Source: a virus
Direction: 5' to 3' (one strand)
UHGV virus genome: UHGV-0387053
Length of the DNA: 23,009 nucleotides
In this document: positions 1-23,009 of the stretch, one piece after another
Numbering within the stretch: position 1 is the first letter of the stretch
How the letters are laid out: the number at the start of each line of letters is the position of its first letter
Notes under the pieces: model-generated
The model's database searches: none
What the model was told of the DNA's origin: nothing
The model's input: the letters and a program-made list of their open reading frames with translations, nothing else
Made by a program: the position numbers and the translations under genes

Positions 1-1
1 T

Positions 2-277
2 TGCCAGCACCTTGAGCTGCGTAAACGTGCAGGGGAAATCGCCTGGTATCGATTCGAGGGTATCAAGCTGCGGTTAGCTGACAACACGTTCTATACGCCA
101 GATTTCGCTGTGATGCTCGCCACCGGAGAGATGGAACTGCACGAAGTGAAAGGTTTCTGGACCGACGACGCCAGGGTGAAAACCAAAGTCGCCGCAGATC
201 AGTATCCGTTCCGAATCATCGGGGTAACGGTTAAGCCAAAGAAAGCAGGTGGTGGCTGGAACATCGAAGAGTTCTGA
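2..277 (+). CDS. Phage protein, C-terminal fragment (start lies outside the window); possible PD-(D/E)XK-type nuclease fold
   Basis: Open frame from position 2 to TGA at 275-277 with no internal stop. Translation ends ...FYTPDFAVMLATGEMELHEVKGFWTDDARVKTKVAADQYPFRIIGVTVKPKKAGGGWNIEEF; the PDF ... EVK spacing resembles a PD-(D/E)xK motif. Family assignment is from memory and unverified. Confidence 0.5.
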   Translation, partial: CQHLELRKRAGEIAWYRFEGIKLRLADNTFYTPDFAVMLATGEMELHEVKGFWTDDARVKTKVAADQYPFRIIGVTVKPKKAGGGWNIEEF

Positions 278-338
278 ATCGACGATCTTTTTAGTTATCA
301 ATGTAATCAATAAGTTATGTGGATAAGCGAGGGTAAAG

Positions 339-1085
339 ATGGAAAGTAATATCAAAGGGTTAGTTGCCGCCGGGCATGAGATGGCTTCGGAACTGAAAGC
401 AGAATGTGGTGCCGTTGATATGCGCAGTGTGGCAAAGCTGATCAGCGATTTGGCAACGCAACTGGAAGTGCAACTGGTGCGTGCTAATGCGCTGGCCGAA
501 GACCACCAGAGAGCGATTGAGTCAATTAAGCAGGCTGATTCGGCTGTTAAGTTGGCACACGAGAAGTTTTCGGCGCTGGCGGCGGAGAATGCGGGGCTTA
601 AGGCCTTCAAAACCGCCGTTTATCAGCAGATGGGCGTCGGATGTGATGCTCCTGAATTCTCCATTACGACAGGTTTGAGTAACTTACGTCGTTTTGCTGA
701 CACACTCCACGCCATTGAACGTGAGTTCTTTACCAAAGAGCTACCTGATGAAGAGCACGAAGGCGAAACATTCAATGAATGTCCACTTAGCTGGGGAATG
801 AGCGTCGAACAGTACGTTTCCGAGTTTCGCAAATGCCTTGCTGAAATTCGTTCGGAAGCACGCAACGAGGGGATTAACTATACCGCCAGCCGTCTTGCTG
901 CTGCTTTCAACCACGGATTTATCAATAAGTCTTTACGTGAAGTTTTCGACGTTACGCGCATGATTCTGTCAGCGAAAGAAGAGTTGGCTAATGAACCGCA
1001 CCCGATTGATGGCCTGTCCGGTGAATATGCGGAGAAATCCCTTGAAGAATGGGCGGAACAGATTCGCAAAGGAGCTGACAAGTGA
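339..1085 (+). CDS. Hypothetical phage protein, helical/coiled-coil-rich N-terminal half
   Basis: 248-aa ORF; GAGGGT 4 nt upstream of ATG 339; stop TGA 1083-1085 overlaps the next start. No motif recognised with confidence. Confidence 0.65.
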   Translation: MESNIKGLVAAGHEMASELKAECGAVDMRSVAKLISDLATQLEVQLVRANALAEDHQRAIESIKQADSAVKLAHEKFSALAAENAGLKAFKTAVYQQMGVGCDAPEFSITTGLSNLRRFADTLHAIEREFFTKELPDEEHEGETFNECPLSWGMSVEQYVSEFRKCLAEIRSEARNEGINYTASRLAAAFNHGFINKSLREVFDVTRMILSAKEELANEPHPIDGLSGEYAEKSLEEWAEQIRKGADK

Positions 1086-1492
1086 AGAAGATGATTTTTG
1101 TGGCGGCATTGCTGACCATTACCCAACAGGCGCAGGCTTCAGCAGTTATTGTGGCATCTACCGCCGCGACCACGGCTGCTGTAGCTGCTGCGAACTCTGC
1201 GAATATCGCAAACCAACAGTCACAGCGTGCTGCCAATGCATCAGCCAGCGTTCACCCAATCGCCATTAAGACCGGCAAGAAAAATATAGGTTTCATAACA
1301 TGCGGCAAACGTTCTGACGAGGCTGTAGGTTCACTTGGATGTACGGTATATGGGGGTAGTGAGAATAGAGAAATTCCATGGAAAACGTGGCCCGGATATG
1401 TTCTCGGCTCGAAGCTCCCTGCCAGCTATGAAGTAAACGCCGTATCGTTTGATCACTATAACGGCGTGGCAACGGTCTATTTTGCATATTGA
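1082..1492 (+). CDS. Putative secreted protein with signal peptide
   Basis: GTG start at 1082 with AAGGAG 7 nt upstream; overlaps the previous stop. N-terminus MKKMIFVAALLTITQQAQA looks like a Sec signal peptide, followed by an Ala/Thr-rich segment. Confidence 0.6.
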   Translation: MKKMIFVAALLTITQQAQASAVIVASTAATTAAVAAANSANIANQQSQRAANASASVHPIAIKTGKKNIGFITCGKRSDEAVGSLGCTVYGGSENREIPWKTWPGYVLGSKLPASYEVNAVSFDHYNGVATVYFAY

Positions 1493-1500
1493 GGCTCCGC

Positions 1501-2136
1501 ATGAAATTCTCCAAATTTTCTGAGTTGGTGAATCGTATTTTGTCCAACAACCACAGCCATCGTCGCGATATGGATGTAACGATCGTTGTTCATTCGCCTG
1601 GCAGCATTGGTTCAACACCCTCAGTTGAGGTTCAGTCAATTCACGCTGGTTTTGATTGGGATTCCGGGAAAGTGCTGATTTTCCCAGCACAGCCACTGAC
1701 CACGCTAACACCAGAACAGATTACTGATATCACGGATAGTGTGCGCAAAGGTCAGTCTTGGCACGCATATCAGGAATACAAGAAGCATAAAGAGCAGTTG
1801 GAAAAATTATCGATTGAACTTGATGCCGCAAAACAGCGCATAGCAGAACTGAAAGCCGAACCTGTAAGCCAAACTTACAAGTTGAACCAGATATCGGGCA
1901 ACTCTCCGGTAACTACGGATGGTTGGATAAGCTGTAGTGAGCGAATGCCGGATACCAAAACAGCCGTTCTTGTTGCCAGGGAGTTTGACAGGAAAGGTGA
2001 CTGGCGAATGAAATGGGCGACTTACATCCCGGGGCATCCTGACGCTAATGATGGGTGGGTAGTACCTGGTGCGTCGTGGATACCATCACACTGGATGCCG
2101 CTACCAGAACCGCCGCAGGAGGTTAACCGTGGCTAA
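1501..2136 (+). CDS. DUF551-like phage protein
   Basis: ATG 1501 with GAGG 6 nt upstream (the ORF track's TTG 1489 start is rejected). C-terminal Trp/Pro-rich segment DGWISCSERMPD...WIPSHWMPLPEPP matches my memory of DUF551. Confidence 0.65.
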   Translation: MKFSKFSELVNRILSNNHSHRRDMDVTIVVHSPGSIGSTPSVEVQSIHAGFDWDSGKVLIFPAQPLTTLTPEQITDITDSVRKGQSWHAYQEYKKHKEQLEKLSIELDAAKQRIAELKAEPVSQTYKLNQISGNSPVTTDGWISCSERMPDTKTAVLVAREFDRKGDWRMKWATYIPGHPDANDGWVVPGASWIPSHWMPLPEPPQEVNRG

Positions 2137-2410
2137 CCTGCAACTAGCCGTCAAAGGTGAATACTTCGATGCCATGATTCGAGGAGAGAAAACGGAAGAG
2201 TATCGCCTGTGTAATGACTATTGGAATAAGCGAATTATGTTCCGGGAGTATGACCGCCTGATTATCACAAAGGGATATCCGAAGCGCGACGACTCCAGCC
2301 GCAAAATAGACGTCCAGTATGGCGGATATGAAATCAAGACAATCACACATCCTCACTTCGGCGATAAACCGGTAAAGGTGTTCGCGTTAAAGGTGAATAT
2401 TGATGGCTAA
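2129..2410 (+). CDS. ASCH-like (PUA-fold) small protein
   Basis: GTG 2129 preceded by AGGAGG at 2117-2122. N-terminus LQLAVKGEYFDAMIRGEKTEEYRL fits the ASCH pattern (hydrophobic strand, YFD, G-x-KT-x-E-x-R). Confidence 0.55.
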   Translation: MANLQLAVKGEYFDAMIRGEKTEEYRLCNDYWNKRIMFREYDRLIITKGYPKRDDSSRKIDVQYGGYEIKTITHPHFGDKPVKVFALKVNIDG

Positions 2411-2741
2411 ATCAGCAGCAGAGCGCAAAGCCGCTCAGAGAGCCAGACAAGCTGAATCCGGTGTGCGTAAGCTGGAAATTGTGCTTGATGCTCAGGAAAT
2501 TGAAATGCTGGAGCGTAACTGTGCCACGCGTCGCCCCGGGCGTGTGCCTTACGAATTTGGTGAGTATATTGCGTTACTTATCCGCCAGGATGATGCTCGC
2601 GTGCACGGGCGTATAAAATCGATCAGCAGAAAACGTTGCGGTAAGTGCGGCGAGATAGTTCCTGTGAATTCATGCCCGTGTAATGGTGACTCGCAATGCT
2701 GGGTGACCAAAGGCTGGCATGAAACGAAATTAATAGTGTGA
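2403..2741 (+). CDS. Small putative DNA-binding protein: RHH-like N-terminal region plus C-terminal Cys-rich zinc-ribbon-like motif
   Basis: ATG 2403 overlaps the previous stop by 8 nt. Residues KLEIVLDAQEIEMLER...YEFGEYIALLIRQ fit a strand-helix-helix pattern; C-terminus has CGKCGEIVPVNSCPCNGDSQC. Stop TGA 2739-2741 lies inside the palindrome GTGACATGTCAC. Confidence 0.55.
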   Translation: MAKSAAERKAAQRARQAESGVRKLEIVLDAQEIEMLERNCATRRPGRVPYEFGEYIALLIRQDDARVHGRIKSISRKRCGKCGEIVPVNSCPCNGDSQCWVTKGWHETKLIV

Positions 2742-2749
2742 CATGTCAC
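2738..2749. promoter_or_regulatory. 12-bp perfect palindrome GTGACATGTCAC (copy 1), candidate operator or recombination site
   Basis: Read directly from sequence; an identical 12-mer recurs at 22760-22771. Overlaps the stop codon of the 2403-2741 gene and lies about 110 bp upstream of terminase small subunit. Confidence 0.5.
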
Positions 2750-2790
2750 GAGTAGATTATGCATGATGAATTTGATGGGTTTTGAATACT

Positions 2791-2816
2791 GCCGCCAACT
2801 ATGGCGGCTTTATTTT
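2791..2816 (+). terminator. Intrinsic-terminator-like hairpin plus T-tract in the leader upstream of terminase small subunit
   Basis: GCCGCC-aactat-GGCGGC followed by TTTATTTT. Position resembles a lambda tR'-type read-through terminator, but that role is inference. Confidence 0.45.
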
Positions 2817-2822
2817 GCATGG

Positions 2823-2852
2823 TACTATTACCACAACGGTAACTATTACCAC
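2823..2852. repeat. Two direct copies of ACTATTACCAC 18 bp apart, between the hairpin and the terminase small subunit start
   Basis: 11-mer at 2824-2834 and 2842-2852, seen in sequence. Could be terminase or regulator recognition repeats; function unknown. Confidence 0.4.
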
Positions 2853-2859
2853 GGTGGTT

Positions 2860-3456
2860 ATGATGCCTGCTGAACCTAAAACCTATAAACGCAAATCAAC
2901 GCAATTTAAGCCACTAACAGCAATGCAGGAGGCTTATTGCCAGTCATACATCAAAACGCCTGAAAACCAGACTCAGGCAGCGATTAACGCAGGATTCTCC
3001 CCAAATACAGCGGCAGTTAAAGCCAGTGTCATGATGCGCGATGAACGCATTCAAAAACGGATTGCCGAGTTGATGGAGGAGCGCAACAAACGAATGCGCG
3101 TCAGTGCTGATTACGTTCTCATGCGCCTGGTGGAGATCGACCAGATGGACGTGATCGACATCCTCAACGACGATGGGAGCCTTAAACCAATCCGTGAGTG
3201 GCCGAAAATCTGGCGCACTACGCTTAGTGGCTTTGATCTGTCATCGACCATCATGAACATGAACGAGGATTCGATAGAGACAATCCTCAAAAAAATTAAA
3301 TGGCCTGACAAGGTGAAGAACCTTGAGCTGATTGGTAAGCATGTTGATGTCAACGCGTTCAAAGAACGTCTGGATGTTAATGTGAATGTGACAATTGCTG
3401 ATCGCATAGCAGCAGCCAGGAAGCGACTCAAAGAACGTCAGGATGGTAATCAGTGA
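2860..3456 (+). CDS. Terminase small subunit
   Basis: ATG at 2860 or 2863 after GGTGG; the TTG 2782 start runs through the hairpin and is rejected. Segment YCQSYIKTPENQTQAAINAGFSPNTAAVKASVMMRDERIQKRI resembles terminase small-subunit families; sits immediately upstream of, and overlaps, the large subunit. Confidence 0.75.
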   Translation: MMPAEPKTYKRKSTQFKPLTAMQEAYCQSYIKTPENQTQAAINAGFSPNTAAVKASVMMRDERIQKRIAELMEERNKRMRVSADYVLMRLVEIDQMDVIDILNDDGSLKPIREWPKIWRTTLSGFDLSSTIMNMNEDSIETILKKIKWPDKVKNLELIGKHVDVNAFKERLDVNVNVTIADRIAAARKRLKERQDGNQ

Positions 3457-4922
3457 CAGATACAGCGTTATCTCCTGAAGAGCAGTTGATCGAGGATATT
3501 GCAGGGTTCACTCACGATCCGCTTGGCTATGCCCTCTATGCGTTCCCGTGGGGGGAAGAGGGGACTGAACTGGCACATGCCACCGGCCCACGTCAGTGGC
3601 AGGCTGATGCGTTCCGAGAGATACGTGATCACCTGCAGAATCCAGAGACGCGCTATCAGCCGCTTATGCTGGCACGCGCTTCTGGTCACGGTATTGGTAA
3701 ATCCGCATTCATCTCAATGCTGATCAACTGGGGCATGTCCACTTGCGAGGATTGTAAGGTCGTGGTGACCGCCAACACCGACAACCAGCTACGAACGAAG
3801 ACCTGGCCGGAAATTATCAAGTGGTCGAACCTTGCTATCACGAAAGACTGGTTTACCTGTACCGCTACCGCGATGTACAGCAATGATCCTGGACACGACA
3901 AGCGGTGGCGAGCTGACGCAATACCCTGGTCTGAGCACAACACTGAGGCATTCGCCGGACTACACAACGAGCGCAAACGCATCATCGTGGTATTCGATGA
4001 AGCGTCGAACATTGCGGATCTGGTGTGGGAAGTTGCCGAGGGTGCGCTAACGGACGAAGACACTGAGATTATCTGGGTGGCGTTCGGAAACCCGACGCGT
4101 AATACCGGACGTTTCCGCGAATGTTTCCGCAAATATAAACACCGCTGGAAAACTGCGCAGATTGACAGCCGGACGGTGGAAGGCACCAACAAACAGCAGT
4201 TGCAGAAATGGGTTGATGACTACGGGGAAGACAGCGACTTCGTTAAAATCCGTGTGCGCGGCATATTCCCTGATGCATCTGAATTGCAGTTTATCCCTAC
4301 CGGTCTTACTGACGAGGCAATGAAACGGGTGGTAACTGCTGCGCAGGTGGCACATGCTCCGGTGATAATCGGCGTTGACCCTGCATACTCCGGTGTTGAT
4401 GACGCGGTGATATACCTGCGGCAGGGGCTGCACAGTAAGGTGCTGTGGACCGGCAACAAGACCACTGACGATCTGATTATGGCAAAGCGTATCGCTGACT
4501 TTGAAGACCAGTATCAGGCTGACGCGGTGTTCATCGACTTCGGTTACGGTACCGGGCTGAAGTCAATCGGTGACGGTTGGGGGCGCACATGGCAACTTGT
4601 TCCGTTCGGTGGCGCGTCTACTGACCCGCAGATGCTCAACAAGCGTGGGGAGATGTTCAACTCATGCAAGACATGGCTGAGGCTGGGCGGCATGCTGGAT
4701 GACCAGGAAACTGCAGACGACCTGTCGGCGGCAGAGTACAAAGTTCGCGTGGACGGTAAAATCGTTATCGAACCGAAGGAAGATATCAAAGAACGACTTG
4801 GGCGTTCACCTGGTAAAGGCGATGCGCTACTGCTGACGTTTGCGTTCCCGGTAGCCAAGAAAACTAATGACCCACGGCAGCAGCAGGGCAGGGCTATAAC
4901 AGACTATGACCCATTTGAATGA
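3453..4922 (+). CDS. Terminase large subunit (ATPase/nuclease)
   Basis: 489 aa; GTG start overlaps the small-subunit stop. Walker A-like GHGIGKS and Walker B-like IIVVFDEAS are visible; size and position are typical. Confidence 0.85.
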   Translation: MTDTALSPEEQLIEDIAGFTHDPLGYALYAFPWGEEGTELAHATGPRQWQADAFREIRDHLQNPETRYQPLMLARASGHGIGKSAFISMLINWGMSTCEDCKVVVTANTDNQLRTKTWPEIIKWSNLAITKDWFTCTATAMYSNDPGHDKRWRADAIPWSEHNTEAFAGLHNERKRIIVVFDEASNIADLVWEVAEGALTDEDTEIIWVAFGNPTRNTGRFRECFRKYKHRWKTAQIDSRTVEGTNKQQLQKWVDDYGEDSDFVKIRVRGIFPDASELQFIPTGLTDEAMKRVVTAAQVAHAPVIIGVDPAYSGVDDAVIYLRQGLHSKVLWTGNKTTDDLIMAKRIADFEDQYQADAVFIDFGYGTGLKSIGDGWGRTWQLVPFGGASTDPQMLNKRGEMFNSCKTWLRLGGMLDDQETADDLSAAEYKVRVDGKIVIEPKEDIKERLGRSPGKGDALLLTFAFPVAKKTNDPRQQQGRAITDYDPFE

Positions 4923-4925
4923 TTT

Positions 4926-5774
4926 TTACTTTTGTGTTTTTGATTTTCTTTGATAGGTGGAATTTAAACCACCATTTATATTTACTAGAGGATTGTTCAA
5001 TAATGTACTGATTTCTGGATTGTTAATTCCAGTAACGCCAAATTTCTTTACGGACTCATTAAGGTCTTGTAATGATTTTAGACCTACAAACCCATTAGCA
5101 ATTGTATTATTTGTTGCCAAAGGAATGTTTTCCTTATAGGACTCATATTCGTTTTTTAAATTTTTGTGAGCTTTTTCTAGATTTTCTAGTTTAGATGTTG
5201 TTTCATCAATAACCTTAGATAATTCTAAAATACGAGCTTGTGCTGCGCGCAGTTCTGTCTCCCTCTCTTTCAATTCAGATGTGAGTTGTCCCATTCTGTC
5301 TTTTGAAAGAATTATTTCCTCTTTCATGTCTTGAATGTTTTTTTCAGCGCCTGTTTTTACTTTTTCGTAAGTAATGTCTTTTTTAGCCAGCAATCTCTGT
5401 AGCCGTGTTTCACGTTGTATTTTTCTTGCCTTCCGGTGGTTTTCGATTGAGTCATTATTATCAAGAGGTTTTGCTTGCCATACGTTAATGATATTGTTTA
5501 CCCATGGTAATAGGCAGCAGATAGTAATTACAGATAAGCATGGATAAAACATAACAGTTTTCCATGTGCTGTTATCTGAGATGTATGAAATTTTATCTAT
5601 TATATTTGATTTGCTAAAAAACAGATAAAGAAGTGATTTCCAGTTGAAGGCGCACCAGGACATAACAAAAGCACCAAGCACAGGGTTTTTGGCTCTATGC
5701 ACGGCAGTATTGGCAGTAGATAAAAACAGCTCTTTGAACGATTCGAACATACTAATTACCTTAAAGTTTTTCAT
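4926..5774 (-). CDS. AT-rich cargo gene: hypothetical membrane protein with two predicted TM helices, a central coiled coil and an Asn-rich C-terminus
   Basis: Minus-strand ATG at 5774 with AAAGG 7 nt upstream; the longer track ORF to 6032 is rejected because it crosses the terminator and tRNA. Hydrophobic segments PVLGAFVMSWCAFNWKSLLYLFF and VMFYPCLSVITICCLLPWV; heptad-like charged region KERETELRAAQARILELSKVIDETTSKLENLEKAH. Hand counts of sample lines give about 30% GC versus about 55% in flanking phage genes. Convergent with terminase, 3 bp from its stop. Confidence 0.7.
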   Translation of the reverse strand: MKNFKVISMFESFKELFLSTANTAVHRAKNPVLGAFVMSWCAFNWKSLLYLFFSKSNIIDKISYISDNSTWKTVMFYPCLSVITICCLLPWVNNIINVWQAKPLDNNDSIENHRKARKIQRETRLQRLLAKKDITYEKVKTGAEKNIQDMKEEIILSKDRMGQLTSELKERETELRAAQARILELSKVIDETTSKLENLEKAHKNLKNEYESYKENIPLATNNTIANGFVGLKSLQDLNESVKKFGVTGINNPEISTLLNNPLVNINGGLNSTYQRKSKTQK

Positions 5775-5809
5775 GATTATACCTTTAAGGTAATTTGTGG
5801 TCATCAGGC

Positions 5810-5835
5810 AAAAAAAATGCCCGGACGAACCGGGC
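5810..5835 (-). terminator. Intrinsic terminator for minus-strand transcription, downstream of the tRNA
   Basis: Plus strand reads AAAAAAAA-tgc-CCGG-acgaa-CCGGGC, so the minus-strand RNA is GCCCGG-uucgu-CCGGGC followed by a run of eight U. Confidence 0.6.
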
Positions 5836-5998
5836 GAACTGGAAGCAATGAGTTCTGCCTTCCGTGGCTGTACGGGTTTACAGCATGAAGTCATCGCAAT
5901 GGCGTCCTGCTGTAAAAAGGGCGGTGATAGTCCTTCAAGGGAAACCATCACCGCCAAGCACCTGGAACTTCTGGCATCACGGTCCTTAGGCGTGATTC

Positions 5999-6075
5999 TG
6001 GCGTGGCATGAAGGATTCGAACCTCCGACCAACCGCTTAGAAGGCGGTTGCTCTGTCCAACTGAGCTAATGCCAC
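5999..6075 (-). tRNA. tRNA-Arg (anticodon UCU)
   Basis: Minus-strand sequence GTGGCATTAGCTCAGTTGGACAGAGCAACCGCCTTCTAAGCGGTTGGTCGGAGGTTCGAATCCTTCATGCCACGCCA folds by hand into a cloverleaf: 7-bp acceptor stem, D arm GCTC/GAGC, anticodon stem ACCGC/GCGGT with loop CTTCTAA (U33, anticodon TCT, A37), T arm GGAGG-TTCGAAT-CCTTC, discriminator G and CCA end. Confidence 0.85.
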
Positions 6076-6502
6076 AACGCTGAGAGCACTTAGCCTGTTA
6101 AGGCGCCACACTTTGTCGCGGCTCCATAAATGCTCTCATCGTTGTACCCTCGTCTCTTCCGAGGCGTCACACCGAATCGCCGGGATGGTGAATCCCCGTG
6201 CGCGGAATAAAACCGCTCGACTTGCACATTCCGGCTACCTGGTTCGTTTGCCCGAGCAAGGGAGGGTGCCCCTTAAACATATCCAGACCGCTATCGGCGC
6301 ATGTGCCATACGCCGTACTGCTCAAAATAAAAGCTCACTCCACCTGTTCAATTTAACGACAAGCCAGTCAGGTTAATAACCGGAATGAACTCTTTGCTTA
6401 CCTTAAAGGTAATAATTCGTGCGTTAAATGTCAACTATCTACGATAAATAAATCATATGTGGTTAAATTGGTAATAATCTAATTGCGTACGGAGTCATTG
6501 AT

Positions 6503-6709
6503 ATGTGCATGGGTAGCTCACCATCAGTGCCTGCAACACCAGAAGTTCAGGCAGCACCACAGGAGCAGGATGCCGCTGTTGTTGATGCCCGCGACGAAGA
6601 AACACGTCGCCGTCGCGCTGCTGCTGGTCGTAGTTCTACGCTGCTTACCGGTTCTCAGGGCGACACATCAACCGCTAATACCAGCGGTAAAACGCTACTT
6701 GGTCAGTAA
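6503..6709 (+). CDS. Small virion protein, T7 gp7.3-like
   Basis: 68 aa, GGAG upstream. PEVQAAPQEQDAAVVDARDEETRRRRAAAGRSS resembles, from memory, T7 gp7.3 (...EVPQAAAQIVDVPEKE...ESGRKKARAGGKK...); it lies directly upstream of the portal gene as in T7. Confidence 0.6.
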   Translation: MCMGSSPSVPATPEVQAAPQEQDAAVVDARDEETRRRRAAAGRSSTLLTGSQGDTSTANTSGKTLLGQ

Positions 6710-6723
6710 CCGGAGTCATTGAA

Positions 6724-8403
6724 ATGGCGGAAACAACTAAAGAGCGATTGAACAAACAGTTCGCACAACTTGAAAGCGAGCGTCAGTCGTTCGAGCCGCA
6801 CTGGCGCGAGTTGAGTGATTACATCAACCCGCGTGGTTCCCGCTTTCTGACTTCTGAGGTCAACCGTAACGATCGACGCAATACACGCATTATTGATTCG
6901 ACCGGGACTATGGCGGCGCGCACTCTCGCCAGCGGCATGATGTCAGGCATCACAAGCCCCGCGCGTCCGTGGTTTCGCCTGGCTACGCCAGATCCTGAAA
7001 TGATGGATTATGGCCCTGTTAAGTTGTGGCTTGAGGCGGTGCAGAACCGCATGAACGATATGTTCAATAAGTCGAATCTCTATCAGTCTCTGCCGCAGTT
7101 ATACGGAAGCCTCGGCACATACAGCACTGGTGCAATGGCAGTGCTGGAGGATGACGAGGACATCATTCGCACAATGCCATTCCCGATAGGCAGTTACTAC
7201 CTGGCTAACTCACCTCGTGGCAGTGTGGACACCTGTTTTCGCAAGTTCTCTATGACTGTTCGTCAGCTTGTTCAGGAGTTCGGGCTAAATAACGTCAGCG
7301 AATCCGTAAAAAGCATGTGGGAAAGCGGCACCTACGAGAAGTGGATTGAAGTGATGCATTCGGTTTACCCGAACATTGACCGCGATACATCGAAGCTGGA
7401 TAGCAAGAACAAGCCATTCAAATCGGTTTATTACGAGGTTGGTGGCGATAACGACAAGTTGTTGCGTGAGTCCGGATTCGATGAGTTTCCAATTATGGCT
7501 CCGCGCTGGGAAGTTAACGGCGAAGATGTTTATGGATCATCATGCCCGGGTATGCTGGCGCTTGGACCTGTTAAGGCATTGCAGCTTCTCCAGAAGCGCA
7601 AGTCGCAGTTGATTGATAAAGCCACCAATCCGCCGATGGTTGCTCCGACTTCCCTCAAGAATCAGCGCGCCTCCCTTCTTCCTGGCGACATCACGTATAT
7701 CGATCAGATTACTGGTCAGGATGGTTTCAGGCCTGCTTATCTGGTTAACCCCAGTACAGCAGATCTGGTAGCAGACATTCAGGACACTCGCCAAATTATT
7801 AACAGCGCCTACTTTGTCGATCTGTTCATGATGTTGCAGAACATCAATACCCGCTCGATGCCTGTTGAAGCGGTGATCGAAATGAAAGAAGAAAAACTTC
7901 TGATGTTGGGGCCGGTTCTGGAGCGTCTGAACGACGAATGTCTTAATCCTCTCATTGACCGCGCTTTCTCGATGATGGTGCGTAAAAACATGCTGCCGCC
8001 ACCGCCTGACGCGATGGAAGGTATGCCCCTGAAGGTCGAATACATTTCCGTCATGGCTCAGGCGCAGAAGTCTATCGGCCTGTCCAGTCTGGCGTCTACG
8101 GTCAACTTCATTGGTCAACTTGCGCAAGCGAAACCAGAAGCTCTCGACAAACTCAACGTTGATCAGGCGATCGATGCATTCGCTGATATGTCCGGAGTGT
8201 CTCCAACCGTCATTGTTCCGCAGGAACAGGTTGAGCAGGCTCGCCAGCAACGGGCACAGCAACAACAGCAGCAACAAATGATGGCGATGGGGATGGCGGC
8301 GGCACAGGGGGCCAAGACGCTAAGCGAAGCTAAAACTTCGGATCCGAGTGTGTTGTCAGCTATGGCGAATGCAGTTAGTGGTCAGGGTGGGCAATCACAA
8401 TGA
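6724..8403 (+). CDS. Portal (head-tail connector) protein, T7 gp8-like
   Basis: 559 aa. C-terminal QQRAQQQQQQQMMAMGMAAAQGAK matches my memory of the T7 gp8 C-terminus (QQKMAQQSMQMGMDNGAAALAQGMAAQ); size and position are consistent. Confidence 0.85.
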   Translation: MAETTKERLNKQFAQLESERQSFEPHWRELSDYINPRGSRFLTSEVNRNDRRNTRIIDSTGTMAARTLASGMMSGITSPARPWFRLATPDPEMMDYGPVKLWLEAVQNRMNDMFNKSNLYQSLPQLYGSLGTYSTGAMAVLEDDEDIIRTMPFPIGSYYLANSPRGSVDTCFRKFSMTVRQLVQEFGLNNVSESVKSMWESGTYEKWIEVMHSVYPNIDRDTSKLDSKNKPFKSVYYEVGGDNDKLLRESGFDEFPIMAPRWEVNGEDVYGSSCPGMLALGPVKALQLLQKRKSQLIDKATNPPMVAPTSLKNQRASLLPGDITYIDQITGQDGFRPAYLVNPSTADLVADIQDTRQIINSAYFVDLFMMLQNINTRSMPVEAVIEMKEEKLLMLGPVLERLNDECLNPLIDRAFSMMVRKNMLPPPPDAMEGMPLKVEYISVMAQAQKSIGLSSLASTVNFIGQLAQAKPEALDKLNVDQAIDAFADMSGVSPTVIVPQEQVEQARQQRAQQQQQQQMMAMGMAAAQGAKTLSEAKTSDPSVLSAMANAVSGQGGQSQ

Positions 8404-8696
8404 CAGATTACGAAGACGATCAACTGAAAGAAGAAAACGCCCGTAAGCAACGTGACATGGCGCAGCGTGAAATTGATGACATTCGCTTTGTCATGAGCAG
8501 TGAACAGGGGCGTCGCGTTGTCTGGTCGGTGCTGGAGAAAGGCCGTGTGTTTTCCGCCATCTCACCGATGGACGCTATGGCAATGGCATTTAATGAGGGG
8601 CAACGCAATCTGGCGCTGGAACTGTTTCAGCGCGTTATGGCGCATTGCCCTGAACAGTATTTGAAGATGGCCAAGGAGGCCAGTGAACAGGAGTGA
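8400..8696 (+). CDS. Hypothetical small protein between portal and scaffold
   Basis: ATG overlaps the portal stop (ATGA); 98 aa, acidic; no recognised motif. Confidence 0.55.
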   Translation: MTDYEDDQLKEENARKQRDMAQREIDDIRFVMSSEQGRRVVWSVLEKGRVFSAISPMDAMAMAFNEGQRNLALELFQRVMAHCPEQYLKMAKEASEQE

Positions 8697-8698
8697 TC

Positions 8699-9394
8699 AT
8701 GAATTTATTTGAGCGTTTGCTGTATCGCCGTCTTTGCAATGAGCAACCAGTCGATGGTGGAGCAGCTCCGGCTGCGTCAGAACCGTCAGCGCCTGCAGGT
8801 GATAACCCTGCTCCAGTTGGTGATCCATCACAACAGGAAGGTGATAAGCCACAACCTGTTGCTGATGGCGATAAACCTGCTGATGACAAAAAGCCTGAAA
8901 ACGATAAGCAGGATGAAAAAAAGGACGGCGATAAACCAGAGGGTGCGCCTGAGAAGTACGAGTTTCAGGCTGCCGAAGGCGTAGAGCTGGATACAGAAGC
9001 GTTGAATGAATTCGAGCCGGTGGCGCGAGAACTTAACCTGACCAACGAGCAAGCGCAAAAGCTGGTTGATGCTTATCCGAAGATTCTGGCAGGTGTTCAG
9101 CAGCGCCAGGCAGAAGCCTGGCAGAAAACAACCGAGCAGTGGGCTGCGGATGTAAAAGCTGACAAAGAAATCGGTGGCGACAAGTTGATTTCTAACCTTA
9201 GCGCCGCACAGCGTGCGCTTGACCAGTTCGGGACACCTGAACTCAAAGAATATCTGAACACCACCGGGCTGGGTAATCACCCTGATCTGGTCAAAACGTT
9301 CGTGAAAATCGGAAAGGCGATGTCTGAAGATGGCATGGTCACCGGTGGTAATGAAGGCCAGCGTAGTGCGGCCGAAGTGCTCTATGGCAAATAA
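8699..9394 (+). CDS. Putative scaffolding protein
   Basis: AGGAG upstream of ATG 8699. Acidic, Pro/Asp/Lys-rich low-complexity N-terminal half (DGDKPADDKKPENDKQDEKKDGDKPEG), helical C-terminal half; located between portal and capsid. Confidence 0.6.
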   Translation: MNLFERLLYRRLCNEQPVDGGAAPAASEPSAPAGDNPAPVGDPSQQEGDKPQPVADGDKPADDKKPENDKQDEKKDGDKPEGAPEKYEFQAAEGVELDTEALNEFEPVARELNLTNEQAQKLVDAYPKILAGVQQRQAEAWQKTTEQWAADVKADKEIGGDKLISNLSAAQRALDQFGTPELKEYLNTTGLGNHPDLVKTFVKIGKAMSEDGMVTGGNEGQRSAAEVLYGK

Positions 9395-9408
9395 GAGAGG
9401 AAATGACA

Positions 9409-10395
9409 ATGGCTGTTAAAGGCTTAACTGCGCTAACGATGGCTGACTGGGGTAAGCGCGTCGATCCAAACGGGAAAGTCGATAAGATTATCGAGCTTCT
9501 CGGTCAAACTAACCCGATCCTTCAGGATATGCCTTTTGTCGAAGGGAACCTTCCTACCGGACACCGAACCACCATTCGTTCTGGTTTACCTTCAGCTACC
9601 TGGCGTTTGCTGAACTATGGCGTACAGCCAAGCAAATCAACCACAGTGCAGGTAACCGATTACGTTGGCATGCTGGAAACCTATGCTGAAGTCGATAAGT
9701 CACTGGCTGATCTGAACGGCAATACCGCTGAATTCCGCCTGTCTGAAGACCGCGCATTTATTGAAGCGATGAATCAGCAGATGGCGCAGACGCTGTTTTA
9801 TGGTGATTCCAGCGTTAACCCTCAGCAGTTTATGGGACTGTCCTCCCGCTATTCCAGCCTGTCTGCGGGTAATGCTCAGAACATCATTGATGCTGGTGGC
9901 ACGGGTACAGATAACACCTCAATCTGGTTAGTGGTGTGGGGCGAAAACACCGTGCATGGCATCTTCCCGAAAGGGCAGAAGGCTGGCATCCAGATGGAAG
10001 ATAAAGGCCAGGTGACACTGGAAGATGCTAATGGCGGCAAGTACGAAGGCTATCGCACCCATTACAAATGGGACAACGGACTTGCTCTGCGTGACTGGCG
10101 TTATGTTGTTCGCATTGCAAACATCGATGTCAGCAATTTTTCAGAACCTTCCTCTGCCGCAAATATTGCGAAGTTGATGGTTAAAGCACTGCATCGCATT
10201 CCAAACCGTGGAATGGGCCGCCCGGTGTTCTACATGAACCGCACTGTAGGCCAGGCTCTTGATCTGCAATCTCTGGAGAAAACATCTCTGGCTATCAGCG
10301 TAAAAGAGACTGAAGGCGAGTGGTGGACTTCATTCCGTGGTGTACCAATCCGTGAAACTGATGCGCTTCTGGAAACAGAAGCCCGCGTGGTGTAA
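9409..10395 (+). CDS. Major capsid protein (by position and size)
   Basis: 329 aa; GAGAGG upstream of ATG 9409 (ATG 9403 is also possible). Follows the scaffold gene; family not recognised with certainty. Confidence 0.7.
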   Translation: MAVKGLTALTMADWGKRVDPNGKVDKIIELLGQTNPILQDMPFVEGNLPTGHRTTIRSGLPSATWRLLNYGVQPSKSTTVQVTDYVGMLETYAEVDKSLADLNGNTAEFRLSEDRAFIEAMNQQMAQTLFYGDSSVNPQQFMGLSSRYSSLSAGNAQNIIDAGGTGTDNTSIWLVVWGENTVHGIFPKGQKAGIQMEDKGQVTLEDANGGKYEGYRTHYKWDNGLALRDWRYVVRIANIDVSNFSEPSSAANIAKLMVKALHRIPNRGMGRPVFYMNRTVGQALDLQSLEKTSLAISVKETEGEWWTSFRGVPIRETDALLETEARVV

Positions 10396-10414
10396 CGCCT
10401 GTTATTAACCTGTG

Positions 10415-10434
10415 GGTCGTAACAGACCCACTAA
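10415..10434 (+). other. Hairpin immediately after the capsid gene (GTGGGTC-gtaaca-GACCCAC), no U-tract
   Basis: 7-bp perfect inverted repeat seen in sequence, 20 nt after the capsid stop. Possible RNA processing or stability element; not a classical terminator. Confidence 0.35.
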
Positions 10435-10446
10435 TGGAGAAAGAAG

Positions 10447-10884
10447 ATGATCACCGACAAACTGTTGATGTTCTCCGAAGCTCAGGCGGTTACGAATACC
10501 GCGGCTTCTACTGACGTAATCGATCTCGGTCCAATTGACGGAAAACGTCGTGATATCGGCGTGGGTTACCCGCTTGAGTTTTGGGCGCTGGTTAACGAAG
10601 CCGCCACGGCAAGTGGTGAGGCAACTGTAAACATCCAGTTGCAGACGAGTGAGAATAACAGCTCATGGACCACTATTTATGATAGTGGTGCACTGGCAAA
10701 GACCGCCCTGACAGCAGGTAAACGAGTTGTTTCTGCAAAGGTGCCTGCCGGTGTTCAGCGATATCTGCGTGTTAACTACTCCGTCGCAACTGGCCCACTA
10801 ACGGCTGGCGAATTCACTGCTGGTATCAGTCTTGATGTTGATGCCAATACGCCGTATCCGATCCGCTCAAAAGTAACTGGTTAA
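10447..10884 (+). CDS. Hypothetical virion protein, possible capsid decoration protein
   Basis: 145-aa ORF directly downstream of the capsid gene with GGAGA upstream; beta-rich, Thr/Ser/Ala-rich composition. Function inferred from position only. Confidence 0.55.
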   Translation: MITDKLLMFSEAQAVTNTAASTDVIDLGPIDGKRRDIGVGYPLEFWALVNEAATASGEATVNIQLQTSENNSSWTTIYDSGALAKTALTAGKRVVSAKVPAGVQRYLRVNYSVATGPLTAGEFTAGISLDVDANTPYPIRSKVTG

Positions 10885-10894
10885 GGTGATATCG

Positions 10895-11230
10895 ATGTCA
10901 GGTGAGAAACCAAGATACCGCGTTCTGCGCCTCTCTCATATCCATAACACTCTGTGGCCGGAGGGGGCAGAAATCGAATACGAAGGTGAGCCTGGTAGCG
11001 CACTGGAACCTGTTAACGATGCAGCCAGACAGGCAAAAGCAAAGGTAGCAGGAAAGGTGTTAATGGCAGCAACCAGTACCAAAATCATCAACGATGTGTC
11101 AGATGATGGTGAGCTGGATAAGCTCCGTGAAGAGTACGAATTGCTCTTTAACGAGAAGCCACACCATAACGCCAAAGCCGAAACGCTCCGCGAGAAGATC
11201 GCAGATAAGCGTAAAGAACTGGGCGTGTAA
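10895..11230 (+). CDS. Hypothetical protein
   Basis: ATG 10895 after AAGGTGA; 111 aa; followed by a strong intrinsic terminator. Confidence 0.55.
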   Translation: MSGEKPRYRVLRLSHIHNTLWPEGAEIEYEGEPGSALEPVNDAARQAKAKVAGKVLMAATSTKIINDVSDDGELDKLREEYELLFNEKPHHNAKAETLREKIADKRKELGV

Positions 11231-11246
11231 GCCTCGCGGATCAGAC

Positions 11247-11268
11247 AAGGGGCTTCGGCCCCTTTATT
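11247..11268 (+). terminator. Intrinsic terminator inside the virion module (UUCG tetraloop hairpin plus T-tract)
   Basis: AAGGGGC-ttcg-GCCCCTT followed by TATT. Placement after the capsid-proximal genes parallels T7 T-phi. Confidence 0.75.
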
Positions 11269-11280
11269 GCAGGAGTGTAT

Positions 11281-11604
11281 ATGGAACTCGTAAACCTCAA
11301 AACCGGCACTGACAGCTACCAGGATGAGAGCGGAGAAACCAGAACTCGCGATGAATACCCGTGGGGGCTGTGCATCACTCTTAATAACGACACATTGAAT
11401 AAGCTGAAGGCACAACCTCAGGGCGTCGGAACGGAAGTGATGATAACTGCAAAGGCTGTTATTCGAGGCCTGTCTGCCAGAGAAACTAACGATGGCGTTA
11501 ATCGCAGCGCCGATCTGCAGATCACTGATATGGCGATCGCTCCTGTTTCCGGGGATGTAGAAAAATCAGCGGCTGAAACTCTGTACGGTAACGGAGGTGA
11601 GTGA
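11281..11604 (+). CDS. Hypothetical virion-module protein
   Basis: AGGAG 5 nt upstream of ATG 11281; 107 aa; stop overlaps the next start. Confidence 0.55.
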   Translation: MELVNLKTGTDSYQDESGETRTRDEYPWGLCITLNNDTLNKLKAQPQGVGTEVMITAKAVIRGLSARETNDGVNRSADLQITDMAIAPVSGDVEKSAAETLYGNGGE

Positions 11605-12209
11605 TGGCCTCTGTAGTAGAGATCTGTAATCGTGCGCTGTCCAATATTGGCAACAGCCGCAGCATTAACAGCCTGACGGAAGCCAGCAAGGAAGCGGGGG
11701 AATGTTCGCTGCACTTTGAGGCCTGTCGTGATGCTGTGCTTTCTGATTTTGACTGGAACTTTGCTACCAAACGCGTGTCGCTTGCAGATACGAGCAATCC
11801 ACCGCCTGACTGGGAATATGCGTATCAGTACCCGTCCGATTGTCTGCGCATTACTGAAATTATGCTCCCTGGTGTACGTAATCCAACAGCAGCAACGCGT
11901 GTTCAGTACGAAGTAGGAGCAGACACCAACGGAACAGGAAAATTGATCTACACAGACCAGCCGCAGGCATGGCTCAAGTATGTCTCTCGCGTTTCAGATG
12001 TAAACATGTTTGATGCCATTTTTATGGAGGCGCTGGCCTGGCGTCTTGCGGCAGCCATTAACATGGCGCTGACTGGGAATGCGGATCTCGGTACATTTGC
12101 TCTCAATATGTACAATCGTGTGATTCTTAGTGCTGGCTCGCATAGCCAGAATGAATCACAGGAACCACAGCCTCCGGTTGACGAGTTTACCATTGCGAGG
12201 TTGTCCTGA
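11604..12209 (+). CDS. Tail tubular protein A-like (T7 gp11-like adaptor)
   Basis: 201 aa (T7 gp11 is about 196 aa). N-terminal NRALSNIGNSRSINSL ... DWNF resembles, from memory, T7 gp11 NDILASIGEPPVSTL ... GWTF; GGAGG upstream. Confidence 0.7.
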   Translation: MASVVEICNRALSNIGNSRSINSLTEASKEAGECSLHFEACRDAVLSDFDWNFATKRVSLADTSNPPPDWEYAYQYPSDCLRITEIMLPGVRNPTAATRVQYEVGADTNGTGKLIYTDQPQAWLKYVSRVSDVNMFDAIFMEALAWRLAAAINMALTGNADLGTFALNMYNRVILSAGSHSQNESQEPQPPVDEFTIARLS

Positions 12210-14680
12210 TGGCTATCAGTTGGATCCAGCCAAGCTTTGCCGGTGGTGAGATTGGACCGTCGTTGTACGGTCGTATCGACATGGCGAAGTACCAGGTGGC
12301 ATTGCGCAAGTGCGATAACTTTATCGTGCGGCAGTATGGCGGCGTTGAGAATCGACCTGGTACGCGTTTTGTCGGTGCCGCCAAATACCCAAATCGGAAA
12401 TGCCGCCTGATCCCGTTCCAGTTCTCGACGGTTCAGACCTATGCTCTGGAGTTCGGACACCAGTACATGCGCGTTATCAAAGATGGTGCGTTGGTGCTGA
12501 ACAGCAGCAATGTTATTTATGAAATTGCCACGCCATATACTGAAGCCGATCTGTTCCGAATTAAATTCACGCAAAGCGCAGACGTGCTTACGCTGGTTCA
12601 TCCGGCATACCCGCCGAAAGAGTTGCGTCGCTATGCGCATGACAACTGGCAACTGGTTGATGTGGTAACGAAGAACGGGCCATTTGAAGATATCAATATT
12701 GACGAGTCAGTGACGGTTTATGCCAGCGCCAGCACCGGGACAATTACGTTAACGGCAAGCGCCTCTATTTTTGGCGCGGAGCAGGTAGGCAAATTGTTCT
12801 ATCTGGAACAGCCTGCAGTGGATTCTGTGCCGGTATGGGAAACCAGTAAGAGTACGTCGATTGGCGATATTCGCCGTGCAGACAGTAACTACTATCGCGC
12901 CGTTACAGCAGGCAAAACAGGTACTTTGCGCCCTTCGCATACAGAAGGCACATCATGGGATGGCTGGGGCGGATCCGGTGATGATGATACTGGCATTGAG
13001 TGGGAATATCTGCACAGTGGTTTTGGCATTGCCCGTATCACTGCTGCAAATGGCACTACTGCAACTGCTGAGGTGATTTCCTATATCCCTTCGCAGGTCG
13101 TTGGCGAGGATAATGCCAGCTATAAATGGGCTAAATATGCCTGGAACAGTGTTAATGGTTATCCTGGCACTGTTGTTTATTATCAACAACGTCTTTACTT
13201 CGCCGCATCGACAGCGTTCCCTCAGACTATCTGGGCCAGCCGTACTGGGGATTATAAGGATTTTGGCAAAAGCAATCCTACGCAGGATGACGACAGAATT
13301 ATCTACACCTATGCCGGGCGTCAGGTTAATGAGATCCGCCACCTGATTGATGTCGGTTCGCTGGTGGCACTGACTTCCGGAGGTGAGTACGTCATCACCG
13401 GTGACCAGAACAAAGTGTTAACCCCATCATCATTTGCATTCAGCTCTCAGGGATCAAATGGCTCAAGCAACGTCCCACCAATTGCTGTGGCGAATATTGC
13501 TCTGTTCGTCCAGGAGAAAGGCAGTGTTGTCCGTGATCTGGCCTACTCATTCGATGTTGATGGCTATCAGGGGAACGACCTGACCATCCTTGCCAATCAT
13601 CTTTTTCAGAAGCACAGCATTGTTGACTGGTGCTTCTCTATTGTCCCTTACTCCAGCGCCTTCTGCATTCGTGATGACGGTAAATTACTGGTGATGACCT
13701 ATTTGCGTGATCAGCAGGTTTTTGCATGGGCACCACAATCCAGTACCGGAAAATATGAAAGTACATGCAGTATCAGCGAAGGCAATGAAGATGCGGTGTA
13801 TTTCGTCGTTAACCGAACCGTTAACGGGCAAAGAGTGAGATACATCGAGCGACTGTCCAGCCGTTTATTTACCAGCGATGAAGATGCTTTCTTTGTTGAT
13901 TCTGGCCTTAGCTATGATGGAAGAAATACGTCTGACAGAACGATGACCATCACTGGTGGTTCTGGCGAATGGGATTACCGCGCGGAATATACAATCAGTG
14001 TTTCTGGTGGTGCGTACTTCACCAGTAGTGATGTTGGTGCGCAACTACAGTTCCCTTATACCGGAGCTGGTCCTGATACTGGCTATGAAGTGTCAAAAGA
14101 ATTACGTTGCGACATTATTTCTGTAACCAGCAATACCGCAGTAGTGGTTCGTGCTAACAGGAACGTCCCGCCATCCCTCAGGAATGTGGCCACCACGAAC
14201 TGGCAGATGGCGCGCCGGACATTTGGCGGCTTGTCTCATCTTGAAGGCCAGACCGTAAACATCCTCTCTGATGCGAACGTGGAACCACAAAAAGTGGTTT
14301 CCGGAGGTGCCGTCACGCTGGAATCACCGGGGGCTGTTGTGCACATCGGCCTGCCAATAACTGCTGAATTCGAAACACTGGATATCAACATTAACGGACA
14401 GGAAACGCTGCTGGACAAAAAACAGGTGATCCCGTCCGTTACTCTGGTTGTGAATGCCAGTCGCGGCATCTGGGCGACTACGCCCGGCGGTAAATGGTAC
14501 GAATATCCACAGCGTGAATTCGAGTTCTACGATGATCCTGTTGATGATGCTACCGGAAAAGTAGAAGTGAAACTGGACAGTAACTGGGGCAAAAACGGGC
14601 GTGTAAAAATCCGTCAGCTTGACCCGTTGCCGCTGTCTGTTCTTGCCGTTATTCCTCGCCTTACTGTTGGGGGATTCTGA
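12209..14680 (+). CDS. Tail tubular protein B-like (T7 gp12-like nozzle)
   Basis: 823 aa (T7 gp12 is about 794 aa); start overlaps the upstream stop (TGATG); position immediately after the gp11-like gene. Confidence 0.7.
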   Translation: MAISWIQPSFAGGEIGPSLYGRIDMAKYQVALRKCDNFIVRQYGGVENRPGTRFVGAAKYPNRKCRLIPFQFSTVQTYALEFGHQYMRVIKDGALVLNSSNVIYEIATPYTEADLFRIKFTQSADVLTLVHPAYPPKELRRYAHDNWQLVDVVTKNGPFEDINIDESVTVYASASTGTITLTASASIFGAEQVGKLFYLEQPAVDSVPVWETSKSTSIGDIRRADSNYYRAVTAGKTGTLRPSHTEGTSWDGWGGSGDDDTGIEWEYLHSGFGIARITAANGTTATAEVISYIPSQVVGEDNASYKWAKYAWNSVNGYPGTVVYYQQRLYFAASTAFPQTIWASRTGDYKDFGKSNPTQDDDRIIYTYAGRQVNEIRHLIDVGSLVALTSGGEYVITGDQNKVLTPSSFAFSSQGSNGSSNVPPIAVANIALFVQEKGSVVRDLAYSFDVDGYQGNDLTILANHLFQKHSIVDWCFSIVPYSSAFCIRDDGKLLVMTYLRDQQVFAWAPQSSTGKYESTCSISEGNEDAVYFVVNRTVNGQRVRYIERLSSRLFTSDEDAFFVDSGLSYDGRNTSDRTMTITGGSGEWDYRAEYTISVSGGAYFTSSDVGAQLQFPYTGAGPDTGYEVSKELRCDIISVTSNTAVVVRANRNVPPSLRNVATTNWQMARRTFGGLSHLEGQTVNILSDANVEPQKVVSGGAVTLESPGAVVHIGLPITAEFETLDININGQETLLDKKQVIPSVTLVVNASRGIWATTPGGKWYEYPQREFEFYDDPVDDATGKVEVKLDSNWGKNGRVKIRQLDPLPLSVLAVIPRLTVGGF

Positions 14681-15144
14681 TGATCGATGTTCAAATTATT
14701 CCCGCTACCGAAGAGCATCTTCAGATGATTTTGCCGGATGTTCGTCAGGCTGATATTGACGAACTGTATGCGGTATCGCTGATGACTACCGAAGATGCGC
14801 TGCGCGTTGGTCTTCGCACTGCGACTATGGCCTGGTCAGGGTTCGCGAACGGAGAACTGGTAACCATGTTTGGTGTATCTCCGGCGTCAATGATCGGTGG
14901 CAATGGTACGCCCTGGCTGGTAGGAACCAGCCGTATTGAAAAATATCAGAAGACATTTCTGCGCCACTGCCGCCCTGTATTGCAGCAGATGCTGGCAGTT
15001 TATCCGCGCCTGGAAAACTACGTCGACGAGCGAAACCATGTTGCCAAAGCATGGCTGCACTGGCTTGGATTCAGGCTTGAAGAAGCCGCGCCTTATGGTG
15101 CTCTTGGTCTTAATTTCCACAGATTTCACATGGAGAGAAAATAA
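14680..15144 (+). CDS. Internal virion protein, gp13-position
   Basis: 154 aa, translationally coupled (TGATG); assignment by synteny only. Confidence 0.55.
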   Translation: MIDVQIIPATEEHLQMILPDVRQADIDELYAVSLMTTEDALRVGLRTATMAWSGFANGELVTMFGVSPASMIGGNGTPWLVGTSRIEKYQKTFLRHCRPVLQQMLAVYPRLENYVDERNHVAKAWLHWLGFRLEEAAPYGALGLNFHRFHMERK

Positions 15145-15719
15145 TGTGCGATCCGGTTATTGCTGGTGGCGCAATGCTCGCCATGAGTGGCATTCAGGCA
15201 TACACCCAGTACCAACAGGGAAAGTATGCCTCGAAGGTTGCAGAAGCGAACGCAGATATAGCCACAGCTCAGGCAAATGATGCAATAAACAGAGGTAACG
15301 CTGAAGCTGAGCAACGACGCAGAGAGACCCGACAGCGGCTTGGTACACAGGCGGCGACAATGGGGGCTACCGGCGCTGATTTATCTACAGGTAACGCGCT
15401 GGATATATTTGGCGACACTGCCCAGTTTGGCGCTCTTGATTCGCTGACGACGGTGAATAACGCGCAACGCGAGGCTTACGGTTATCAGGTTCAGGCTGCC
15501 AACTATAAAGCAGAAGCCAGTTCAGCCCGTAAACAGGGGAATGTGGGAGCAGCAACAACATTGCTCACTGCGCCTCTGAAGGCATACGGTGCGTACCAGA
15601 TGTTTGGTGGGACGTGGAGTCCGTTCTCTAAAGGAAGTACATCTAGTGGTGGGACGCCAATGTTATCTAACTCAGGTTTTATGAATTCTGACTCCCGATT
15701 CAAAATAGGAGGTTACTGA
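15144..15719 (+). CDS. Internal virion/ejection protein, T7 gp14-like
   Basis: 191 aa (T7 gp14 is about 196 aa); begins MC followed by a hydrophobic stretch; Ala/Gln-rich like gp14; coupled start TAATG. Confidence 0.65.
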   Translation: MCDPVIAGGAMLAMSGIQAYTQYQQGKYASKVAEANADIATAQANDAINRGNAEAEQRRRETRQRLGTQAATMGATGADLSTGNALDIFGDTAQFGALDSLTTVNNAQREAYGYQVQAANYKAEASSARKQGNVGAATTLLTAPLKAYGAYQMFGGTWSPFSKGSTSSGGTPMLSNSGFMNSDSRFKIGGY

Positions 15720-18466
15720 TGCCTGTTGTTCCTACTACATCCGGACGCCAGGTGCAAAGTCGTGGTGTGCAAACCGGTGGTTTTCAGATCTTCGATGTTC
15801 CTCAAGCAGGTCAGGTGCTGGCGAATGTCGCAGATCAGTATGCGGTGGCATATGGTGAAGCCAGGCAGAAAGCGAATGTTGCTATGGCCCAGGAGGCGTT
15901 ACTGCAATTTAACCAATTTGCAGATGACCAGATTAACAACCCTGAAAGTGGGCTGATTTCTAAACAGGGTAAAAACGCTCTTGGTCAGAGTGACGCTGTT
16001 ATGAAAAATATGCAGGAAAGGGCTCAGGCATTATTAGGCTCAATTCCTGAAAGTGAGGAAAGGAATAAATTATCCTTTCAACTCCAGCAGTCTATGCAGT
16101 CTTATTACAATCAGGCACGTCGATATGAAGTTGGGCAGTTTCAGCAATTCCAAGATCAAACGTATTTGTCAGGAAATGCATTGGCTGTCACTCAGTCTGC
16201 GGGGCTATATAGCGATAACCAAGCATTTGTCGATTTAGCCAAGCAGCGATTTGAATCTATTGATCAATACGCTGATGCGCATGGGCTTCCTGATGAGTGG
16301 CGTGTTCAGCAGAAAACTCAGCTCAAGGAACAAATGGGGCAGCAAGCATGGATAGGAAATATCGCTCAAAAATACAACGAGTTTCTTCAGGTTAATGGAG
16401 AGCCAGGGGATCTTGATGGTGTGAGTCGTGCAATATCACATGGTAATTCATTGGATGCTCGTGGTTTACGTAATAATAACCCTGGTAATATTGAAGCGAG
16501 CAAATCTAACCCGTGGGAAGGTCAGATCGGTAGCGATGGACGTTTTGCAACGTTTGCTACCCCTGAGCATGGAATCCGCGCGTTGGGTAAAAATATGTTG
16601 TCTTACCAGCGTCAAGGCTATGACACCGTTAGCGAGATTGTTAATCGCTATGCTCCGGCTAGTGATGGTAATAATACTGATGCTTATATTAGGGAATTGT
16701 GTGGTGAGCTTGGTGTTGGGGAGAATGATCAGCTTGATATCTCTAACCCAAAGACACTAGCTGCTTTATGTGCTGGGATTATTAAACACGAAAATGGCAG
16801 TATGCCTTATAGCACCGAACAGCTTGAAACTGGTATCTCGGCAGCCCTTGGTCTAACTAACCTTGATTCACCTAAGCGTTATACGGGCAATGCGGCATTT
16901 GATGCTATGAGCCCTCAAATGCAAATACAGGCATTGAGGCAGGCTAATGAGCTGAGAAATCAGTACCGCCAGCAGTATGCGGACCAGCTTAGCACCGTAG
17001 TTAAAGATGCATATTCAGCCCTTGATGAAGGATTGAAACCTGAGAAGTTACCTTCTGAGGACGATTTTATCCGGGCCAATGGTCCGCGCATTGGCGCTAT
17101 GAAGTGGAAGGATATGCAGGCGCAGATACAATATGGAGGTGTCATTGGTGCCGCTAAAGACCTCACTCCAGAAGGACGACAAGACATTCTTGAACGTTTA
17201 CGTCCACAGGATCCAAACGCTCCTGGATTTGCAGCTAACCAGCAACGCTGGGAGAAAATGCAGGCCAAATTTAAAGAGATGGATAGGGAGTGGGAGATTC
17301 AGCAGGGAAGAAACAGGTTCGTGTCTTCAATGCAAAATAACTTCCCGCTGGACCCGAACGACAAAAACAATCAGGCAGCGGTAGACCGTTATTTCGCGCA
17401 GGATATCGCGCCTTCGTTTTCCATATCTGATCCGCAGAGCATCAATACACTGGTCACCGTCACAACTAAAAGCGGCATGATACCAACTCAGGTTAAAACA
17501 ATGCTTAACAGTGGAGCAACATCAAGAGATCCTGCGCTGGTTGTCCCGATGGCAAAATTCTACGGTCAGTTATTCGATAATAATCCGGCGGCAGCGGCAA
17601 CACTTGATAAAAGTACGATGGCATTTTACGGCAAGGTTTACGATTATTCCCGCGCTGGCGTGCCGGAGGATAAGGCTGTTGATATGGCTTACAGCCAGGT
17701 GTTCCAACAGGATGACCGAATGAAACAGATGCTTTCCACTGCCATGCGAGACAAAAAATATGTCGCGGCGAGGGCAACTGCTGCACAAAATAACGCCAGC
17801 AGTCTGACTTCCTTTGGTTCGTGGTCTCCGGATATTACCGATCCAGGAAAATCAAATGCGGCCTATCAGCGAGATTACCAGACAATTTACGATGCTAACT
17901 TTGTACAGACAGGTGGCGATGCAGAACAGGCTGAGAAAATGACCAATGCCATGATCAGAACCACCTGGGGAGTTTCTACGGTTAATGGCAAAGCAGAGGT
18001 TATGAAGTATGCACCTGAGGCATTGTACGGAGTAAATAATGGTGCTGGTAACTGGATACAGGGGCAGTGGGAGCAGGAAAAACGCGAGCTTAAATCAAAA
18101 TCCTTTGGCGGTCCTCGCAGTGATACGGACTTAATACTTGTTTCTGATGGCCTTACGGCAAGGGATAGGAGTTATGCTGTTATGGTTTTACAGCCTGACG
18201 CAAACGGAGCGATAGAACCGAGAAATTATATTGGAGAAAATGGTCTCCCTGTTCGTTTCAAGCCGGATCAGCTGACATCTCCAATGTACAGGCAAACCAT
18301 TCAGTTCCAGCAACAACGTGTTGATGAGGCTAGAGTGCGGAGAGAAGGCAATCCGCTGCCGCAGTTCAGCAATAAAGATGGATATACTCCTCCAGATCTG
18401 ACCAAACCATTCGGTTATGGTTCAGCCAATTACCTTCCGAGCAATATATACGCAGGGGGCAAATAA
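15719..18466 (+). CDS. Large internal virion/ejection protein, gp15-position, with a conserved-looking internal motif region
   Basis: 915 aa, coupled start TGATG. Residues about 240-330 read GLRNNNPGNIEASKSNPWEGQIGSDGRFATFATPEHGIRALGKNMLSYQRQGYDTVSEIVNRYAP, which looks like a compact enzymatic or binding domain; its function is not assigned. Confidence 0.7.
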   Translation: MPVVPTTSGRQVQSRGVQTGGFQIFDVPQAGQVLANVADQYAVAYGEARQKANVAMAQEALLQFNQFADDQINNPESGLISKQGKNALGQSDAVMKNMQERAQALLGSIPESEERNKLSFQLQQSMQSYYNQARRYEVGQFQQFQDQTYLSGNALAVTQSAGLYSDNQAFVDLAKQRFESIDQYADAHGLPDEWRVQQKTQLKEQMGQQAWIGNIAQKYNEFLQVNGEPGDLDGVSRAISHGNSLDARGLRNNNPGNIEASKSNPWEGQIGSDGRFATFATPEHGIRALGKNMLSYQRQGYDTVSEIVNRYAPASDGNNTDAYIRELCGELGVGENDQLDISNPKTLAALCAGIIKHENGSMPYSTEQLETGISAALGLTNLDSPKRYTGNAAFDAMSPQMQIQALRQANELRNQYRQQYADQLSTVVKDAYSALDEGLKPEKLPSEDDFIRANGPRIGAMKWKDMQAQIQYGGVIGAAKDLTPEGRQDILERLRPQDPNAPGFAANQQRWEKMQAKFKEMDREWEIQQGRNRFVSSMQNNFPLDPNDKNNQAAVDRYFAQDIAPSFSISDPQSINTLVTVTTKSGMIPTQVKTMLNSGATSRDPALVVPMAKFYGQLFDNNPAAAATLDKSTMAFYGKVYDYSRAGVPEDKAVDMAYSQVFQQDDRMKQMLSTAMRDKKYVAARATAAQNNASSLTSFGSWSPDITDPGKSNAAYQRDYQTIYDANFVQTGGDAEQAEKMTNAMIRTTWGVSTVNGKAEVMKYAPEALYGVNNGAGNWIQGQWEQEKRELKSKSFGGPRSDTDLILVSDGLTARDRSYAVMVLQPDANGAIEPRNYIGENGLPVRFKPDQLTSPMYRQTIQFQQQRVDEARVRREGNPLPQFSNKDGYTPPDLTKPFGYGSANYLPSNIYAGGK

Positions 18467-21400
18467 TGCCGATATATGAACAGGATCCTAAAGAGTTGCT
18501 TGGCGAGGATATTCAGCAAATAGCAGCACCTGATGACAGTAATTTCTATATGGAAACACCTTCTTTGCTTTCTGCTGTGAACCCATTTACCAGTGATCAA
18601 CGCGTTCAAAGGTCTAGACAAGCAGCATTTCGTATAGATAACACGCTGGGTAGCTTTATTGCCAGTGCTCCTTTCAGTCAGTTTGACAGGGTTGAAGGAT
18701 ATAACCCATTTGATAACGATGCAGCAGATATTAAAGGCTATGAAGATTTTGCAGATTCGTTTATCAACTCCGGTTCGCATGAAGAAACAATGGCAATTAA
18801 ACATCGAATCGATAAGCAAAGAACAGATAGAGAATATCTATCTGAAATGGGTGGTGCTGGTACTATTTCAAGCTTAGCAATGGGAATGATAGACCCGGTT
18901 AATGTGGCTGCAATGTTTATCCCTGTAGGGGCGGTAGCGCGTGGAGGAAGTATTGCTGAGACGGCAGGGCGTTTTGCCCTGGCGAATGCTGCTGGTGGGG
19001 GAGTATCAGAAGCCGCATTACAGGCCACTCAGGAAGCTCGCTCACCGATGGAGAGCGTATCGAACGTTGTTGTTGATGCTCTCGTTGGTGGGATCCTTGG
19101 TGCTGGTGCACAGCTACTTGCTGGACCTAGCGCGCGCGAGGCAGTGGTTAACTCAGTAGGTAATCATTTGCGAGGTATGGATTCTCCTCAAAGCATTGGT
19201 GCAGCTCAGGTTTTCAATACCACACTCGATCAGGAACAGCTCGCTGGACTTGGACTTGCTAACAAAACGTTGAGTGTCACTCCTGCTGGCCGCTTGGCTC
19301 AATCACCATCTCTTGTCTCCCGTCAGATTAACCAGCAGCTTGCCGAAAATAACTATTTCTTCGCCAAAAATGATGAGGGGTTGGCTACGTTTACGGCAGT
19401 CGAGACTAAGATTAAGCAATACGACGCCATGCTTTATAAGCAGATGGAAGCCACTCGTGATGCTTACCAGCAGTACAGCAAATCTGTTAGCGCCCGCGGC
19501 GTGAAGAGGATGAACTTTATTGATTTCAATGAAGCTGTTGGCATGGCTATGCGCCGTGGTGATCAGAGTGATATTCCTGAGGTTTCACAAGCAGCCGCCA
19601 GAATCCGCCCCATTTTCGAGACCACAAAAGCCCGTATGCAGGAACTGGGGATCCTTCCTGAGGATATCGATGTCGTGACGGCGAAAAGTTATCTTCCCCG
19701 CATTTATAAGTTCGATAAGATACTTTCCGACCGCACTGAATTCAGAGGGCGAATTGCCAACTGGATACAAGGGATTAGTGCCAAAGGTGCTGACAAAGCA
19801 GGTCAGCGAATTGAAAGGATAAATTCATTGCTAAAAACTGCAGAGGAATCGGCACCGCGCGCTGATGCTCTCGCTAGTGAAATCGCTGAAGCGGAGAAAT
19901 GGTCTGGTAAAAAAATTCTACTCATGGAAGAACTGGATAAACGAAATAAGCTTATATCTCAGGAGACTGACACACAGGCGCGTCTTACAAGAATAGAAAA
20001 AGAGTTGGCCGAGACTTCATCAGAAAAACTTCAGGCAAGAATGATGAAAGAAAGCTCTGACCTTAAAACACGCCTTGATGATATAGCGCAGGCAAAGAGT
20101 GAGCTTCCTGTCTATCAGCGCCATATGGAGTTGCTGGATAATCCACGGAAATATCGTTCTGAGCTTCGCCGACTGCAAAAACGGGCAAATTCAACCACAA
20201 GGCTGAATGCAAGCCGCGAACGAGCACTGAAGCAGATGGAGCCTCTATCCCGAGAGGAAGCAGAGGACGCTGCTGACGAGATCGTGAATAAAATAATAGG
20301 CGCACCTTCCGGGCTTGTACCAGCCGATATTATCCCAGAGAGACTCGTTGGTCGGGCTGGTTTCACTAAAAGCAGAACGCTGCTTATTCCTGATGAGCGT
20401 ATAGAAGATTTTCTTGAATCAGATGTTAACTACATCATGGAAAGTTATCTCCGGCAGGTGGCACCAGAAATTGAGCTGACTGCGCAGTTTGGCCGTAAAG
20501 ATATGGGGGAGCAAATCCGTCAGGTTAGTGAGGAATATACCCGGCTAATAAAAGAGGCTAAAACACCTAAACGACGTGCAGTTCTTGAGAAGCAACGGGA
20601 GGCTGATATTAGGGATATTACGGCTATGCGTGATCGACTGCTTGGTACTTACGGTGCACCTCAAGATCCACGCAGTTTCTTTGTTCGTGCCGGGCGAGTT
20701 GCTAGGAATATTAACTTCCTCCGTTTGCTTGGTGGAATGACTGTCTCCGCTGCAACTGATCTGATGCGACCGATGATGCAGCATGGCCTGAGAAAATCTC
20801 TCGGACCAATGGTAAGCATGCTTAAAAATATGGACTCAGTGAAAATTGCAACCAGGGATTTGCGAGAAATGGCCGTTGGGCTTGATTATGTCCTGTCTAC
20901 GCGTACAAAGGCTATAGCGGATCTTACTGACCCCTATAGCCGGAGAAGCGCCGCTGAGCGAGGTCTGAACTGGATGACGCAGAAATTCGGTAACTGGACG
21001 CTGATGAATCAGTGGAACAGCGCACTTAAATCATGGTCCGGGATGATAGTGCAGTCGAGGATACTTGACGCGGCTCGCCAAGTTTCTGCTGGTGGCACGC
21101 TCTCCAAAAGTGAAATGCGGAAGATGGCACAGGTCGGCATCAATGAAGATGTTCTGCGCCGAATCGGGGAGCAATTCGGGAAGCACGGAGAGGATATGGA
21201 CGGGCTGTTAACCGGGCATAGTCATCTGTGGGATGACCGTTTCGCTAGAGAGATTTTCCAGTCTGCAGTGCTGAAAGATGTAGACTCAGTGATTGTAACG
21301 CCTGGCGTAGGTGATACACCGCTGTTTTTTAGTAAAGAAGGCTGGAAGATGATCACGCAGTTCAAAACGTTTATCTTCGCACAGCATAACAGGGTGCTAG

Positions 21401-21855
21401 TATCTGGTATCCAGCAGGGCGATGCTGCATTCTATCTTGGTGCGCTTGGCACGATTGCGCTTGGCTCAATGGTCTATATGATGAAACAGAAGTTAAGCGG
21501 TCGCGATATCGACTACAGCTGGAATAACCTTGTGAAAGAGGGGATCGACCGGGGCGGAATGCTTGGCTGGCTCTCTGAGCCGCTGAATACCGTTGAGAAC
21601 ATAAGCGGCGGTAGGTTTGGTCTTGGCGCGATGTTTGGTGCGCCTCCGGTATCAAGGTTTCAGAGTCGTAATGCTATTGGTGCTTTACTTGGTCCTACCT
21701 TTGATCTTGGCGGTGATGCCGCGACGGTTGCGAATGGTGTACTTAACGGAGAATTTGACAGCCAGCAAACCCACGCGGTCCGTAAAATGCTACCTTTTCA
21801 GAACCTGTGGGCGATATCACCGTTACTAAATAAAGTTGAAGAGCAGATGAAATAG
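18466..21855 (+). CDS. Largest internal virion/ejection protein, gp16-position
   Basis: 1129 aa, coupled start TAATG; long helical/coiled-coil regions; last gene of the coupled chain. No lytic transglycosylase motif recognised. Confidence 0.7.
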   Translation: MPIYEQDPKELLGEDIQQIAAPDDSNFYMETPSLLSAVNPFTSDQRVQRSRQAAFRIDNTLGSFIASAPFSQFDRVEGYNPFDNDAADIKGYEDFADSFINSGSHEETMAIKHRIDKQRTDREYLSEMGGAGTISSLAMGMIDPVNVAAMFIPVGAVARGGSIAETAGRFALANAAGGGVSEAALQATQEARSPMESVSNVVVDALVGGILGAGAQLLAGPSAREAVVNSVGNHLRGMDSPQSIGAAQVFNTTLDQEQLAGLGLANKTLSVTPAGRLAQSPSLVSRQINQQLAENNYFFAKNDEGLATFTAVETKIKQYDAMLYKQMEATRDAYQQYSKSVSARGVKRMNFIDFNEAVGMAMRRGDQSDIPEVSQAAARIRPIFETTKARMQELGILPEDIDVVTAKSYLPRIYKFDKILSDRTEFRGRIANWIQGISAKGADKAGQRIERINSLLKTAEESAPRADALASEIAEAEKWSGKKILLMEELDKRNKLISQETDTQARLTRIEKELAETSSEKLQARMMKESSDLKTRLDDIAQAKSELPVYQRHMELLDNPRKYRSELRRLQKRANSTTRLNASRERALKQMEPLSREEAEDAADEIVNKIIGAPSGLVPADIIPERLVGRAGFTKSRTLLIPDERIEDFLESDVNYIMESYLRQVAPEIELTAQFGRKDMGEQIRQVSEEYTRLIKEAKTPKRRAVLEKQREADIRDITAMRDRLLGTYGAPQDPRSFFVRAGRVARNINFLRLLGGMTVSAATDLMRPMMQHGLRKSLGPMVSMLKNMDSVKIATRDLREMAVGLDYVLSTRTKAIADLTDPYSRRSAAERGLNWMTQKFGNWTLMNQWNSALKSWSGMIVQSRILDAARQVSAGGTLSKSEMRKMAQVGINEDVLRRIGEQFGKHGEDMDGLLTGHSHLWDDRFAREIFQSAVLKDVDSVIVTPGVGDTPLFFSKEGWKMITQFKTFIFAQHNRVLVSGIQQGDAAFYLGALGTIALGSMVYMMKQKLSGRDIDYSWNNLVKEGIDRGGMLGWLSEPLNTVENISGGRFGLGAMFGAPPVSRFQSRNAIGALLGPTFDLGGDAATVANGVLNGEFDSQQTHAVRKMLPFQNLWAISPLLNKVEEQMK

Positions 21856-22296
21856 CTATTCACAATTAGTGATGGCGTATGTATCAAATATATTGCCATC
21901 ACTAAATACATACCTATATTCAATCTCTCCGCCAAGGTGAATAAATGCTTTCATTTGCCTGTTGGAGCAAATGCTCGATTTTGAATAATTTCGCATTACA
22001 CTCTTTAATTTATTTTCTAAGGTTACATCACCGTTATAAACTTTTGATAAATAGCTGTTGTTGTAATTAAGATGCGCTACAACTAAAAGTTTGTTTAGTA
22101 TTGCATTTATTGAAACAATAGACATATTATCATTCAATTTTATGGGAAGTGACTTTCCTGCTTCTGATGCAATTTTGTTTGCATGTGCACACATATCCTC
22201 ATTTATTAAATTCTTAAAACATATGTCGTTTGCAAACGAAAAAATTGGTAGGATAAACAAAACGGTAGCTGTAATAGCGTGCATCGGCTTAATCAT
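21856..22296 (-). CDS. AT-rich cargo gene: secreted/periplasmic Cys-containing protein
   Basis: Minus-strand ORF; N-terminus MIKPMHAITATVLFILPIFSFA is signal-peptide-like (an alternative start 12 nt downstream is possible); cysteines spread through the mature part; visibly AT-rich; abuts the gp16-like stop. Confidence 0.6.
   Translation of the reverse strand: MIKPMHAITATVLFILPIFSFANDICFKNLINEDMCAHANKIASEAGKSLPIKLNDNMSIVSINAILNKLLVVAHLNYNNSYLSKVYNGDVTLENKLKSVMRNYSKSSICSNRQMKAFIHLGGEIEYRYVFSDGNIFDTYAITNCE
21866..21905. repeat. 11-bp perfect inverted repeat with 18-nt spacer (TTAGTGATGGC ... GCCATCACTAA)
   Basis: Seen in sequence 11 nt after the gp16-like stop, inside the 3' end of the convergent minus-strand gene. 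Operator-like or hairpin; no U-tract. Confidence 0.4.
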
Positions 22297-22308
22297 TAGG
22301 TGACCTTT

Positions 22309-22758
22309 ATGTTCAAGAAGATGATCAACAGATTAATCGGTGGTAAGGAGGTTAGCAATAAAATTCAACCTCTTATCTTTAAGGATAACTTTTCAGCTTT
22401 TGAGTATGCGTGTAAGTATCTTGACACAAGCCTTTCAGCCAATAAACCAATGCCAGCCATCATCATACCTGGTCCAAGTGGGGAACAGCCAGTTTTGCTA
22501 GATTCTGGAAGACAAAGGGCAATGCTGAAGGTGTGCTCAGCTGATGGTGGATTTTTTGTTATTGCCGATTCATCTTACAGCAAAGGACCAAAGCTGAGGA
22601 TTGGTGATCTTGTTGCTTGGTTGCCTGTGAGTTATGCCGAAGAATTAACGGATAAAATAGAAGATCCTCGCTCCGCTATGGTTGGCTTTATATTGGGAAC
22701 CATTCATCCTGAACTAACATCTACTGGCTGGAAGGGTAAAGAAAGATTTCGCAAGTAG
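22309..22758 (+). CDS. Hypothetical cytoplasmic protein, divergent from the secreted-protein gene
   Basis: ATG 22309 after AGGTGA; 149 aa; AT-rich 5' part, more GC-rich 3' part; stop TAG 22756-22758 is followed directly by the palindrome and a terminator. Confidence 0.55.
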   Translation: MFKKMINRLIGGKEVSNKIQPLIFKDNFSAFEYACKYLDTSLSANKPMPAIIIPGPSGEQPVLLDSGRQRAMLKVCSADGGFFVIADSSYSKGPKLRIGDLVAWLPVSYAEELTDKIEDPRSAMVGFILGTIHPELTSTGWKGKERFRK

Positions 22759-22759
22759 C

Positions 22760-22771
22760 GTGACATGTCAC
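22760..22771. promoter_or_regulatory. 12-bp perfect palindrome GTGACATGTCAC (copy 2)
   Basis: Identical to the 2738-2749 copy; again starts within 2 nt of a stop codon and precedes a hairpin/T-tract. Confidence 0.5.
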
Positions 22772-22796
22772 AGGCCGCTTTCGCGGCCTTGTTTTT
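22772..22796 (+). terminator. Intrinsic terminator (AGGCCGC-tttc-GCGGCCT followed by TGTTTTT)
   Basis: 7-bp GC-rich stem, 4-nt loop and T-tract, seen in sequence immediately after the 22309-22758 gene. Confidence 0.7.
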
Positions 22797-22956
22797 AACG
22801 AATGCCACCGCCACCCGGGCGGGAATCCGCAGAACGCCCACCGCAGCGGGAGCCGTCAGCAGCAGTGTCGCTGTCGTGCTGACAACGACCGGCAAAGGCC
22901 TGAGTTGAAGCTACCAGAGACAACAAAACGAACAGTGCAGCAAATGCTTTTTTCAT
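22795..22956 (-). CDS. Possible small secreted peptide (about 53 aa), GC-rich; low confidence
   Basis: Minus-strand ATG at 22956 giving MKKAFAALFVLLSLVASTQAFAG (signal-peptide-like) then a Gly/Arg/Ser/Asp-rich tail with two Cys. Weak RBS; could be non-coding. Confidence 0.3.
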   Translation of the reverse strand: MKKAFAALFVLLSLVASTQAFAGRCQHDSDTAADGSRCGGRSADSRPGGGGIR

Positions 22957-23009
22957 TGTGAAATTTCCATCTATAAGCCACCTCAATGTGGCGTCAATGA
23001 GTGTAGCAC

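What the first reader, a model, noticed from the sequence alone, without database searches (positions are those of the whole stretch)
1..23009. Mosaic prophage: lambdoid-type accessory genes and a separate terminase pair fused to a T7-like virion module, with no RNA polymerase or tail fibre in view
Gene order 7.3-8-9-10-11-12-13-14-15-16, the C-terminal Gln/Met-rich portal tail, gp7.3-like and gp11-like sequence patterns and an internal terminator after the capsid region all recall T7-group virion modules. Unlike T7, the terminase genes sit upstream of the module rather than after gene 17, and the upstream genes (DUF551-like, ASCH-like, RHH protein, hairpin leader) look lambdoid. The chain of overlapping stop/start codons from 11604 to 21855 suggests host-style coupled expression. 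This could be a temperate or cryptic element with a T7-like particle, worth placing phylogenetically.
Basis: partly seen in the sequence, partly recalled or inferred. Interest (0 to 1): 0.5.

Follow-up and report, generated by a model that had tools for sequence, protein, structure and literature searches.

The report
Ordinary epsilon15/phiV10-type E. coli prophage

Summary
The window is 98-99% identical over most of its length to prophages beside guaA in 117 complete E. coli genomes. It is 97-98% identical over 52-83% of its length to isolated phages (EC.W1-9, phiV10, TL-2011b) of the epsilon15/phiV10 group (genus Uetakevirus).

The "T7-like" reading holds for the portal (Pfam PF12236), adaptor (gp11 fold), nozzle (gp12, profile level), gp13 (same PHROG as T7 gp13), gp14 (Pfam T7_gp14) and gp16 (same PHROG as T7 gp16, plus tblastn hits to Autographiviridae). 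It holds tentatively for gp15. It does not hold for the capsid, which is BPP-1/epsilon15-type with cement and staple proteins. It is unproven for the scaffold and the gp7.3-like protein.

This mix of temperate early genes, an upstream terminase pair, a T7-type tail and core, and no phage RNA polymerase is the normal architecture of the group. Reviews of ejection proteins already describe it. The missing tail fibre is a window-edge effect: relatives carry a tailspike gene about 2.4 kb past the window end.

The one mildly interesting point is the core cassette. Here it is two proteins (915 and 1129 aa), the second a true T7 gp16-family member. In phiV10/epsilon15 it is three proteins. Both cassettes circulate on near-identical chassis. 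Low interest.

The parts
2..277 (+). 3' part of a DUF1064 gene (end of the early/replication region)
   Evidence: Pfam PF06356, 1.2e-5. RefSeq names the homologue in DEC9B DUF1064.
339..2136 (+). Three accessory genes (248 aa; 136 aa with a signal-peptide-like N-terminus; 215 aa with a DUF551 domain). This stretch varies between relatives.
   Evidence: DUF551 PF04448, 1.8e-22. Window 594-2127 does not align to DEC9B.
2129..2410 (+). ASCH-like small gene
   Evidence: Pfam ASCH is the only hit but sub-threshold (E 0.056). RefSeq calls the homologue ASCH.
2400..2741 (+). 113-aa putative transcription regulator with a Cys-rich C-terminus, immediately upstream of the late operon
   Evidence: phrog_536 'transcriptional regulator', 1.2e-53. 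No Pfam hit.
2738..2861 (+). Leader of the late operon: the 12-bp palindrome GTGACATGTCAC (2738-2749) overlapping a promoter-like site, a GC hairpin plus U-run (2791-2808), and two tandem ATTACC-N5-GGTAAT-like sites (2827-2861)
   Evidence: Hairpin fold z = -3.15. epsilon15 annotates the equivalent ATTACC...GGTAAT sites as repressor sites.
2782..3456 (+). Small terminase subunit. The real start is probably the ATG at about 2859-2862.
   Evidence: Pfam Terminase_2 PF03592, 1.4e-29. phrog_51. EC.W1-9 and epsilon15 annotate the shorter form.
3453..4922 (+). Large terminase subunit, not T7 gp19-like
   Evidence: phrog_2, 4.7e-52. RefSeq 'terminase'. No similarity to T7 gp19.
4926..5774 (-). Low-GC (38%) inserted accessory gene (moron): 282-aa protein that by eye has two hydrophobic stretches followed by a long coiled coil, with its own promoter-like site. 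Function unknown.
   Evidence: Composition. phrog_4780, 5.8e-122. Promoter-like site matching 10 of 12 positions at 5804-5776. Only coiled-coil noise in PADLOC and NCBIfam. No phage record matches at DNA level; 18 E. coli genomes hold it in full.
5999..6075 (-). tRNA-Arg (anticodon TCT)
   Evidence: ARAGORN. Rfam tRNA, 70.9 bits.
6503..6709 (+). 68-aa protein before the portal gene (epsilon15 gp3 equivalent). Possible small virion protein. The T7 gp6.7/gp7.3 likeness is weak.
   Evidence: phrog_831, 2.4e-36. phmmer versus T7 gp7.3 E 0.005 in a 15-protein set.
6724..8403 (+). Portal protein of the T7 gp8 family
   Evidence: Pfam PF12236, 1.6e-187. The window portal and T7 gp8 each hit both phrog_332 and phrog_449. 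PDB 8ck0_A, 5.7e-179.
8400..8696 (+). Bbp19-like small head-module protein
   Evidence: Pfam PF25181, 2.8e-17.
8693..9394 (+). 233-aa protein in the scaffold position. Databases call it 'protease/peptidase'. The N-terminus is acidic and Pro-rich low-complexity sequence.
   Evidence: phrog_458, 2.9e-111. No Pfam hit. No significant match to T7 gp9.
9403..10395 (+). Major capsid protein of the epsilon15 gp7 / BPP-1 type
   Evidence: Pfam PF20911, 2.2e-148. PDB 3j4u_A (entry also cited in the epsilon15 record as Bordetella BPP-1) 3.4e-127; 3j40_A (gp7, epsilon15) 2.7e-84.
10447..10884 (+). Bbp16-type capsid cement protein
   Evidence: Pfam PF21190, 2.5e-48.
10886..11230 (+). 114-aa protein of unknown role (epsilon15 gp9 equivalent)
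   Evidence: phrog_590, 1.5e-60.
11247..11270 (+). Internal terminator-like hairpin (GGGGC-UUCG-GCCCC followed by UUUAUU)
   Evidence: Sequence. Fold. The homologous intergenic terminator is annotated in epsilon15. Not called by the consensus scan.
11275..11604 (+). Capsid staple protein (epsilon15 gp10 type)
   Evidence: Pfam PF21628, 1.3e-51. Exactly this gene is missing from phage EC.W1-9.
11601..12209 (+). Tail adaptor with the T7 gp11 fold
   Evidence: AlphaFold model pLDDT 88.5. Foldseek: 8ck1_E 1.9e-16; T7 gp11 7box_M 2.7e-6, TM 0.59; KP32 tail tubular protein A.
12209..14680 (+). Tail nozzle (T7 gp12 / tail tubular protein B type)
   Evidence: PDB 8ck1_A 'Tail Nozzle', 6.5e-217. Family profile hits cyanophage A4 'Tail tubular protein B' at 2.4e-10. 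hhalign versus T7 gp12: E 9.1e-5, probability 59%, collinear region.
14680..15144 (+). gp13-like internal virion/assembly protein
   Evidence: phrog_308, 9.2e-63. T7 gp13 hits the same PHROG at 1.1e-42. Pfam Phage_T7_Gp13 is the only hit but sub-threshold.
15144..15719 (+). gp14-like core/ejection protein
   Evidence: Pfam PF24072 T7_gp14, 4.4e-8, above the cut-off. RefSeq 'virion core protein, T7 gp14 family'.
15719..18466 (+). 915-aa gp15-position ejection protein with an embedded cell-wall hydrolase-like domain (residues about 247-399)
   Evidence: PDB 9vvp_L and endolysin 7q47_A. The N-terminal 516 aa are 44% identical to epsilon15 gp15. The top three Foldseek hits of the model are T7 core/ejectosome entries (7k5c_A 4.9e-4), but TM is only 0.12-0.16. 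hhalign versus T7 gp15 E 0.06.
18466..21855 (+). 1129-aa gp16-family ejection protein lacking the N-terminal lytic domain
   Evidence: phrog_342, 2.9e-235, covering profile positions 192-1227. T7 gp16 hits the same PHROG with 1355 bits. tblastn hits to internal virion proteins of Proteus, Pelagibacter and Mesorhizobium podophages.
21856..22758 (.). Two small accessory genes: 146 aa on the - strand with a signal-peptide-like N-terminus, and 152 aa on the + strand
   Evidence: phrog_8772 and phrog_9944. No Pfam or PADLOC hits.
22760..22789 (+). Second copy of the palindrome GTGACATGTCAC, directly followed by a strong terminator hairpin that ends the late operon
   Evidence: Fold z = -3.33. Same arrangement in phiV10 and epsilon15.

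Best explanation
The window is the late (packaging and virion) region, plus a few early accessory genes, of a temperate short-tailed phage of the epsilon15/phiV10 group (genus Uetakevirus and close unclassified relatives). It may be integrated in an E. coli chromosome or come from a phage genome.

How it works, with the basis of each step:
- Transcription (inferred). Host RNA polymerase transcribes one long late operon. The operon starts at a leader holding a palindrome, a terminator-like hairpin and operator-like sites, and ends at the terminator at 22772-22789.
- Translational coupling (inferred). The one-base stop/start overlaps couple translation of the tail and core genes.
- Packaging (family assignment shown, mechanism inferred). 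A Terminase_2-type small subunit and a non-T7 large subunit package DNA through a T7 gp8-family portal.
- Capsid (shown by family membership). The capsid is built of a BPP-1/epsilon15-type HK97-like protein reinforced by Bbp16 cement and gp10-type staple proteins.
- Tail (shown by homology to solved structures). A gp11-fold adaptor and a gp12-type nozzle form the short tail. Tailspikes encoded just past the window attach to it (seen in relatives).
- Core and ejection (roles inferred by homology to T7). gp13-, gp14-, gp15- and gp16-like proteins form an internal core. On infection they are ejected to build a channel across the cell envelope. The wall-cutting domain sits in the gp15-position protein instead of at the N-terminus of gp16.
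- Cassette variant (shown). This copy carries a two-protein gp15/gp16 cassette in place of the three-protein cassette of phiV10/epsilon15.
For: - Identity to known elements. 117 complete E. coli genomes hold at least 80% of the window at about 98% identity. In DEC9B and AB104 the element lies between guaA-integrase and lysis genes. Isolated phages match at 97-98%: EC.W1-9 83% covered, TL-2011b, phiv142-3, PAS61 and O157 typing phages 9 and 10 at 58-59%, phiV10 52%. The window is collinear with the phiV10 and epsilon15 annotations.
- Families. Portal PF12236, Bbp19, capsid PF20911, Bbp16 and staple PF21628. T7_gp14 and Terminase_2.
- T7 links. PHROGs shared with T7 gp8, gp13 and gp16. Adaptor model matches T7 gp11. 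Nozzle profile matches T7 gp12 and a 'tail tubular protein B'. The gp15-position model has T7 core/ejectosome entries as its top three fold hits. The gp16-like protein hits Autographiviridae internal virion proteins by tblastn.
- Particles form. Phage EC.W1-9, isolated from sewage, carries the same 915 + 1129 aa cassette at 98.4% DNA identity.
- Literature. A review of ejection proteins lists epsilon15 gp14/15/16 homologues in T7 synteny and a T7-like core stack (PMC8954989).
Against: - Direct pairwise BLAST and phmmer against T7 proteins are not significant.
- hhalign of the adaptor alignment against T7 gp11 failed.
- The gp15 link rests on low TM-scores (0.12-0.16) and E 4.9e-4.
- No host flank, integrase or repressor lies in the window, so 'prophage' and 'temperate' rest on relatives.
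- Formal genus membership cannot be computed from a 23-kb piece.
- The leader and antitermination idea and the roles of the operator-like sites are inference only.
Confidence: 0.9

Rival explanations
1. One reading: a novel or unusual chimera in which a T7-group virion module was recently fused to a lambdoid backbone, possibly a cryptic element.
For: Many virion genes are truly T7-related. The early genes are lambdoid in style: DUF551 in the window, and Ea22-like and replication protein P in relatives.
Against: The architecture is shared by a whole established group (epsilon15, phiV10 and many isolates). Divergence from T7 is too deep for pairwise BLAST to detect, so this is ancient shared ancestry and not a recent fusion. 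The capsid, cement and staple proteins are not T7-type. All ORFs are intact and near-identical to those of plaque-forming phages.
Confidence: 0.04
2. This particular copy is a defective prophage remnant whose virion genes are intact but which can no longer be induced.
For: Nothing in the window speaks for it. Regulatory, integration and lysis genes lie outside the window and could be damaged. The DEC9B relative carries two pseudogenes in its accessory region.
Against: All 25 or so genes in the window are full-length. The stop/start coupling is preserved. Identity to active phages is 97-99%.
Confidence: 0.1
3. The T7 resemblance of the tail and core is only the generic fold sharing found in all short-tailed phages and says nothing specific about T7.
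For: The adaptor model also matches SU10, DEV (N4-like) and, very weakly, P22 tail proteins. The review groups epsilon15 ejection proteins partly with P22.
Against: The portal scores 624 bits in the Pfam family that RefSeq also finds in T7 gp8-type proteins. gp13 and gp16 share PHROGs with T7 itself. gp14 passes the curated T7_gp14 cut-off. The P22 match of the adaptor model is non-significant (E 0.8).
Confidence: 0.1

Closest known systems
Escherichia phage EC.W1-9 (PP445227, isolated from sewage, unclassified Caudoviricetes)
   Same: 83% of the window is covered at 97.2% identity. It has the same terminase, portal, capsid, adaptor, nozzle, gp13 and gp14 genes and the same 915 + 1129 aa core cassette at 98.4%.
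   Different: It lacks the staple gene (window 11280-11603), the 282-aa moron and the two small genes at 21856-22758. Its accessory genes before terS differ.
Escherichia phage phiV10 and Salmonella phage epsilon15 (genus Uetakevirus)
   Same: Collinear from terS to gp14. phiV10 is 97-99% identical over window 2742-4852 and 5811-15625. epsilon15 is 75-81% identical over parts of the window. The palindrome plus terminator and the operator-like sites are shared.
   Different: After gp14 they carry three proteins (837/600/824 aa in phiV10). The window has two. Only the N-terminal 500-516 aa of the first protein is shared, at 44% identity. The 1129-aa protein has no counterpart. epsilon15's capsid and cement region does not align at DNA level.
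guaA-adjacent prophages of E. coli DEC9B (NZ_CP074760) and AB104 (NZ_OZ547541)
   Same: DEC9B is 99% identical over window 5811-23009, including the two-protein cassette. AB104 is 97% identical over 2403-15629, including the moron. Both show the full prophage context.
   Different: DEC9B has a Gp49-family gene where the window has the moron. AB104 has the three-protein cassette. The window combines the two patterns.
Phage T7 virion module (genes 8-16)
   Same: Same order portal ... adaptor - nozzle - gp13 - gp14 - gp15 - gp16, with family or fold links for each.
   Different: No RNA polymerase. Terminase lies upstream and is unrelated. The capsid is of another family, with added cement and staple proteins. 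Relatives have a tailspike instead of the gp17 fibre. The wall-cutting domain is in gp15 and not gp16. Sequence identity is below pairwise detection.
Solved virions: Carin-1 phage (PDB 8cjz/8ck0/8ck1), Legionella LME-1 phage (9efk), Bordetella BPP-1 (3j4u)
   Same: These are the closest solved structures for the portal (5.7e-179), nozzle (6.5e-217), adaptor (2.1e-26) and capsid (BPP-1, 3.4e-127).
   Different: They have other hosts. The rest of their genomes was not compared here.

Membership tests
epsilon15/phiV10 group (Uetakevirus and close relatives) | High nucleotide similarity to recognised members (the ICTV genus criterion, from my own knowledge, is about 70% over the whole genome) | tested here: inconclusive
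   phiV10 covers 52% of the window at 98.5%. EC.W1-9 covers 83% at 97.2% but is unclassified. Only 23 kb of the element is available, so the whole-genome value cannot be computed.
epsilon15/phiV10 group (Uetakevirus and close relatives) | Collinear late region: terS-terL-(moron)-gp3-portal-gp5-gp6-capsid-cement-gp9-staple-adaptor-nozzle-gp13-gp14-core proteins | tested here: met
   Gene-for-gene match with the phiV10 and epsilon15 annotations.
epsilon15/phiV10 group (Uetakevirus and close relatives) | epsilon15-type capsid (PF20911) with a gp10-type staple protein (PF21628) | tested here: met
   2.2e-148 and 1.3e-51.
epsilon15/phiV10 group (Uetakevirus and close relatives) | epsilon15-type core proteins gp15, gp16 and gp17 | tested here: not met
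   Only the N-terminal half of gp15 is shared, at 44% identity. The gp16 and gp17 equivalents are replaced by one T7 gp16-family protein. This is a cassette variant, also present in 119 E. coli genomes.
epsilon15/phiV10 group (Uetakevirus and close relatives) | Temperate lifestyle (integrase, repressor), O-antigen tailspike | not testable with these tools
   These genes lie outside the window. They are present in DEC9B and AB104 relatives: integrase beside guaA, and a beta-helix protein downstream.
T7-group (Autographiviridae) virion module | gp8-family portal | tested here: met
   PF12236, 624 bits. Reciprocal PHROG cross-hits with T7 gp8.
T7-group (Autographiviridae) virion module | gp11 adaptor and gp12 nozzle | tested here: met
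   Adaptor: Foldseek hit to T7 gp11 at E 2.7e-6, TM 0.59. Nozzle: hhalign to T7 gp12 at E 9.1e-5, probability 59%, and a profile hit to 'tail tubular protein B' at 2.4e-10. Homology is at fold or profile level only.
T7-group (Autographiviridae) virion module | gp13, gp14 and gp16 internal proteins | tested here: met
   phrog_308 and phrog_342 are shared with T7 gp13 and gp16. PF24072 is above its cut-off. tblastn hits to Autographiviridae gp16-like proteins. The N-terminal lytic domain of gp16 is absent.
T7-group (Autographiviridae) virion module | gp15 internal protein | tested here: inconclusive
   T7 core/ejectosome entries are the top three Foldseek hits (E 4.9e-4), but TM is 0.12-0.16. 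hhalign E 0.06.
T7-group (Autographiviridae) virion module | gp10-family capsid and gp9 scaffold | tested here: not met
   Capsid is PF20911/phrog_212 versus T7 phrog_267, with no cross-hit and no T7 chain among the PDB hits. The scaffold-position protein has no link to gp9.
T7-group (Autographiviridae) virion module | Phage-encoded single-subunit RNA polymerase, gp17 fibre, terminase genes after the fibre gene | tested here: not met
   None in the window. None is annotated in the complete DEC9B prophage, which has a beta-helix tailspike instead. The terminase pair is upstream.

The most novel reading that the evidence does not exclude
Near-identical E. coli prophages (98-99% identical from portal to gp14) carry either a three-protein epsilon15-type core cassette or a two-protein cassette whose second member is a true T7 gp16-family protein. 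The switch point lies at about window 15625, inside the 3' end of the gp14 gene. If both cassettes work on the same portal/adaptor/nozzle/gp13/gp14 chassis, this is a natural swap experiment. It would show that the large ejection proteins of short-tailed phages are an exchangeable module, with the gp14 C-terminus as the adapter piece.
Probability: 0.45. Interest if true: 0.4.

Novelty: already known. Interest (0 to 1): 0.15.

Why it matters
It matters little as a discovery. The element belongs to a well-sampled group of temperate coliphages. Their structure (epsilon15 cryo-EM) and their T7-like ejection-protein synteny are already in the literature.

The practical value is in annotation. Most of these genes are still labelled 'hypothetical protein' or mislabelled ('DUF919 family protein', 'AAA family ATPase', 'peptidase') in RefSeq and GenBank. 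The assignments made here (adaptor, nozzle, gp13-, gp14-, gp15- and gp16-like proteins) could be transferred to several hundred E. coli prophages.

The two alternative core cassettes on one chassis offer a modest handle on how ejection proteins co-evolve with the tail.

Tried and rejected
- **Pairwise comparison with T7.** BLASTP and phmmer of all window virion proteins against T7 gp6.7-gp19 gave nothing significant. The best hit was often the positional counterpart, which is suggestive only.
- **Adaptor versus T7 gp11.** hhalign of a 35-sequence adaptor alignment against T7 gp11 gave probability 0.1%.
- **Adaptor profile versus PDB sequences.** This reached only Carin-1 and LME-1, not T7.
- **NCBIfam at E up to 1.** No useful hits for the adaptor, nozzle, gp13, gp15 or gp16 equivalents.
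- **PADLOC on the moron and accessory genes.** Only weak coiled-coil matches (LmuB, JetC, DruC; E 3e-5 to 4e-3), judged to be composition noise and not defence-system membership.
- **Pfam DUF919 hit of the 1129-aa protein.** It covers 46 residues of coiled coil at 23 bits. I rejected it as meaningful, although RefSeq uses it as the product name.
- **Homologue search for the nozzle.** It returned only relatives at 82% identity or more, so no structure was predicted for the nozzle. The exhaustive representative search was used instead.
- **Literature search for PDB codes 8CK0/8CK1.** Nothing relevant was found. The entry title came from Foldseek.
- **Rfam.** Only the tRNA was found.

Full report
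**What is in the window.** Six-frame ORF listing and translation show a nearly unbroken + strand array. It holds a partial DUF1064 gene and five small accessory genes (2-2741). These are followed by terS and terL (2782-4922) and a low-GC gene on the minus strand (4926-5774, 38% GC). Next comes a tRNA-Arg(TCT) at 5999-6075. Then 14 genes run from 6503 to 21855, and two small genes close the window. Six successive gene junctions from 11604 to 18466 are one-base overlaps, TGATG or TAATG. The observed layout is therefore real.

**Identity of the element.** Megablast finds the window in 117 complete E. coli genomes at 80% coverage or more and about 98% identity. It also finds many isolated phages: EC.W1-9 (83% covered, 97.2%), and TL-2011b, phiv142-3, PAS61, O157 typing phages 9 and 10, ZX5 and phiV10 (52-59% covered, 98%). 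epsilon15 matches more distantly at 75-81%. phiV10 and epsilon15 are the type members of the genus Uetakevirus.

In E. coli DEC9B and AB104 the element is a roughly 40-kb prophage. It runs from guaA and an integrase, through recombination and replication genes, then the region seen here, then a beta-helix tailspike and lysis genes. The tailspike gene begins about 2.4 kb beyond the point matching the window's end. That explains 'no tail fibre in view'. No RNA polymerase gene is annotated anywhere in the complete prophage.

**Testing the T7-like claim gene by gene.**
- Pairwise BLASTP and phmmer against T7 proteins are not significant, so any relationship is distant.
- Portal: Pfam PF12236, E 1.6e-187. 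The window portal and T7 gp8 each hit both phrog_332 and phrog_449.
- Adaptor (202 aa): an AlphaFold model (pLDDT 88.5) matches Carin-1 8ck1_E (1.9e-16), LME-1, T7 gp11 (7box_M, 2.7e-6, TM 0.59) and other tail tubular protein A structures.
- Nozzle (823 aa): PDB 8ck1_A 'Tail Nozzle', 6.5e-217. The family is very large, with 18,286 representative clusters. A 30-sequence profile hits cyanophage A4 'Tail tubular protein B' (2.4e-10) and another 'nozzle' chain. It aligns to T7 gp12 residues 350-466 with E 9.1e-5 and probability 59%.
- gp13 position (154 aa): phrog_308, the same PHROG that T7 gp13 hits. Pfam Phage_T7_Gp13 is the only hit but is sub-threshold.
- gp14 position (191 aa): Pfam T7_gp14 above its cut-off.
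- gp16 position (1129 aa): phrog_342 at 785 bits, covering profile positions 192-1227. T7 gp16 hits the same PHROG at 1355 bits. tblastn also finds internal virion proteins of Proteus, Pelagibacter, Mesorhizobium and Ralstonia podophages. The N-terminal lytic domain of T7 gp16 is missing.
- gp15 position (915 aa): the evidence is weaker. An embedded hydrolase-like domain (247-399) matches an endolysin and the N-terminus of a 1295-aa phage protein (Gp29, 9vvp). The AlphaFold model (pLDDT 77) has T7 core/ejectosome entries as its top three Foldseek hits (4.9e-4, 0.011, 0.016), but with TM-scores of 0.12-0.16. hhalign gives E 0.06 over a collinear stretch.
- Not T7-like: the capsid is PF20911. 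Its closest solved relatives are 3j4u_A (entry cited as Bordetella BPP-1 in the epsilon15 record; 3.4e-127), the Carin-1 capsid 8cjz_Y (4.3e-86) and 3j40_A (gp7, epsilon15; 2.7e-84), with no T7 chain among the hits. The scaffold-position protein and both terminase subunits are also unrelated to T7's.
- Four genes have no T7 counterpart: Bbp19-like, Bbp16 cement, a 114-aa ORF and the staple.
- The 68-aa protein before the portal resembles T7 gp7.3 only weakly.

**Verdict on the interpretation.** The combination is not a new mosaic, however. It is the defining plan of the epsilon15 group. The RefSeq record of epsilon15 already cites T7 tail tubular protein A for its gp11. A review lists epsilon15 homologues of T7 gp14/15/16 in synteny and a T7-like core stack (PMC8954989). 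EC.W1-9, isolated from sewage, carries the same structural genes, so particles form.

**What varies.** Compared with relatives, the window differs in three blocks:
- The accessory genes at 594-2127.
- The moron slot between terL and the tRNA.
- Everything from about 15625 to 22758. phiV10, epsilon15 and AB104 have three core proteins there, while the window, DEC9B, EC.W1-9 and two Klebsiella phages have two.

The first core protein shares only its N-terminal 500-516 residues with epsilon15 gp15 and phiV10 gp18, at 44% identity. The 1129-aa protein has no BLAST counterpart in phiV10 or epsilon15. In complete E. coli genomes, the two-protein cassette occurs in 119 of 5426 and the three-protein cassette in 317. 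The moron and the core cassette assort independently: AB104 has the moron together with the three-protein cassette.

**Mechanism.** Shown by homology to solved or curated families: a T7-type portal-adaptor-nozzle axis, an HK97-like capsid with cement and staple proteins, and a gp13/14/15/16-type internal core. Inferred by analogy with T7 and epsilon15: host-polymerase transcription of a single late operon, translational coupling through the overlaps, and ejection of the core proteins to form a trans-envelope channel, with the wall hydrolase carried by the gp15-position protein.

**Score.** Low interest (0.15) and already known. The only point with some value is the pair of alternative ejection-protein cassettes on one chassis.

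Noticed in passing
window 2738-2749 and 22760-22771: The perfect 12-bp palindrome GTGACATGTCAC occurs exactly twice. One copy overlaps a promoter-like site just before terS. The other lies just after the last late gene, directly followed by a strong terminator hairpin. Two copies also occur in each of phiV10, epsilon15, DEC9B and AB104. Its function is unknown. It could be a regulator binding site bracketing the late operon.
   Followed up: partly
window 2791-2808: A GC hairpin plus U-run (fold z = -3.15) sits between the promoter-like site and the probable terS start. A 113-aa Cys-rich putative regulator gene lies immediately upstream. This resembles a promoter-proximal terminator that needs antitermination, as with lambda Q. 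That is inference only.
   Followed up: no
window 2827-2861, 5778-5794, 6397-6413: ATTACC-N5-GGTAAT-like inverted repeats lie before terS (two in tandem), over the moron's promoter and before the portal operon. There are 5 matches against 0.68 expected. The epsilon15 record annotates the equivalent sites as repressor binding sites.
   Followed up: partly
window 4926-5774 (- strand): A low-GC 282-aa protein, by eye membrane-anchored with a coiled coil, has its own promoter and sits in a variable slot between terL and the tRNA. It is absent from all phage records at DNA level and present in full in 18 E. coli genomes. Relatives carry a Gp49-family gene in this slot. It could be a lysogen-expressed exclusion gene. 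This was not tested.
   Followed up: partly
window 11280-11603 versus L006 (EC.W1-9) 14611-14619: Isolated phage EC.W1-9 lacks precisely the capsid staple gene (epsilon15 gp10 type) while keeping both flanks at 96-98% identity. The staple may therefore be dispensable for a viable particle.
   Followed up: partly
window 9403-10884: The capsid protein is closer to Bordetella phage BPP-1 (3.4e-127) than to epsilon15 gp7 (2.7e-84). The capsid-to-staple region (9358-11593) does not align to epsilon15 at DNA level. The head genes are thus themselves a swapped block within the group.
   Followed up: partly
window 6503-6709 and 15144-15719: The 68-aa pre-portal protein and the gp14-like protein both begin with Met-Cys. 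So does T7 gp6.7 and, from memory, T7 gp14. This may be a shared N-terminal feature of small ejected proteins.
   Followed up: no
L001 32079-35468 and L005 33574-35376 (RefSeq annotations): RefSeq names the gp16-family protein 'DUF919 family protein', from a 46-residue coiled-coil hit, and names a phiV10-type core protein 'AAA family ATPase'. Both names look misleading.
   Followed up: partly

What the first reader, a model, noticed from the sequence alone, without database searches (positions are those of the whole stretch)
2738..22771. Identical 12-bp perfect palindrome GTGACATGTCAC occurs twice, each at a stop codon and before a hairpin/T-tract, bracketing the packaging and virion module
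An exact 12-mer is not expected to recur by chance in 23 kb, and this one is also a perfect palindrome, so it looks like a dimeric protein-binding site. Copy 1 (2738-2749) overlaps the stop of an RHH/zinc-ribbon protein gene and lies upstream of a hairpin/T-tract and the terminase genes. Copy 2 (22760-22771) directly follows the last cargo gene and abuts a terminator. Each half-site contains GTGACA, a near-consensus sigma70 -35 hexamer, in both orientations. Possibilities are a shared operator (perhaps for the RHH protein), paired sites for looping or antitermination control, or module-boundary recombination sites.
Basis: seen in the sequence. Interest (0 to 1): 0.55.

Follow-up and report, generated by a model that had tools for sequence, protein, structure and literature searches.

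The report
Phage regulator's conserved 12-bp operator
The repeated palindrome GTGACATGTCAC is real. It is one copy set of a motif, GTGAC-NN-GTCAC, that travels with a small uncharacterised phage DNA-binding protein across many unrelated phages, so it is most likely that protein's binding site, placed at gene and operon ends.

Summary
In detail: GTGACATGTCAC occurs exactly at 2738 and 22760. Copy A contains the TGA stop of the 112-aa gene 2403-2741. Copy C lies 1 nt after a cargo gene's stop and abuts a terminator.

A recurring palindromic 12-mer is rare, though (16 of 2000 simulations).

The window is an epsilon15/phiV10-like (Uetakevirus) prophage. Relatives in Escherichia, Salmonella and Enterobacter keep the 12-mer at up to three sites while the flanks diverge.

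The motif generalises to GTGAC-N2-GTCAC and tracks the 112-aa protein family (phrog_536; epsilon15 gp49, N15 gp46):
- 46 of 49 diverse lineages, down to 28% protein identity, carry it.
- In 25 of them the gene's TGA stop sits inside the motif.
- 11 of 11 complete genomes with the gene have 1-3 copies; lambda, P2 and P22 have neither gene nor motif.
- Other spacings stay at background.

The protein models as a ribbon-helix-helix fold plus a zinc ribbon.

Best reading: the motif is this protein's operator, marking transcription-unit and cargo boundaries, probably as a roadblock or insulator. Binding and its effect are untested. The half-sites match matS, but the spacing differs, so it is not matS.

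The parts
2738..2749 (.). Palindrome copy A (GTGACATGTCAC). The TGA stop of the regulator gene (2739-2741) lies inside it.
   Evidence: The same register (xxG-TGA-C) is found in 25 of 49 diverse lineages, including N15, phiKO2 and Yersinia P2-like phages.
2403..2741 (+). Gene for the 112-aa RHH + zinc-ribbon protein (phrog_536; epsilon15 gp49 / phiV10 p55 / N15 gp46 family). It is the candidate binder of the palindrome.
2759..2785 (+). 8-codon remnant (ATGCATGATGAATTTGATGGGTTTTGA) of a ~70-aa gene that sits directly after palindrome A in about 25 relatives.
   Evidence: L008 10358-10569.
2791..2816 (+). Intrinsic-terminator-like hairpin GCCGCCAACTATGGCGGC plus TTTATTTT, 42 nt after copy A and before terS.
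   Evidence: Conserved in E15 and Tyrion; E15 has it in tandem.
22760..22771 (.). Palindrome copy C, 1 nt after the stop of cargo ORF 22300-22758.
   Evidence: The orthologous copy is present in TL-2011b, phiV10, PAS61, phiv142-3, VB_ST_E15 and Tyrion despite unrelated flanks on the upstream side.
22772..22799 (+). Intrinsic terminator AGGCCGCTTTCGCGGCCT plus TGTTTTT, abutting copy C. It has a T-tract on the + strand only.
21856..22758 (.). Variable cargo slot (two ORFs, no family hits) whose right-hand boundary is palindrome C.
   Evidence: Homology to relatives stops at 21855 and resumes at 22750-22770. No Pfam, PADLOC or NCBIfam hits.
4917..5808 (.). Replaced cargo slot after terL. In relatives this position holds a terminator hairpin plus palindrome copy B plus a minus-strand moron. 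Here copy B is absent.
8452..8463 (.). Degenerate copy GTGACATGGCGC inside gene 8400-8696 (GTGACATGGCAC in relatives). Probably a coding coincidence and not counted as a site.

Best explanation
GTGAC-NN-GTCAC, here GTGACATGTCAC, is the cognate DNA operator of the phage-encoded 112-aa ribbon-helix-helix plus zinc-ribbon protein made from 2403-2741.

Inferred mechanism:
- A dimer recognises the two invariant GTGAC half-sites. The conserved N-terminal basic helix (ERKxAQRxR) is the likely reader of the half-sites, with the RHH sheet over the variable centre.
- The gene is the last gene of an early operon, so the protein accumulates late in the early phase.
- It then occupies one to three sites placed immediately after stop codons: its own stop (A), the junction between terL and a reverse-oriented moron (B, lost in this window), and the end of the virion operon (C).
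- Bound there, it acts as a transcription-unit boundary element. It would block or attenuate elongating RNA polymerase from either direction. It would reinforce one-directional intrinsic terminators at convergent junctions, insulate cargo genes, and limit its own expression, as LacI does at the operator overlapping the 3' end of lacI.

What is shown: the gene-motif linkage, the exact spacing, the positions and the fold. What is inferred: binding, dimer geometry, and a repressive or roadblock outcome.
For: Linkage:
- 80 close loci hold 132 exact copies, all at site A (79 of 80) or site B (53).
- 42 genome loci from many Enterobacterales genera hold 58 copies in 787 kb, against <1 expected.
- Homologues at 28-38% identity still carry GTGAC(AG/AC/GC)GTCAC.
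- 46 of 49 lineages have at least one copy, and in 25 the gene's TGA lies inside the motif.
- 11 of 11 complete genomes with the gene have the motif; lambda, P2 and P22 have neither.
- 28 of 120 random viral chunks containing CGTGACATGTCACG hold the gene, although only 151 of 50,697 phage records do.

Specificity: spacing N2 is found 151 and 77 times, against at most 4 for any other spacing and 0 for the inverted arrangement at N2.

Conservation beyond coding or flank: the 12-mer stays exact in E15 and Tyrion while flanks diverge. N15 and phiKO2 share three orthologous copies. The motif is kept at synonymous positions inside ydaT-like genes.

Position:
- 41 of 95 copies have a terminator-like hairpin starting within 45 nt, against 233 of 3000 random positions.
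- Copies hug stop codons.
- In N15 and phiKO2 one copy lies in the antirepressor-control region between gene 33 and the terminator that precedes the ant genes. I place it by eye about 13 nt downstream of a candidate promoter; no promoter is annotated there in the record. Another copy lies inside repA.

Anecdote: EC.W1-9 has a frameshifted gene and lacks sites B and C.
Against: - No binding experiment exists and no literature was found on the motif or the family.
- The negative control is only three genomes.
- About three quarters of sampled motif-bearing chunks show no gene within the fetched piece, and whole contigs could not be read.
- The half-sites do not co-vary with the protein, so a conserved host factor is not excluded by co-evolution. 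The centre dinucleotide is not always uniform within a genome (L095, phiv142-3).
- RHH proteins usually read DNA with the beta-sheet at the dyad, whereas here the centre is the variable part.
- If late genes are transcribed by read-through from the early operon, a roadblock at A would be counter-productive, and no conserved late promoter was found between A and terS.
- Site layouts differ widely between phage types, so the regulatory outcome may not be uniform.
Confidence: 0.55

Rival explanations
1. Same protein-site pair but with a positive outcome. The protein is the late-gene switch: a Q-like, site-loaded antiterminator or an activator. It binds the palindrome and lets RNA polymerase read through the terminators that follow copies A and C into terS and the downstream late genes.
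For: - In Uetakeviruses and marine/Vibrio relatives the gene is the last early gene, directly upstream of lysis or terminase genes, and no Q-type gene is annotated there.
- L130, L137 and K233 show the order gene, palindrome, promoter, ~100-nt leader, terminator, holin. That is the pR'/tR' layout.
- Copies A and C precede terminators.
- There is a weak profile match of residues 48-109 to the DksA/TraR zinc finger, which binds RNA polymerase (E 0.02).
Against: - The distance from palindrome to promoter varies (53, 97 and 103 nt) and no fixed promoter geometry exists at other sites.
- N15, phiKO2 and Chlobot have their own Q (and N) genes and still keep the family and its sites, partly inside repA and in the leftward operon.
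- On the + strand, site B lies after the hairpin rather than before it.
- TraR is not among the structural matches.
Confidence: 0.15
2. The element works in RNA. The transcribed GUGACAUGUCAC forms a small hairpin in 3' UTRs and intercistronic spacers. The protein's arginine-rich N-terminus, or an RNase, recognises it to control termination, mRNA stability or translation of the next cistron.
For: - All copies lie in transcribed DNA, just after stop codons and often 8-30 nt before the next RBS and start codon (N15 gene 47, Chlobot, L008, L100, L114, K233 terS).
- Variation is confined to the would-be loop centre.
- The N-terminal ERKAAQRARQ resembles arginine-rich RNA-binding motifs (from memory).
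- The hairpin would stack on the terminator stem at C.
Against: - The hairpin is only -1.2 kcal/mol, no better than shuffles.
- No compensatory stem changes are seen. The stem bases are invariant rather than merely paired.
- The protein has a DNA-binding RHH fold.
- Copies with asymmetric centres occur in both orientations relative to transcription (N15 repA copy versus the other two).
- There is no Rfam family at either site.
Confidence: 0.12
3. A host protein of the enteric/Vibrio clade binds the palindrome, for example MatP (matS GTGACRNYGTCAC), SlmA (GTGAGTACTCAC) or an unknown factor. The phage gene merely tends to carry a copy.
For: - The half-sites are identical to matS, and the outer GTGA/TCAC is identical to the SlmA site.
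- The half-sites are invariant across very divergent phage proteins.
- In the phage collection the family is seen only in Vibrio, Aeromonas and enterobacterial phages. From memory, that is the clade that has MatP.
Against: - The spacing is strictly 2 bp, and matS-type N3 sites are at background in the same loci.
- The central 4 bp differ from the SlmA site.
- Lambda, P2 and P22, which infect the same hosts but lack the gene, have no copy.
- Extra copies elsewhere in a genome appear only together with the gene.
- Prophages avoid matS (PMC3603311).
Confidence: 0.07
4. The palindrome is a recombination 'linker' or module-boundary sequence. It would be a short shared patch, or the target of a nuclease or recombinase, at which cargo genes are exchanged, with no regulatory role.
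For: - Mosaic junctions fall at the palindrome. Homology resumes at 22750-22759.
- There are at least 10 unrelated flanks on the cargo side of site B, each with a reverse-strand stop codon 4 nt away.
- Extra genes are inserted right after A.
- These phages encode RecET-type recombinases.
Against: - 12 bp is very short for homologous exchange.
- The adjacent conserved terminator hairpins give longer homology and would explain the junctions equally well.
- Exact conservation in unrelated phage types, inside genes (repA, ydaT) and at the regulator's own stop codon is not expected of a scar or linker.
- No recombinase or nuclease co-varies with the motif.
Confidence: 0.08
5. Chance recurrence of a 12-mer.
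For: Recurring 12-mers are common in the window: 79 observed, about 41 expected.
Against: - A recurring palindromic 12-mer appeared in 16 of 2000 simulations.
- There are hundreds of orthologous and paralogous copies in relatives.
Confidence: 0.01

Closest known systems
MatP / matS (Ter macrodomain organiser of E. coli and relatives)
   Different: The spacer is 2 bp rather than 3, and N3 sites are at background in these phages. There is no sequence homology (hhalign probability 0.4%; no Pfam MatP hit). The phage protein has no four-helix bundle or C-terminal coiled coil, and it has a zinc ribbon instead. It is phage-encoded, with a site at its own stop codon.
SlmA-binding sequence (GTGAGTACTCAC)
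   Same: It is a 12-bp perfect palindrome with identical outer GTGA...TCAC (PMC3020112).
   Different: The central four bases differ (GTAC versus CATG). SlmA is a TetR-family host protein. Nothing links it to the phage gene.
Phage and plasmid RHH repressors and their operators (P22 Arc/Mnt, CopG, ParD/TacA antitoxins, AmrZ)
   Different: Those operators overlap the promoter of the regulated operon and are usually bound by two dimers. Here a single 12-bp dyad lies at the 3' end of the gene and at operon ends. The protein carries an extra N-terminal basic helix and a C-terminal zinc ribbon.
LacI operator O3 at the 3' end of lacI (roadblock, truncated mRNA, tmRNA tagging; Abo et al. 2000, recalled from memory)
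   Same: The operator overlaps the end of the regulator's own gene, giving feedback through blocked elongation.
   Different: In lac this is a side effect of an auxiliary operator. Here the stop-codon-embedded site is the family's most conserved feature. No experiment has been done.
Lambda Q/qut and N/nut antitermination
   Same: The gene sits at the early/late junction in several phage types. Marine relatives show a promoter-leader-terminator layout downstream. Lambdoid Providencia prophages carry one copy in each early operon, as with nutL and nutR.
   Different: There is no Q or N domain. The site is not at a fixed place in a promoter. It is a DNA dyad rather than boxA/boxB. It coexists with true Q and N genes in N15, phiKO2 and Chlobot.
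Boundary or 'linker' sequences of mosaic lambdoid genomes (modular evolution; recalled from memory)
   Same: A short conserved sequence at gene borders where mosaic junctions fall.
   Different: The linkers described are family-local and tied to neighbouring genes. This 12-mer is shared across unrelated phage types and tracks one protein family.

Membership tests
Ribbon-helix-helix DNA-binding proteins | beta-alpha-alpha fold | tested here: met
Ribbon-helix-helix DNA-binding proteins | Dimer inserts a two-stranded sheet into the major groove of a dyad or repeat operator | not testable with these tools
   No multimer or DNA modelling, and no binding assay, was available. A dyad-symmetric candidate operator does exist.
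MatP/matS | 13-bp site GTGACRNYGTCAC | tested here: not met
   The spacer is 2 bp. There is no matS in the window, and N3 sites number 0 and 2 in 1.67 and 1.03 Mb of family loci.
MatP/matS | MatP protein domains (four-helix bundle, RHH, coiled coil) | tested here: not met
   No Pfam hit. hhalign against E. coli MatP gives probability 0.4%. Only the RHH part superposes.
Q-type antitermination (Q/qut) | Q-family protein, with the DNA site embedded in or next to a promoter that has a promoter-proximal terminator | tested here: not met
   There is no Q domain. The distance from palindrome to promoter varies between 53 and 103 nt. The promoter-like hit at A is not conserved. Separate Q genes exist in N15, phiKO2 and Chlobot.
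DksA/TraR C4 zinc-finger proteins | CxxC-x17-CxxC finger after a long helix that enters the RNA polymerase secondary channel | tested here: inconclusive
REP / IS end / longer dispersed repeat | The 12-mer is the core of a longer repeated unit | tested here: not met
   Identity between the two copies stops at 14 nt. Flanks are unrelated across sites and across genomes.
cos/pac terminase site | Coincides with virion DNA ends or the packaging start | tested here: not met
   The Tyrion and phiV10 records are cut inside copy A. However, Tyrion is circularly permuted and terminally redundant (PMC5754475). Multiple copies per genome and copies in cos phages such as N15, far from cos, also argue against this reading.
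Known RNA families | Rfam covariance-model match | tested here: not met
   Only a tRNA at 6002-6075 reaches the gathering score.

The most novel reading that the evidence does not exclude
The RHH/zinc-ribbon family and GTGAC-N2-GTCAC would form a previously unrecognised, widely shared phage 'punctuation' system. In this reading a MatP-like DNA-reading head is fused to a DksA/TraR-like zinc finger that touches RNA polymerase. It sits on sites just after stop codons and decides, site by site, whether polymerase stops or continues. That would make one-directional terminators conditional and bidirectional, shut off early and cargo genes, and define the slots where morons are exchanged. The one-base difference from matS would keep it orthogonal to the host's Ter organiser.
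Probability: 0.15. Interest if true: 0.8.

Novelty: new variant of a known kind. Interest (0 to 1): 0.6.

Why it matters
The gene is annotated only as 'hypothetical' or 'transcriptional regulator', and it has no Pfam or NCBIfam model. I found no paper on the 12-mer or on N15 gene 46.

If the pairing holds, it gives a function-defining handle (protein plus exact operator) for a family found in epsilon15-like, N15-like, P2-like, lambda-like and many Vibrio phages. It would also suggest how Uetakeviruses, which lack annotated N- or Q-type regulators, set the limits of their transcription units and insulate cargo genes.

The near-identity to matS, one base shorter, raises a testable question about cross-talk with, or deliberate orthogonality to, the host chromosome organiser MatP. 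The motif is also a practical annotation mark for operon ends and cargo slots in these prophages.

Tried and rejected
- **cos or pac end.** This was suggested because the phiV10 and Tyrion records are cut inside copy A. Rejected: Tyrion is circularly permuted, and there are several copies per genome.
- **Sigma-70 promoter with GTGACA as the -35.** There is one hit at A, but it rests on a deletion remnant and is absent in the L008-type and other variants. A minus-strand hit inside ydaT in L114 is not conserved in Xenorhabdus or Rouxiella.
- **True matS or MatP homology.** Rejected on spacing and sequence.
- **Stable RNA structure.** Rejected.
- **Co-variation of the centre dinucleotide with genome.** It looked promising (N15/phiKO2 TG, Yersinia GC, Uetakevirus AT), but mixed centres within L095, phiv142-3, K233 and L137 make it unusable.
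- **First structure prediction** with a shallow alignment gave pLDDT 61 and was discarded.
- **Structural neighbours:** Foldseek against PDB and BFVD gave nothing useful, and afdb50 was unavailable.
- **Tracing gene-less motif contexts** (L138 and L142 types) to complete phage genomes failed, with no BLAST match.
- **Literature searches** for the motif, Uetakevirus late transcription, RHH/zinc-ribbon late regulators and N15 gene 46 found nothing relevant.
- **Cargo proteins** gave only coiled-coil noise in PADLOC and NCBIfam.


Full report
**1. The observation.**
GTGACATGTCAC occurs exactly twice, at 2738-2749 and 22760-22771. The only near copy (2 mismatches) is at 8452.

Copy A contains the TGA stop (2739-2741) of ORF 2403-2741. 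It is followed 42 nt later by a hairpin plus T-tract (2791-2816) and then by terS. Copy C starts 1 nt after the TAG of ORF 22300-22758 and directly abuts the terminator 22772-22799.

The two copies share only 14 nt, as an inverted pair, so they are not part of a longer repeat. Rfam finds nothing at either site.

79 12-mers recur in the window, against 40.6 +/- 8.3 in Markov simulations. A recurring perfect palindromic 12-mer is unusual, however (16 of 2000 simulations).

**2. What the window is.**
The window is the early-distal and virion part of an epsilon15/phiV10-like (Uetakevirus) prophage of Escherichia. Tyrion, a member of the group, is circularly permuted with terminal redundancy (PMC5754475). 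The fact that the phiV10 and Tyrion records are cut inside copy A is therefore a record convention, not a physical DNA end.

**3. Conservation in relatives.**
Seven complete relatives from Escherichia, Salmonella and Enterobacter carry the exact 12-mer at up to three positions:
- A: the stop of the gp49-like gene.
- B: directly after the terL terminator hairpin, before a reverse-strand moron.
- C: after the last gene of the virion operon, 1-3 nt before a terminator.

The flanks have diverged in VB_ST_E15 and Tyrion, yet the 12-mer is exact.

In 80 IMG/VR loci (1.37 Mb) there are 132 exact copies, all at A (79 of 80) or B (53). The flank of B on the cargo side is hypervariable. In most variants a reverse-strand stop codon lies 4 nt from the palindrome.

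About 25 loci have an extra ~70-aa gene inserted immediately after A. The window keeps an 8-codon remnant of it at 2759-2785. This also disposes of the only promoter-like hit.

In the window, homology to relatives resumes at 22750-22759, and the B slot (4917-5808) has been replaced without a palindrome. The sites therefore do coincide with mosaic junctions.

**4. The decisive result: gene-motif linkage.**
The product of 2403-2741 belongs to phrog_536 and has no Pfam or NCBIfam model.

*Forward direction (motif given gene).*
- A scan of one genome per species found 42 loci, 40-84% identical, in Citrobacter, Klebsiella, Pantoea, Erwinia, Providencia, Xenorhabdus, Rahnella, Yersinia and others. 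They hold 58 copies of GTGAC-NN-GTCAC in 787 kb, where <1 is expected.
- Yersinia P2-like prophages use GTGACGCGTCAC.
- Homologues at 28-38% identity from marine and Vibrio phages still carry GTGAC(AG/AC/GC)GTCAC shortly after the gene, or a few kb away.
- Over 49 lineages, 25 have the gene's TGA inside the motif in the same register. Five more have the motif within 20 nt of the stop, four within 300 nt, one has it inside the 3' end of the gene, 11 have it only elsewhere in the locus, and three have none.
- N15 gene 46 and its phiKO2 homologue each have three copies of GTGACTGGTCAC at orthologous positions: the gene's stop, the antirepressor-control region, and inside repA.

*Presence and absence.* Eleven of eleven complete genomes with the gene have 1-3 copies. 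Lambda, P2 and P22 have neither gene nor motif.

*Spacing.* The spacing is strict: N2 occurs 151 and 77 times, against at most 4 for any other spacing.

*Reverse direction (gene given motif).* 28 of 120 viral-contig chunks (mean 8.5 kb) selected only for CGTGACATGTCACG contain a family gene. Only 151 of 50,697 phage records hold it at all.

**5. The protein.**
With a 56-sequence alignment, AF2 gives pLDDT 92. The model has an N-terminal basic helix (5-19), an extended segment, two helices (30-42, 52-74), and a Cys-rich C-terminal knuckle.

Sequence-level homology to MatP is not detectable. A weak profile match of the C-terminal half to the DksA/TraR zinc finger (E 0.02) is only a lead.

The most conserved residues, R8 and R13, lie in the N-terminal helix. 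That fits invariant half-sites with a variable centre.

**6. Where the sites sit.**
- Copies hug stop codons. 41 of 95 have a terminator-like hairpin starting within 45 nt, against 7.8% of random positions.
- At B and C the palindrome lies on the side of a one-directional terminator where transcripts from the opposite strand would meet hairpin and then palindrome without a T-tract. This is my reading of the sequences.
- In lambdoid Providencia and Xenorhabdus prophages one copy lies inside the 3' end of a ydaT (cII-like) gene. There it is kept at synonymous positions and codes RDMSR. Another lies between cistrons of the leftward operon.
- In N15 and phiKO2 one copy lies between gene 33 and the terminator that precedes the antirepressor genes, and one lies 620 nt into repA.
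- The gene itself is at the distal end of early operons. In Uetakeviruses and marine phages that is the Q position, but N15, phiKO2 and Chlobot have their own Q or N genes.

**7. Mechanism.**
*Shown:* a strict 12-bp dyad with invariant half-sites, tightly linked to an RHH/zinc-ribbon gene and placed at gene and operon ends.

*Inferred:* the protein dimer binds it. The most economical outcome consistent with all the layouts is a block to elongation. This would amount to feedback at its own stop codon, reinforcement of terminators from both directions at convergent junctions, insulation or shut-off of cargo, antirepressor and early genes.

My estimates are about 0.75 for the protein-operator pairing and about 0.35 for the roadblock outcome. 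I give 0.55 for the combined statement, with the caveat that the outcome is the weak part.

Rivals are:
- a positive, antiterminator-like outcome;
- an RNA-level element, though the hairpin is only -1.2 kcal/mol and no compensatory changes are seen;
- a host factor such as MatP or SlmA, argued against by the spacing and by the gene-less control phages;
- a pure recombination linker.

**8. Comparison and novelty.**
The site is matS minus one central base, and it shares its outer bases with the SlmA site. It fails the matS definition on spacing, and the protein fails MatP membership on sequence and domain content.

It works like an RHH repressor-operator pair. Three features are unusual: an operator embedded in the regulator's own stop codon, dispersal to operon ends, and an extra basic helix and zinc ribbon. 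No paper in the searchable library mentions the motif or the family's function.

I rate it a new variant of a known kind, with interest 0.6.

Noticed in passing
window 2821-2834 and 2838-2852: Direct repeats GGTACTATTACCAC / GGTAACTATTACCAC lie between the terminator and the terS ATG (2860). They are conserved in E15 and Tyrion. They may be a pac/TerS site or an activator site. ACCAC-containing repeats also flank the late promoter in marine relatives.
   Followed up: partly
window 2759-2785; L008 10358-10569: The window carries an 8-codon remnant (start fused to end) of a ~70-aa gene that is intact directly after palindrome A in about 25 IMG/VR relatives.
   Followed up: yes
window 5999-6075 (-): A tRNA-Arg(tct) gene lies in the cargo slot between terL and the portal gene. 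The mechanical 368-aa ORF 4926-6032 overlaps it, so the real cargo ORF is shorter. That ORF gives only coiled-coil-type weak hits (LmuB, JetC, SMC).
   Followed up: partly
window 2429-2452 vs 21561-21584: A 24-nt inverted repeat (22 of 24 complementary) links the 5' part of the regulator gene, which codes AAQRARQA, to the 3' part of the 1129-aa tail gene. This is rarer than chance would suggest, and it is unexplained.
   Followed up: partly
L088 ~10350-10400, L089, L095, L096, L103/L104 (just after the regulator gene): In Citrobacter, Pseudocitrobacter, Kluyvera and Symbiopectobacterium prophages, a strong sigma-70 promoter with a LexA box (CTGT-N8-ACAG) over its -10 follows within a few nt of palindrome A (in Symbiopectobacterium, which has no adjacent palindrome, of the regulator gene's stop). 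This points to an SOS-controlled cargo gene in that slot.
   Followed up: no
L130 8530-8600; L137 10560-10610; L260 33280-33340: Marine and Vibrio relatives have ACCACAAAA(A/C/T)G(T/A)(G/C)-type repeats abutting the -35 of a promoter. The promoter is followed by a ~100-130-nt leader, a terminator and then holin. This is a Q-type late-promoter layout with no recognised Q gene.
   Followed up: partly
L158 5040-5140; L228 2010-2100; L166/L196/L213: Unrelated, mostly high-GC viral contigs carry arrays of GTCAC/GTGAC half-sites every ~10 nt around a full palindrome. This looks like an iteron- or operator-type system using the same half-site.
   Followed up: no
L005 (EC.W1-9) 5945-6290, 8460, 25720: This relative has a 1-nt deletion in an A-run of the regulator gene, which removes the zinc-ribbon part. 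It also lacks palindromes B and C. The deletion could be a natural loss of function or a sequencing error.
   Followed up: partly
L114 6138; L108, L113, L117-L119, L122; L184, L192, L203: The palindrome is embedded in coding DNA as the peptide RDMSR. This occurs in ydaT (cII-like) genes and inside some distant members of the regulator family itself. Another recurrent coding context is a CVTCHGKG zinc-finger motif (L143 type), which is probably a coincidence of coding.
   Followed up: partly
L258 (N15) 28550, 33237, 39269; L265 (phiKO2) 8784, 13664, 19541: N15 and phiKO2 share three orthologous copies of GTGACTGGTCAC. One lies immediately 5' of a sequence that looks like the cA-type immunity RNA of the antirepressor locus (GGGGTAA...TTACCCC; my reading, not annotated), and one lies inside repA. 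These are ready-made test cases in a well-studied phage.
   Followed up: partly
window 8452-8463: A degenerate copy, GTGACATGGCGC (GTGACATGGCAC in relatives), is conserved inside the small gene after the portal gene. It is probably only a coding feature.
   Followed up: partly

What the first reader, a model, noticed from the sequence alone, without database searches (positions are those of the whole stretch)
4923..6075. AT-rich membrane/coiled-coil cargo gene with its own terminator and a tRNA-Arg(UCU), wedged between terminase and portal
The packaging-to-portal junction is normally tight in phage genomes. Here about 1.6 kb is interposed, from the terminase stop to the gp7.3-like start. It carries a minus-strand gene at roughly 30% GC (by hand count) encoding two TM helices, a long coiled coil and an Asn-rich tail, plus an intrinsic terminator and a tRNA-Arg(UCU). 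Opposite orientation, foreign composition and a membrane/coiled-coil architecture are the usual signature of a moron, for example a superinfection-exclusion or abortive-infection effector expressed from the prophage. I recognise no family for it.
Basis: partly seen in the sequence, partly recalled or inferred. Interest (0 to 1): 0.62.

Follow-up and report, generated by a model that had tools for sequence, protein, structure and literature searches.

The report
Swappable membrane gene in phage hotspot
Between the DNA-packaging and portal genes of an E. coli prophage lies a gene-swapping hotspot that in sister phages holds known anti-immunity "sponge" genes; here it holds an uncharacterised membrane-anchored coiled-coil protein whose promoter appears to be controlled by the phage repressor.

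Summary
A 34% GC minus-strand gene lies at 4926-5774, with a likely true start at 5750 (274 aa). A tRNA-Arg(UCU) lies at 5999-6075. Both sit in the 1.58-kb gap between terL and portal of an epsilon15/phiV10-like (Uetakevirus) prophage.

The gap is a cargo hotspot across this phage group. In 80 slots from near-identical phages it holds:
- an Acb4-family anti-CBASS sponge homolog (35)
- this membrane/coiled-coil family, phrog_4780 (19, at least 6 alleles)
- phrog_4846 (17)
- a Tad2-like sponge and other genes (the rest)

The tRNA is present in 79 of 80.

The protein has a conserved two-helix membrane module, a conserved juxtamembrane helix and a recombinationally swapped C-terminal coiled coil and tail. 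No Pfam, PADLOC, PDB-sequence or fold match goes beyond coiled-coil noise.

Two points need correcting:
- The "own terminator" lies upstream of the gene and ends the tRNA transcript.
- The gene's promoter -10 is overlapped by the phage operator palindrome TTACC-N5-GGTAA. That site occurs at 15 intergenic positions in a relative. This predicts silence in lysogens and expression with the lytic promoters.

My best reading is a membrane-sited phage-conflict factor (exclusion, abortive defence or counter-defence) with an untested mechanism.

The parts
3453..4922 (+). Large terminase subunit gene (terL), convergent with the cargo gene. Its last ~25 codons co-vary with the cargo allele.
   Evidence: ORF; annotated as terminase in relatives. 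Identity to the relative carrying the 272-aa allele is only ~57% over 4920-4836, against 80% or more further upstream.
4926..5750 (-). Cargo gene encoding a membrane-anchored coiled-coil protein. Probable true CDS of 274 aa. RefSeq calls 4926-5774, 282 aa (WP_000787770.1).
   Evidence: phrog_4780 E=5.8e-122. All homologs start at Met9. The -10 ends 1 nt before ATG 5774.
5478..5684 (-). Conserved membrane module. Hydrophobic helices at residues 31-53 and 73-99 (numbered from ATG 5774) with a short loop helix between them. Near-invariant across the wider family: R27, P31, W40, N44, W45, P78, P90.
   Evidence: Hydropathy; alignments A1 and A2; AlphaFold helices. Net charge is +6 in residues 101-140, which favours a cytoplasmic C-terminus.
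5280..5471 (-). Conserved juxtamembrane helix (residues ~102-165, 'KPLDNNDSIENHRKA..TRLQRL.AK.DVTY.KVKTGAEK.IQ.MKE'). In the model it is continuous with TM2.
   Evidence: Mean pairwise identity 81% across 41 homologs. The N-terminal-only AlphaFold model has a single helix over its residues 63-133, mean pLDDT 80.7.
4929..5279 (-). Swapped C-terminal module (residues ~166-282): distal coiled coil plus an Asn-rich, low-confidence tail ending in a basic K-rich tip.
   Evidence: Mean pairwise identity 18-22%, against 74-81% for the N-terminal part. DNA identity to the 272-aa allele is 95-100% at 5840-5420 and falls to ~40% at 5270-4920. pLDDT is below 55 from residue ~220.
5776..5804 (-). Predicted sigma-70 promoter of the cargo gene: -35 ATGACC (5804-5799), 17-nt spacer, -10 TATAAT (5781-5776).
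   Evidence: 10 of 12 consensus matches, the best in the region. The architecture is conserved upstream of divergent alleles.
5779..5793 (.). Operator-like palindrome TTACCTTAAAGGTAT (read on the minus strand) overlapping the -10 and spacer of the cargo promoter.
   Evidence: 4 sites in the window against 0.37 expected; 15 against 0.59 expected in relative L171. Annotated as the repressor site in epsilon15. The exact core TACC-N5-GGTA lies upstream of 66 of 70 family loci, 19 of 19 family slots and 0 of 51 Acb4-like/phrog_4846 slots.
5810..5835 (-). Intrinsic terminator (GCCCGGTTCGTCCGGGC plus T8) downstream of the tRNA and upstream of the cargo gene. It marks the right edge of the variable cassette.
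   Evidence: Conserved in phiV10, EC.W1-9 and epsilon15. Similarity to relatives with other cargo resumes at about window 5811.
5877..5955 (-). Two further conserved hairpins in the tRNA trailer: 5955-5920 (14-bp stem) and 5916-5877 (TTTACAGCA...TGCTGTAAA).
   Evidence: for the first; direct reading for the second. The block is invariant in alignment A3, including the Salmonella phages.
5999..6075 (-). Phage tRNA-Arg(UCU). It is a fixed feature of the slot, not part of this cargo.
   Evidence: ARAGORN and Rfam 70.9 bits. Present in 79 of 80 slots whatever the cargo. Absent from copies of the gene outside this slot.
6076..6396 (-). Conserved non-coding leader between the tRNA and the divergent control region. 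Function unknown.
   Evidence: Conserved in E. coli relatives, partly in Salmonella phages and with indels. RNA fold z = -2.5. No Rfam match.
6398..6412 (.). Perfect operator palindrome TTACCTTAAAGGTAA. It overlaps a candidate leftward promoter (TTGACA 6434-6429, 17 nt, TACCTT 6411-6406) that would drive the tRNA and promoter-less cargos. It also lies upstream of the head operon.
   Evidence: The equivalent site is annotated as repressor/IHF in epsilon15 and is invariant in A3. The leftward promoter is my own reading (inference).
6503..6709 (+). Small conserved protein (epsilon15 gp3 homolog, phrog_831), the first gene of the head operon.
6724..8403 (+). Portal protein gene.
   Evidence: PF12236 Head-tail_con on the homolog; annotated as portal.

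Best explanation
The 1.58-kb gap between terL and portal is the accessory-gene hotspot of epsilon15/phiV10-like (Uetakevirus) phages. It is a leftward unit made of a leader, a tRNA-Arg(UCU), trailer hairpins ending in a terminator, and then one swappable cargo gene that ends against terL.

In this window the cargo is a ~274-aa protein of an uncharacterised, widespread family (phrog_4780; no Pfam family). It has:
- an N-terminal amphipathic helix;
- a two-helix membrane hairpin with invariant polar residues;
- a conserved, positively charged juxtamembrane helix that continues from TM2 into the cytoplasm;
- a C-terminal coiled coil and tail that is exchanged wholesale between alleles by recombination.

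The sponge-type cargos begin directly after the terminator and have no promoter. This cassette carries its own sigma-70 promoter. The phage's repressor operator overlaps that promoter's -10.

From this I infer the following. The gene is off in a stable lysogen. It is switched on with the lytic promoters on infection or induction. It becomes constitutive where the repressor or the operator has been lost.

I also infer that it is a phage-conflict protein working at the cytoplasmic face of the inner membrane. It most likely excludes or aborts competing phages, with the conserved membrane and juxtamembrane module as anchor and effector and the swapped C-terminal module as the specificity determinant.

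Shown: anatomy, family, hotspot census, mosaicism, operator statistics and genomic contexts. Inferred: topology, regulation, and all of the function.
For: **Hotspot.**
- The window is a Uetakevirus prophage.
- 80 slots from phages with ~100% identical portal: 35 carry PF13876 homologs, 19 this family (alleles of 201, 246, 272, 282, 296 and 310 aa), 17 phrog_4846, and the rest others including a PF11195 Tad2-like gene. tRNA-Arg is present in 79 of 80.
- PF13876 is the Acb4 anti-CBASS sponge family and PF11195 is Tad2 (bioRxiv 10.1101/2024.12.30.630793 and 10.1101/2025.07.12.664507).

**Family.**
- phrog_4780 E=5.8e-122.
- 141 close homologs, none with a functional name.
- A profile search finds 326 cluster representatives at E<=1e-10.

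**Architecture.**

**Mosaicism.** N-terminal part 74-81% mean identity against 18-22% for the C-terminal part. The DNA breakpoint lies at ~5300.

**Operator.**
- 4 sites in the window against 0.37 expected. 15 in L171 against 0.59 expected, all intergenic, with pairs on both sides of the HTH_3 repressor gene.
- Annotated as the repressor site in epsilon15.
- The exact core palindrome overlaps the -10 upstream of 66 of 70 family loci (chance ~0.002 per locus). It is found in 19 of 19 family slots and 0 of 51 Acb4-like or phrog_4846 slots.

**Benefit to the host outside an intact phage.**
- An intact copy with a perfect operator-promoter persists in decayed prophage remnants at guaA in Pluralibacter and Atlantibacter.
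- A copy lies between lacI and a dehydrogenase gene in Cronobacter sakazakii, read on 24 contigs (index: 157 blocks of the collection).
- Copies lie in the nin region of lambdoid prophages of Klebsiella and Citrobacter, on the opposite strand. One still drags a 51-codon terL fragment. In these and the Cronobacter copy the left operator half-site has decayed but the -10 is kept.
- Distant relatives sit next to a DUF1778/GNAT toxin-antitoxin pair on Klebsiella plasmids.
Against: - No experiment and no homology link the protein to any activity.
- The only slot-mates with a known family are counter-defence sponges. This points at least as much to counter-defence as to exclusion.
- A gene repressed in the lysogen cannot protect the lysogen, which is the usual role of prophage exclusion genes. 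The single operator has one mismatch, so repression may be leaky, but this is unknown.
- The operator assignment rests on a database annotation plus my own statistics, not on binding data.
- Topology was judged only from hydropathy and the positive-inside rule. The first hydrophobic segment is marginal.
- C-terminal variability could partly reflect low constraint on a coiled-coil spacer rather than specificity. Against that, the sharp breakpoint argues for module exchange.
Confidence: 0.4

Rival explanations
1. Counter-defence acting at the membrane. The protein is made early after infection or induction and neutralises a membrane-sited host immune effector or sensor. Candidates are transmembrane effectors of CBASS, Thoeris or Pycsar, or Abi pores. 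It would then be an alternative to the signal sponges that occupy the same slot in sister phages. The variable C-terminus would track host targets.
For: - It occupies the same position as Acb4-family and Tad2-like genes.
- Its promoter is of the same operator-controlled type as the phage's lytic promoters.
- Mosaic C-termini fit an arms race.
Against: - Intact copies persist in decayed prophage remnants and in the Cronobacter chromosome. There a counter-defence gene would disarm or be useless to the host.
- In lambdoid prophages it keeps a promoter that has lost the operator, so it is probably expressed from the prophage.
- Unlike the sponges it is large, membrane-bound and carries its own promoter.
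Confidence: 0.25
2. One reading: a classical moron expressed constitutively from the prophage, giving the lysogen superinfection exclusion or abortive infection.
For: - AT-rich composition, opposite orientation, its own promoter, and presence or absence among close relatives.
- Membrane anchoring, as in known exclusion proteins (my knowledge of P22 SieA, T4 Imm and HK97 gp15).
- Retention in remnants and chromosomes.
Against: - The operator overlaps the -10 in 66 of 70 loci. It is of the same type as the sites that flank the repressor gene and head the other operons.
- No downstream terminator.
- No PADLOC, SieB or Imm Pfam match.
Confidence: 0.15
3. A lytic-cycle physiology accessory: a regulator of lysis timing (holin-, antiholin- or spanin-like) or an inhibitor of cell division or membrane energetics that improves burst size.
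For: - Predicted lytic-phase expression.
- Two membrane helices with a charged C-terminal end, which superficially resembles class II holins.
- Membrane-anchored coiled coils occur in division regulators such as EzrA (my knowledge).
Against: - It is not in a lysis cassette. At 274 aa it is far larger than class II holins.
- No ORF of 40 aa or more is listed in any frame of the gene's own (minus) strand inside the gene, so there is no embedded o-spanin candidate of that size.
- The charge distribution places the coil in the cytoplasm.
- It is absent from about three quarters of near-identical phages.
- It is retained with an active-looking promoter in chromosomes and remnants, where a lysis or division toxin would be harmful.
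Confidence: 0.1
4. No selected function: an AT-rich hitch-hiking ORF carried along by recombination at the hotspot.
For: No known domain. The C-terminal third is modelled with low confidence.
Against: - The N-terminal 165 residues are 74-81% identical across genera, with dozens of invariant positions.
- 326 cluster representatives at E<=1e-10.
- The promoter, operator and Shine-Dalgarno architecture is conserved.
- Intact reading frames in every context examined.
Confidence: 0.03

Closest known systems
Acb4 (PF13876) and Tad2 (PF11195) sponge genes in the same slot of sister Uetakeviruses, e.g. phiV10p03 and epsilon15p50
   Same: Exactly the same position and orientation, ending against terL and downstream of the tRNA-Arg trailer. 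They are mutually exclusive with this gene and are exchanged by recombination in the same flanks.
   Different: They are small (98-135 aa) soluble proteins of 47-49% GC. They have no promoter of their own: the ATG lies within 20 nt of the terminator T-run. The gene here is 274 aa, membrane-anchored, 34% GC and has its own operator-controlled promoter. There is no sequence similarity.
Morons of lambdoid phages, including the membrane exclusion protein HK97 gp15 (my knowledge of Juhala/Hendrix and Cumby et al.)
   Same: An extra gene between essential genes, with deviant base composition and its own promoter, present in only some relatives. The product is membrane-located.
   Different: Morons are defined by expression from the repressed prophage and by a promoter-terminator pair. 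Here the promoter carries the repressor operator and no downstream terminator is evident. No homology.
Inner-membrane superinfection-exclusion proteins T4 Imm and P22 SieA/SieB
   Same: Small phage-encoded inner-membrane proteins that act on incoming phage. T4 Imm is made during lytic growth, which matches the timing predicted here.
   Different: No sequence match: Pfam finds no Imm or SieB family. Those proteins lack a long cytoplasmic coiled coil and a modular C-terminus.
The membrane-anchored coiled-coil (DUF4041) defence protein found by functional selection in E. coli (Vassallo et al. 2022, PMC9519451)
   Same: A single-gene, prophage-associated architecture of membrane anchor plus central coiled coil.
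   Different: That protein ends in a DNA-binding/cleavage domain. This one has no enzymatic domain in any of 85 distant members and no PADLOC match beyond coiled-coil regions.
The TERi locus of Listeria comK prophages (bioRxiv 10.1101/2025.02.27.640495)
   Same: A conserved control region followed by alternating, unrelated cargo genes at one prophage position.
   Different: A different phage group, and small soluble proteins that target terminase and are expressed from the prophage. No homology. Here, adjacency to terL is positional only.

Membership tests
PHROG family phrog_4780 (unknown function) | Full-length match to the family profile | tested here: met
   E=5.8e-122, residues 9-282 against profile positions 1-269 of 275. 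The alleles of 272 and 201 aa also match.
Moron (Hendrix/Juhala sense) | Base composition different from neighbouring phage genes | tested here: met
   33.8% GC against 52-54% for the neighbours. The gene is 35-40% GC in hosts with 50-61% GC flanks.
Moron (Hendrix/Juhala sense) | Present in some but not other closely related phages | tested here: met
   19 of 80 slots among phages with ~100% identical portal. About 61 of 5,426 complete E. coli genomes carry the family.
Moron (Hendrix/Juhala sense) | Own promoter and own downstream terminator | tested here: inconclusive
   A promoter is predicted (10 of 12 matches, conserved). No convincing terminator follows the stop. The strong terminators lie upstream.
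Moron (Hendrix/Juhala sense) | Transcribed from the repressed prophage | not testable with these tools
   The sequence argues against it, because the operator overlaps the -10. Expression data are needed.
Known anti-phage defence systems (PADLOC-DB v2.0.0) | Match to a defence-protein model outside low-complexity or coiled-coil regions | tested here: not met
   The only hits are weak (E>=3e-5) and fall on the coiled-coil arms of LmuB, JetC, DndD and DruC. The same holds for 85 distant members.
Nucleotide-signal sponges (Acb4 PF13876, Tad2 PF11195) | Match to the Pfam family | tested here: not met
   No hit for this protein. The slot-mates do match: phiV10p03 to PF13876 at E=6.3e-35, and the L026 cargo to PF11195 at E=1.9e-24.
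Two-component spanin (i-spanin) | A partner o-spanin lipoprotein gene embedded in, overlapping or adjacent to the gene, and a position in the lysis cassette | tested here: not met
   No ORF of 40 aa or more is listed in any frame of the gene's own (minus) strand inside the gene. The neighbours are terL and a tRNA.
Two-component spanin (i-spanin) | A single N-terminal TM helix with a periplasmic coiled coil | tested here: inconclusive
   Two hydrophobic helices and a +6 charge after TM2 favour a cytoplasmic coil. No dedicated topology predictor or experiment was available.
Class II holin | A small (<150 aa) two-TM protein encoded next to an endolysin | tested here: not met
   274 aa. It is not next to lysis genes.
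Superinfection-exclusion families in Pfam (T4 Imm, SieB) | Sequence match to the family | tested here: not met
   The Pfam scan at E<=1 returns only coiled-coil families.
tRNA-Arg(UCU) | Cloverleaf with a UCU anticodon and a score above the Rfam gathering threshold | tested here: met
   ARAGORN reports anticodon tct. RF00005 scores 70.9 bits against a threshold of 29.

The most novel reading that the evidence does not exclude
The protein is a new kind of counter-defence factor that works on the effector rather than the signal. It would be a membrane-anchored, modular coiled-coil protein made on derepression that blocks membrane-acting immune effectors or sensors. Phages would swap it in as an alternative to the Acb4 and Tad2 signal sponges at the same locus. 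Its conserved membrane module would plug or sequester the effector, and the exchangeable C-terminal module would set which host system is targeted.
Probability: 0.15. Interest if true: 0.85.

Novelty: new variant of a known kind. Interest (0 to 1): 0.55.

Why it matters
I found no paper describing the terL-portal gap of epsilon15/phiV10-like prophages as a hotspot. It appears to be a compact, easily recognised locus where near-identical phages exchange conflict genes, and two known immune-signal sponge families are among them.

Two of the three commonest occupants have no known function: this membrane coiled-coil family and phrog_4846. That makes them strong candidates for new anti-immune or exclusion activities.

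The membrane family is large, with 326 cluster representatives at E<=1e-10, and is absent from Pfam. Its operator-bearing promoter gives a clear, testable prediction about when it is expressed.

The locus also shows a phage in which a single palindrome sits at apparently every transcription unit. This is useful for engineering and for predicting which accessory genes are lysogenic and which are lytic.

Tried and rejected
**Searches that gave nothing useful**
- Pfam, NCBIfam and PADLOC on this protein and three slot-mates, and on 85 distant family members. For the membrane family, only coiled-coil noise.
- A profile of 41 homologs against PDB sequences. The best E-value was 0.057, all on coiled coils.
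- AlphaFold model of the N-terminal module alone (pLDDT 80.7) searched by Foldseek against PDB. Nothing below E=3.
- The afdb50 library was not available.
- The scan of genome contigs with the family alignment returned nothing usable.
- A second word-indexed protein search with the distant alignment only re-found the close set.
- Literature search by protein accession or locus tag: no paper.
- Papers on Uetakevirus and on defence hotspots do not describe this slot.
- Rfam in permissive mode over 5775-6520 found only the tRNA.

**Ideas rejected**
- The tRNA as a helper specific to this cargo. The cargo is rich in AGA (5 of 11 Arg codons). However, the tRNA is present in 79 of 80 slots whatever the cargo, and the tail and ejection genes also use AGA.
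- The terminator belonging to the gene.
- A spanin or holin identity (see the membership rows).
- Weak PADLOC hits to LmuB and PD-Lambda-1 as evidence of defence. They align only to coiled-coil stretches.
Full report
**What is there**

The window is part of an epsilon15/phiV10-like (genus Uetakevirus) prophage of E. coli. The flanks of the finding match phiV10, TL-2011b, ZX5 and many E. coli chromosomes at 95-99% identity, while the middle does not.

A relative 98.7% identical over window 4700-6800 (E. coli AB104, locus L171) is integrated beside guaA. Its gene order is integrase, early genes, an HTH repressor, replication genes, nin-like genes, terS, terL, the slot, then the head and tail genes.

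In the window, terL ends at 4922. The next + strand gene, a 68-aa homolog of epsilon15 gp3, starts at 6503. Reading leftward on the minus strand, the 1,580 bp between them hold:
- a 320-nt conserved non-coding stretch (6396-6076);
- a tRNA-Arg(UCU) at 6075-5999;
- two hairpins (5955-5920 and 5916-5877);
- a canonical intrinsic terminator (5835-5819 plus T8);
- a promoter-like site: -35 at 5804-5799 and a perfect TATAAT at 5781-5776;
- an ORF running to 4926.

**Checking the observation**

- The gene is 33.8% GC, against 52-54% for its neighbours.
- The protein has two hydrophobic helices: residues 31-53 (marginal, with invariant N44, W45 and K46) and 73-99 (strong).
- It has one uninterrupted heptad register from residue 109 to 216.
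- AlphaFold gives a helix at 142-216 with pLDDT above 90.
- The tail is Asn-rich and modelled with low confidence.

Three corrections are needed.
- The terminators sit between the tRNA and the gene, so they end the tRNA transcript. The gene has no evident terminator and stops 3 nt from the convergent terL stop.
- The -10 box ends one base before ATG 5774, and all 40 aligned homologs begin at the equivalent of Met9. The true start is therefore probably ATG 5750 behind an AAGG Shine-Dalgarno, giving 274 aa rather than the annotated 282.
- The label 'gp7.3-like' for the downstream 68-aa protein could not be confirmed. It matches phrog_831, of unknown function.

**The slot is a hotspot, and its known occupants are anti-immune sponges**

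I fetched 80 IMG/VR loci encoding a portal about 100% identical to the window's. I then cut out the terL-to-gp3 interval in the 79 where both ends were found, and added the window's own slot. The interval ranges from 0.8 to 2.0 kb.

The longest minus-strand ORFs fall into unrelated families:
- 35 are homologs of phiV10p03 (65-99% identical), which matches Pfam PF13876 at E=6.3e-35.
- 19 belong to the membrane coiled-coil family, in at least six length alleles.
- 17 belong to phrog_4846.
- The rest are rare, including one PF11195 Tad2-like protein at E=1.9e-24.

Two preprints identify PF13876 as the Acb4 anti-CBASS sponge family and PF11195 as Tad2.

The tRNA-Arg is present in 79 of 80 slots whatever the cargo. 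It is therefore a fixed part of the slot.

The cargo is rich in AGA: 5 of 11 Arg codons here, and 25-70% AGA/AGG across the six alleles checked. However, tail and ejection genes use AGA too. I reject a cargo-specific role for the tRNA.

**The protein family**

The product matches phrog_4780 at E=5.8e-122, with weaker matches to phrog_13369 and phrog_35327.

Nothing in Pfam, NCBIfam or PADLOC matches beyond coiled-coil noise. This holds for this protein and for 85 distant relatives.

A word-indexed search found 141 close homologs in Enterobacteriaceae, none with a functional name. An exhaustive profile search found 1,830 cluster representatives at E<=0.001 and 326 at E<=1e-10. The weakest of these may be coiled-coil matches.

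Residues 9-165 are 74-81% identical on average across 41 homologs from many genera. Dozens of positions are invariant. Across the wider family R27, P31, W40, N44, W45, P78 and P90 are near-invariant.

From residue ~166 the alleles are unrelated, at 18-22% identity. At the DNA level the window and the 272-aa allele are 95-100% identical from 5840 to 5420. Identity falls to ~40% from 5270 to 4920. The divergent tract extends into the last ~25 codons of terL. The C-terminal module is therefore exchanged by recombination.

A model of the N-terminal module alone (pLDDT 80.7) shows TM2 continuing as one helix into the juxtamembrane region. Fold searches against PDB and viral models found nothing specific.

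The net charge of +6 just after TM2 suggests that the stalk is cytoplasmic. This is an inference, not a test.

**The promoter carries the phage operator**

The epsilon15 GenBank record annotates ATTACC-N5-GGTAAT palindromes upstream of terS and gp3 as lysogeny repressor sites.

The pattern TTACC-N5-GGTAA, allowing one mismatch, occurs 4 times in the window against 0.37 expected. The sites are:
- two upstream of terS;
- one at 6398-6412, upstream of gp3;
- one at 5779-5793.

In L171 it occurs 15 times against 0.59 expected, and every site is intergenic:
- two between the divergent HTH_3 repressor gene and the rightward early genes;
- two on the other side of the repressor gene;
- others before the integrase gene, the nin-like genes, terS, gp3 and the BRO-N gene.

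Many of these sites run into a TAATAAT- or TAATAT-type -10.

The site at 5779-5793 reads TTACCTTAAAGGTATAAT on the gene's strand, so its right half-site is fused to the cargo promoter's perfect -10.

This arrangement is specific to the family:
- The exact core TACC-N5-GGTA lies just upstream of 66 of 70 family loci from IMG/VR. That is 32 of 36 distinct upstream sequences, and the other four differ by one base. Chance is about 0.002 per locus.
- It is present in 19 of 19 family slots in the census.
- It is present in 0 of 35 Acb4-like slots and 0 of 16 phrog_4846 slots.

The promoter-less cargos begin within about 20 nt of the terminator's T-run, with only a Shine-Dalgarno sequence. They must be read through from upstream. 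A candidate leftward promoter (TTGACA, 17 nt, TACCTT) overlaps the 6398-6412 operator. This is my own reading.

The straightforward prediction is that the cargo promoter is repressed in a stable lysogen and fires with the other phage promoters on infection or induction. It rests on annotation and statistics, not on binding data.

**Where else the gene occurs**

About 59 of the 70 IMG/VR loci lie in the same terL-portal slot of phages whose portal is 56-100% identical to the window's. The remaining contexts are informative:
- **Lambdoid prophages of Klebsiella and Citrobacter.** The gene sits in the nin region on the opposite strand. The Klebsiella copy still carries 51 codons of a terL 3' end and a decayed copy of the slot terminator. 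It was therefore exported from the Uetakevirus slot.
- **Prophage remnants beside guaA.** In Pluralibacter and Atlantibacter, decayed remnants keep the gene intact with a perfect operator-promoter. terL is reduced to 37 codons or is broken.
- **Cronobacter sakazakii chromosome.** An intact copy lies between lacI and a dehydrogenase gene on 24 contigs read (index: 157 blocks of the collection).
- **Klebsiella plasmids.** Distant relatives lie on a phage-plasmid and next to a DUF1778/GNAT toxin-antitoxin pair on F-type plasmids.

In the lambdoid copies examined (Klebsiella, Citrobacter) and the Cronobacter copy the palindrome is degraded, while the -10 is kept. The gene stays at 35-40% GC in every context examined.

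About 61 of 5,426 complete E. coli genomes carry the family, and 18 carry this allele.

**Interpretation**

With high confidence, this is one of several interchangeable cargos in a conflict-gene hotspot. It encodes a real, selected, membrane-anchored coiled-coil protein with a conserved N-terminal module and a swappable C-terminal module.

With moderate confidence, it belongs to the phage's repressor regulon.

What it does is not shown.

Two lines of evidence pull in different directions. Its slot-mates and its predicted timing suggest counter-defence. Its survival in remnants, chromosomes and foreign prophages, with a promoter that looks constitutive, suggests a benefit to the cell such as exclusion or abortive defence.

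I rank the readings as follows:
- exclusion or defence deployed on derepression: 0.40;
- membrane-level counter-defence: 0.25;
- the classical prophage-expressed moron: 0.15;
- a lysis or division accessory: 0.10;
- no function: 0.03.

**Novelty and score**

Variable accessory slots and morons are well known. Acb4 and Tad2 are known. This protein family already exists as an unannotated PHROG.

What seems new is:
- the recognition of this particular hotspot;
- the alternation of a large membrane protein with signal sponges;
- the family-specific operator-promoter.

I therefore rate it a new variant of a known kind, with interest 0.55.

Noticed in passing
window 2828-2842, 2846-2860, 5779-5793, 6398-6412; L171 (15 sites): One palindrome, TTACC-N5-GGTAA, sits in front of apparently every transcription unit of this prophage type. 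These include integrase, both sides of the repressor gene, the nin-like genes, terS, the head operon and the BRO-N anti-repressor region. The late genes therefore seem to be directly repressor-controlled, rather than controlled through a late activator or antiterminator.
   Followed up: partly
window 6076-6396 (minus strand): A ~320-nt non-coding stretch between the head-operon control region and the tRNA. It is conserved in E. coli relatives and partly in Salmonella phages, with indels that rule out the + strand ORFs annotated there (e.g. PhiV10p04). It folds better than shuffles (z = -2.5) and has no Rfam match. It may be a leader or a small RNA of the leftward tRNA unit.
   Followed up: partly
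window 5810-5955 (minus strand); slots of L023, L026, L036: Three conserved hairpins follow the tRNA. The Acb4-like, Tad2-like and phrog_4846 cargos start within about 20 nt of the last hairpin's T-run and have no promoter. The 'terminator' must therefore be leaky, or act as a processing or stability element.
   Followed up: partly
window 4836-4920 (terL 3' end): The last ~25 codons of terL diverge together with the cargo's C-terminal module (57% identity against 80% or more upstream). Exported copies of the gene drag terL 3' fragments with them (Klebsiella lambdoid prophage, Pluralibacter remnant). This is probably a recombination tract, but a functional link to the terminase C-terminus was not excluded.
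   Followed up: partly
window 21856-22296 (minus strand): A second AT-rich (32% GC) opposite-strand ORF of 146 aa with a signal-peptide-like N-terminus (phrog_8772, no Pfam hit). It lies directly after the 1129-aa internal virion protein gene. It may mark another cargo slot.
   Followed up: partly
window 5750-5774: The RefSeq/PGAP start of WP_000787770.1 (ATG 5774) is probably 8 codons too far upstream. It lies between the predicted -10 and the expected transcription start, and no homolog extends that far.
   Followed up: yes
slots of L036, L037 and 15 others (IMG/VR): phrog_4846, an acidic ~140-aa protein, is the third commonest occupant of the sponge slot (17 of 80). It has no Pfam or PDB-sequence match. 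By position it is a candidate new anti-immune protein.
   Followed up: partly
L015 (epsilon15) 2540-3045: Epsilon15 itself lacks the tRNA-Arg that nearly all relatives carry at this position. Its record annotates an RNase III site there instead.
   Followed up: no
window 1082-1492: A 136-aa ORF in the nin-like region with a signal-peptide-like N-terminus (MKKMIFVAALLTITQQAQASA). It matches phrog_8805 (unknown function) and has no Pfam hit.
   Followed up: no

What the first reader, a model, noticed from the sequence alone, without database searches (positions are those of the whole stretch)
6076..6500. About 425 bp non-coding gap upstream of the virion module, with a GC-rich left part and an AT-rich right part
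No convincing ORF occupies the region between the tRNA and the gp7.3-like gene. The GC-rich half (6100-6360) has no obvious coding frame or recognisable tRNA fold, and the AT-rich half (6380-6500) probably carries the module promoter. It could contain a small RNA, a degenerate tRNA remnant or regulator binding sites.
Basis: seen in the sequence. Interest (0 to 1): 0.28.

Follow-up and report, generated by a model that had tools for sequence, protein, structure and literature searches.

The report
Unannotated structured phage RNA gene
The "empty" gap holds a leftward, repressor-controlled promoter and a roughly 250-base, intricately folded non-coding RNA that is conserved in phage P1, Shiga-toxin phages and about a third of complete E. 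coli genomes, yet I found it in no RNA family database or paper I could search.

Summary
In detail: 6076-6500 has no conserved ORF, with a GC-rich left part and an AT-rich right part. It is not empty spacer.

- **The RNA.** On the minus strand, 6323-6143 is the core of a structured RNA family (covariance model 140.8 bits, E 1e-44). A long hairpin (6144-6075) follows and abuts the 5' end of tRNA-Arg.
- **Structure.** Four helices and one pseudoknot show compensatory changes: 98% of cells paired, 190 compensatory cells in 77 distinct sequences, 0 of 500 shuffles as good.
- **Strand.** G-U pairs and 46 of 46 co-oriented neighbouring tRNAs identify the minus strand.
- **Not coding, not known.** No frame is conserved. 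Rfam 15 has no match, and the model does not hit HK022 or HK639 put RNAs.
- **The AT-rich half.** It holds a leftward promoter (TTGACA, 17 nt, TACCTT). A palindrome, TTACCTTTAAGGTAA, overlaps it and matches the site annotated as a repressor site in epsilon15.
- **Transcription unit.** Promoter, leader, RNA, tRNA-Arg, a DicF-like hairpin terminator, then a second terminator.
- **Distribution.** Relatives sit just downstream of the early-left promoter in lambdoid phages where no lambda-N-like gene was seen, and next to ban in P1. The core is in 1840 of 5426 complete E. coli genomes, with nothing annotated under any listed match.

Function is unproven. I favour a processed, trans-acting early RNA. 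A put-like cis antiterminator is the main rival.

The parts
6429..6434 (-). -35 hexamer TTGACA of the leftward promoter
   Evidence: Read from the minus strand. The same TTGACA, 17-nt spacer, TACCTT architecture is present in epsilon15 and in many Uetakevirus-type loci.
6406..6411 (-). -10 hexamer TACCTT, 17-nt spacer; inferred transcription start near 6399
   Evidence: The start site is inferred, not mapped.
6398..6412 (.). Palindromic operator TTACCTTTAAGGTAA overlapping the -10
   Evidence: 8 matches at up to 3 mismatches against 0.37 expected, including a second copy at 5779-5793. It corresponds to the epsilon15 site TTACCTAAAAGGTAA, annotated 'repressor, lysogeny' in that record.
6324..6399 (-). 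5' leader of about 75 nt, containing the motif GUCGUUAAAU
   Evidence: Conserved among Uetakeviruses. The motif recurs upstream of dicF in E. coli K-12 Qin.
6143..6323 (-). Core of the structured RNA. P1 is 6315-6311 with 6299-6295. P2 is 6291-6284 with 6241-6234, enclosing the variable arm P2a, which has a CU-rich loop. P4 is 6196-6193 with 6185-6182. PK2 is CACC 6190-6187 with GGUG 6173-6170. P5 is 6164-6148, loop GAAGAGA. PK1 (proposed) is GCACAU 6306-6301 with AUGUGC 6229-6224.
   Evidence: Model R1 scores 140.8 bits, E 1e-44.
6075..6144 (-). P6: long hairpin CAACGAUGAGAGCA...UGCUCUCAGCGUUG with a variable apex. Its last base is the first base of the tRNA.
   Evidence: Folds at -35.8 kcal/mol. 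The arms covary across loci and the apex ranges from 30 to over 100 nt. It is absent in P1.
5999..6075 (-). tRNA-Arg (anticodon UCU), co-transcribed
   Evidence: ARAGORN; Rfam tRNA 70.9 bits.
5911..5978 (-). T1: DicF-like hairpin GGCGGUGAUGG..(loop UCCCUUG)..CUAUCACCGCC followed by CUUUUUACAG
   Evidence: The terminator scan finds it. The module is conserved in 48 of 62 representative loci, 115-830 nt downstream of the core. It is a positional and sequence homologue of K-12 dicF. The Rfam DicF model does not hit it.
5810..5835 (-). T2: strong intrinsic terminator GCCCGGUUCGUCCGGGC followed by AUUUUUUUU, the end of the non-coding unit

Best explanation
**Shown.** The gap encodes, on the minus strand, a member of an apparently undescribed family of structured non-coding RNAs found in temperate enterobacterial phages.
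- The core is about 180 nt, with helices P1, P2/P2a, P4 and P5 and pseudoknot PK2. A further pseudoknot, PK1, is possible.
- A 70-nt hairpin, P6, follows the core.
- The RNA lies 75 nt downstream of a sigma-70 promoter whose -10 is covered by the operator palindrome that epsilon15's annotators marked as a repressor site.
- It is followed directly by tRNA-Arg(UCU), a DicF-like hairpin terminator and a second terminator.

**Inferred.**
- The unit is silent in the lysogen and fires on infection or induction. The family's three contexts are all repressor-controlled: the early-left promoter of lambdoid phages, this operator-covered promoter, and the C1-controlled ban operon of P1.
- The primary transcript is a non-coding polycistron. 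RNase P cutting at the tRNA 5' end would free the RNA exactly at the base of P6. RNase III or RNase E would do the rest, as they do for DicF in the dicBF operon.

**Most likely mechanism (my commitment, unproven).** The released RNA is a stable trans-acting early RNA. It would act on a conserved host component through its invariant junctions and its exposed CU-rich, anti-Shine-Dalgarno-like P2a loop (UCCUUG). It would work alongside the co-transcribed tRNA and the DicF-like sRNA to reprogramme the host early in lytic growth.
For: **Family and structure.**
- Homologues at 70-83% identity occur in unrelated phages: mEp460, cdtI, 2H10, Stx2c and Stx2a phages, P1, P7, D6, SJ46, and Klebsiella and Enterobacter phages. 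A further 590 plasmid records match.
- The core is in 1840 of 5426 complete E. coli genomes.
- On alignment A1 (39 sequences), 98.1% of cells are paired, 12 pairs have compensatory changes, and 0 of 500 shuffles reach this. Sliding the partners gives 27-46% paired.
- On alignment A2 (77 distinct sequences), 98.4% are paired with 190 compensatory cells.
- All 96 sources searched gave a full-length model hit.

**Strand.**
- G-U pairs on the minus strand are abundant (11-27 GU:42, 171-185 GU:21). They would be A-C mismatches on the plus strand.
- RNAalifold gives -28.0 for the minus strand and -18.7 for the plus strand.
- All 46 neighbouring tRNAs are co-oriented with it.

**Not coding.**

**Promoter and operator.**
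-.
- A promoter lies 6-96 nt upstream of P1 in most loci.
- In mEp460 the OL operator motif, which also occurs at OR, lies between the cI terminator and the RNA.

**Trans-acting rather than cis-acting.**
- In the window and other Uetakevirus loci the unit ends at strong terminators, and the next gene has its own operator-covered promoter.
- In SopranoGao the RNA follows the lysis genes. In P1 it lies 2.3 kb into the operon, after trnI.
- It clusters with other trans-acting RNAs, namely tRNAs and the DicF-like module.
- A CU-rich motif is present in the P2a arm in 52 of 62 loci, and predicted unpaired in 47.

**Processing precedent.** DicF is cut out of the polycistronic dicBF transcript by RNase III and RNase E (PMC10448788).
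Against: - There is no expression, end-mapping or stability data for any member.
- No partner or target has been identified.
- In lambdoid phages the RNA occupies exactly the nutL/putL position, in phages where I saw no N-like gene. The T1 terminator lies between it and the first early-left gene. That fits a cis-acting antiterminator at least as well.
- The invariance of PK1, and of GGUAGCCGGAAUGUGC and UGGCACAUG, is partly forced by the pattern used to retrieve sequences.
- The repressor site is another group's bioinformatic annotation, not a tested site.
- Epsilon15 has lost most of the RNA and the tRNA, so the RNA is dispensable for that phage's growth.
Confidence: 0.45

Rival explanations
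1. Cis-acting processive antitermination or anti-Rho leader RNA, working like HK022 put or HK639 putL. The nascent RNA would bind the transcribing RNA polymerase and carry it through T1/T2 and Rho-dependent stops. That would secure synthesis of the untranslated tRNA and DicF-like RNA and of the early-left genes.
For: - In lambdoid members the RNA starts 6-55 nt after the early-left promoter, between the repressor gene and the first early-left gene. This is the place of nutL/putL.
- Those phages show YfdP/YfdQ-type genes there and no N-like ORF.
- A conserved terminator-like hairpin (T1) lies downstream of the RNA in 48 of 62 loci.
- Long untranslated stretches and tRNAs follow it, the situation in which rrn-type antitermination is used (established knowledge).
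- RNA antiterminators with different sequences are known. HK639 has an annotated 126-nt putL-like RNA.
Against: - Model R1 finds nothing in HK022 or HK639, so the RNA is not homologous to put.
- There is usually one copy per genome and none in the rightward operon (one place per record). One viral contig has two.
- In Uetakeviruses the unit ends at two terminators, and the next gene has its own promoter.
- In P1 it is far from Pban. In SopranoGao it follows late lysis genes.
- K-12 Qin expresses dicB beyond the DicF terminator without this RNA.
Confidence: 0.3
2. Ligand- or factor-sensing leader (riboswitch-like attenuator) that sets how much transcription passes the T1 terminator into the early genes.
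For: - The core is pseudoknotted with many invariant unpaired nucleotides, as in aptamers.
- It lies upstream of a conserved terminator-like hairpin.
Against: - The distance from the core to T1 varies from 115 to 830 nt and can include a whole tRNA or inserted genes. There is no overlapping expression platform.
- P1 and SopranoGao copies lack T1 downstream.
- There is no Rfam riboswitch match.
Confidence: 0.1
3. Nothing specific: an ordinary tRNA leader, a decayed tRNA or other gene remnant, plus a promoter region.
For: - It is adjacent to a tRNA.
- Epsilon15 has lost it.
Against: - It is conserved in contexts without any tRNA (107 of 153 loci).
- There are 190 compensatory cells in helices.
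- It has no tRNA-like fold.
- Long invariant segments persist across phages that share nothing else.
Confidence: 0.03
4. A small protein-coding gene (for example the 87-aa plus-strand ORF 6113-6376, annotated as hypothetical proteins in some records) or a single-stranded DNA signal.
For: - mEp460_037 and similar ORFs are annotated across the element.
- A weak phrog_6855 hit at E 0.0014.
Against: - No frame is conserved, and indels ignore the reading frame.
- There is no Pfam match.
- The plus strand is antisense to all flanking transcription.
- The G-U pattern indicates that the minus strand folds, and that it does so as RNA.
Confidence: 0.03

Closest known systems
HK022 put RNAs and the HK639 putL-like antiterminator RNA
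   Same: - Structured RNA transcribed immediately downstream of the repressor-controlled early-left promoter of lambdoid phages in which I saw no N-like gene.
- Terminators lie downstream (PMC9378689).
   Different: - put is about 70 nt with two stem-loops, and HK639 putL is 126 nt. This RNA has a 180-nt pseudoknotted core plus a 70-nt hairpin.
- There is no sequence or model similarity.
- This RNA is also found outside early-left leaders, in the P1 ban operon and in podovirus stand-alone units ending in terminators.
- Antitermination activity has not been tested.
DicF sRNA and the dicBF operon of the Qin prophage (E. coli K-12)
   Same: - The same kind of repressor-controlled early-left-like transcript, carrying non-coding RNAs released by RNase III and RNase E (PMC10448788).
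- The T1 module downstream of this RNA is a positional and sequence homologue of dicF.
- The spacer after P6 in cdtI and Stx2c phages is 89% identical to the 123 nt upstream of K-12 dicF.
   Different: - The RNA in the gap is a separate module upstream of the DicF-like hairpin.
- K-12 Qin lacks it.
- Rfam's DicF model does not recognise T1 here.
tRNA-linked stable RNAs of phages (T4 species 1 and 2 RNAs; ROOL and GOLLD RNAs near tRNAs in prophages of Firmicutes)
   Same: Orphan structured RNAs co-located and co-oriented with phage tRNA genes, with function unknown (my own knowledge; ROOL and GOLLD in PMC12286853, seen).
   Different: - No Rfam match to ROOL, GOLLD or any other family.
- Much smaller than ROOL or GOLLD.
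- Enterobacterial hosts.
- Most copies (107 of 153) have no adjacent tRNA.
C4 / P4 CI antisense RNAs of P1, P7 and P4
   Same: Phage regulatory RNAs cut out of longer transcripts by RNase P (my own knowledge). C4 is present elsewhere in mEp460.
   Different: Different locus, size (77-87 nt) and fold. The Rfam C4 model does not hit this element.

Membership tests
tRNA or degenerate tRNA remnant | Cloverleaf recognised by ARAGORN or the Rfam tRNA model | tested here: not met
   Only 5999-6075 is called. Nothing in 6076-6500 appears even at E up to 10.
Any Rfam 15 family (4227 models) | Score at or above the gathering threshold, or a credible E-value | tested here: not met
   No hit in 6076-6500 at gathering threshold or at E up to 10. 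No hit on the element in 5 related loci at E up to 1.
put-type antiterminator RNA (HK022 putL/putR, HK639 putL) | Location just downstream of an early promoter, upstream of terminators | tested here: met
   mEp460: operators and promoter, then the RNA, then T1, then the first gene. A promoter lies within 6-96 nt in most loci.
put-type antiterminator RNA (HK022 putL/putR, HK639 putL) | Sequence and structure homology to put (two stem-loops, about 70 nt) | tested here: not met
   Model R1 gives no hit in the HK022 loci or the whole HK639 genome. Size and fold also differ.
put-type antiterminator RNA (HK022 putL/putR, HK639 putL) | Suppresses termination in cis; depends on the beta-prime zinc-binding domain | not testable with these tools
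   Needs reporter assays or in vitro transcription, and an rpoC Y75N host.
DicF sRNA (for the T1 module, 5911-5978) | Rfam DicF covariance model hit | tested here: not met
   No DicF hit in the window region or in related loci, including P1's annotated dicF-like region.
DicF sRNA (for the T1 module, 5911-5978) | Sequence and positional homology to K-12 dicF; hairpin plus U-tract | tested here: met
   mEp460 T1 reads TGCTTTGGCGGTACCAGTTTGTAC and dicF reads ACGTTTGGCGGTATCAGTTTTAC. The flanking 123 nt are 89% identical. The window copy is more diverged.
Protein-coding gene | A reading frame conserved among homologues, with frame-preserving indels | tested here: not met
   No frame is open in more than 16 of 62 homologues. 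Lengths modulo 3 are 23/20/19. No Pfam family.
Structured non-coding RNA (generic) | Compensatory base changes supporting helices, above controls | tested here: met
   98% of cells paired, 12 and 11 pairs with double changes, 0 of 500 shuffles, slid controls 27-46%.

The most novel reading that the evidence does not exclude
This is a new class of phage early RNA that binds a core host machine. It would act either as a second, much larger kind of polymerase-modifying antiterminator or as a decoy or sponge for a host factor. It would be carried by P1, Shiga-toxin phages and prophages in a third of E. coli strains, and deployed together with a tRNA and a DicF-like sRNA as a non-coding 'host-takeover operon'.
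Probability: 0.35. Interest if true: 0.8.

Novelty: new variant of a known kind. Interest (0 to 1): 0.62.

Why it matters
- **Prevalence.** A pseudoknotted RNA with long invariant stretches sits unannotated in classic model phages (P1, P7), in Stx2a and Stx2c phages and in 34% of complete E. coli genomes. Some phage records mis-annotate it as hypothetical proteins.
- **If it modifies RNA polymerase.** It would explain how some lambdoid phages that appear to lack both N and put read through early terminators.
- **If it acts in trans.** It adds a new player to early host takeover, beside DicF and phage tRNAs.
- **Either way.** It is a ready target for Rfam curation, for structure determination and for simple genetics in P1 or phiV10.
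- **Annotation.** Part of the "promoter region" upstream of Uetakevirus virion genes is in fact a leftward, operator-controlled non-coding operon.

Tried and rejected
- **Rfam.** Searched at gathering and E-value thresholds on the window and on related loci. Only the tRNA was found, plus C4, isrK and int-alpA elsewhere in other loci.
- **Homology to put.** Fetched HK022 and HK639 and searched them with model R1. No hit. A shared GGAAGAG in HK639 putL is not present in HK022, so I dropped it.
- **K-12 prophages CPS-53 and Qin.** No copy of the core.
- **Coding potential.** Rejected.
- **Literature.**
  - Exact-sequence search of full texts returned nothing.
  - Searches on put/HK639, structured phage RNAs, P1 ban and DicF precursors found no description of this RNA.
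  - King et al. 2011 (PMC3187212) and a 2026 bioRxiv preprint could not be read.
- **Resemblances checked by eye and dismissed as too short or out of register.** These were the ERIC repeat (GTGAATCCCC), the RfaH ops site (GGTAGC), boxA (UGCUCU in the P6 arm, which is base-paired), 5S rRNA, the ykkC riboswitch and phi29 pRNA. For pRNA the location between terminase and portal is suggestive, but the family also lies in early-left leaders and in P1.
- **PK1.** It could not be tested for covariation, because both of its strands were part of the retrieval pattern.
- **Link between the P2a loop and the T1 loop.** The same-locus longest common string averages 6.1 nt against 5.3 across loci. Only one subgroup shares 13 nt, so there is no general coupling beyond the CU-rich motif.

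Full report
**Setting.** The window is a phiV10/epsilon15-like (Uetakevirus) prophage of E. coli. It is 97-99% identical to phiV10, TL-2011b and many E. coli chromosomes across 5780-6520. The gene order is:
- terminase genes on the plus strand;
- a leftward gene ending near 5750-5774;
- tRNA-Arg(UCU) at 5999-6075 on the minus strand;
- the gap;
- a 68-aa epsilon15-gp3 homologue at 6503-6709;
- the portal gene at 6724-8403.

**The observation.**
- GC is 0.53-0.58 over 6050-6350 and 0.30-0.34 over 6350-6500.
- Mechanical ORFs exist (87 aa on plus, 52 and 45 aa on minus), but none is a gene.
- In 62 diverse homologues no frame is open in more than 16. Lengths are spread evenly modulo 3 (23/20/19).
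- Pfam finds nothing.
- The description is correct.

**The GC-rich half is a conserved element, not spacer.**
- Window 6072-6316 matches unrelated phages at 70-83% identity: lambdoid mEp460, cdtI, 2H10, Ayreon, and Stx2c and Stx2a phages; P1, P7, D6, SJ46 and RCS47; Klebsiella, Enterobacter and Salmonella phages.
- It also matches 590 plasmid records, mostly non-mobilizable and resembling the P1 matches.
- The core alone (6143-6323) is present in 1840 of 5426 complete E. coli genomes, at 2471 places. Nothing is annotated under any of the 24 matches listed.
- An exact-pattern scan brought in 22 enterobacterial genomes and at least 120 IMG/VR contigs.
- All 96 sources searched with the model gave a full-length hit of 123-167 bits.

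**It is a structured RNA read from the minus strand.** I aligned 39 diverse copies in minus-strand sense (A1). By inspection and an all-against-all column scan I defined these helices:

| Helix | A1 columns | Pair types seen |
|---|---|---|
| P1 | 9-13 with 25-29 | pair 13-25: GC 22, AU 15 |
| P2 | 33-40 with 93-100 | pair 39-94: CG 27, UA 12 |
| P4 | 148-151 with 159-162 | pair 149-161: CG 30, GC 8 |
| PK2 | loop CACC with downstream GGUG | pair 154-174: CG 35, AU 4 |
| P5 | 181-185 with 194-198 | loop GAAGAGA |
| PK1 (possible) | GCACAU with AUGUGC | invariant |

- On A1, 98.1% of cells are paired against 90.1% in shuffles. Twelve pairs show changes on both sides and 78 cells are compensatory. 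No shuffle of 500 reaches this. Slid controls give 27-46%.
- On the model-based alignment of 77 distinct sequences, 98.4% are paired, with 190 compensatory cells and again 0 of 500. That alignment is fitted to the structure, which favours it somewhat.
- Three results identify the strand:
  - There are many G-U pairs in this sense, which would be A-C on the other strand.
  - RNAalifold gives -28.0 against -18.7 kcal/mol.
  - All 46 tRNAs found within 400 nt are co-oriented with it.
- One caveat applies. The retrieval pattern contained both PK1 strands, so PK1 and those motifs are invariant by construction.
- In the window the model hit is 6323-6143, at 140.8 bits and E 1e-44. It is the only copy.

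**The long hairpin P6.**
- Downstream of the core, most members have a long hairpin, P6 (window 6144-6075, -35.8 kcal/mol).
- Its arms covary and its apex varies from 30 to over 100 nt.
- Its last base is base 1 of the tRNA. RNase P cleavage would therefore free the RNA at the foot of P6. This is inferred.

**The AT-rich half.**
- On the minus strand there is TTGACA (6434-6429), a 17-nt spacer and TACCTT (6411-6406).
- The -10 lies inside the perfect palindrome TTACCTTTAAGGTAA (6398-6412).
- That palindrome corresponds to TTACCTAAAAGGTAA in epsilon15, annotated as a repressor site beside an IHF site. The same promoter geometry is present there.
- A second copy (5779-5793) overlaps the promoter of the next leftward gene. 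The motif is strongly over-represented (8 matches against 0.37 expected).
- The clear promoter in the gap therefore points left and is probably repressor-controlled.
- The promoter scan found no rightward promoter for the virion genes.

**The whole unit on the minus strand.**
1. Promoter and operator.
2. A 75-nt leader.
3. The core, 6323-6143.
4. P6.
5. tRNA-Arg.
6. Hairpin T1 (5955-5920) followed by CUUUUUACAG.
7. T2 (5835-5819) followed by AUUUUUUUU.

**T1 is a DicF-like module, not a generic terminator.**
- The module reads GGCGGU, a loop with UCCCUUG, ACCGCC, then CUUUUUACA.
- It recurs in 48 of 62 representative loci, 115-830 nt downstream of the core, in both lambdoid and podovirus contexts.
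- It is the positional and sequence counterpart of E. coli K-12 dicF. The mEp460 copy reads TGCTTTGGCGGTACCAGTTTGTAC and dicF reads ACGTTTGGCGGTATCAGTTTTAC.
- The 123 nt upstream of dicF are 89% identical to the spacer after P6 in cdtI and Stx2c phages.
- Rfam's DicF model does not detect these copies, so I call T1 DicF-like only.

**Contexts of the family.**
- *Lambdoid phages.* The RNA lies between the 3' end of the CI-like S24 repressor gene and the first early-left gene, on the same strand.
  - In mEp460 the order is: cI stop, terminator, two operators with the OR motif and a promoter, the RNA, T1, then a YfdP-like gene.
  - This is the place of nutL or putL. I saw no N-like ORF there, though I did not run a formal search for N.
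- *P1.* It lies 10 nt after trnI and about 100 nt before ban, inside the C1-controlled ban operon. That operon also holds an annotated dicF-like region and two more tRNAs.
- *Uetakeviruses.* It forms the stand-alone unit described above.
- *Epsilon15.* It keeps only the first 60 nt or so of the core, fused to the 3' half of T1 at a shared loop motif (UUCCCUUGAUGCU). It has thereby lost the rest of the core, P6 and the tRNA. The RNA is therefore dispensable for that phage.
- A promoter-like site lies 6-96 nt upstream of P1 in most loci. In several loci the -10 ends 6-7 nt before P1.

**What it is not.**
- Not a tRNA remnant.
- Not any Rfam family.
- Not put: R1 has no hit in HK022 or in HK639, which has an annotated 126-nt putL-like RNA.
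- Not present in K-12.
- I found no description in the searchable literature.

**How it may work.** All three contexts are repressor-controlled early transcripts, so the RNA is probably made at the start of lytic growth. This is inferred. Two mechanisms fit.

- *A processed, stable, trans-acting RNA (favoured, about 0.45).*
  - It is grouped with other trans-acting RNAs, namely tRNAs and the DicF-like module.
  - It is flanked by natural processing sites.
  - In podoviruses the unit ends at strong terminators.
  - It also occurs after late lysis genes (SopranoGao) and deep inside the ban operon.
  - It displays a CU-rich, anti-Shine-Dalgarno-like loop in 52 of 62 copies.
  - The precedent is DicF, which RNase III and RNase E cut from the dicBF transcript (PMC10448788).
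- *A put-like cis-acting antiterminator or anti-Rho leader (about 0.3).*
  - It fits the lambdoid position.
  - It fits the apparent absence of N.
  - It fits the conserved terminator downstream.
  - It fits the long untranslated RNA that follows.
- A riboswitch-type attenuator is less likely, because the distance to T1 is highly variable.

None of these can be decided by computation.

**Verdict.** The gap holds a member of a widespread, well-supported and apparently undescribed structured RNA family, together with its promoter and operator. Function is unknown. The identity claim is strong (about 0.9). The mechanism is a reasoned guess.

Noticed in passing
window 5911-5978 (minus strand): A DicF-like hairpin terminator (T1) lies downstream of tRNA-Arg. 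It is conserved in 48 of 62 related loci and is homologous in sequence and position to E. coli K-12 dicF. Rfam's DicF model misses it.
   Followed up: partly
window 5748-5804 (minus strand): The next leftward gene has its own promoter (ATGACC, 17 nt, TATAAT), overlapped by a second operator copy at 5779-5793. The -10 ends only 1 nt before the ATG at 5774, so the real start is probably the ATG at 5750. The PHROG match begins at residue 9. The protein (phrog_4780, unknown function) has no Pfam match.
   Followed up: partly
L005 (epsilon15) 2432-2542: Epsilon15 carries a hybrid: the first 60 nt or so of the RNA core fused to the 3' half of the T1 hairpin at a shared 13-nt loop motif. An apparent recombinational deletion removed the rest of the RNA, P6 and the tRNA. 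The published 'RNaseIII' feature lies just beside it.
   Followed up: partly
L160 (E. coli K-12 Qin) 2700-2880: The untranslated region upstream of dicF contains the leader motif CUGUCGUUAAAU and the P6 3' end GGUUGUGG, but no core. It looks like a derivative of this unit in which the structured RNA was lost.
   Followed up: partly
L048 (IMG/VR contig) 3995-4160 and 4802-4965: Two copies of the RNA lie on the same strand, about 640 nt apart, with an opposite-strand membrane-protein gene inserted between them. Each copy is followed by an opposite-strand gene. The region after the core appears to be an insertion hot spot.
   Followed up: partly
L121 (IMG/VR contig), apex of the P6 hairpin: The variable apex of P6 contains a tRNA-like insert with a clear T-arm (GAAAGGUUCGAUUCCUUUC). 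ARAGORN did not call a tRNA there.
   Followed up: no
L001 (mEp460) 4851-5039 and L157 5792-5980: Rfam finds isrK and C4 antisense RNA (with a1/b1 targets) in the antirepressor region of these lambdoid phages. These are unrelated to the finding.
   Followed up: no
window 6440-6500 (plus strand): The 60 nt upstream of the gp3-like gene are 82-86% identical across Uetakeviruses. They hold only a weak extended -10 candidate (TGgTAATAA near 6468-6477). How the virion genes are transcribed remains open.
   Followed up: no

What the first reader, a model, noticed from the sequence alone, without database searches (positions are those of the whole stretch)
21850..23009. Tail-fibre gene missing from its expected slot: possible module replacement or prophage truncation
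After the gp16-like gene there is no long plus-strand ORF. Instead there is AT-rich cargo, a palindrome, a terminator and a GC-rich segment of different character. Either the fibre gene lies further downstream beyond the cargo, or this is a decayed prophage whose adsorption module was replaced, with 22760-22800 a candidate junction.
Basis: inference. Interest (0 to 1): 0.45.

Follow-up and report, generated by a model that had tools for sequence, protein, structure and literature searches.

The report
Normal accessory gap before phage tailspike
The "missing" tail-fibre gene is not missing: in this family of E. coli prophages the tailspike gene always sits a few kilobases beyond the DNA-ejection genes, after a variable block of accessory genes, and the window simply ends inside that block.

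Summary
The described features are all present. After the gp16-like gene (stop at 21855) come an AT-rich antisense gene (21856-22296), a 149-aa sense gene (22309-22758), the palindrome GTGACATGTCAC (22760-22771), an intrinsic terminator (22772-22797) and a GC-rich antisense mini-gene (22795-22956).

The interpretation rests on a T7 gene-order expectation that does not hold here. The window is an epsilon15/phiV10-like temperate podophage.
- In phiV10, in phage EC.W1-9 and in 68 of 79 related viral contigs, an epsilon15-type tailspike lies on the structural strand 0.47-6.5 kb (median 3.9 kb) after the gp16-like stop. None lies within 300 nt. The other 11 loci end too early to tell.
- All nine complete E. 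coli genomes that match the window to its last base carry a tailspike 3.4-4.7 kb after that stop, then lysis genes, the att core and yfgI. One of these tailspikes is interrupted by IS3.
- One further relative (CS5L) really is truncated, but it diverges at position 22833, where the window does not.

The proposed junction is a genuine mosaic boundary, not a prophage end.

Two by-products came out of the work. The antisense gene encodes a periplasmic protein with the AspS/PA3611 fold, and its homologues always abut the gp16-like gene. The palindrome is a conserved family-wide motif.

The parts
18466..21855 (+). gp16-like internal virion (ejection) protein gene, 1129 aa; last gene of the head/tail/ejection-protein block
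   Evidence: ORF. It matches phrog_342 'internal virion protein with endolysin domain' at E 2.9e-235. The preceding genes hit Pfam T7_gp14 (33.7 bits, cut-off 27) and internal-virion PHROGs. It has the same length and 97-99.9% identity in phage EC.W1-9 and in E. coli prophages.
21856..22296 (-). Antisense accessory gene: a 146-aa Sec-exported periplasmic protein with the AspS/PA3611 fold. It lies tail-to-tail with the gp16-like gene, stop codons abutting, and has GC 0.317.
22297..22308 (.). 12-bp spacer between the two divergent accessory genes; the point where Klebsiella relatives carry an Arc/Arc-like/P22-type antirepressor insertion
   Evidence: Coordinates. In Klebsiella loci L013-L015 the 146-aa and 149-aa homologues are separated by Arc, Arc and P22_AR_N genes.
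22309..22758 (+). 149-aa accessory protein gene (an alternative GTG start at 22300 gives 152 aa). It has no signal peptide and its function is unknown.
   Evidence: Matches phrog_9944 at E 1.5e-92. It belongs to a narrow enterobacterial family with 46 invariant columns. It has no Pfam, PADLOC or PDB sequence match. The AF2 model is poor, pLDDT 55. An AGGTG Shine-Dalgarno sequence lies 6 nt before the ATG.
22760..22771 (.). Perfect 12-bp palindrome GTGACATGTCAC (oriented 14-mer CGTGACATGTCACA at 22759-22772), one base after the stop codon and abutting the terminator; it also marks a mosaic boundary
   Evidence: Located. It is conserved in phiV10 and the Klebsiella prophages, and is GTGACCAGTCAC in Cedecea. 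The same 14-mer lies between the stop codon and differing terminator hairpins in IMG/VR; by my reading of that listing, behind at least 16 different genes. As RNA it folds only into a 4-bp hairpin.
22772..22797 (+). Rho-independent terminator ending the structural/ejection-gene transcription unit (stem 22772-22789, loop TTTC, then TGTTTTT)
   Evidence: the centroid structure keeps only this hairpin. It matches, at 95%, the feature annotated as a terminator in phiV10 at 19505-19522.
22795..22956 (-). GC-rich antisense mini-gene for a 53-aa protein with a signal peptide (MKKAFAALFVLLSLVASTQAFA...). Its stop codon overlaps the terminator T-tract.
   Evidence: Matches phrog_14503 'membrane associated protein' (moron category) at E 2.3e-40. 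It is annotated WP_000708858.1 in relatives. tblastn detects it in most related loci, mostly at 75-100% identity and once at 58%. Most of the 506 E. coli records found with the 4.5-kb query probably match only this last ~250 bp; that is my inference.
2738..2749 (.). Second exact copy of the palindrome. It overlaps the TGA stop of the 113-aa zinc-finger regulator gene (2400-2741) and ends 33 nt upstream of terS (2782).
   Evidence: In a set retrieved by protein motifs rather than by the palindrome, 38 of 50 distinct stop-codon contexts of this regulator have the exact palindrome. Eight more differ from it by one or two bases, seven of them only in the central two. Three copies are displaced 5-8 nt beyond a TAA stop.

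Best explanation
The window is the packaging, head, tail and ejection-protein module of an epsilon15/phiV10-like temperate podophage integrated in E. coli. It ends 1.15 kb into the variable accessory region that, in this phage family, always separates the ejection-protein genes from the tailspike gene.

Shown:
- The long late transcription unit is closed by a conserved palindrome plus intrinsic terminator at 22760-22797.
- Between the gp16-like stop and that terminator is an exchangeable cassette. Here it is an antisense gene for a secreted AspS/PA3611-fold protein plus a sense gene for a 149-aa protein. In EC.W1-9 it is a 283-aa gene, and in phiV10 a 46-aa membrane protein.
- Beyond the terminator the relatives carry antisense accessory genes: the 53-aa secreted peptide, YafO-type toxins, DUF4760 proteins, a BRO-N anti-repressor and an epsilon15 gp19-like gene. 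Then comes the tailspike, with a conserved N-terminal domain and swappable C-terminal enzymatic domains. After it come two holins, an endolysin, an Rz-like gene, the att core and host yfgI.

Inferred:
- The tailspike of this element lies about 2.3-3.6 kb beyond base 23009.
- The antisense 146-aa gene is expressed in the lysogen, when late transcription is off. Its product is exported to the periplasm and stabilised by two disulfides. Most likely it acts on the cell envelope as a superinfection-exclusion factor against phages that use related ejection proteins. Its position matches that of sieA in P22.
- The palindrome is a protein-binding site tied to late-transcription control or to cassette exchange.
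For: Family assignment:
- Synteny and 97-99.9% identity to phage EC.W1-9 and to E. coli prophages.
- Pfam T7_gp14 and internal-virion PHROG hits.

The architecture is normal for viable phages:
- phiV10 has, in order, the last virion gene, a small ORF, this same terminator, antisense Bro-N and gp19-like genes, then the tail fibre 1.66 kb further on.
- EC.W1-9 has the same layout.

Population evidence:
- In 68 of 79 IMG/VR loci the tailspike N-domain lies on the same strand 470-6503 nt (median 3891) after the gp16-like stop. None lies within 300 nt, and no locus with at least 6.6 kb of downstream sequence lacks it.
- 13 of the 14 complete E. coli genomes with this exact cassette have a tailspike.
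- All 9 genomes that match the window to base 23009 have one, 3.4-4.7 kb after the stop in the eight where it is uninterrupted.
- The tailspikes share the N-terminal MTVSTEVDHNEYTGNG... domain with phiV10 gp25.
- The att core ATTGAGTGGGAATGATT lies between the Rz-like gene and yfgI in the relatives (core sequence from PMC9782041).

Mosaic junctions lie at 21855/21856, 22757-22770 and 22833.

The BRO-N gene of this region acts as an anti-repressor in the Uetakevirus ZX5 (PMC9782041).

Cargo protein: fold, positional linkage, and rare fusions of family members to LprI lysozyme-inhibitor or Sel1 domains.
Against: - The DNA downstream of 23009 in the actual source is not available, so presence of the tailspike is inferred from relatives.
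- One relative (CS5L) loses the whole right arm just after the terminator. Another has IS3 in the tailspike.
- No sigma-70 consensus promoter was found for the antisense 146-aa gene.
- The proposed functions of the 146-aa and 149-aa proteins rest on fold, position and analogy only. PADLOC, Pfam and BFVD give no significant match.
- The palindrome motif also occurs inside coding sequence in some relatives.
Confidence: 0.88

Rival explanations
1. The prophage is truncated or decayed. The adsorption and lysis arm was lost or replaced, with the break near 22760-22833.
For: - In strain CS5L, homology stops at window-equivalent 22833. It is followed by 1.6 kb of unrelated, unannotated DNA and then host yqeG-yqeF-kduI.
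- In CP074756 the tailspike 5' end is interrupted by IS3.
- Mosaic junctions do cluster here.
Against: - The window continues to match past 22833 to its last base in the nine genomes that all carry tailspike, lysis genes and att core.
- Every structural ORF in the window is full length compared with the viable phage EC.W1-9.
- No locus among the 79 IMG/VR relatives with enough downstream DNA lacks the tailspike.
Confidence: 0.05
2. The cargo is a recent simple insertion into an ancestral T7-like gp16-gp17 junction, so the tailspike was displaced from an originally adjacent slot.
For: - The cassette is AT-rich.
- It is polymorphic between near-identical phages.
- It is present in only 14 of 5426 complete E. 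coli genomes.
- A few relatives have the tailspike only 470 nt after the gp16-like stop.
Against: - Even the most compact relatives keep an antisense gp19-like gene between the two, and none has the tailspike within 300 nt.
- The 146-aa gene family sits at this exact position in phages whose gp16-like C-terminal region is only 43-60% identical, so it is old rather than recent.
- The terminator after the ejection genes is conserved in phiV10.
Confidence: 0.05
3. The 146-aa protein is a lysogenic-conversion factor acting on a host secretin or other envelope machine. For example, it could be a soluble mimic of the AspS pilotin that binds the GspD S-domain. On this reading it is not a superinfection-exclusion factor aimed at phage ejection proteins.
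For: - The closest solved folds are the T2SS pilotin AspS and the periplasmic PA3611.
- AspS binds the secretin S-domain, and PA3611 was proposed to bind secretins in the periplasm (PMC3542185).
- One distant family member gives a weak hit to Pfam T2SSS_2 (E 0.0033).
Against: - There is no lipobox, so it cannot be a Lol-sorted pilotin.
- It has no sequence-level membership of T2SSS_2.
- Every genomic context seen is next to phage ejection genes, never next to a T2SS.
Confidence: 0.15

Closest known systems
Escherichia phage phiV10 and Salmonella phage epsilon15 (genus Uetakevirus), and the viable phage EC.W1-9
   Same: - Same gene order: terS, terL, portal, protease, capsid, tail, internal virion proteins.
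- The same terminator after the last virion gene.
- An antisense Bro-N/gp19-like block, then the tailspike with the same N-terminal domain, then holins, endolysin, Rz, att and integrase.
   Different: - phiV10 has three differently sized internal-protein genes where the window has two (915 and 1129 aa), and only the terminator matches at the DNA level in the last 4.5 kb.
- The cassette between the last virion gene and the terminator differs: a 46-aa protein in phiV10, a 283-aa protein in EC.W1-9, and 146 + 149 aa here.
Phage T7 genes 13-17 (internal core and ejection proteins followed directly by tail fibre gp17)
   Same: gp13-, gp14-, gp15- and gp16-like proteins occur in the same order. The evidence is a Pfam T7_gp14 hit, a weak Phage_T7_Gp13 hit and the PHROG internal-virion families.
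   Different: A terminator and 0.5-6.5 kb of mostly antisense accessory genes intervene. Terminase genes lie at the start of the module, not after the fibre gene.
Phage P22 region between the ejection-protein genes (7, 20, 16) and tailspike gene 9, which holds sieA and immI (mnt, arc, ant). This is from my own knowledge of the P22 map and was not tested here.
   Same: An accessory and regulatory block sits between ejection genes and tailspike. Klebsiella relatives carry Arc, Arc-like and P22_AR_N antirepressor genes exactly between the 146-aa and 149-aa homologues. E. coli relatives carry a BRO-N anti-repressor.
   Different: No sequence similarity to SieA was tested or seen. The 146-aa protein is predicted to be a soluble periplasmic protein, whereas SieA is an inner-membrane protein.
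AspS (VC1703/YghG) T2SS pilotin and P. aeruginosa PA3611
   Different: Sequence identity is only 15%, and there is no Pfam T2SSS_2 hit. It has an extra N-terminal Cys pair. It is encoded in a prophage next to ejection genes rather than in a T2SS operon. BFVD has no significant viral fold match.
Morons of lambdoid phages (independent promoter-gene-terminator units of deviant GC content). The concept is from my own knowledge.
   Same: Deviant GC (0.32 and 0.69 against 0.49), presence/absence polymorphism between near-identical phages, a terminator at the 3' end, and antisense orientation relative to the late operon.
   Different: No consensus promoter was detected for the antisense gene. The 146-aa gene is positionally conserved across distant relatives, unlike a sporadic moron.

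Membership tests
epsilon15/phiV10-like temperate podophage (Uetakevirus-type architecture) | Structural gene order terS-terL-portal-protease-capsid-tail-internal virion proteins, syntenic with phiV10 | tested here: met
   ORF map, annotation of near-identical prophages and phages, PHROG/Pfam hits.
epsilon15/phiV10-like temperate podophage (Uetakevirus-type architecture) | Tailspike with the epsilon15 gp20-type N-terminal particle-binding domain, downstream of an antisense gp19-like gene | not testable with these tools
   It lies beyond the end of the window. It is met in 13 of the 14 E. coli genomes carrying the cassette and in 68 of 79 IMG/VR loci.
epsilon15/phiV10-like temperate podophage (Uetakevirus-type architecture) | Integration at the guaA 3' end with att core ATTGAGTGGGAATGATT | not testable with these tools
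   Neither prophage end is in the window. The core lies between the Rz-like gene and yfgI in the relatives (PMC9782041).
epsilon15/phiV10-like temperate podophage (Uetakevirus-type architecture) | Genus-level nucleotide identity to phiV10 or epsilon15 | tested here: inconclusive
   In the last 4.5 kb only 61 nt (the terminator) match phiV10 by megablast. Whole-genome identity was not computed.
T7-type gene order gp16 followed directly by gp17 | Tail fibre gene immediately downstream of the last internal virion gene | tested here: not met
   None of the 68 relatives has the tailspike within 300 nt; the minimum is 470 nt, with an antisense gene between.
T7 gp14-family internal virion protein | Pfam PF24072 match above the gathering score | tested here: met
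   The protein encoded at 15144-15719 scores 33.7 bits against a cut-off of 27.
AspS-type T2SS pilotin (Pfam T2SSS_2) | AspS fold (alpha/beta with a central sheet flanked by helices) | tested here: met
AspS-type T2SS pilotin (Pfam T2SSS_2) | Lipoprotein signal peptide (lipobox with +1 Cys) for Lol sorting | tested here: not met
   The signal sequence ends ...PIFSFA/NDIC with no L-x-x-C lipobox, and the first Cys lies five residues after the end of the hydrophobic segment. Judged by eye; no LipoP-type tool was available.
AspS-type T2SS pilotin (Pfam T2SSS_2) | Sequence membership of PF16549 | tested here: not met
   No hit at E <= 0.1. One distant family member gives a sub-threshold hit of 17.9 bits against a cut-off of 25.
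AspS-type T2SS pilotin (Pfam T2SSS_2) | Encoded with, and binding, a T2SS secretin | tested here: not met
   For the genomic part: all contexts seen are next to phage ejection genes. Binding cannot be tested with these tools.
Moron (independent accessory transcription unit in a prophage) | Deviant base composition and presence/absence polymorphism between close relatives | tested here: met
   GC 0.317 and 0.418 against 0.486. The cassette is replaced in EC.W1-9 and phiV10 and is found in 14 of 5426 complete E. coli genomes.
Moron (independent accessory transcription unit in a prophage) | Own promoter and terminator | tested here: inconclusive
   A terminator follows the 149-aa gene. There is no consensus promoter on the - strand for the 146-aa gene, and two weak + strand promoter-like sites are no more than chance.
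Known anti-phage defence systems (PADLOC) | Match to a PADLOC-DB model | tested here: not met
   None of the three small proteins gives a hit at E <= 1.

The most novel reading that the evidence does not exclude
Two linked possibilities remain open.

(a) GTGAC-NN-GTCAC may be the recognition site of a phage regulator. The obvious candidate is the 113-aa zinc-finger protein, because the site overlaps its stop codon just upstream of terS. The copies wedged between stop codons and terminators of many unrelated accessory genes would then make those terminators regulator-controlled, or would serve as cassette-exchange points. Either way this would be an undescribed family-wide punctuation system in epsilon15-like phages.

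(b) The AspS/PA3611-fold periplasmic protein that always abuts the gp16-like gene may be a new type of superinfection-exclusion factor that captures incoming ejection proteins in the periplasm.
Probability: 0.2. Interest if true: 0.55.

Novelty: already known. Interest (0 to 1): 0.2.

Why it matters
For the scan, this is a caution. A gene-order expectation borrowed from T7 does not transfer to epsilon15-like podophages, and a window edge can mimic a missing gene. The locus is a standard accessory region present at 99.9% identity in public genomes.

The modest added value has three parts.
- There is now a population-level description of this hotspot: its boundaries, its alternative cassettes, and real but rare truncation and IS events.
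- A structural annotation is available for a previously 'hypothetical' prophage protein family that is positionally locked to the ejection genes.
- A strongly conserved palindrome has been identified that could give a handle on the uncharacterised late-gene control of this phage group.

Tried and rejected
Searches that gave nothing:
- Pfam, PADLOC and PDB sequence searches of the 146-, 149- and 53-aa proteins.
- tblastn of the 146-aa protein against 50,697 phage records found nothing. The 149-aa protein gave one weak Acinetobacter phage hit.
- Nucleotide search of the cassette in the phage records found nothing.
- Rfam found only the tRNA.
- A scan of species-representative genomes with the family alignment found no relative. 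A broader 30-sequence alignment was too diverse for that tool.

Tools that failed or were not usable:
- The afdb50 fold library was unavailable.
- BFVD gave no significant viral fold match.
- The AF2 model of the 149-aa protein was too poor (pLDDT 55) to search with.
- The epsilon15 genome paper and the 2026 tailspike preprint could not be opened.
- A full-text search for the palindrome found no paper.

Ideas considered and rejected:
- The palindrome as an RNA hairpin: it forms only 4 bp, and the fold z-score is -1.29.
- The palindrome as a CRP site: the half-sites resemble TGTGA/TCACA, but the spacing is 4 rather than 6 (my own knowledge).
- The palindrome as a genome end (cos/pac): the phiV10 record starts in the middle of it, but that is simply the base after the stop codon of the last gene.
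- The palindrome as a pure coding by-product: three copies lie 5-8 nt beyond a TAA stop.
- That every occurrence of the motif is regulatory: some lie in tailspike and other coding sequence.
Full report
**What the window is**

The ORF map and family searches show a contiguous phage morphogenesis module.
- terS (2782-3456, Pfam Terminase_2) and terL (3453-4922).
- Portal (6724-8403), protease, and major capsid protein (9403-10395).
- An 823-aa tail protein (12209-14680).
- Four internal virion (ejection) proteins: 14680-15144 (phrog_308), 15144-15719 (Pfam T7_gp14, 33.7 bits against a cut-off of 27), 15719-18466 (915 aa) and 18466-21855 (1129 aa, phrog_342).

The last 4.5 kb is 99.5-99.9% identical to prophages in nine complete E. 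coli genomes, and it is 97.4% identical, over the 80% that aligns, to the isolated phage EC.W1-9. The annotated relatives are epsilon15/phiV10-type temperate podophages. No complete E. coli genome holds the whole window in one piece. The best matches cover 88-90% at 98-99% identity, which indicates mosaic relatives.

**Check of the observation**

- After the stop codon at 21855 the longest + strand ORF is 152 aa.
- GC falls to 0.317 in 21856-22296 and rises to 0.689 in 22798-22900, against 0.486 for the structural genes.
- A perfect palindrome GTGACATGTCAC lies at 22760-22771.
- It abuts a canonical intrinsic terminator at 22772-22797.

The sequence holds three real genes.
- 21856-22296 (-) encodes a 146-aa protein (phrog_8772).
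- 22309-22758 (+) encodes a 149-aa protein (phrog_9944).
- 22795-22956 (-) encodes a 53-aa signal-peptide protein (phrog_14503, 'moron' category).

All three are annotated as hypothetical proteins in RefSeq relatives.

**Is a tail-fibre gene missing?**

No. The expectation of gp17 directly after gp16 comes from T7 and does not apply to this family.

Viable phages show the same layout as the window.
- In phiV10 the last virion gene is followed by a 46-aa ORF and then this same terminator (95% identical over 61 nt).
- Antisense Bro-N and epsilon15-gp19-like genes come next.
- Only then comes the tail fibre, followed by holins, endolysin, Rz, attP and integrase.
- Phage EC.W1-9 has the same layout.

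I then fetched 79 viral contigs that encode a relative of the gp16-like C-terminus and located the epsilon15-type tailspike N-domain by tblastn.
- It is present on the structural strand in 68 loci, 470-6503 nt (median 3891) after the gp16-like stop.
- No locus has it within 300 nt.
- The 11 loci without it all end less than 4.7 kb after the stop.
- No locus with at least 6.6 kb of downstream sequence lacks it.

All 14 complete E. coli genomes carrying exactly this cassette were inspected.
- 13 have a tailspike, followed by two holins, a GH19 endolysin, an Rz-like gene and host yfgI. The tailspikes are variously annotated as endosialidase, tail-fibre domain, SGNH hydrolase, GH28-related or beta-helix proteins.
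- The att core reported for the Uetakevirus ZX5 lies between the Rz-like gene and yfgI in the relatives fetched before that search (PMC9782041).
- The tailspikes share a conserved N-terminal domain of 115-150 aa with phiV10 gp25 and differ downstream of it.
- For the nine genomes that match the window to base 23009, the tailspike starts 3.4-4.7 kb after the gp16-like stop, which is 2.3-3.6 kb beyond the window. In the ninth genome IS3 lies at that point.

**Decay does occur, but not in this configuration**

- In CP074756 an IS3 element interrupts the 5' end of the tailspike.
- In strain CS5L, homology stops at window-equivalent 22833. It is followed by unrelated DNA and then yqeG-yqeF-kduI, so the right arm is absent from that site.
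- The window itself continues past 22833 in register with the intact class.

Truncation of the unseen part therefore cannot be excluded, but it is unlikely. I put it at about 5%, with roughly another 10% for an IS-type lesion.

**The junction**

Pairwise comparison and alignment show three boundaries.
- Similarity to EC.W1-9 ends exactly at 21855 and resumes at 22770.
- Similarity to phiV10 resumes at 22757.
- Two further cassette classes diverge at 22833.

The segment 21856-22757 is an exchangeable cassette. Among the 73 IMG/VR loci with at least 1 kb of downstream sequence, the EC.W1-9 283-aa gene occupies the slot in 26, the 146-aa type in 9, a gp19-like gene sits directly there in 3, and other content fills it in 35.

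**The 146-aa antisense gene**

- It has an N-terminal signal sequence and four invariant cysteines.
- AlphaFold2 gives a confident model: pLDDT 82, above 90 from residue 40.
- AspS and PA3611 share a conserved disulfide (PMC3542185). The C110-C145 pair here has a similar spacing.
- Unlike AspS, the protein has no lipobox, and it fails the Pfam T2SSS_2 model. It therefore resembles PA3611 rather than a pilotin.
- A profile search finds 306 cluster representatives, mostly 140-150 aa. A few are fused to LprI (lysozyme-inhibitor) or Sel1 domains.
- The gene is positionally locked. Its homologues lie convergent to, and within 450 nt of, the gp16-like stop in Escherichia, Klebsiella, Providencia and Cedecea prophages. 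The same holds in all 14 IMG/VR loci that carry a family member, down to 29% identity.

My inference is that it is a lysogen-expressed periplasmic factor, most plausibly excluding superinfecting phages at the ejection step. P22 sieA lies in the equivalent place; that comparison is from my own knowledge. A role on a host secretin is the main rival.

**The 149-aa gene and the spacer**

- The 149-aa family is narrow and conserved, with no informative match. Its structure model is unreliable.
- The two genes are divergent with only 12 bp between their start codons.
- In Klebsiella relatives an Arc/Arc/P22-type antirepressor module is inserted at exactly that point. This underlines the kinship of the region with P22 immI.
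- The BRO-N gene further downstream has been shown to act as an anti-repressor in phage ZX5 (PMC9782041).

**The palindrome**

It occurs twice in the window. The second copy (2738-2749) overlaps the TGA stop of a 113-aa zinc-finger 'transcriptional regulator' (phrog_536, the phiV10 p55/epsilon15 gp49 homologue), 33 nt before terS.

I retrieved homologues of this regulator by protein motifs rather than by the palindrome, which gave 50 distinct stop-codon contexts.
- 38 have the exact 12-mer, three of them displaced 5-8 nt beyond a TAA stop.
- Eight more differ from it by one or two bases, seven of them only in the central two.
- Four lack it.
- The downstream flanks fall into several unrelated classes.

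This is the pattern expected of a dimer-binding site GTGAC-NN-GTCAC.

The oriented 14-mer CGTGACATGTCACA also sits between stop codon and terminator in IMG/VR. By my reading of the listing, it follows at least 16 different accessory genes, with at least six different terminator hairpins.

The motif is enriched in the gp16-like loci, with 42 sites against about 1.3 expected. However, many sites are related by descent and some are coding. Its function is untested. Control of late transcription or termination, or a cassette-exchange point, are hypotheses.

**Verdict**

- The alarming interpretation is not supported.
- The benign alternative, a fibre gene further downstream, is supported by every informative relative.
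- The locus is an ordinary, already sequenced accessory region of an epsilon15-like prophage.
- The fold assignment of the 146-aa protein and the conserved palindrome are minor new leads.

Noticed in passing
window 2738-2749 and 22760-22771; L001 4520, 6785, 7214, 24295: The exact 12-bp palindrome GTGACATGTCAC recurs at the stop codon of the 113-aa zinc-finger regulator gene just upstream of terS, and between the stop codon and terminator of several unrelated accessory genes. It is exact in 38 of 50 distinct regulator-gene contexts that were retrieved without using the palindrome.
   Followed up: partly
window 2791-2816: A terminator-like hairpin (gccgcc-aactat-ggcggc followed by TTTATTTT) lies inside the annotated 5' end of terS (TTG start at 2782), about 40 nt after the palindrome. 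Either the terS start is placed too far upstream, or this is a lambda tR'-like terminator downstream of a late promoter.
   Followed up: no
window 2821-2852: A direct repeat, GGTACTATTACCAC then GGTAACTATTACCAC, with starts 17 nt apart, just after the hairpin near the start of terS. It could be a pac or terminase-binding site, or a regulator-binding site.
   Followed up: no
window 4926-6075: A second cargo slot lies between terL and the portal gene. It holds a - strand ORF (368 aa as listed, with PHROG matches only from residue 95; phrog_4780, function unknown) and a tRNA-Arg(TCT) at 5999-6075 (-). Relatives carry different cargo here, namely a Gp49-family gene plus a hypothetical gene, each followed by the palindrome and a terminator.
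   Followed up: partly
L396 (NZ_CP158311.1, strain CS5L) 1478-3090: In this relative the prophage breaks at window-equivalent 22833. It continues into 1.6 kb of unannotated DNA with GTTTGCGGGTTAT-type repeats and then host yqeG-yqeF-kduI. The right arm of the prophage has been deleted or moved by a rearrangement.
   Followed up: partly
L007 (NZ_CP074756.1) 4269-8068: An IS3-family element is inserted at the 5' end of the tailspike gene of an otherwise near-identical prophage. Related prophages also carry GtrA plus a truncated glycosyltransferase just after the tailspike, a remnant of an O-antigen modification module.
   Followed up: no
L013-L015 (Klebsiella prophages) 6473-7989: A module of Arc, an Arc-like gene and a P22-type antirepressor (P22_AR_N), resembling immI, is inserted exactly in the 12-bp spacer that separates the 146-aa and 149-aa genes in E. 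coli.
   Followed up: partly
L001 24584-25129; L004 7665-8171 and 10211-10723: YafO-family type II toxin genes, sometimes two per prophage and each with a small upstream partner ORF, and DUF4760 genes alternate in the antisense accessory block between the terminator and the tailspike.
   Followed up: no
P0037, P0055, P0127, P0155 (distant relatives of the 146-aa protein): Some members of the AspS/PA3611-like family are fused to LprI (lysozyme inhibitor) or Sel1-repeat domains. This may hint at a periplasmic protein-binding or muramidase-related role.
   Followed up: no

Follow-up and report, generated by a model that had tools for sequence, protein, structure and literature searches.

Only a few proteins are known that exclude superinfecting phages at the step of DNA entry, and fewer still are understood mechanistically; the target of SieA was mapped only in 2024. 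SieA of phage P22 is prophage-encoded and targets the ejection-protein conduit; it spans the inner membrane several times and carries an FxRYPxEAxxFNK motif on its cytoplasmic side (PMC10883804). The gene order in P22 is gene 16(+), sieA(-), mnt(-), arc(+), ant(+), gene 9. Spackle (Sp) of phage T4 is a small soluble periplasmic protein; it binds the gp5 lysozyme of the incoming phage and thereby blocks superinfection. Its likeness to the exported protein described here, A, lies in the logic of the mechanism we propose. Spackle, T4 Imm, T5 Llp and HK97 gp15, all exclusion proteins that work in the envelope, belong to other phage types and have other targets than the one proposed for A.

The locus lies in a 23,009-nucleotide stretch of the virus genome UHGV-0387053 (the window). 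Since its flanks match phiV10, TL-2011b and EC.W1-9, the element is assigned by sequence similarity to the epsilon15/phiV10-like temperate prophages of E. coli rather than to the T7-like phages. A sequence-only reading had assumed T7-like gene order, with a tail-fibre gene directly after the gp16-like gene. Neither holds. The organisation matches phiV10, TL-2011b and P22; in the twin prophage, which is part of a complete genome, the tailspike is an endosialidase and is found further downstream, approximately 2.3 kb past the window and beyond a block of minus-strand accessory genes. The tailspike layout of phiV10, TL-2011b and P22 is the same.

The last ejection (internal virion) protein gene, EJ3 (18466-21855, plus strand; 1129 aa), is an open reading frame matching phrog_342 ('internal virion protein') and is gp16-like by position. 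An N-terminal alignment shows a conserved motif, GYNPF..GYE.F..F..S.S..ET..IK..ID, in its first 105 or so residues. A T7 gp14-family core protein is encoded upstream of EJ3 in the annotated twin prophage; the phage has T7-type gp14/15/16-like ejection proteins, whereas P22 has gp7/20/16. EJ3 stops at TAG 21853-21855, and the stop codon of the minus-strand gene A (21856-22296; 146 aa) begins at the next base, 21856; the abutting ends had been correctly described. So had the AT-richness of A, which has 31.7% GC (ejection gene, 48.2%; window, 48.8%), and the presence of a plus-strand gene of about 150 aa; this is gene B (22309-22758; 149 aa, 41.8% GC).

The sequence indicates that A and B occupy an exchangeable accessory ('moron') slot which ends the virion/ejection operon. 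Cassette swapping is bounded by the EJ3 stop codon and by a conserved palindrome and terminator. The palindrome, GTGACATGTCAC (22760-22771, plus strand), marks the backbone boundary; the terminator (22772-22796, plus strand) was found by a terminator scan as the hairpin AGGCCGC-TTTC-GCGGCCT with a T-run, and is annotated as a terminator in phiV10. Both elements are conserved in phiV10, TL-2011b and locus L014 and form the right-hand edge of the exchangeable cassette; the terminator 3' of B is therefore a property of the backbone. The open reading frame M53 (22795-22956, minus strand) encodes a 53-aa signal-peptide, Cys-containing small protein matching phrog_14503 ('membrane associated protein, moron'). 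It is a member of the minus-strand accessory block and is annotated as transmembrane-anchored in TL-2011b. A search with Rfam found no RNA family in 21500-23009.

In related prophages the slot is filled differently. EC.W1-9 and IHE3034 carry a 283-aa signal-peptide, Cys-rich protein, TL-2011b a membrane-anchored protein together with arc/ant, and phiV10 a 46-aa protein that has two transmembrane helices. Every one of these occupants is an envelope protein. By position, the slot can be regarded as the counterpart of the P22 sieA-immI region. Like sieA, A lies directly after the last ejection gene and convergent to it, on the mnt side of immI and upstream of the tailspike gene. The relatives L009-11, L049 and L067 have the order EJ3(+), A(-), mnt-like(-), arc(+), ant(+); A is 11-15 bp downstream of mnt in L009 and L049 and within the mnt operon in L067. 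A was always in a prophage ejection/immI context in the enterobacterial loci examined. Adjacency to ejection genes could merely reflect operon ends as permissive insertion sites.

Partial matches to a 1,310-bp query are present in 533 of 5,426 complete E. coli genomes, and the A-B cassette in only 14; it is chromosomal and single-copy each time, intact, and 98.8-100% identical in all 14. No cassette match was found in the plasmid sequences searched. As in lambdoid 'morons', an extra gene is polymorphic among near-identical genomes (14/5,426 against 533 partial matches), has an odd base composition (32% and 42% GC for A and B against 49%) and is located at an operon end beside a terminator. A and B may differ from lambdoid morons: a promoter and a terminator of its own could be demonstrated for neither gene, and the 5' regions of the two must overlap.

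A and B are real genes and not chance open reading frames. This follows from their dN/dS (0.19-0.21 for A, 0.08-0.13 for B), from distant homologues reaching down to approximately 27-30% identity in other genera, and from their confident predicted folds; the minus-strand frame is consequently not the non-coding AT-rich block that had been considered a possible outcome. Purifying selection on A is 3-6 times looser than on EJ3. The product of A begins with a classical Sec signal peptide (residues 1-22, 22231-22296) with K3, a hydrophobic core and S20-F21-A22/N23. The mature domain contains four cysteines (C26, C36, C110 and C145), which are invariant among homologues and are likely to form two disulfides. 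The earlier description of a signal-peptide protein with several cysteines is thus confirmed. A differs from the polytopic inner-membrane SieA in having a single cleavable signal and a soluble predicted fold, and a BLASTP comparison finds no sequence similarity to SieA (E above 10), so that homology with SieA types A-C is rejected.

The structure model of A has a confident AspS/PA3611 (secretion-pilotin-like) fold; A is thus predicted to be exported by Sec and to be soluble in the periplasm, with a pilotin-like fold. The model contains the helix, three strands, two helices, two strands and helix-binding pocket of the AspS/GspS-beta fold; in AspS a hydrophobic pocket clamps an amphipathic helix. 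Homology between A and AspS could not be established at the sequence level (hhalign probability 1-2%), and a profile search of PDB sequences with A found no pilotin. AspS-type pilotins are encoded in a secretion operon, whereas A is encoded in a prophage ejection/immI region. A is also similar to PA3611 of Pseudomonas aeruginosa (PDB 3NPD), a chromosomal gene product for which secretin binding has been proposed; the likeness is in fold and signal type, and includes a signal peptide without a lipobox and an extra helix after strand 3.

A profile search for A returned 306 representative relatives. These include chromosomal copies in Bradyrhizobium, Mesorhizobium and Methylocapsa and fusions to Sel1, TPR, AMIN and LprI domains; the neighbours of the alpha-proteobacterial homologues held nothing informative. 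Because the family is broad, has chromosomal copies and is found in such fusions, the A domain is a general periplasmic module, and perhaps only some members of the family have a role related to phages. Homologues of A are also present in Klebsiella prophages. A second exported family that occupies the slot, A', has a signal peptide in common with A and a different mature part; no homology between the two is demonstrable beyond the signal peptide. Neither A nor B matched anything above threshold in Pfam, NCBIfam, PADLOC or PDB sequences, and PHROGs contains them as unnamed families only (phrog_9944 for B). Searches of isolated phage genomes with tblastn found no A and just one distant B, and Foldseek found no match to the A model among viral predicted structures at E<=1e-3.

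The start of B is ATG 22309 according to the RefSeq annotation; an in-frame GTG upstream at 22300 is a possible alternative. In the B model (pLDDT 88.5) a basic disordered N-terminus of about 20 aa precedes a single helix and an OB-like beta-barrel; its matches to known structures are OB folds, with Z no higher than 7.2. B is thus modelled as an OB-fold cytoplasmic accessory protein. In distant relatives the B domain is membrane-anchored and shares a transcript with the cI repressor; a homologue from Acinetobacter has such an anchor. That B serves in defence or exclusion on the cytoplasmic face is no more than conjecture.

The start codons of A and B are separated by the spacer TAGGTGACCTTT (22297-22308), which holds back-to-back ribosome-binding sites: AGGTG for B and, on the minus strand, AAGGT for A. 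The starts had been placed 13 bp apart; they are indeed this close, and the exact gap is 12 bp. The same head-to-head layout with a gap of 12-24 bp is found in L007, L018, L041, L043, L048 and L050. Since the starts are only 12 bp apart, each promoter must lie within the other gene, as the overlapping divergent starts had suggested; the 5' leaders of A and B would therefore be mutually antisense. A weak candidate promoter for B, TTGCAA-16 bp-GATAAA (22230-22257, plus strand), was picked by eye on the alignment within the signal-peptide codons of A; its -35 hexamer is kept in L018, L041 and L043. A weak candidate for A, TTGCTA-17 bp-TAATCT (22330-22358, minus strand), also picked by eye, is within B codons 8-17; it is kept in the same three loci, and Cedecea L007 has the similar TTGCCA-17-TATTCT. 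A consensus sigma-70 scan reported neither candidate and no promoter on the strands needed for A or B; the promoter proposals are inference only. The LF82 'Gally' transcriptome was considered as a source of expression data and set aside: it concerns a P22-like prophage and holds no data on A or B.

AT-rich blocks of this kind may be silenced by H-NS. The result of the promoter scan, the low GC, and the position of A after mnt and of B after ant in relatives would all fit a silent or decaying cargo, in which real open reading frames are unexpressed here for want of the immI promoters that serve them in relatives. Such a cargo would not be expected to keep its head-to-head form across genera with intact frames, ribosome-binding sites and purifying selection, nor to be intact and near-identical in every complete genome that carries it; we consider it very unlikely. 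Even lower is the probability that A and B work as one functional module, be it toxin/immunity, effector/chaperone or two-compartment defence, and this is a long shot. The head-to-head pair does occur in diverged lineages (E. coli, Cedecea L007, L043 and L048; 30-78% identity in A, 32-74% in B) and stays intact in 14/14 complete E. coli genomes with the cassette. Many loci have only one of the two genes, however: A occurs without B in L004 and L029-33, and B without A in L013, L014, L016, L042, L044-47, L051 and L052. A 1.7-kb immI (mnt/arc/ant) module separates A from B in some phages; in Klebsiella and L049 an mnt/arc/ant module stands between them. In addition, the genes are divergent and hence form no operon, their products are in different compartments, and neither matches a toxin, antitoxin or defence family in Pfam, NCBIfam or PADLOC (Ntox35, E 0.056, is below cut-off). 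The toxin/immunity or secreted-effector module suggested earlier is therefore not borne out; because each gene occurs without the other, the locus comparison identifies A and B as two independent genes.

Alternatively, A might be a lysogenic-conversion factor: a soluble, non-lipidated pilotin mimic that attaches to the S-domain helix of a secretin, of either a type II secretion system or a pilus, stabilises or diverts the secretin, and so alters secretion or the envelope of the lysogen. Several features make this improbable. Unlike the AspS/GspS-beta/EpsS pilotins, A has no lipobox, hence no Lol targeting (FSFA/NDIC, first Cys at +4); its homologues have A-x-x-(x)-C and not L-[AS]-[GA]-C, which compares with LLSGC in YghG. 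Helix alpha4 at the C-terminus of AspS is missing from the A model, PF16549 (T2SSS_2) does not match A even at E<=1 while the control E. coli YghG scores 1.3e-16, and the hhalign probability is about 1%. A homologues are found in Klebsiella prophages, yet the type II system of Klebsiella oxytoca uses the unrelated PulS pilotin class (PMC3542185, PMC6532946). Secretin binding also leaves the fusions of A to an ejection-protein N-terminus, described below, unexplained. Known periplasmic lysozyme inhibitors are small, exported and disulfide-bonded. A is likewise small, exported and likely disulfide-bonded, and might be a cell-wall hydrolase inhibitor or general envelope protector in the periplasm, shielding the lysogen from peptidoglycan-degrading enzymes such as lysozyme of the host, toxins of competitors or the lytic transglycosylase of an incoming ejection protein. 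An LprI lysozyme-inhibitor domain in two of 34 multi-domain A relatives, an AMIN domain in one of them, and an SLT domain in the neighbouring ejection protein of several relatives are consistent with this; we nevertheless give it a low probability.

The fusions connect A with the ejection proteins. Two diverged A fusions are located in the same slot: P0030/P0031 of Morganella (CDK68210.1; 290 aa, at least 12 contigs) and P0073 (287 aa). In each, a linker joins the A domain to a duplicate of about 100 N-terminal residues of EJ3, and a transmembrane helix follows. The extensions match EJ3 in BLASTP at 9e-17 and 2e-16, but identity between the two is only 35%. In the Morganella fusion the extension shares 50% identity with the EJ3 N-terminal allele of a sister phage and only 36% with EJ3 of its own prophage; these two EJ3 proteins are 95% identical overall, and their N-terminal alleles are of the L029 and L065 types. 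The A of the window has no ejection-protein-like extension, so the fusions are indirect evidence for it. The C-terminal tail of Providencia-type A was also considered as an ejection-protein motif and rejected; the likeness was by eye, and the tail is too short and has no BLAST match.

The sequence-only reading had proposed an injection-blocking exclusion factor, and circumstantial evidence now points to A in this role: the sieA-equivalent slot, the position of A after mnt in relatives, the exported replacements in sister prophages, and the two fusions of A to an EJ3 N-terminus. The best joint explanation is a sieA-immI-like moron slot with two independent genes, in which A is a periplasmic superinfection excluder hitting the ejection conduit and B is a separate OB-fold protein; we hold it tentatively, at slightly less than even confidence. 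A would be made in the lysogen and would bind, in the periplasm, a component of the trans-envelope conduit built by the ejection proteins of an incoming related podophage. Contact would most likely be made at or near the N-terminal module of the gp16-like protein; the bound conduit would fail and DNA would not enter. The excluding agent would thus be a soluble protein that binds in the periplasm, unlike SieA and other inner-membrane proteins. Because of its orientation, B would be transcribed by late-operon read-through.

A more elaborate version of the excluder proposal is unlikely, if less so than the alternatives to it discussed above. According to this version, the A family of epsilon15-like prophages would comprise unrecognised soluble periplasmic excluders, with a pilotin-type helix-clamping fold which captures the incoming gp16-like N-terminal module. 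The fused forms would be membrane-anchored decoys mimicking the allele of a competitor, B would be a cytoplasmic-face partner, and the 12-bp head-to-head arrangement with antisense leaders would be a switch between lysogenic A and late B.

If A does exclude superinfecting phages, it would act as a soluble excluder, located in the periplasm, of podophages that carry T7-type ejection proteins, and would perform a known function, the blocking of DNA injection by rival phages, in a new way. This would be the first biological role of the PA3611/AspS-like fold outside secretin piloting. The natural fused decoy domain would provide a handle on the part of the gp16-like protein which is critical for the trans-envelope conduit. 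The end of the ejection operon in epsilon15/phiV10-like prophages is a hotspot of envelope-acting genes; this bears on forecasts of phage-therapy failure for K1 and ExPEC E. coli, for Klebsiella and for the Morganella/Providencia group.

The last ejection protein gene of this epsilon15/phiV10-like prophage (here EJ3; 18466-21855, plus strand, 1129 aa) ends at base 21855, and the stop codon of the minus-strand gene A (21856-22296, 146 aa) begins at the very next base. Gene B (22309-22758, plus strand, 149 aa) starts with the ATG at 22309. Coordinates of both are the same as in the RefSeq annotation of an identical prophage (WP_000595048.1 and WP_000473936.1, respectively). The sequence-only reading had placed the two start codons 13 bp apart, head to head; the orientation is correct and the gap is 12 bp. 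The spacer, TAGGTGACCTTT, contains the ribosome-binding sites of A and B back to back. GC content is 31.7% in A and 41.8% in B, against 48.8% in the window. The ratio dN/dS is ~0.2 in A and ~0.1 in B; the adjoining ejection gene has 0.03-0.07. A and B are both under purifying selection and are therefore real genes; the AT-rich divergent pair first noted is real. The proposal that A is a signal-peptide protein with several cysteines also holds: its N-terminus, MIKPMHAITATVLFILPIFSFA followed by NDIC, is of the signal-peptidase-I type without a lipobox, and its four cysteines are invariant in an alignment of 13 diverged homologues.

Sequence matching the flanks is present in the epsilon15/phiV10-like podophages EC.W1-9, TL-2011b and phiV10; of 5,426 complete E. 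coli genomes, 533 have prophages that match. In a twin prophage, genes for capsid, connector, tail, a T7 gp14-family core protein and two large internal proteins lie upstream; a 53-aa exported peptide, a YafO-like protein, a BRO-N protein, the tailspike (endosialidase) and lysis genes lie downstream. A tail-fibre gene had been expected directly after the gp16-like gene. This T7-based expectation is inapplicable, since the tailspike is found after accessory genes, ~2.3 kb past the window end. The 53-aa signal-peptide peptide (22795-22956, minus strand) has two cysteines and a Gly/Arg-rich tail, and matches phrog_14503 'moron'; its gene is kept 3' of the A-B site in many relatives, while E. coli MS20659 (L066) has a DUF4760 gene instead. 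A second AT-rich ORF (4926-6032, minus strand, 38% GC, 368 aa) breaks into the run of plus-strand head genes. Its product matches phrog_4780 (function unassigned there) and no Pfam family, with only weak matches to LmuB and JetC defence models (<21 bits); it may be another moron.

A and B occupy an exchangeable slot. Homology to sister phages breaks off at the EJ3 stop codon and restarts at the B stop codon, and only 14 of the 5,426 genomes carry A-B, always intact, single-copy and chromosomal. Directly 3' of the B stop lie a perfect 12-bp palindrome, GTGACATGTCAC (22760-22771), and a terminator hairpin annotated by the phiV10 authors. The palindrome is kept at this boundary in phiV10, TL-2011b and the related prophage L014, takes a variant form in Cedecea, and is missing from EC.W1-9; it could mark a recombination boundary or serve as a binding site for a protein. 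Other occupants are a 283-aa Cys-rich signal-peptide protein (EC.W1-9, IHE3034), a membrane-anchored 188-aa protein with arc and ant (TL-2011b), a protein of 46 aa with two transmembrane helices (phiV10) and a second exported family, A' (L018, L041, L050), which shares the signal peptide of A and differs in mature sequence. All occupants adjoining the ejection gene are envelope proteins. The 283-aa protein (phrog_6118; plus strand, L001 6158-7009 in EC.W1-9, and IHE3034-type prophages) has no Pfam match and is another exported candidate; a homologue fills the slot of a Morganella-type phage (L065 6120-6302).

The two genes also travel separately. Providencia (L004-6) and L029-L033 have A but no B. 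The reverse, B without A, is seen in phiV10-like prophages (L014/15, L042), in L044-47, where B comes after ant, and outside this phage group. An obligate toxin/immunity pair, one of the functions first suggested, is therefore ruled out; toxin, antitoxin and defence profiles gave no match to A or B. Distant homologues of B in unrelated temperate phages, among them Acinetobacter phage MD-2021a, have one or two N-terminal transmembrane helices (L013 5896-6387, L051 5719-6420, L052 5686-6438). They lie directly 3' of cI-type repressors, where genes for exclusion or abortive infection that are expressed in lysogens are typically found. Another distant homologue adjoins a KAP NTPase and a type ISP restriction enzyme on a metagenomic contig.

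The position of A is that of sieA in P22, where the order is gene 16(+), sieA(-), orf59a(-), mnt(-), arc(+), ant(+), gene 9. Klebsiella prophages L009-11 have the order EJ3(+), A(-), an mnt-like RHH gene(-), arc(+), ant(+), B(+), with A starting 11 bp after mnt and with A and B 74% and 80% identical to those of the window; L049 and L053 have the same order (A 27%, B 35% identity). In L067, mnt (Pfam Repressor_Mnt match), a 212-aa gene and an A-fusion are all convergent with EJ3. Thus A lies in the sieA position and, where the mnt/arc/ant module (immI) is present, belongs to the transcription unit of mnt. In relatives with immI, B comes after ant, with a terminator-like hairpin between. Where immI is absent (the window, Cedecea and several IMG/VR prophages), A or A' is head to head with B, 12-24 bp apart. 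SieA is expressed from the P22 prophage in lysogens, and its escape mutants fall in the ejection proteins gp16 and gp20 (PMC10883804). In contrast to A, SieA is a polytopic inner-membrane protein (PMC10883804); no sequence similarity between the two was found.

Two diverged members of the A family consist of a signal peptide, the A domain, a Pro-rich linker, a copy of the first ~100 aa of EJ3 and a transmembrane helix: P0030/P0031 (Morganella prophage L029 5980-6852, 290 aa; sequence on at least 12 contigs) and P0073 (L067 3330-4193, 287 aa). Both genes occupy the same slot. The extensions match EJ3 proteins at 9e-17 and 2e-16 (BLASTP) and contain the conserved GYNPF...GYE.F...SP.ET..IK..ID module. 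Identity between the two extensions is only 35%, so this architecture is either ancient or has evolved repeatedly. In the Morganella extension, identity to the N-terminus of EJ3 is 50% for the sister phage L065 (82% at the DNA level across the first 33 codons) and only 36% for its own prophage, yet the EJ3 proteins of these two phages share 95% identity over their whole length. These gp16-like proteins (L029 6853-9801, L065 2995-5943) differ clearly in their N-terminal ~60 residues; this difference is allelic mosaicism limited to the region mimicked by the fusions. If a copy of a competitor's EJ3 N-terminus is exported and anchored in a membrane, the envelope is the only place where it can meet ejection proteins, and there they come from an incoming phage. 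This consideration is the best argument for an action of the A family on the ejection conduit in these prophages.

A resembles Pseudomonas aeruginosa PA3611: its signal peptide lacks a lipobox and, in the structure model, strand 3 is followed by an additional helix. A collinear alignment with the E. coli pilotin YghG, which is not statistically significant, places C110 and C145 on the YghG disulfide cysteines and shares LPIK; the pilotin profile PF16549 does not match A. The model thus puts A on an AspS/PA3611-type scaffold, outside the pilotin family as defined. No viral structures resembling it were found in BFVD. An exhaustive profile search gave 306 representatives, most stand-alone and of ~145 aa, some fused to Sel1, TPR, AMIN or LprI domains. 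The domain is not confined to phages: copies that share the four-cysteine pattern and the FVRLGGQVQY motif lie on the chromosomes of the alpha-proteobacteria Bradyrhizobium (L063 4923-5363), Mesorhizobium (L055 944-1645) and Methylocapsa (L062 4782-5363). Neighbours of these three copies gave no functional clue.

In pilotins, the amphipathic helix at the C-terminus of the secretin is clamped in a hydrophobic pocket of this scaffold (PMC3542185, PMC6532946). One alternative is that A binds a secretin; another is that it inhibits a cell-wall hydrolase. The cassette could also be silent in this prophage. A consensus scan found no promoters on the strands needed for A and B. By eye, a candidate for B (TTGCAA, 16 bp, GATAAA; 22230-22257, plus strand) lies inside the A signal-peptide codons and one for A (TTGCTA, 17 bp, TAATCT; 22358-22330, minus strand) inside the first B codons; both are weak and conserved in position, and if used would give leaders complementary over ~60 nt. 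B is always on the late-operon strand, 5' of the backbone terminator, and so would be transcribed by late read-through.

Exclusion is the best-supported reading, if a tentative one. The injection-blocking factor envisaged at the outset is favoured by the sieA position and the EJ3-like fusions; its mechanism is a proposal. A would be exported to the periplasm and fold there, probably forming disulfides; it would then bind a helical element in the ejection proteins of an incoming phage, close to the N-terminal module of EJ3, and prevent assembly of the conduit. A would represent a prophage exclusion or moron gene at a sieA-equivalent locus, with a protein architecture different from that of SieA.
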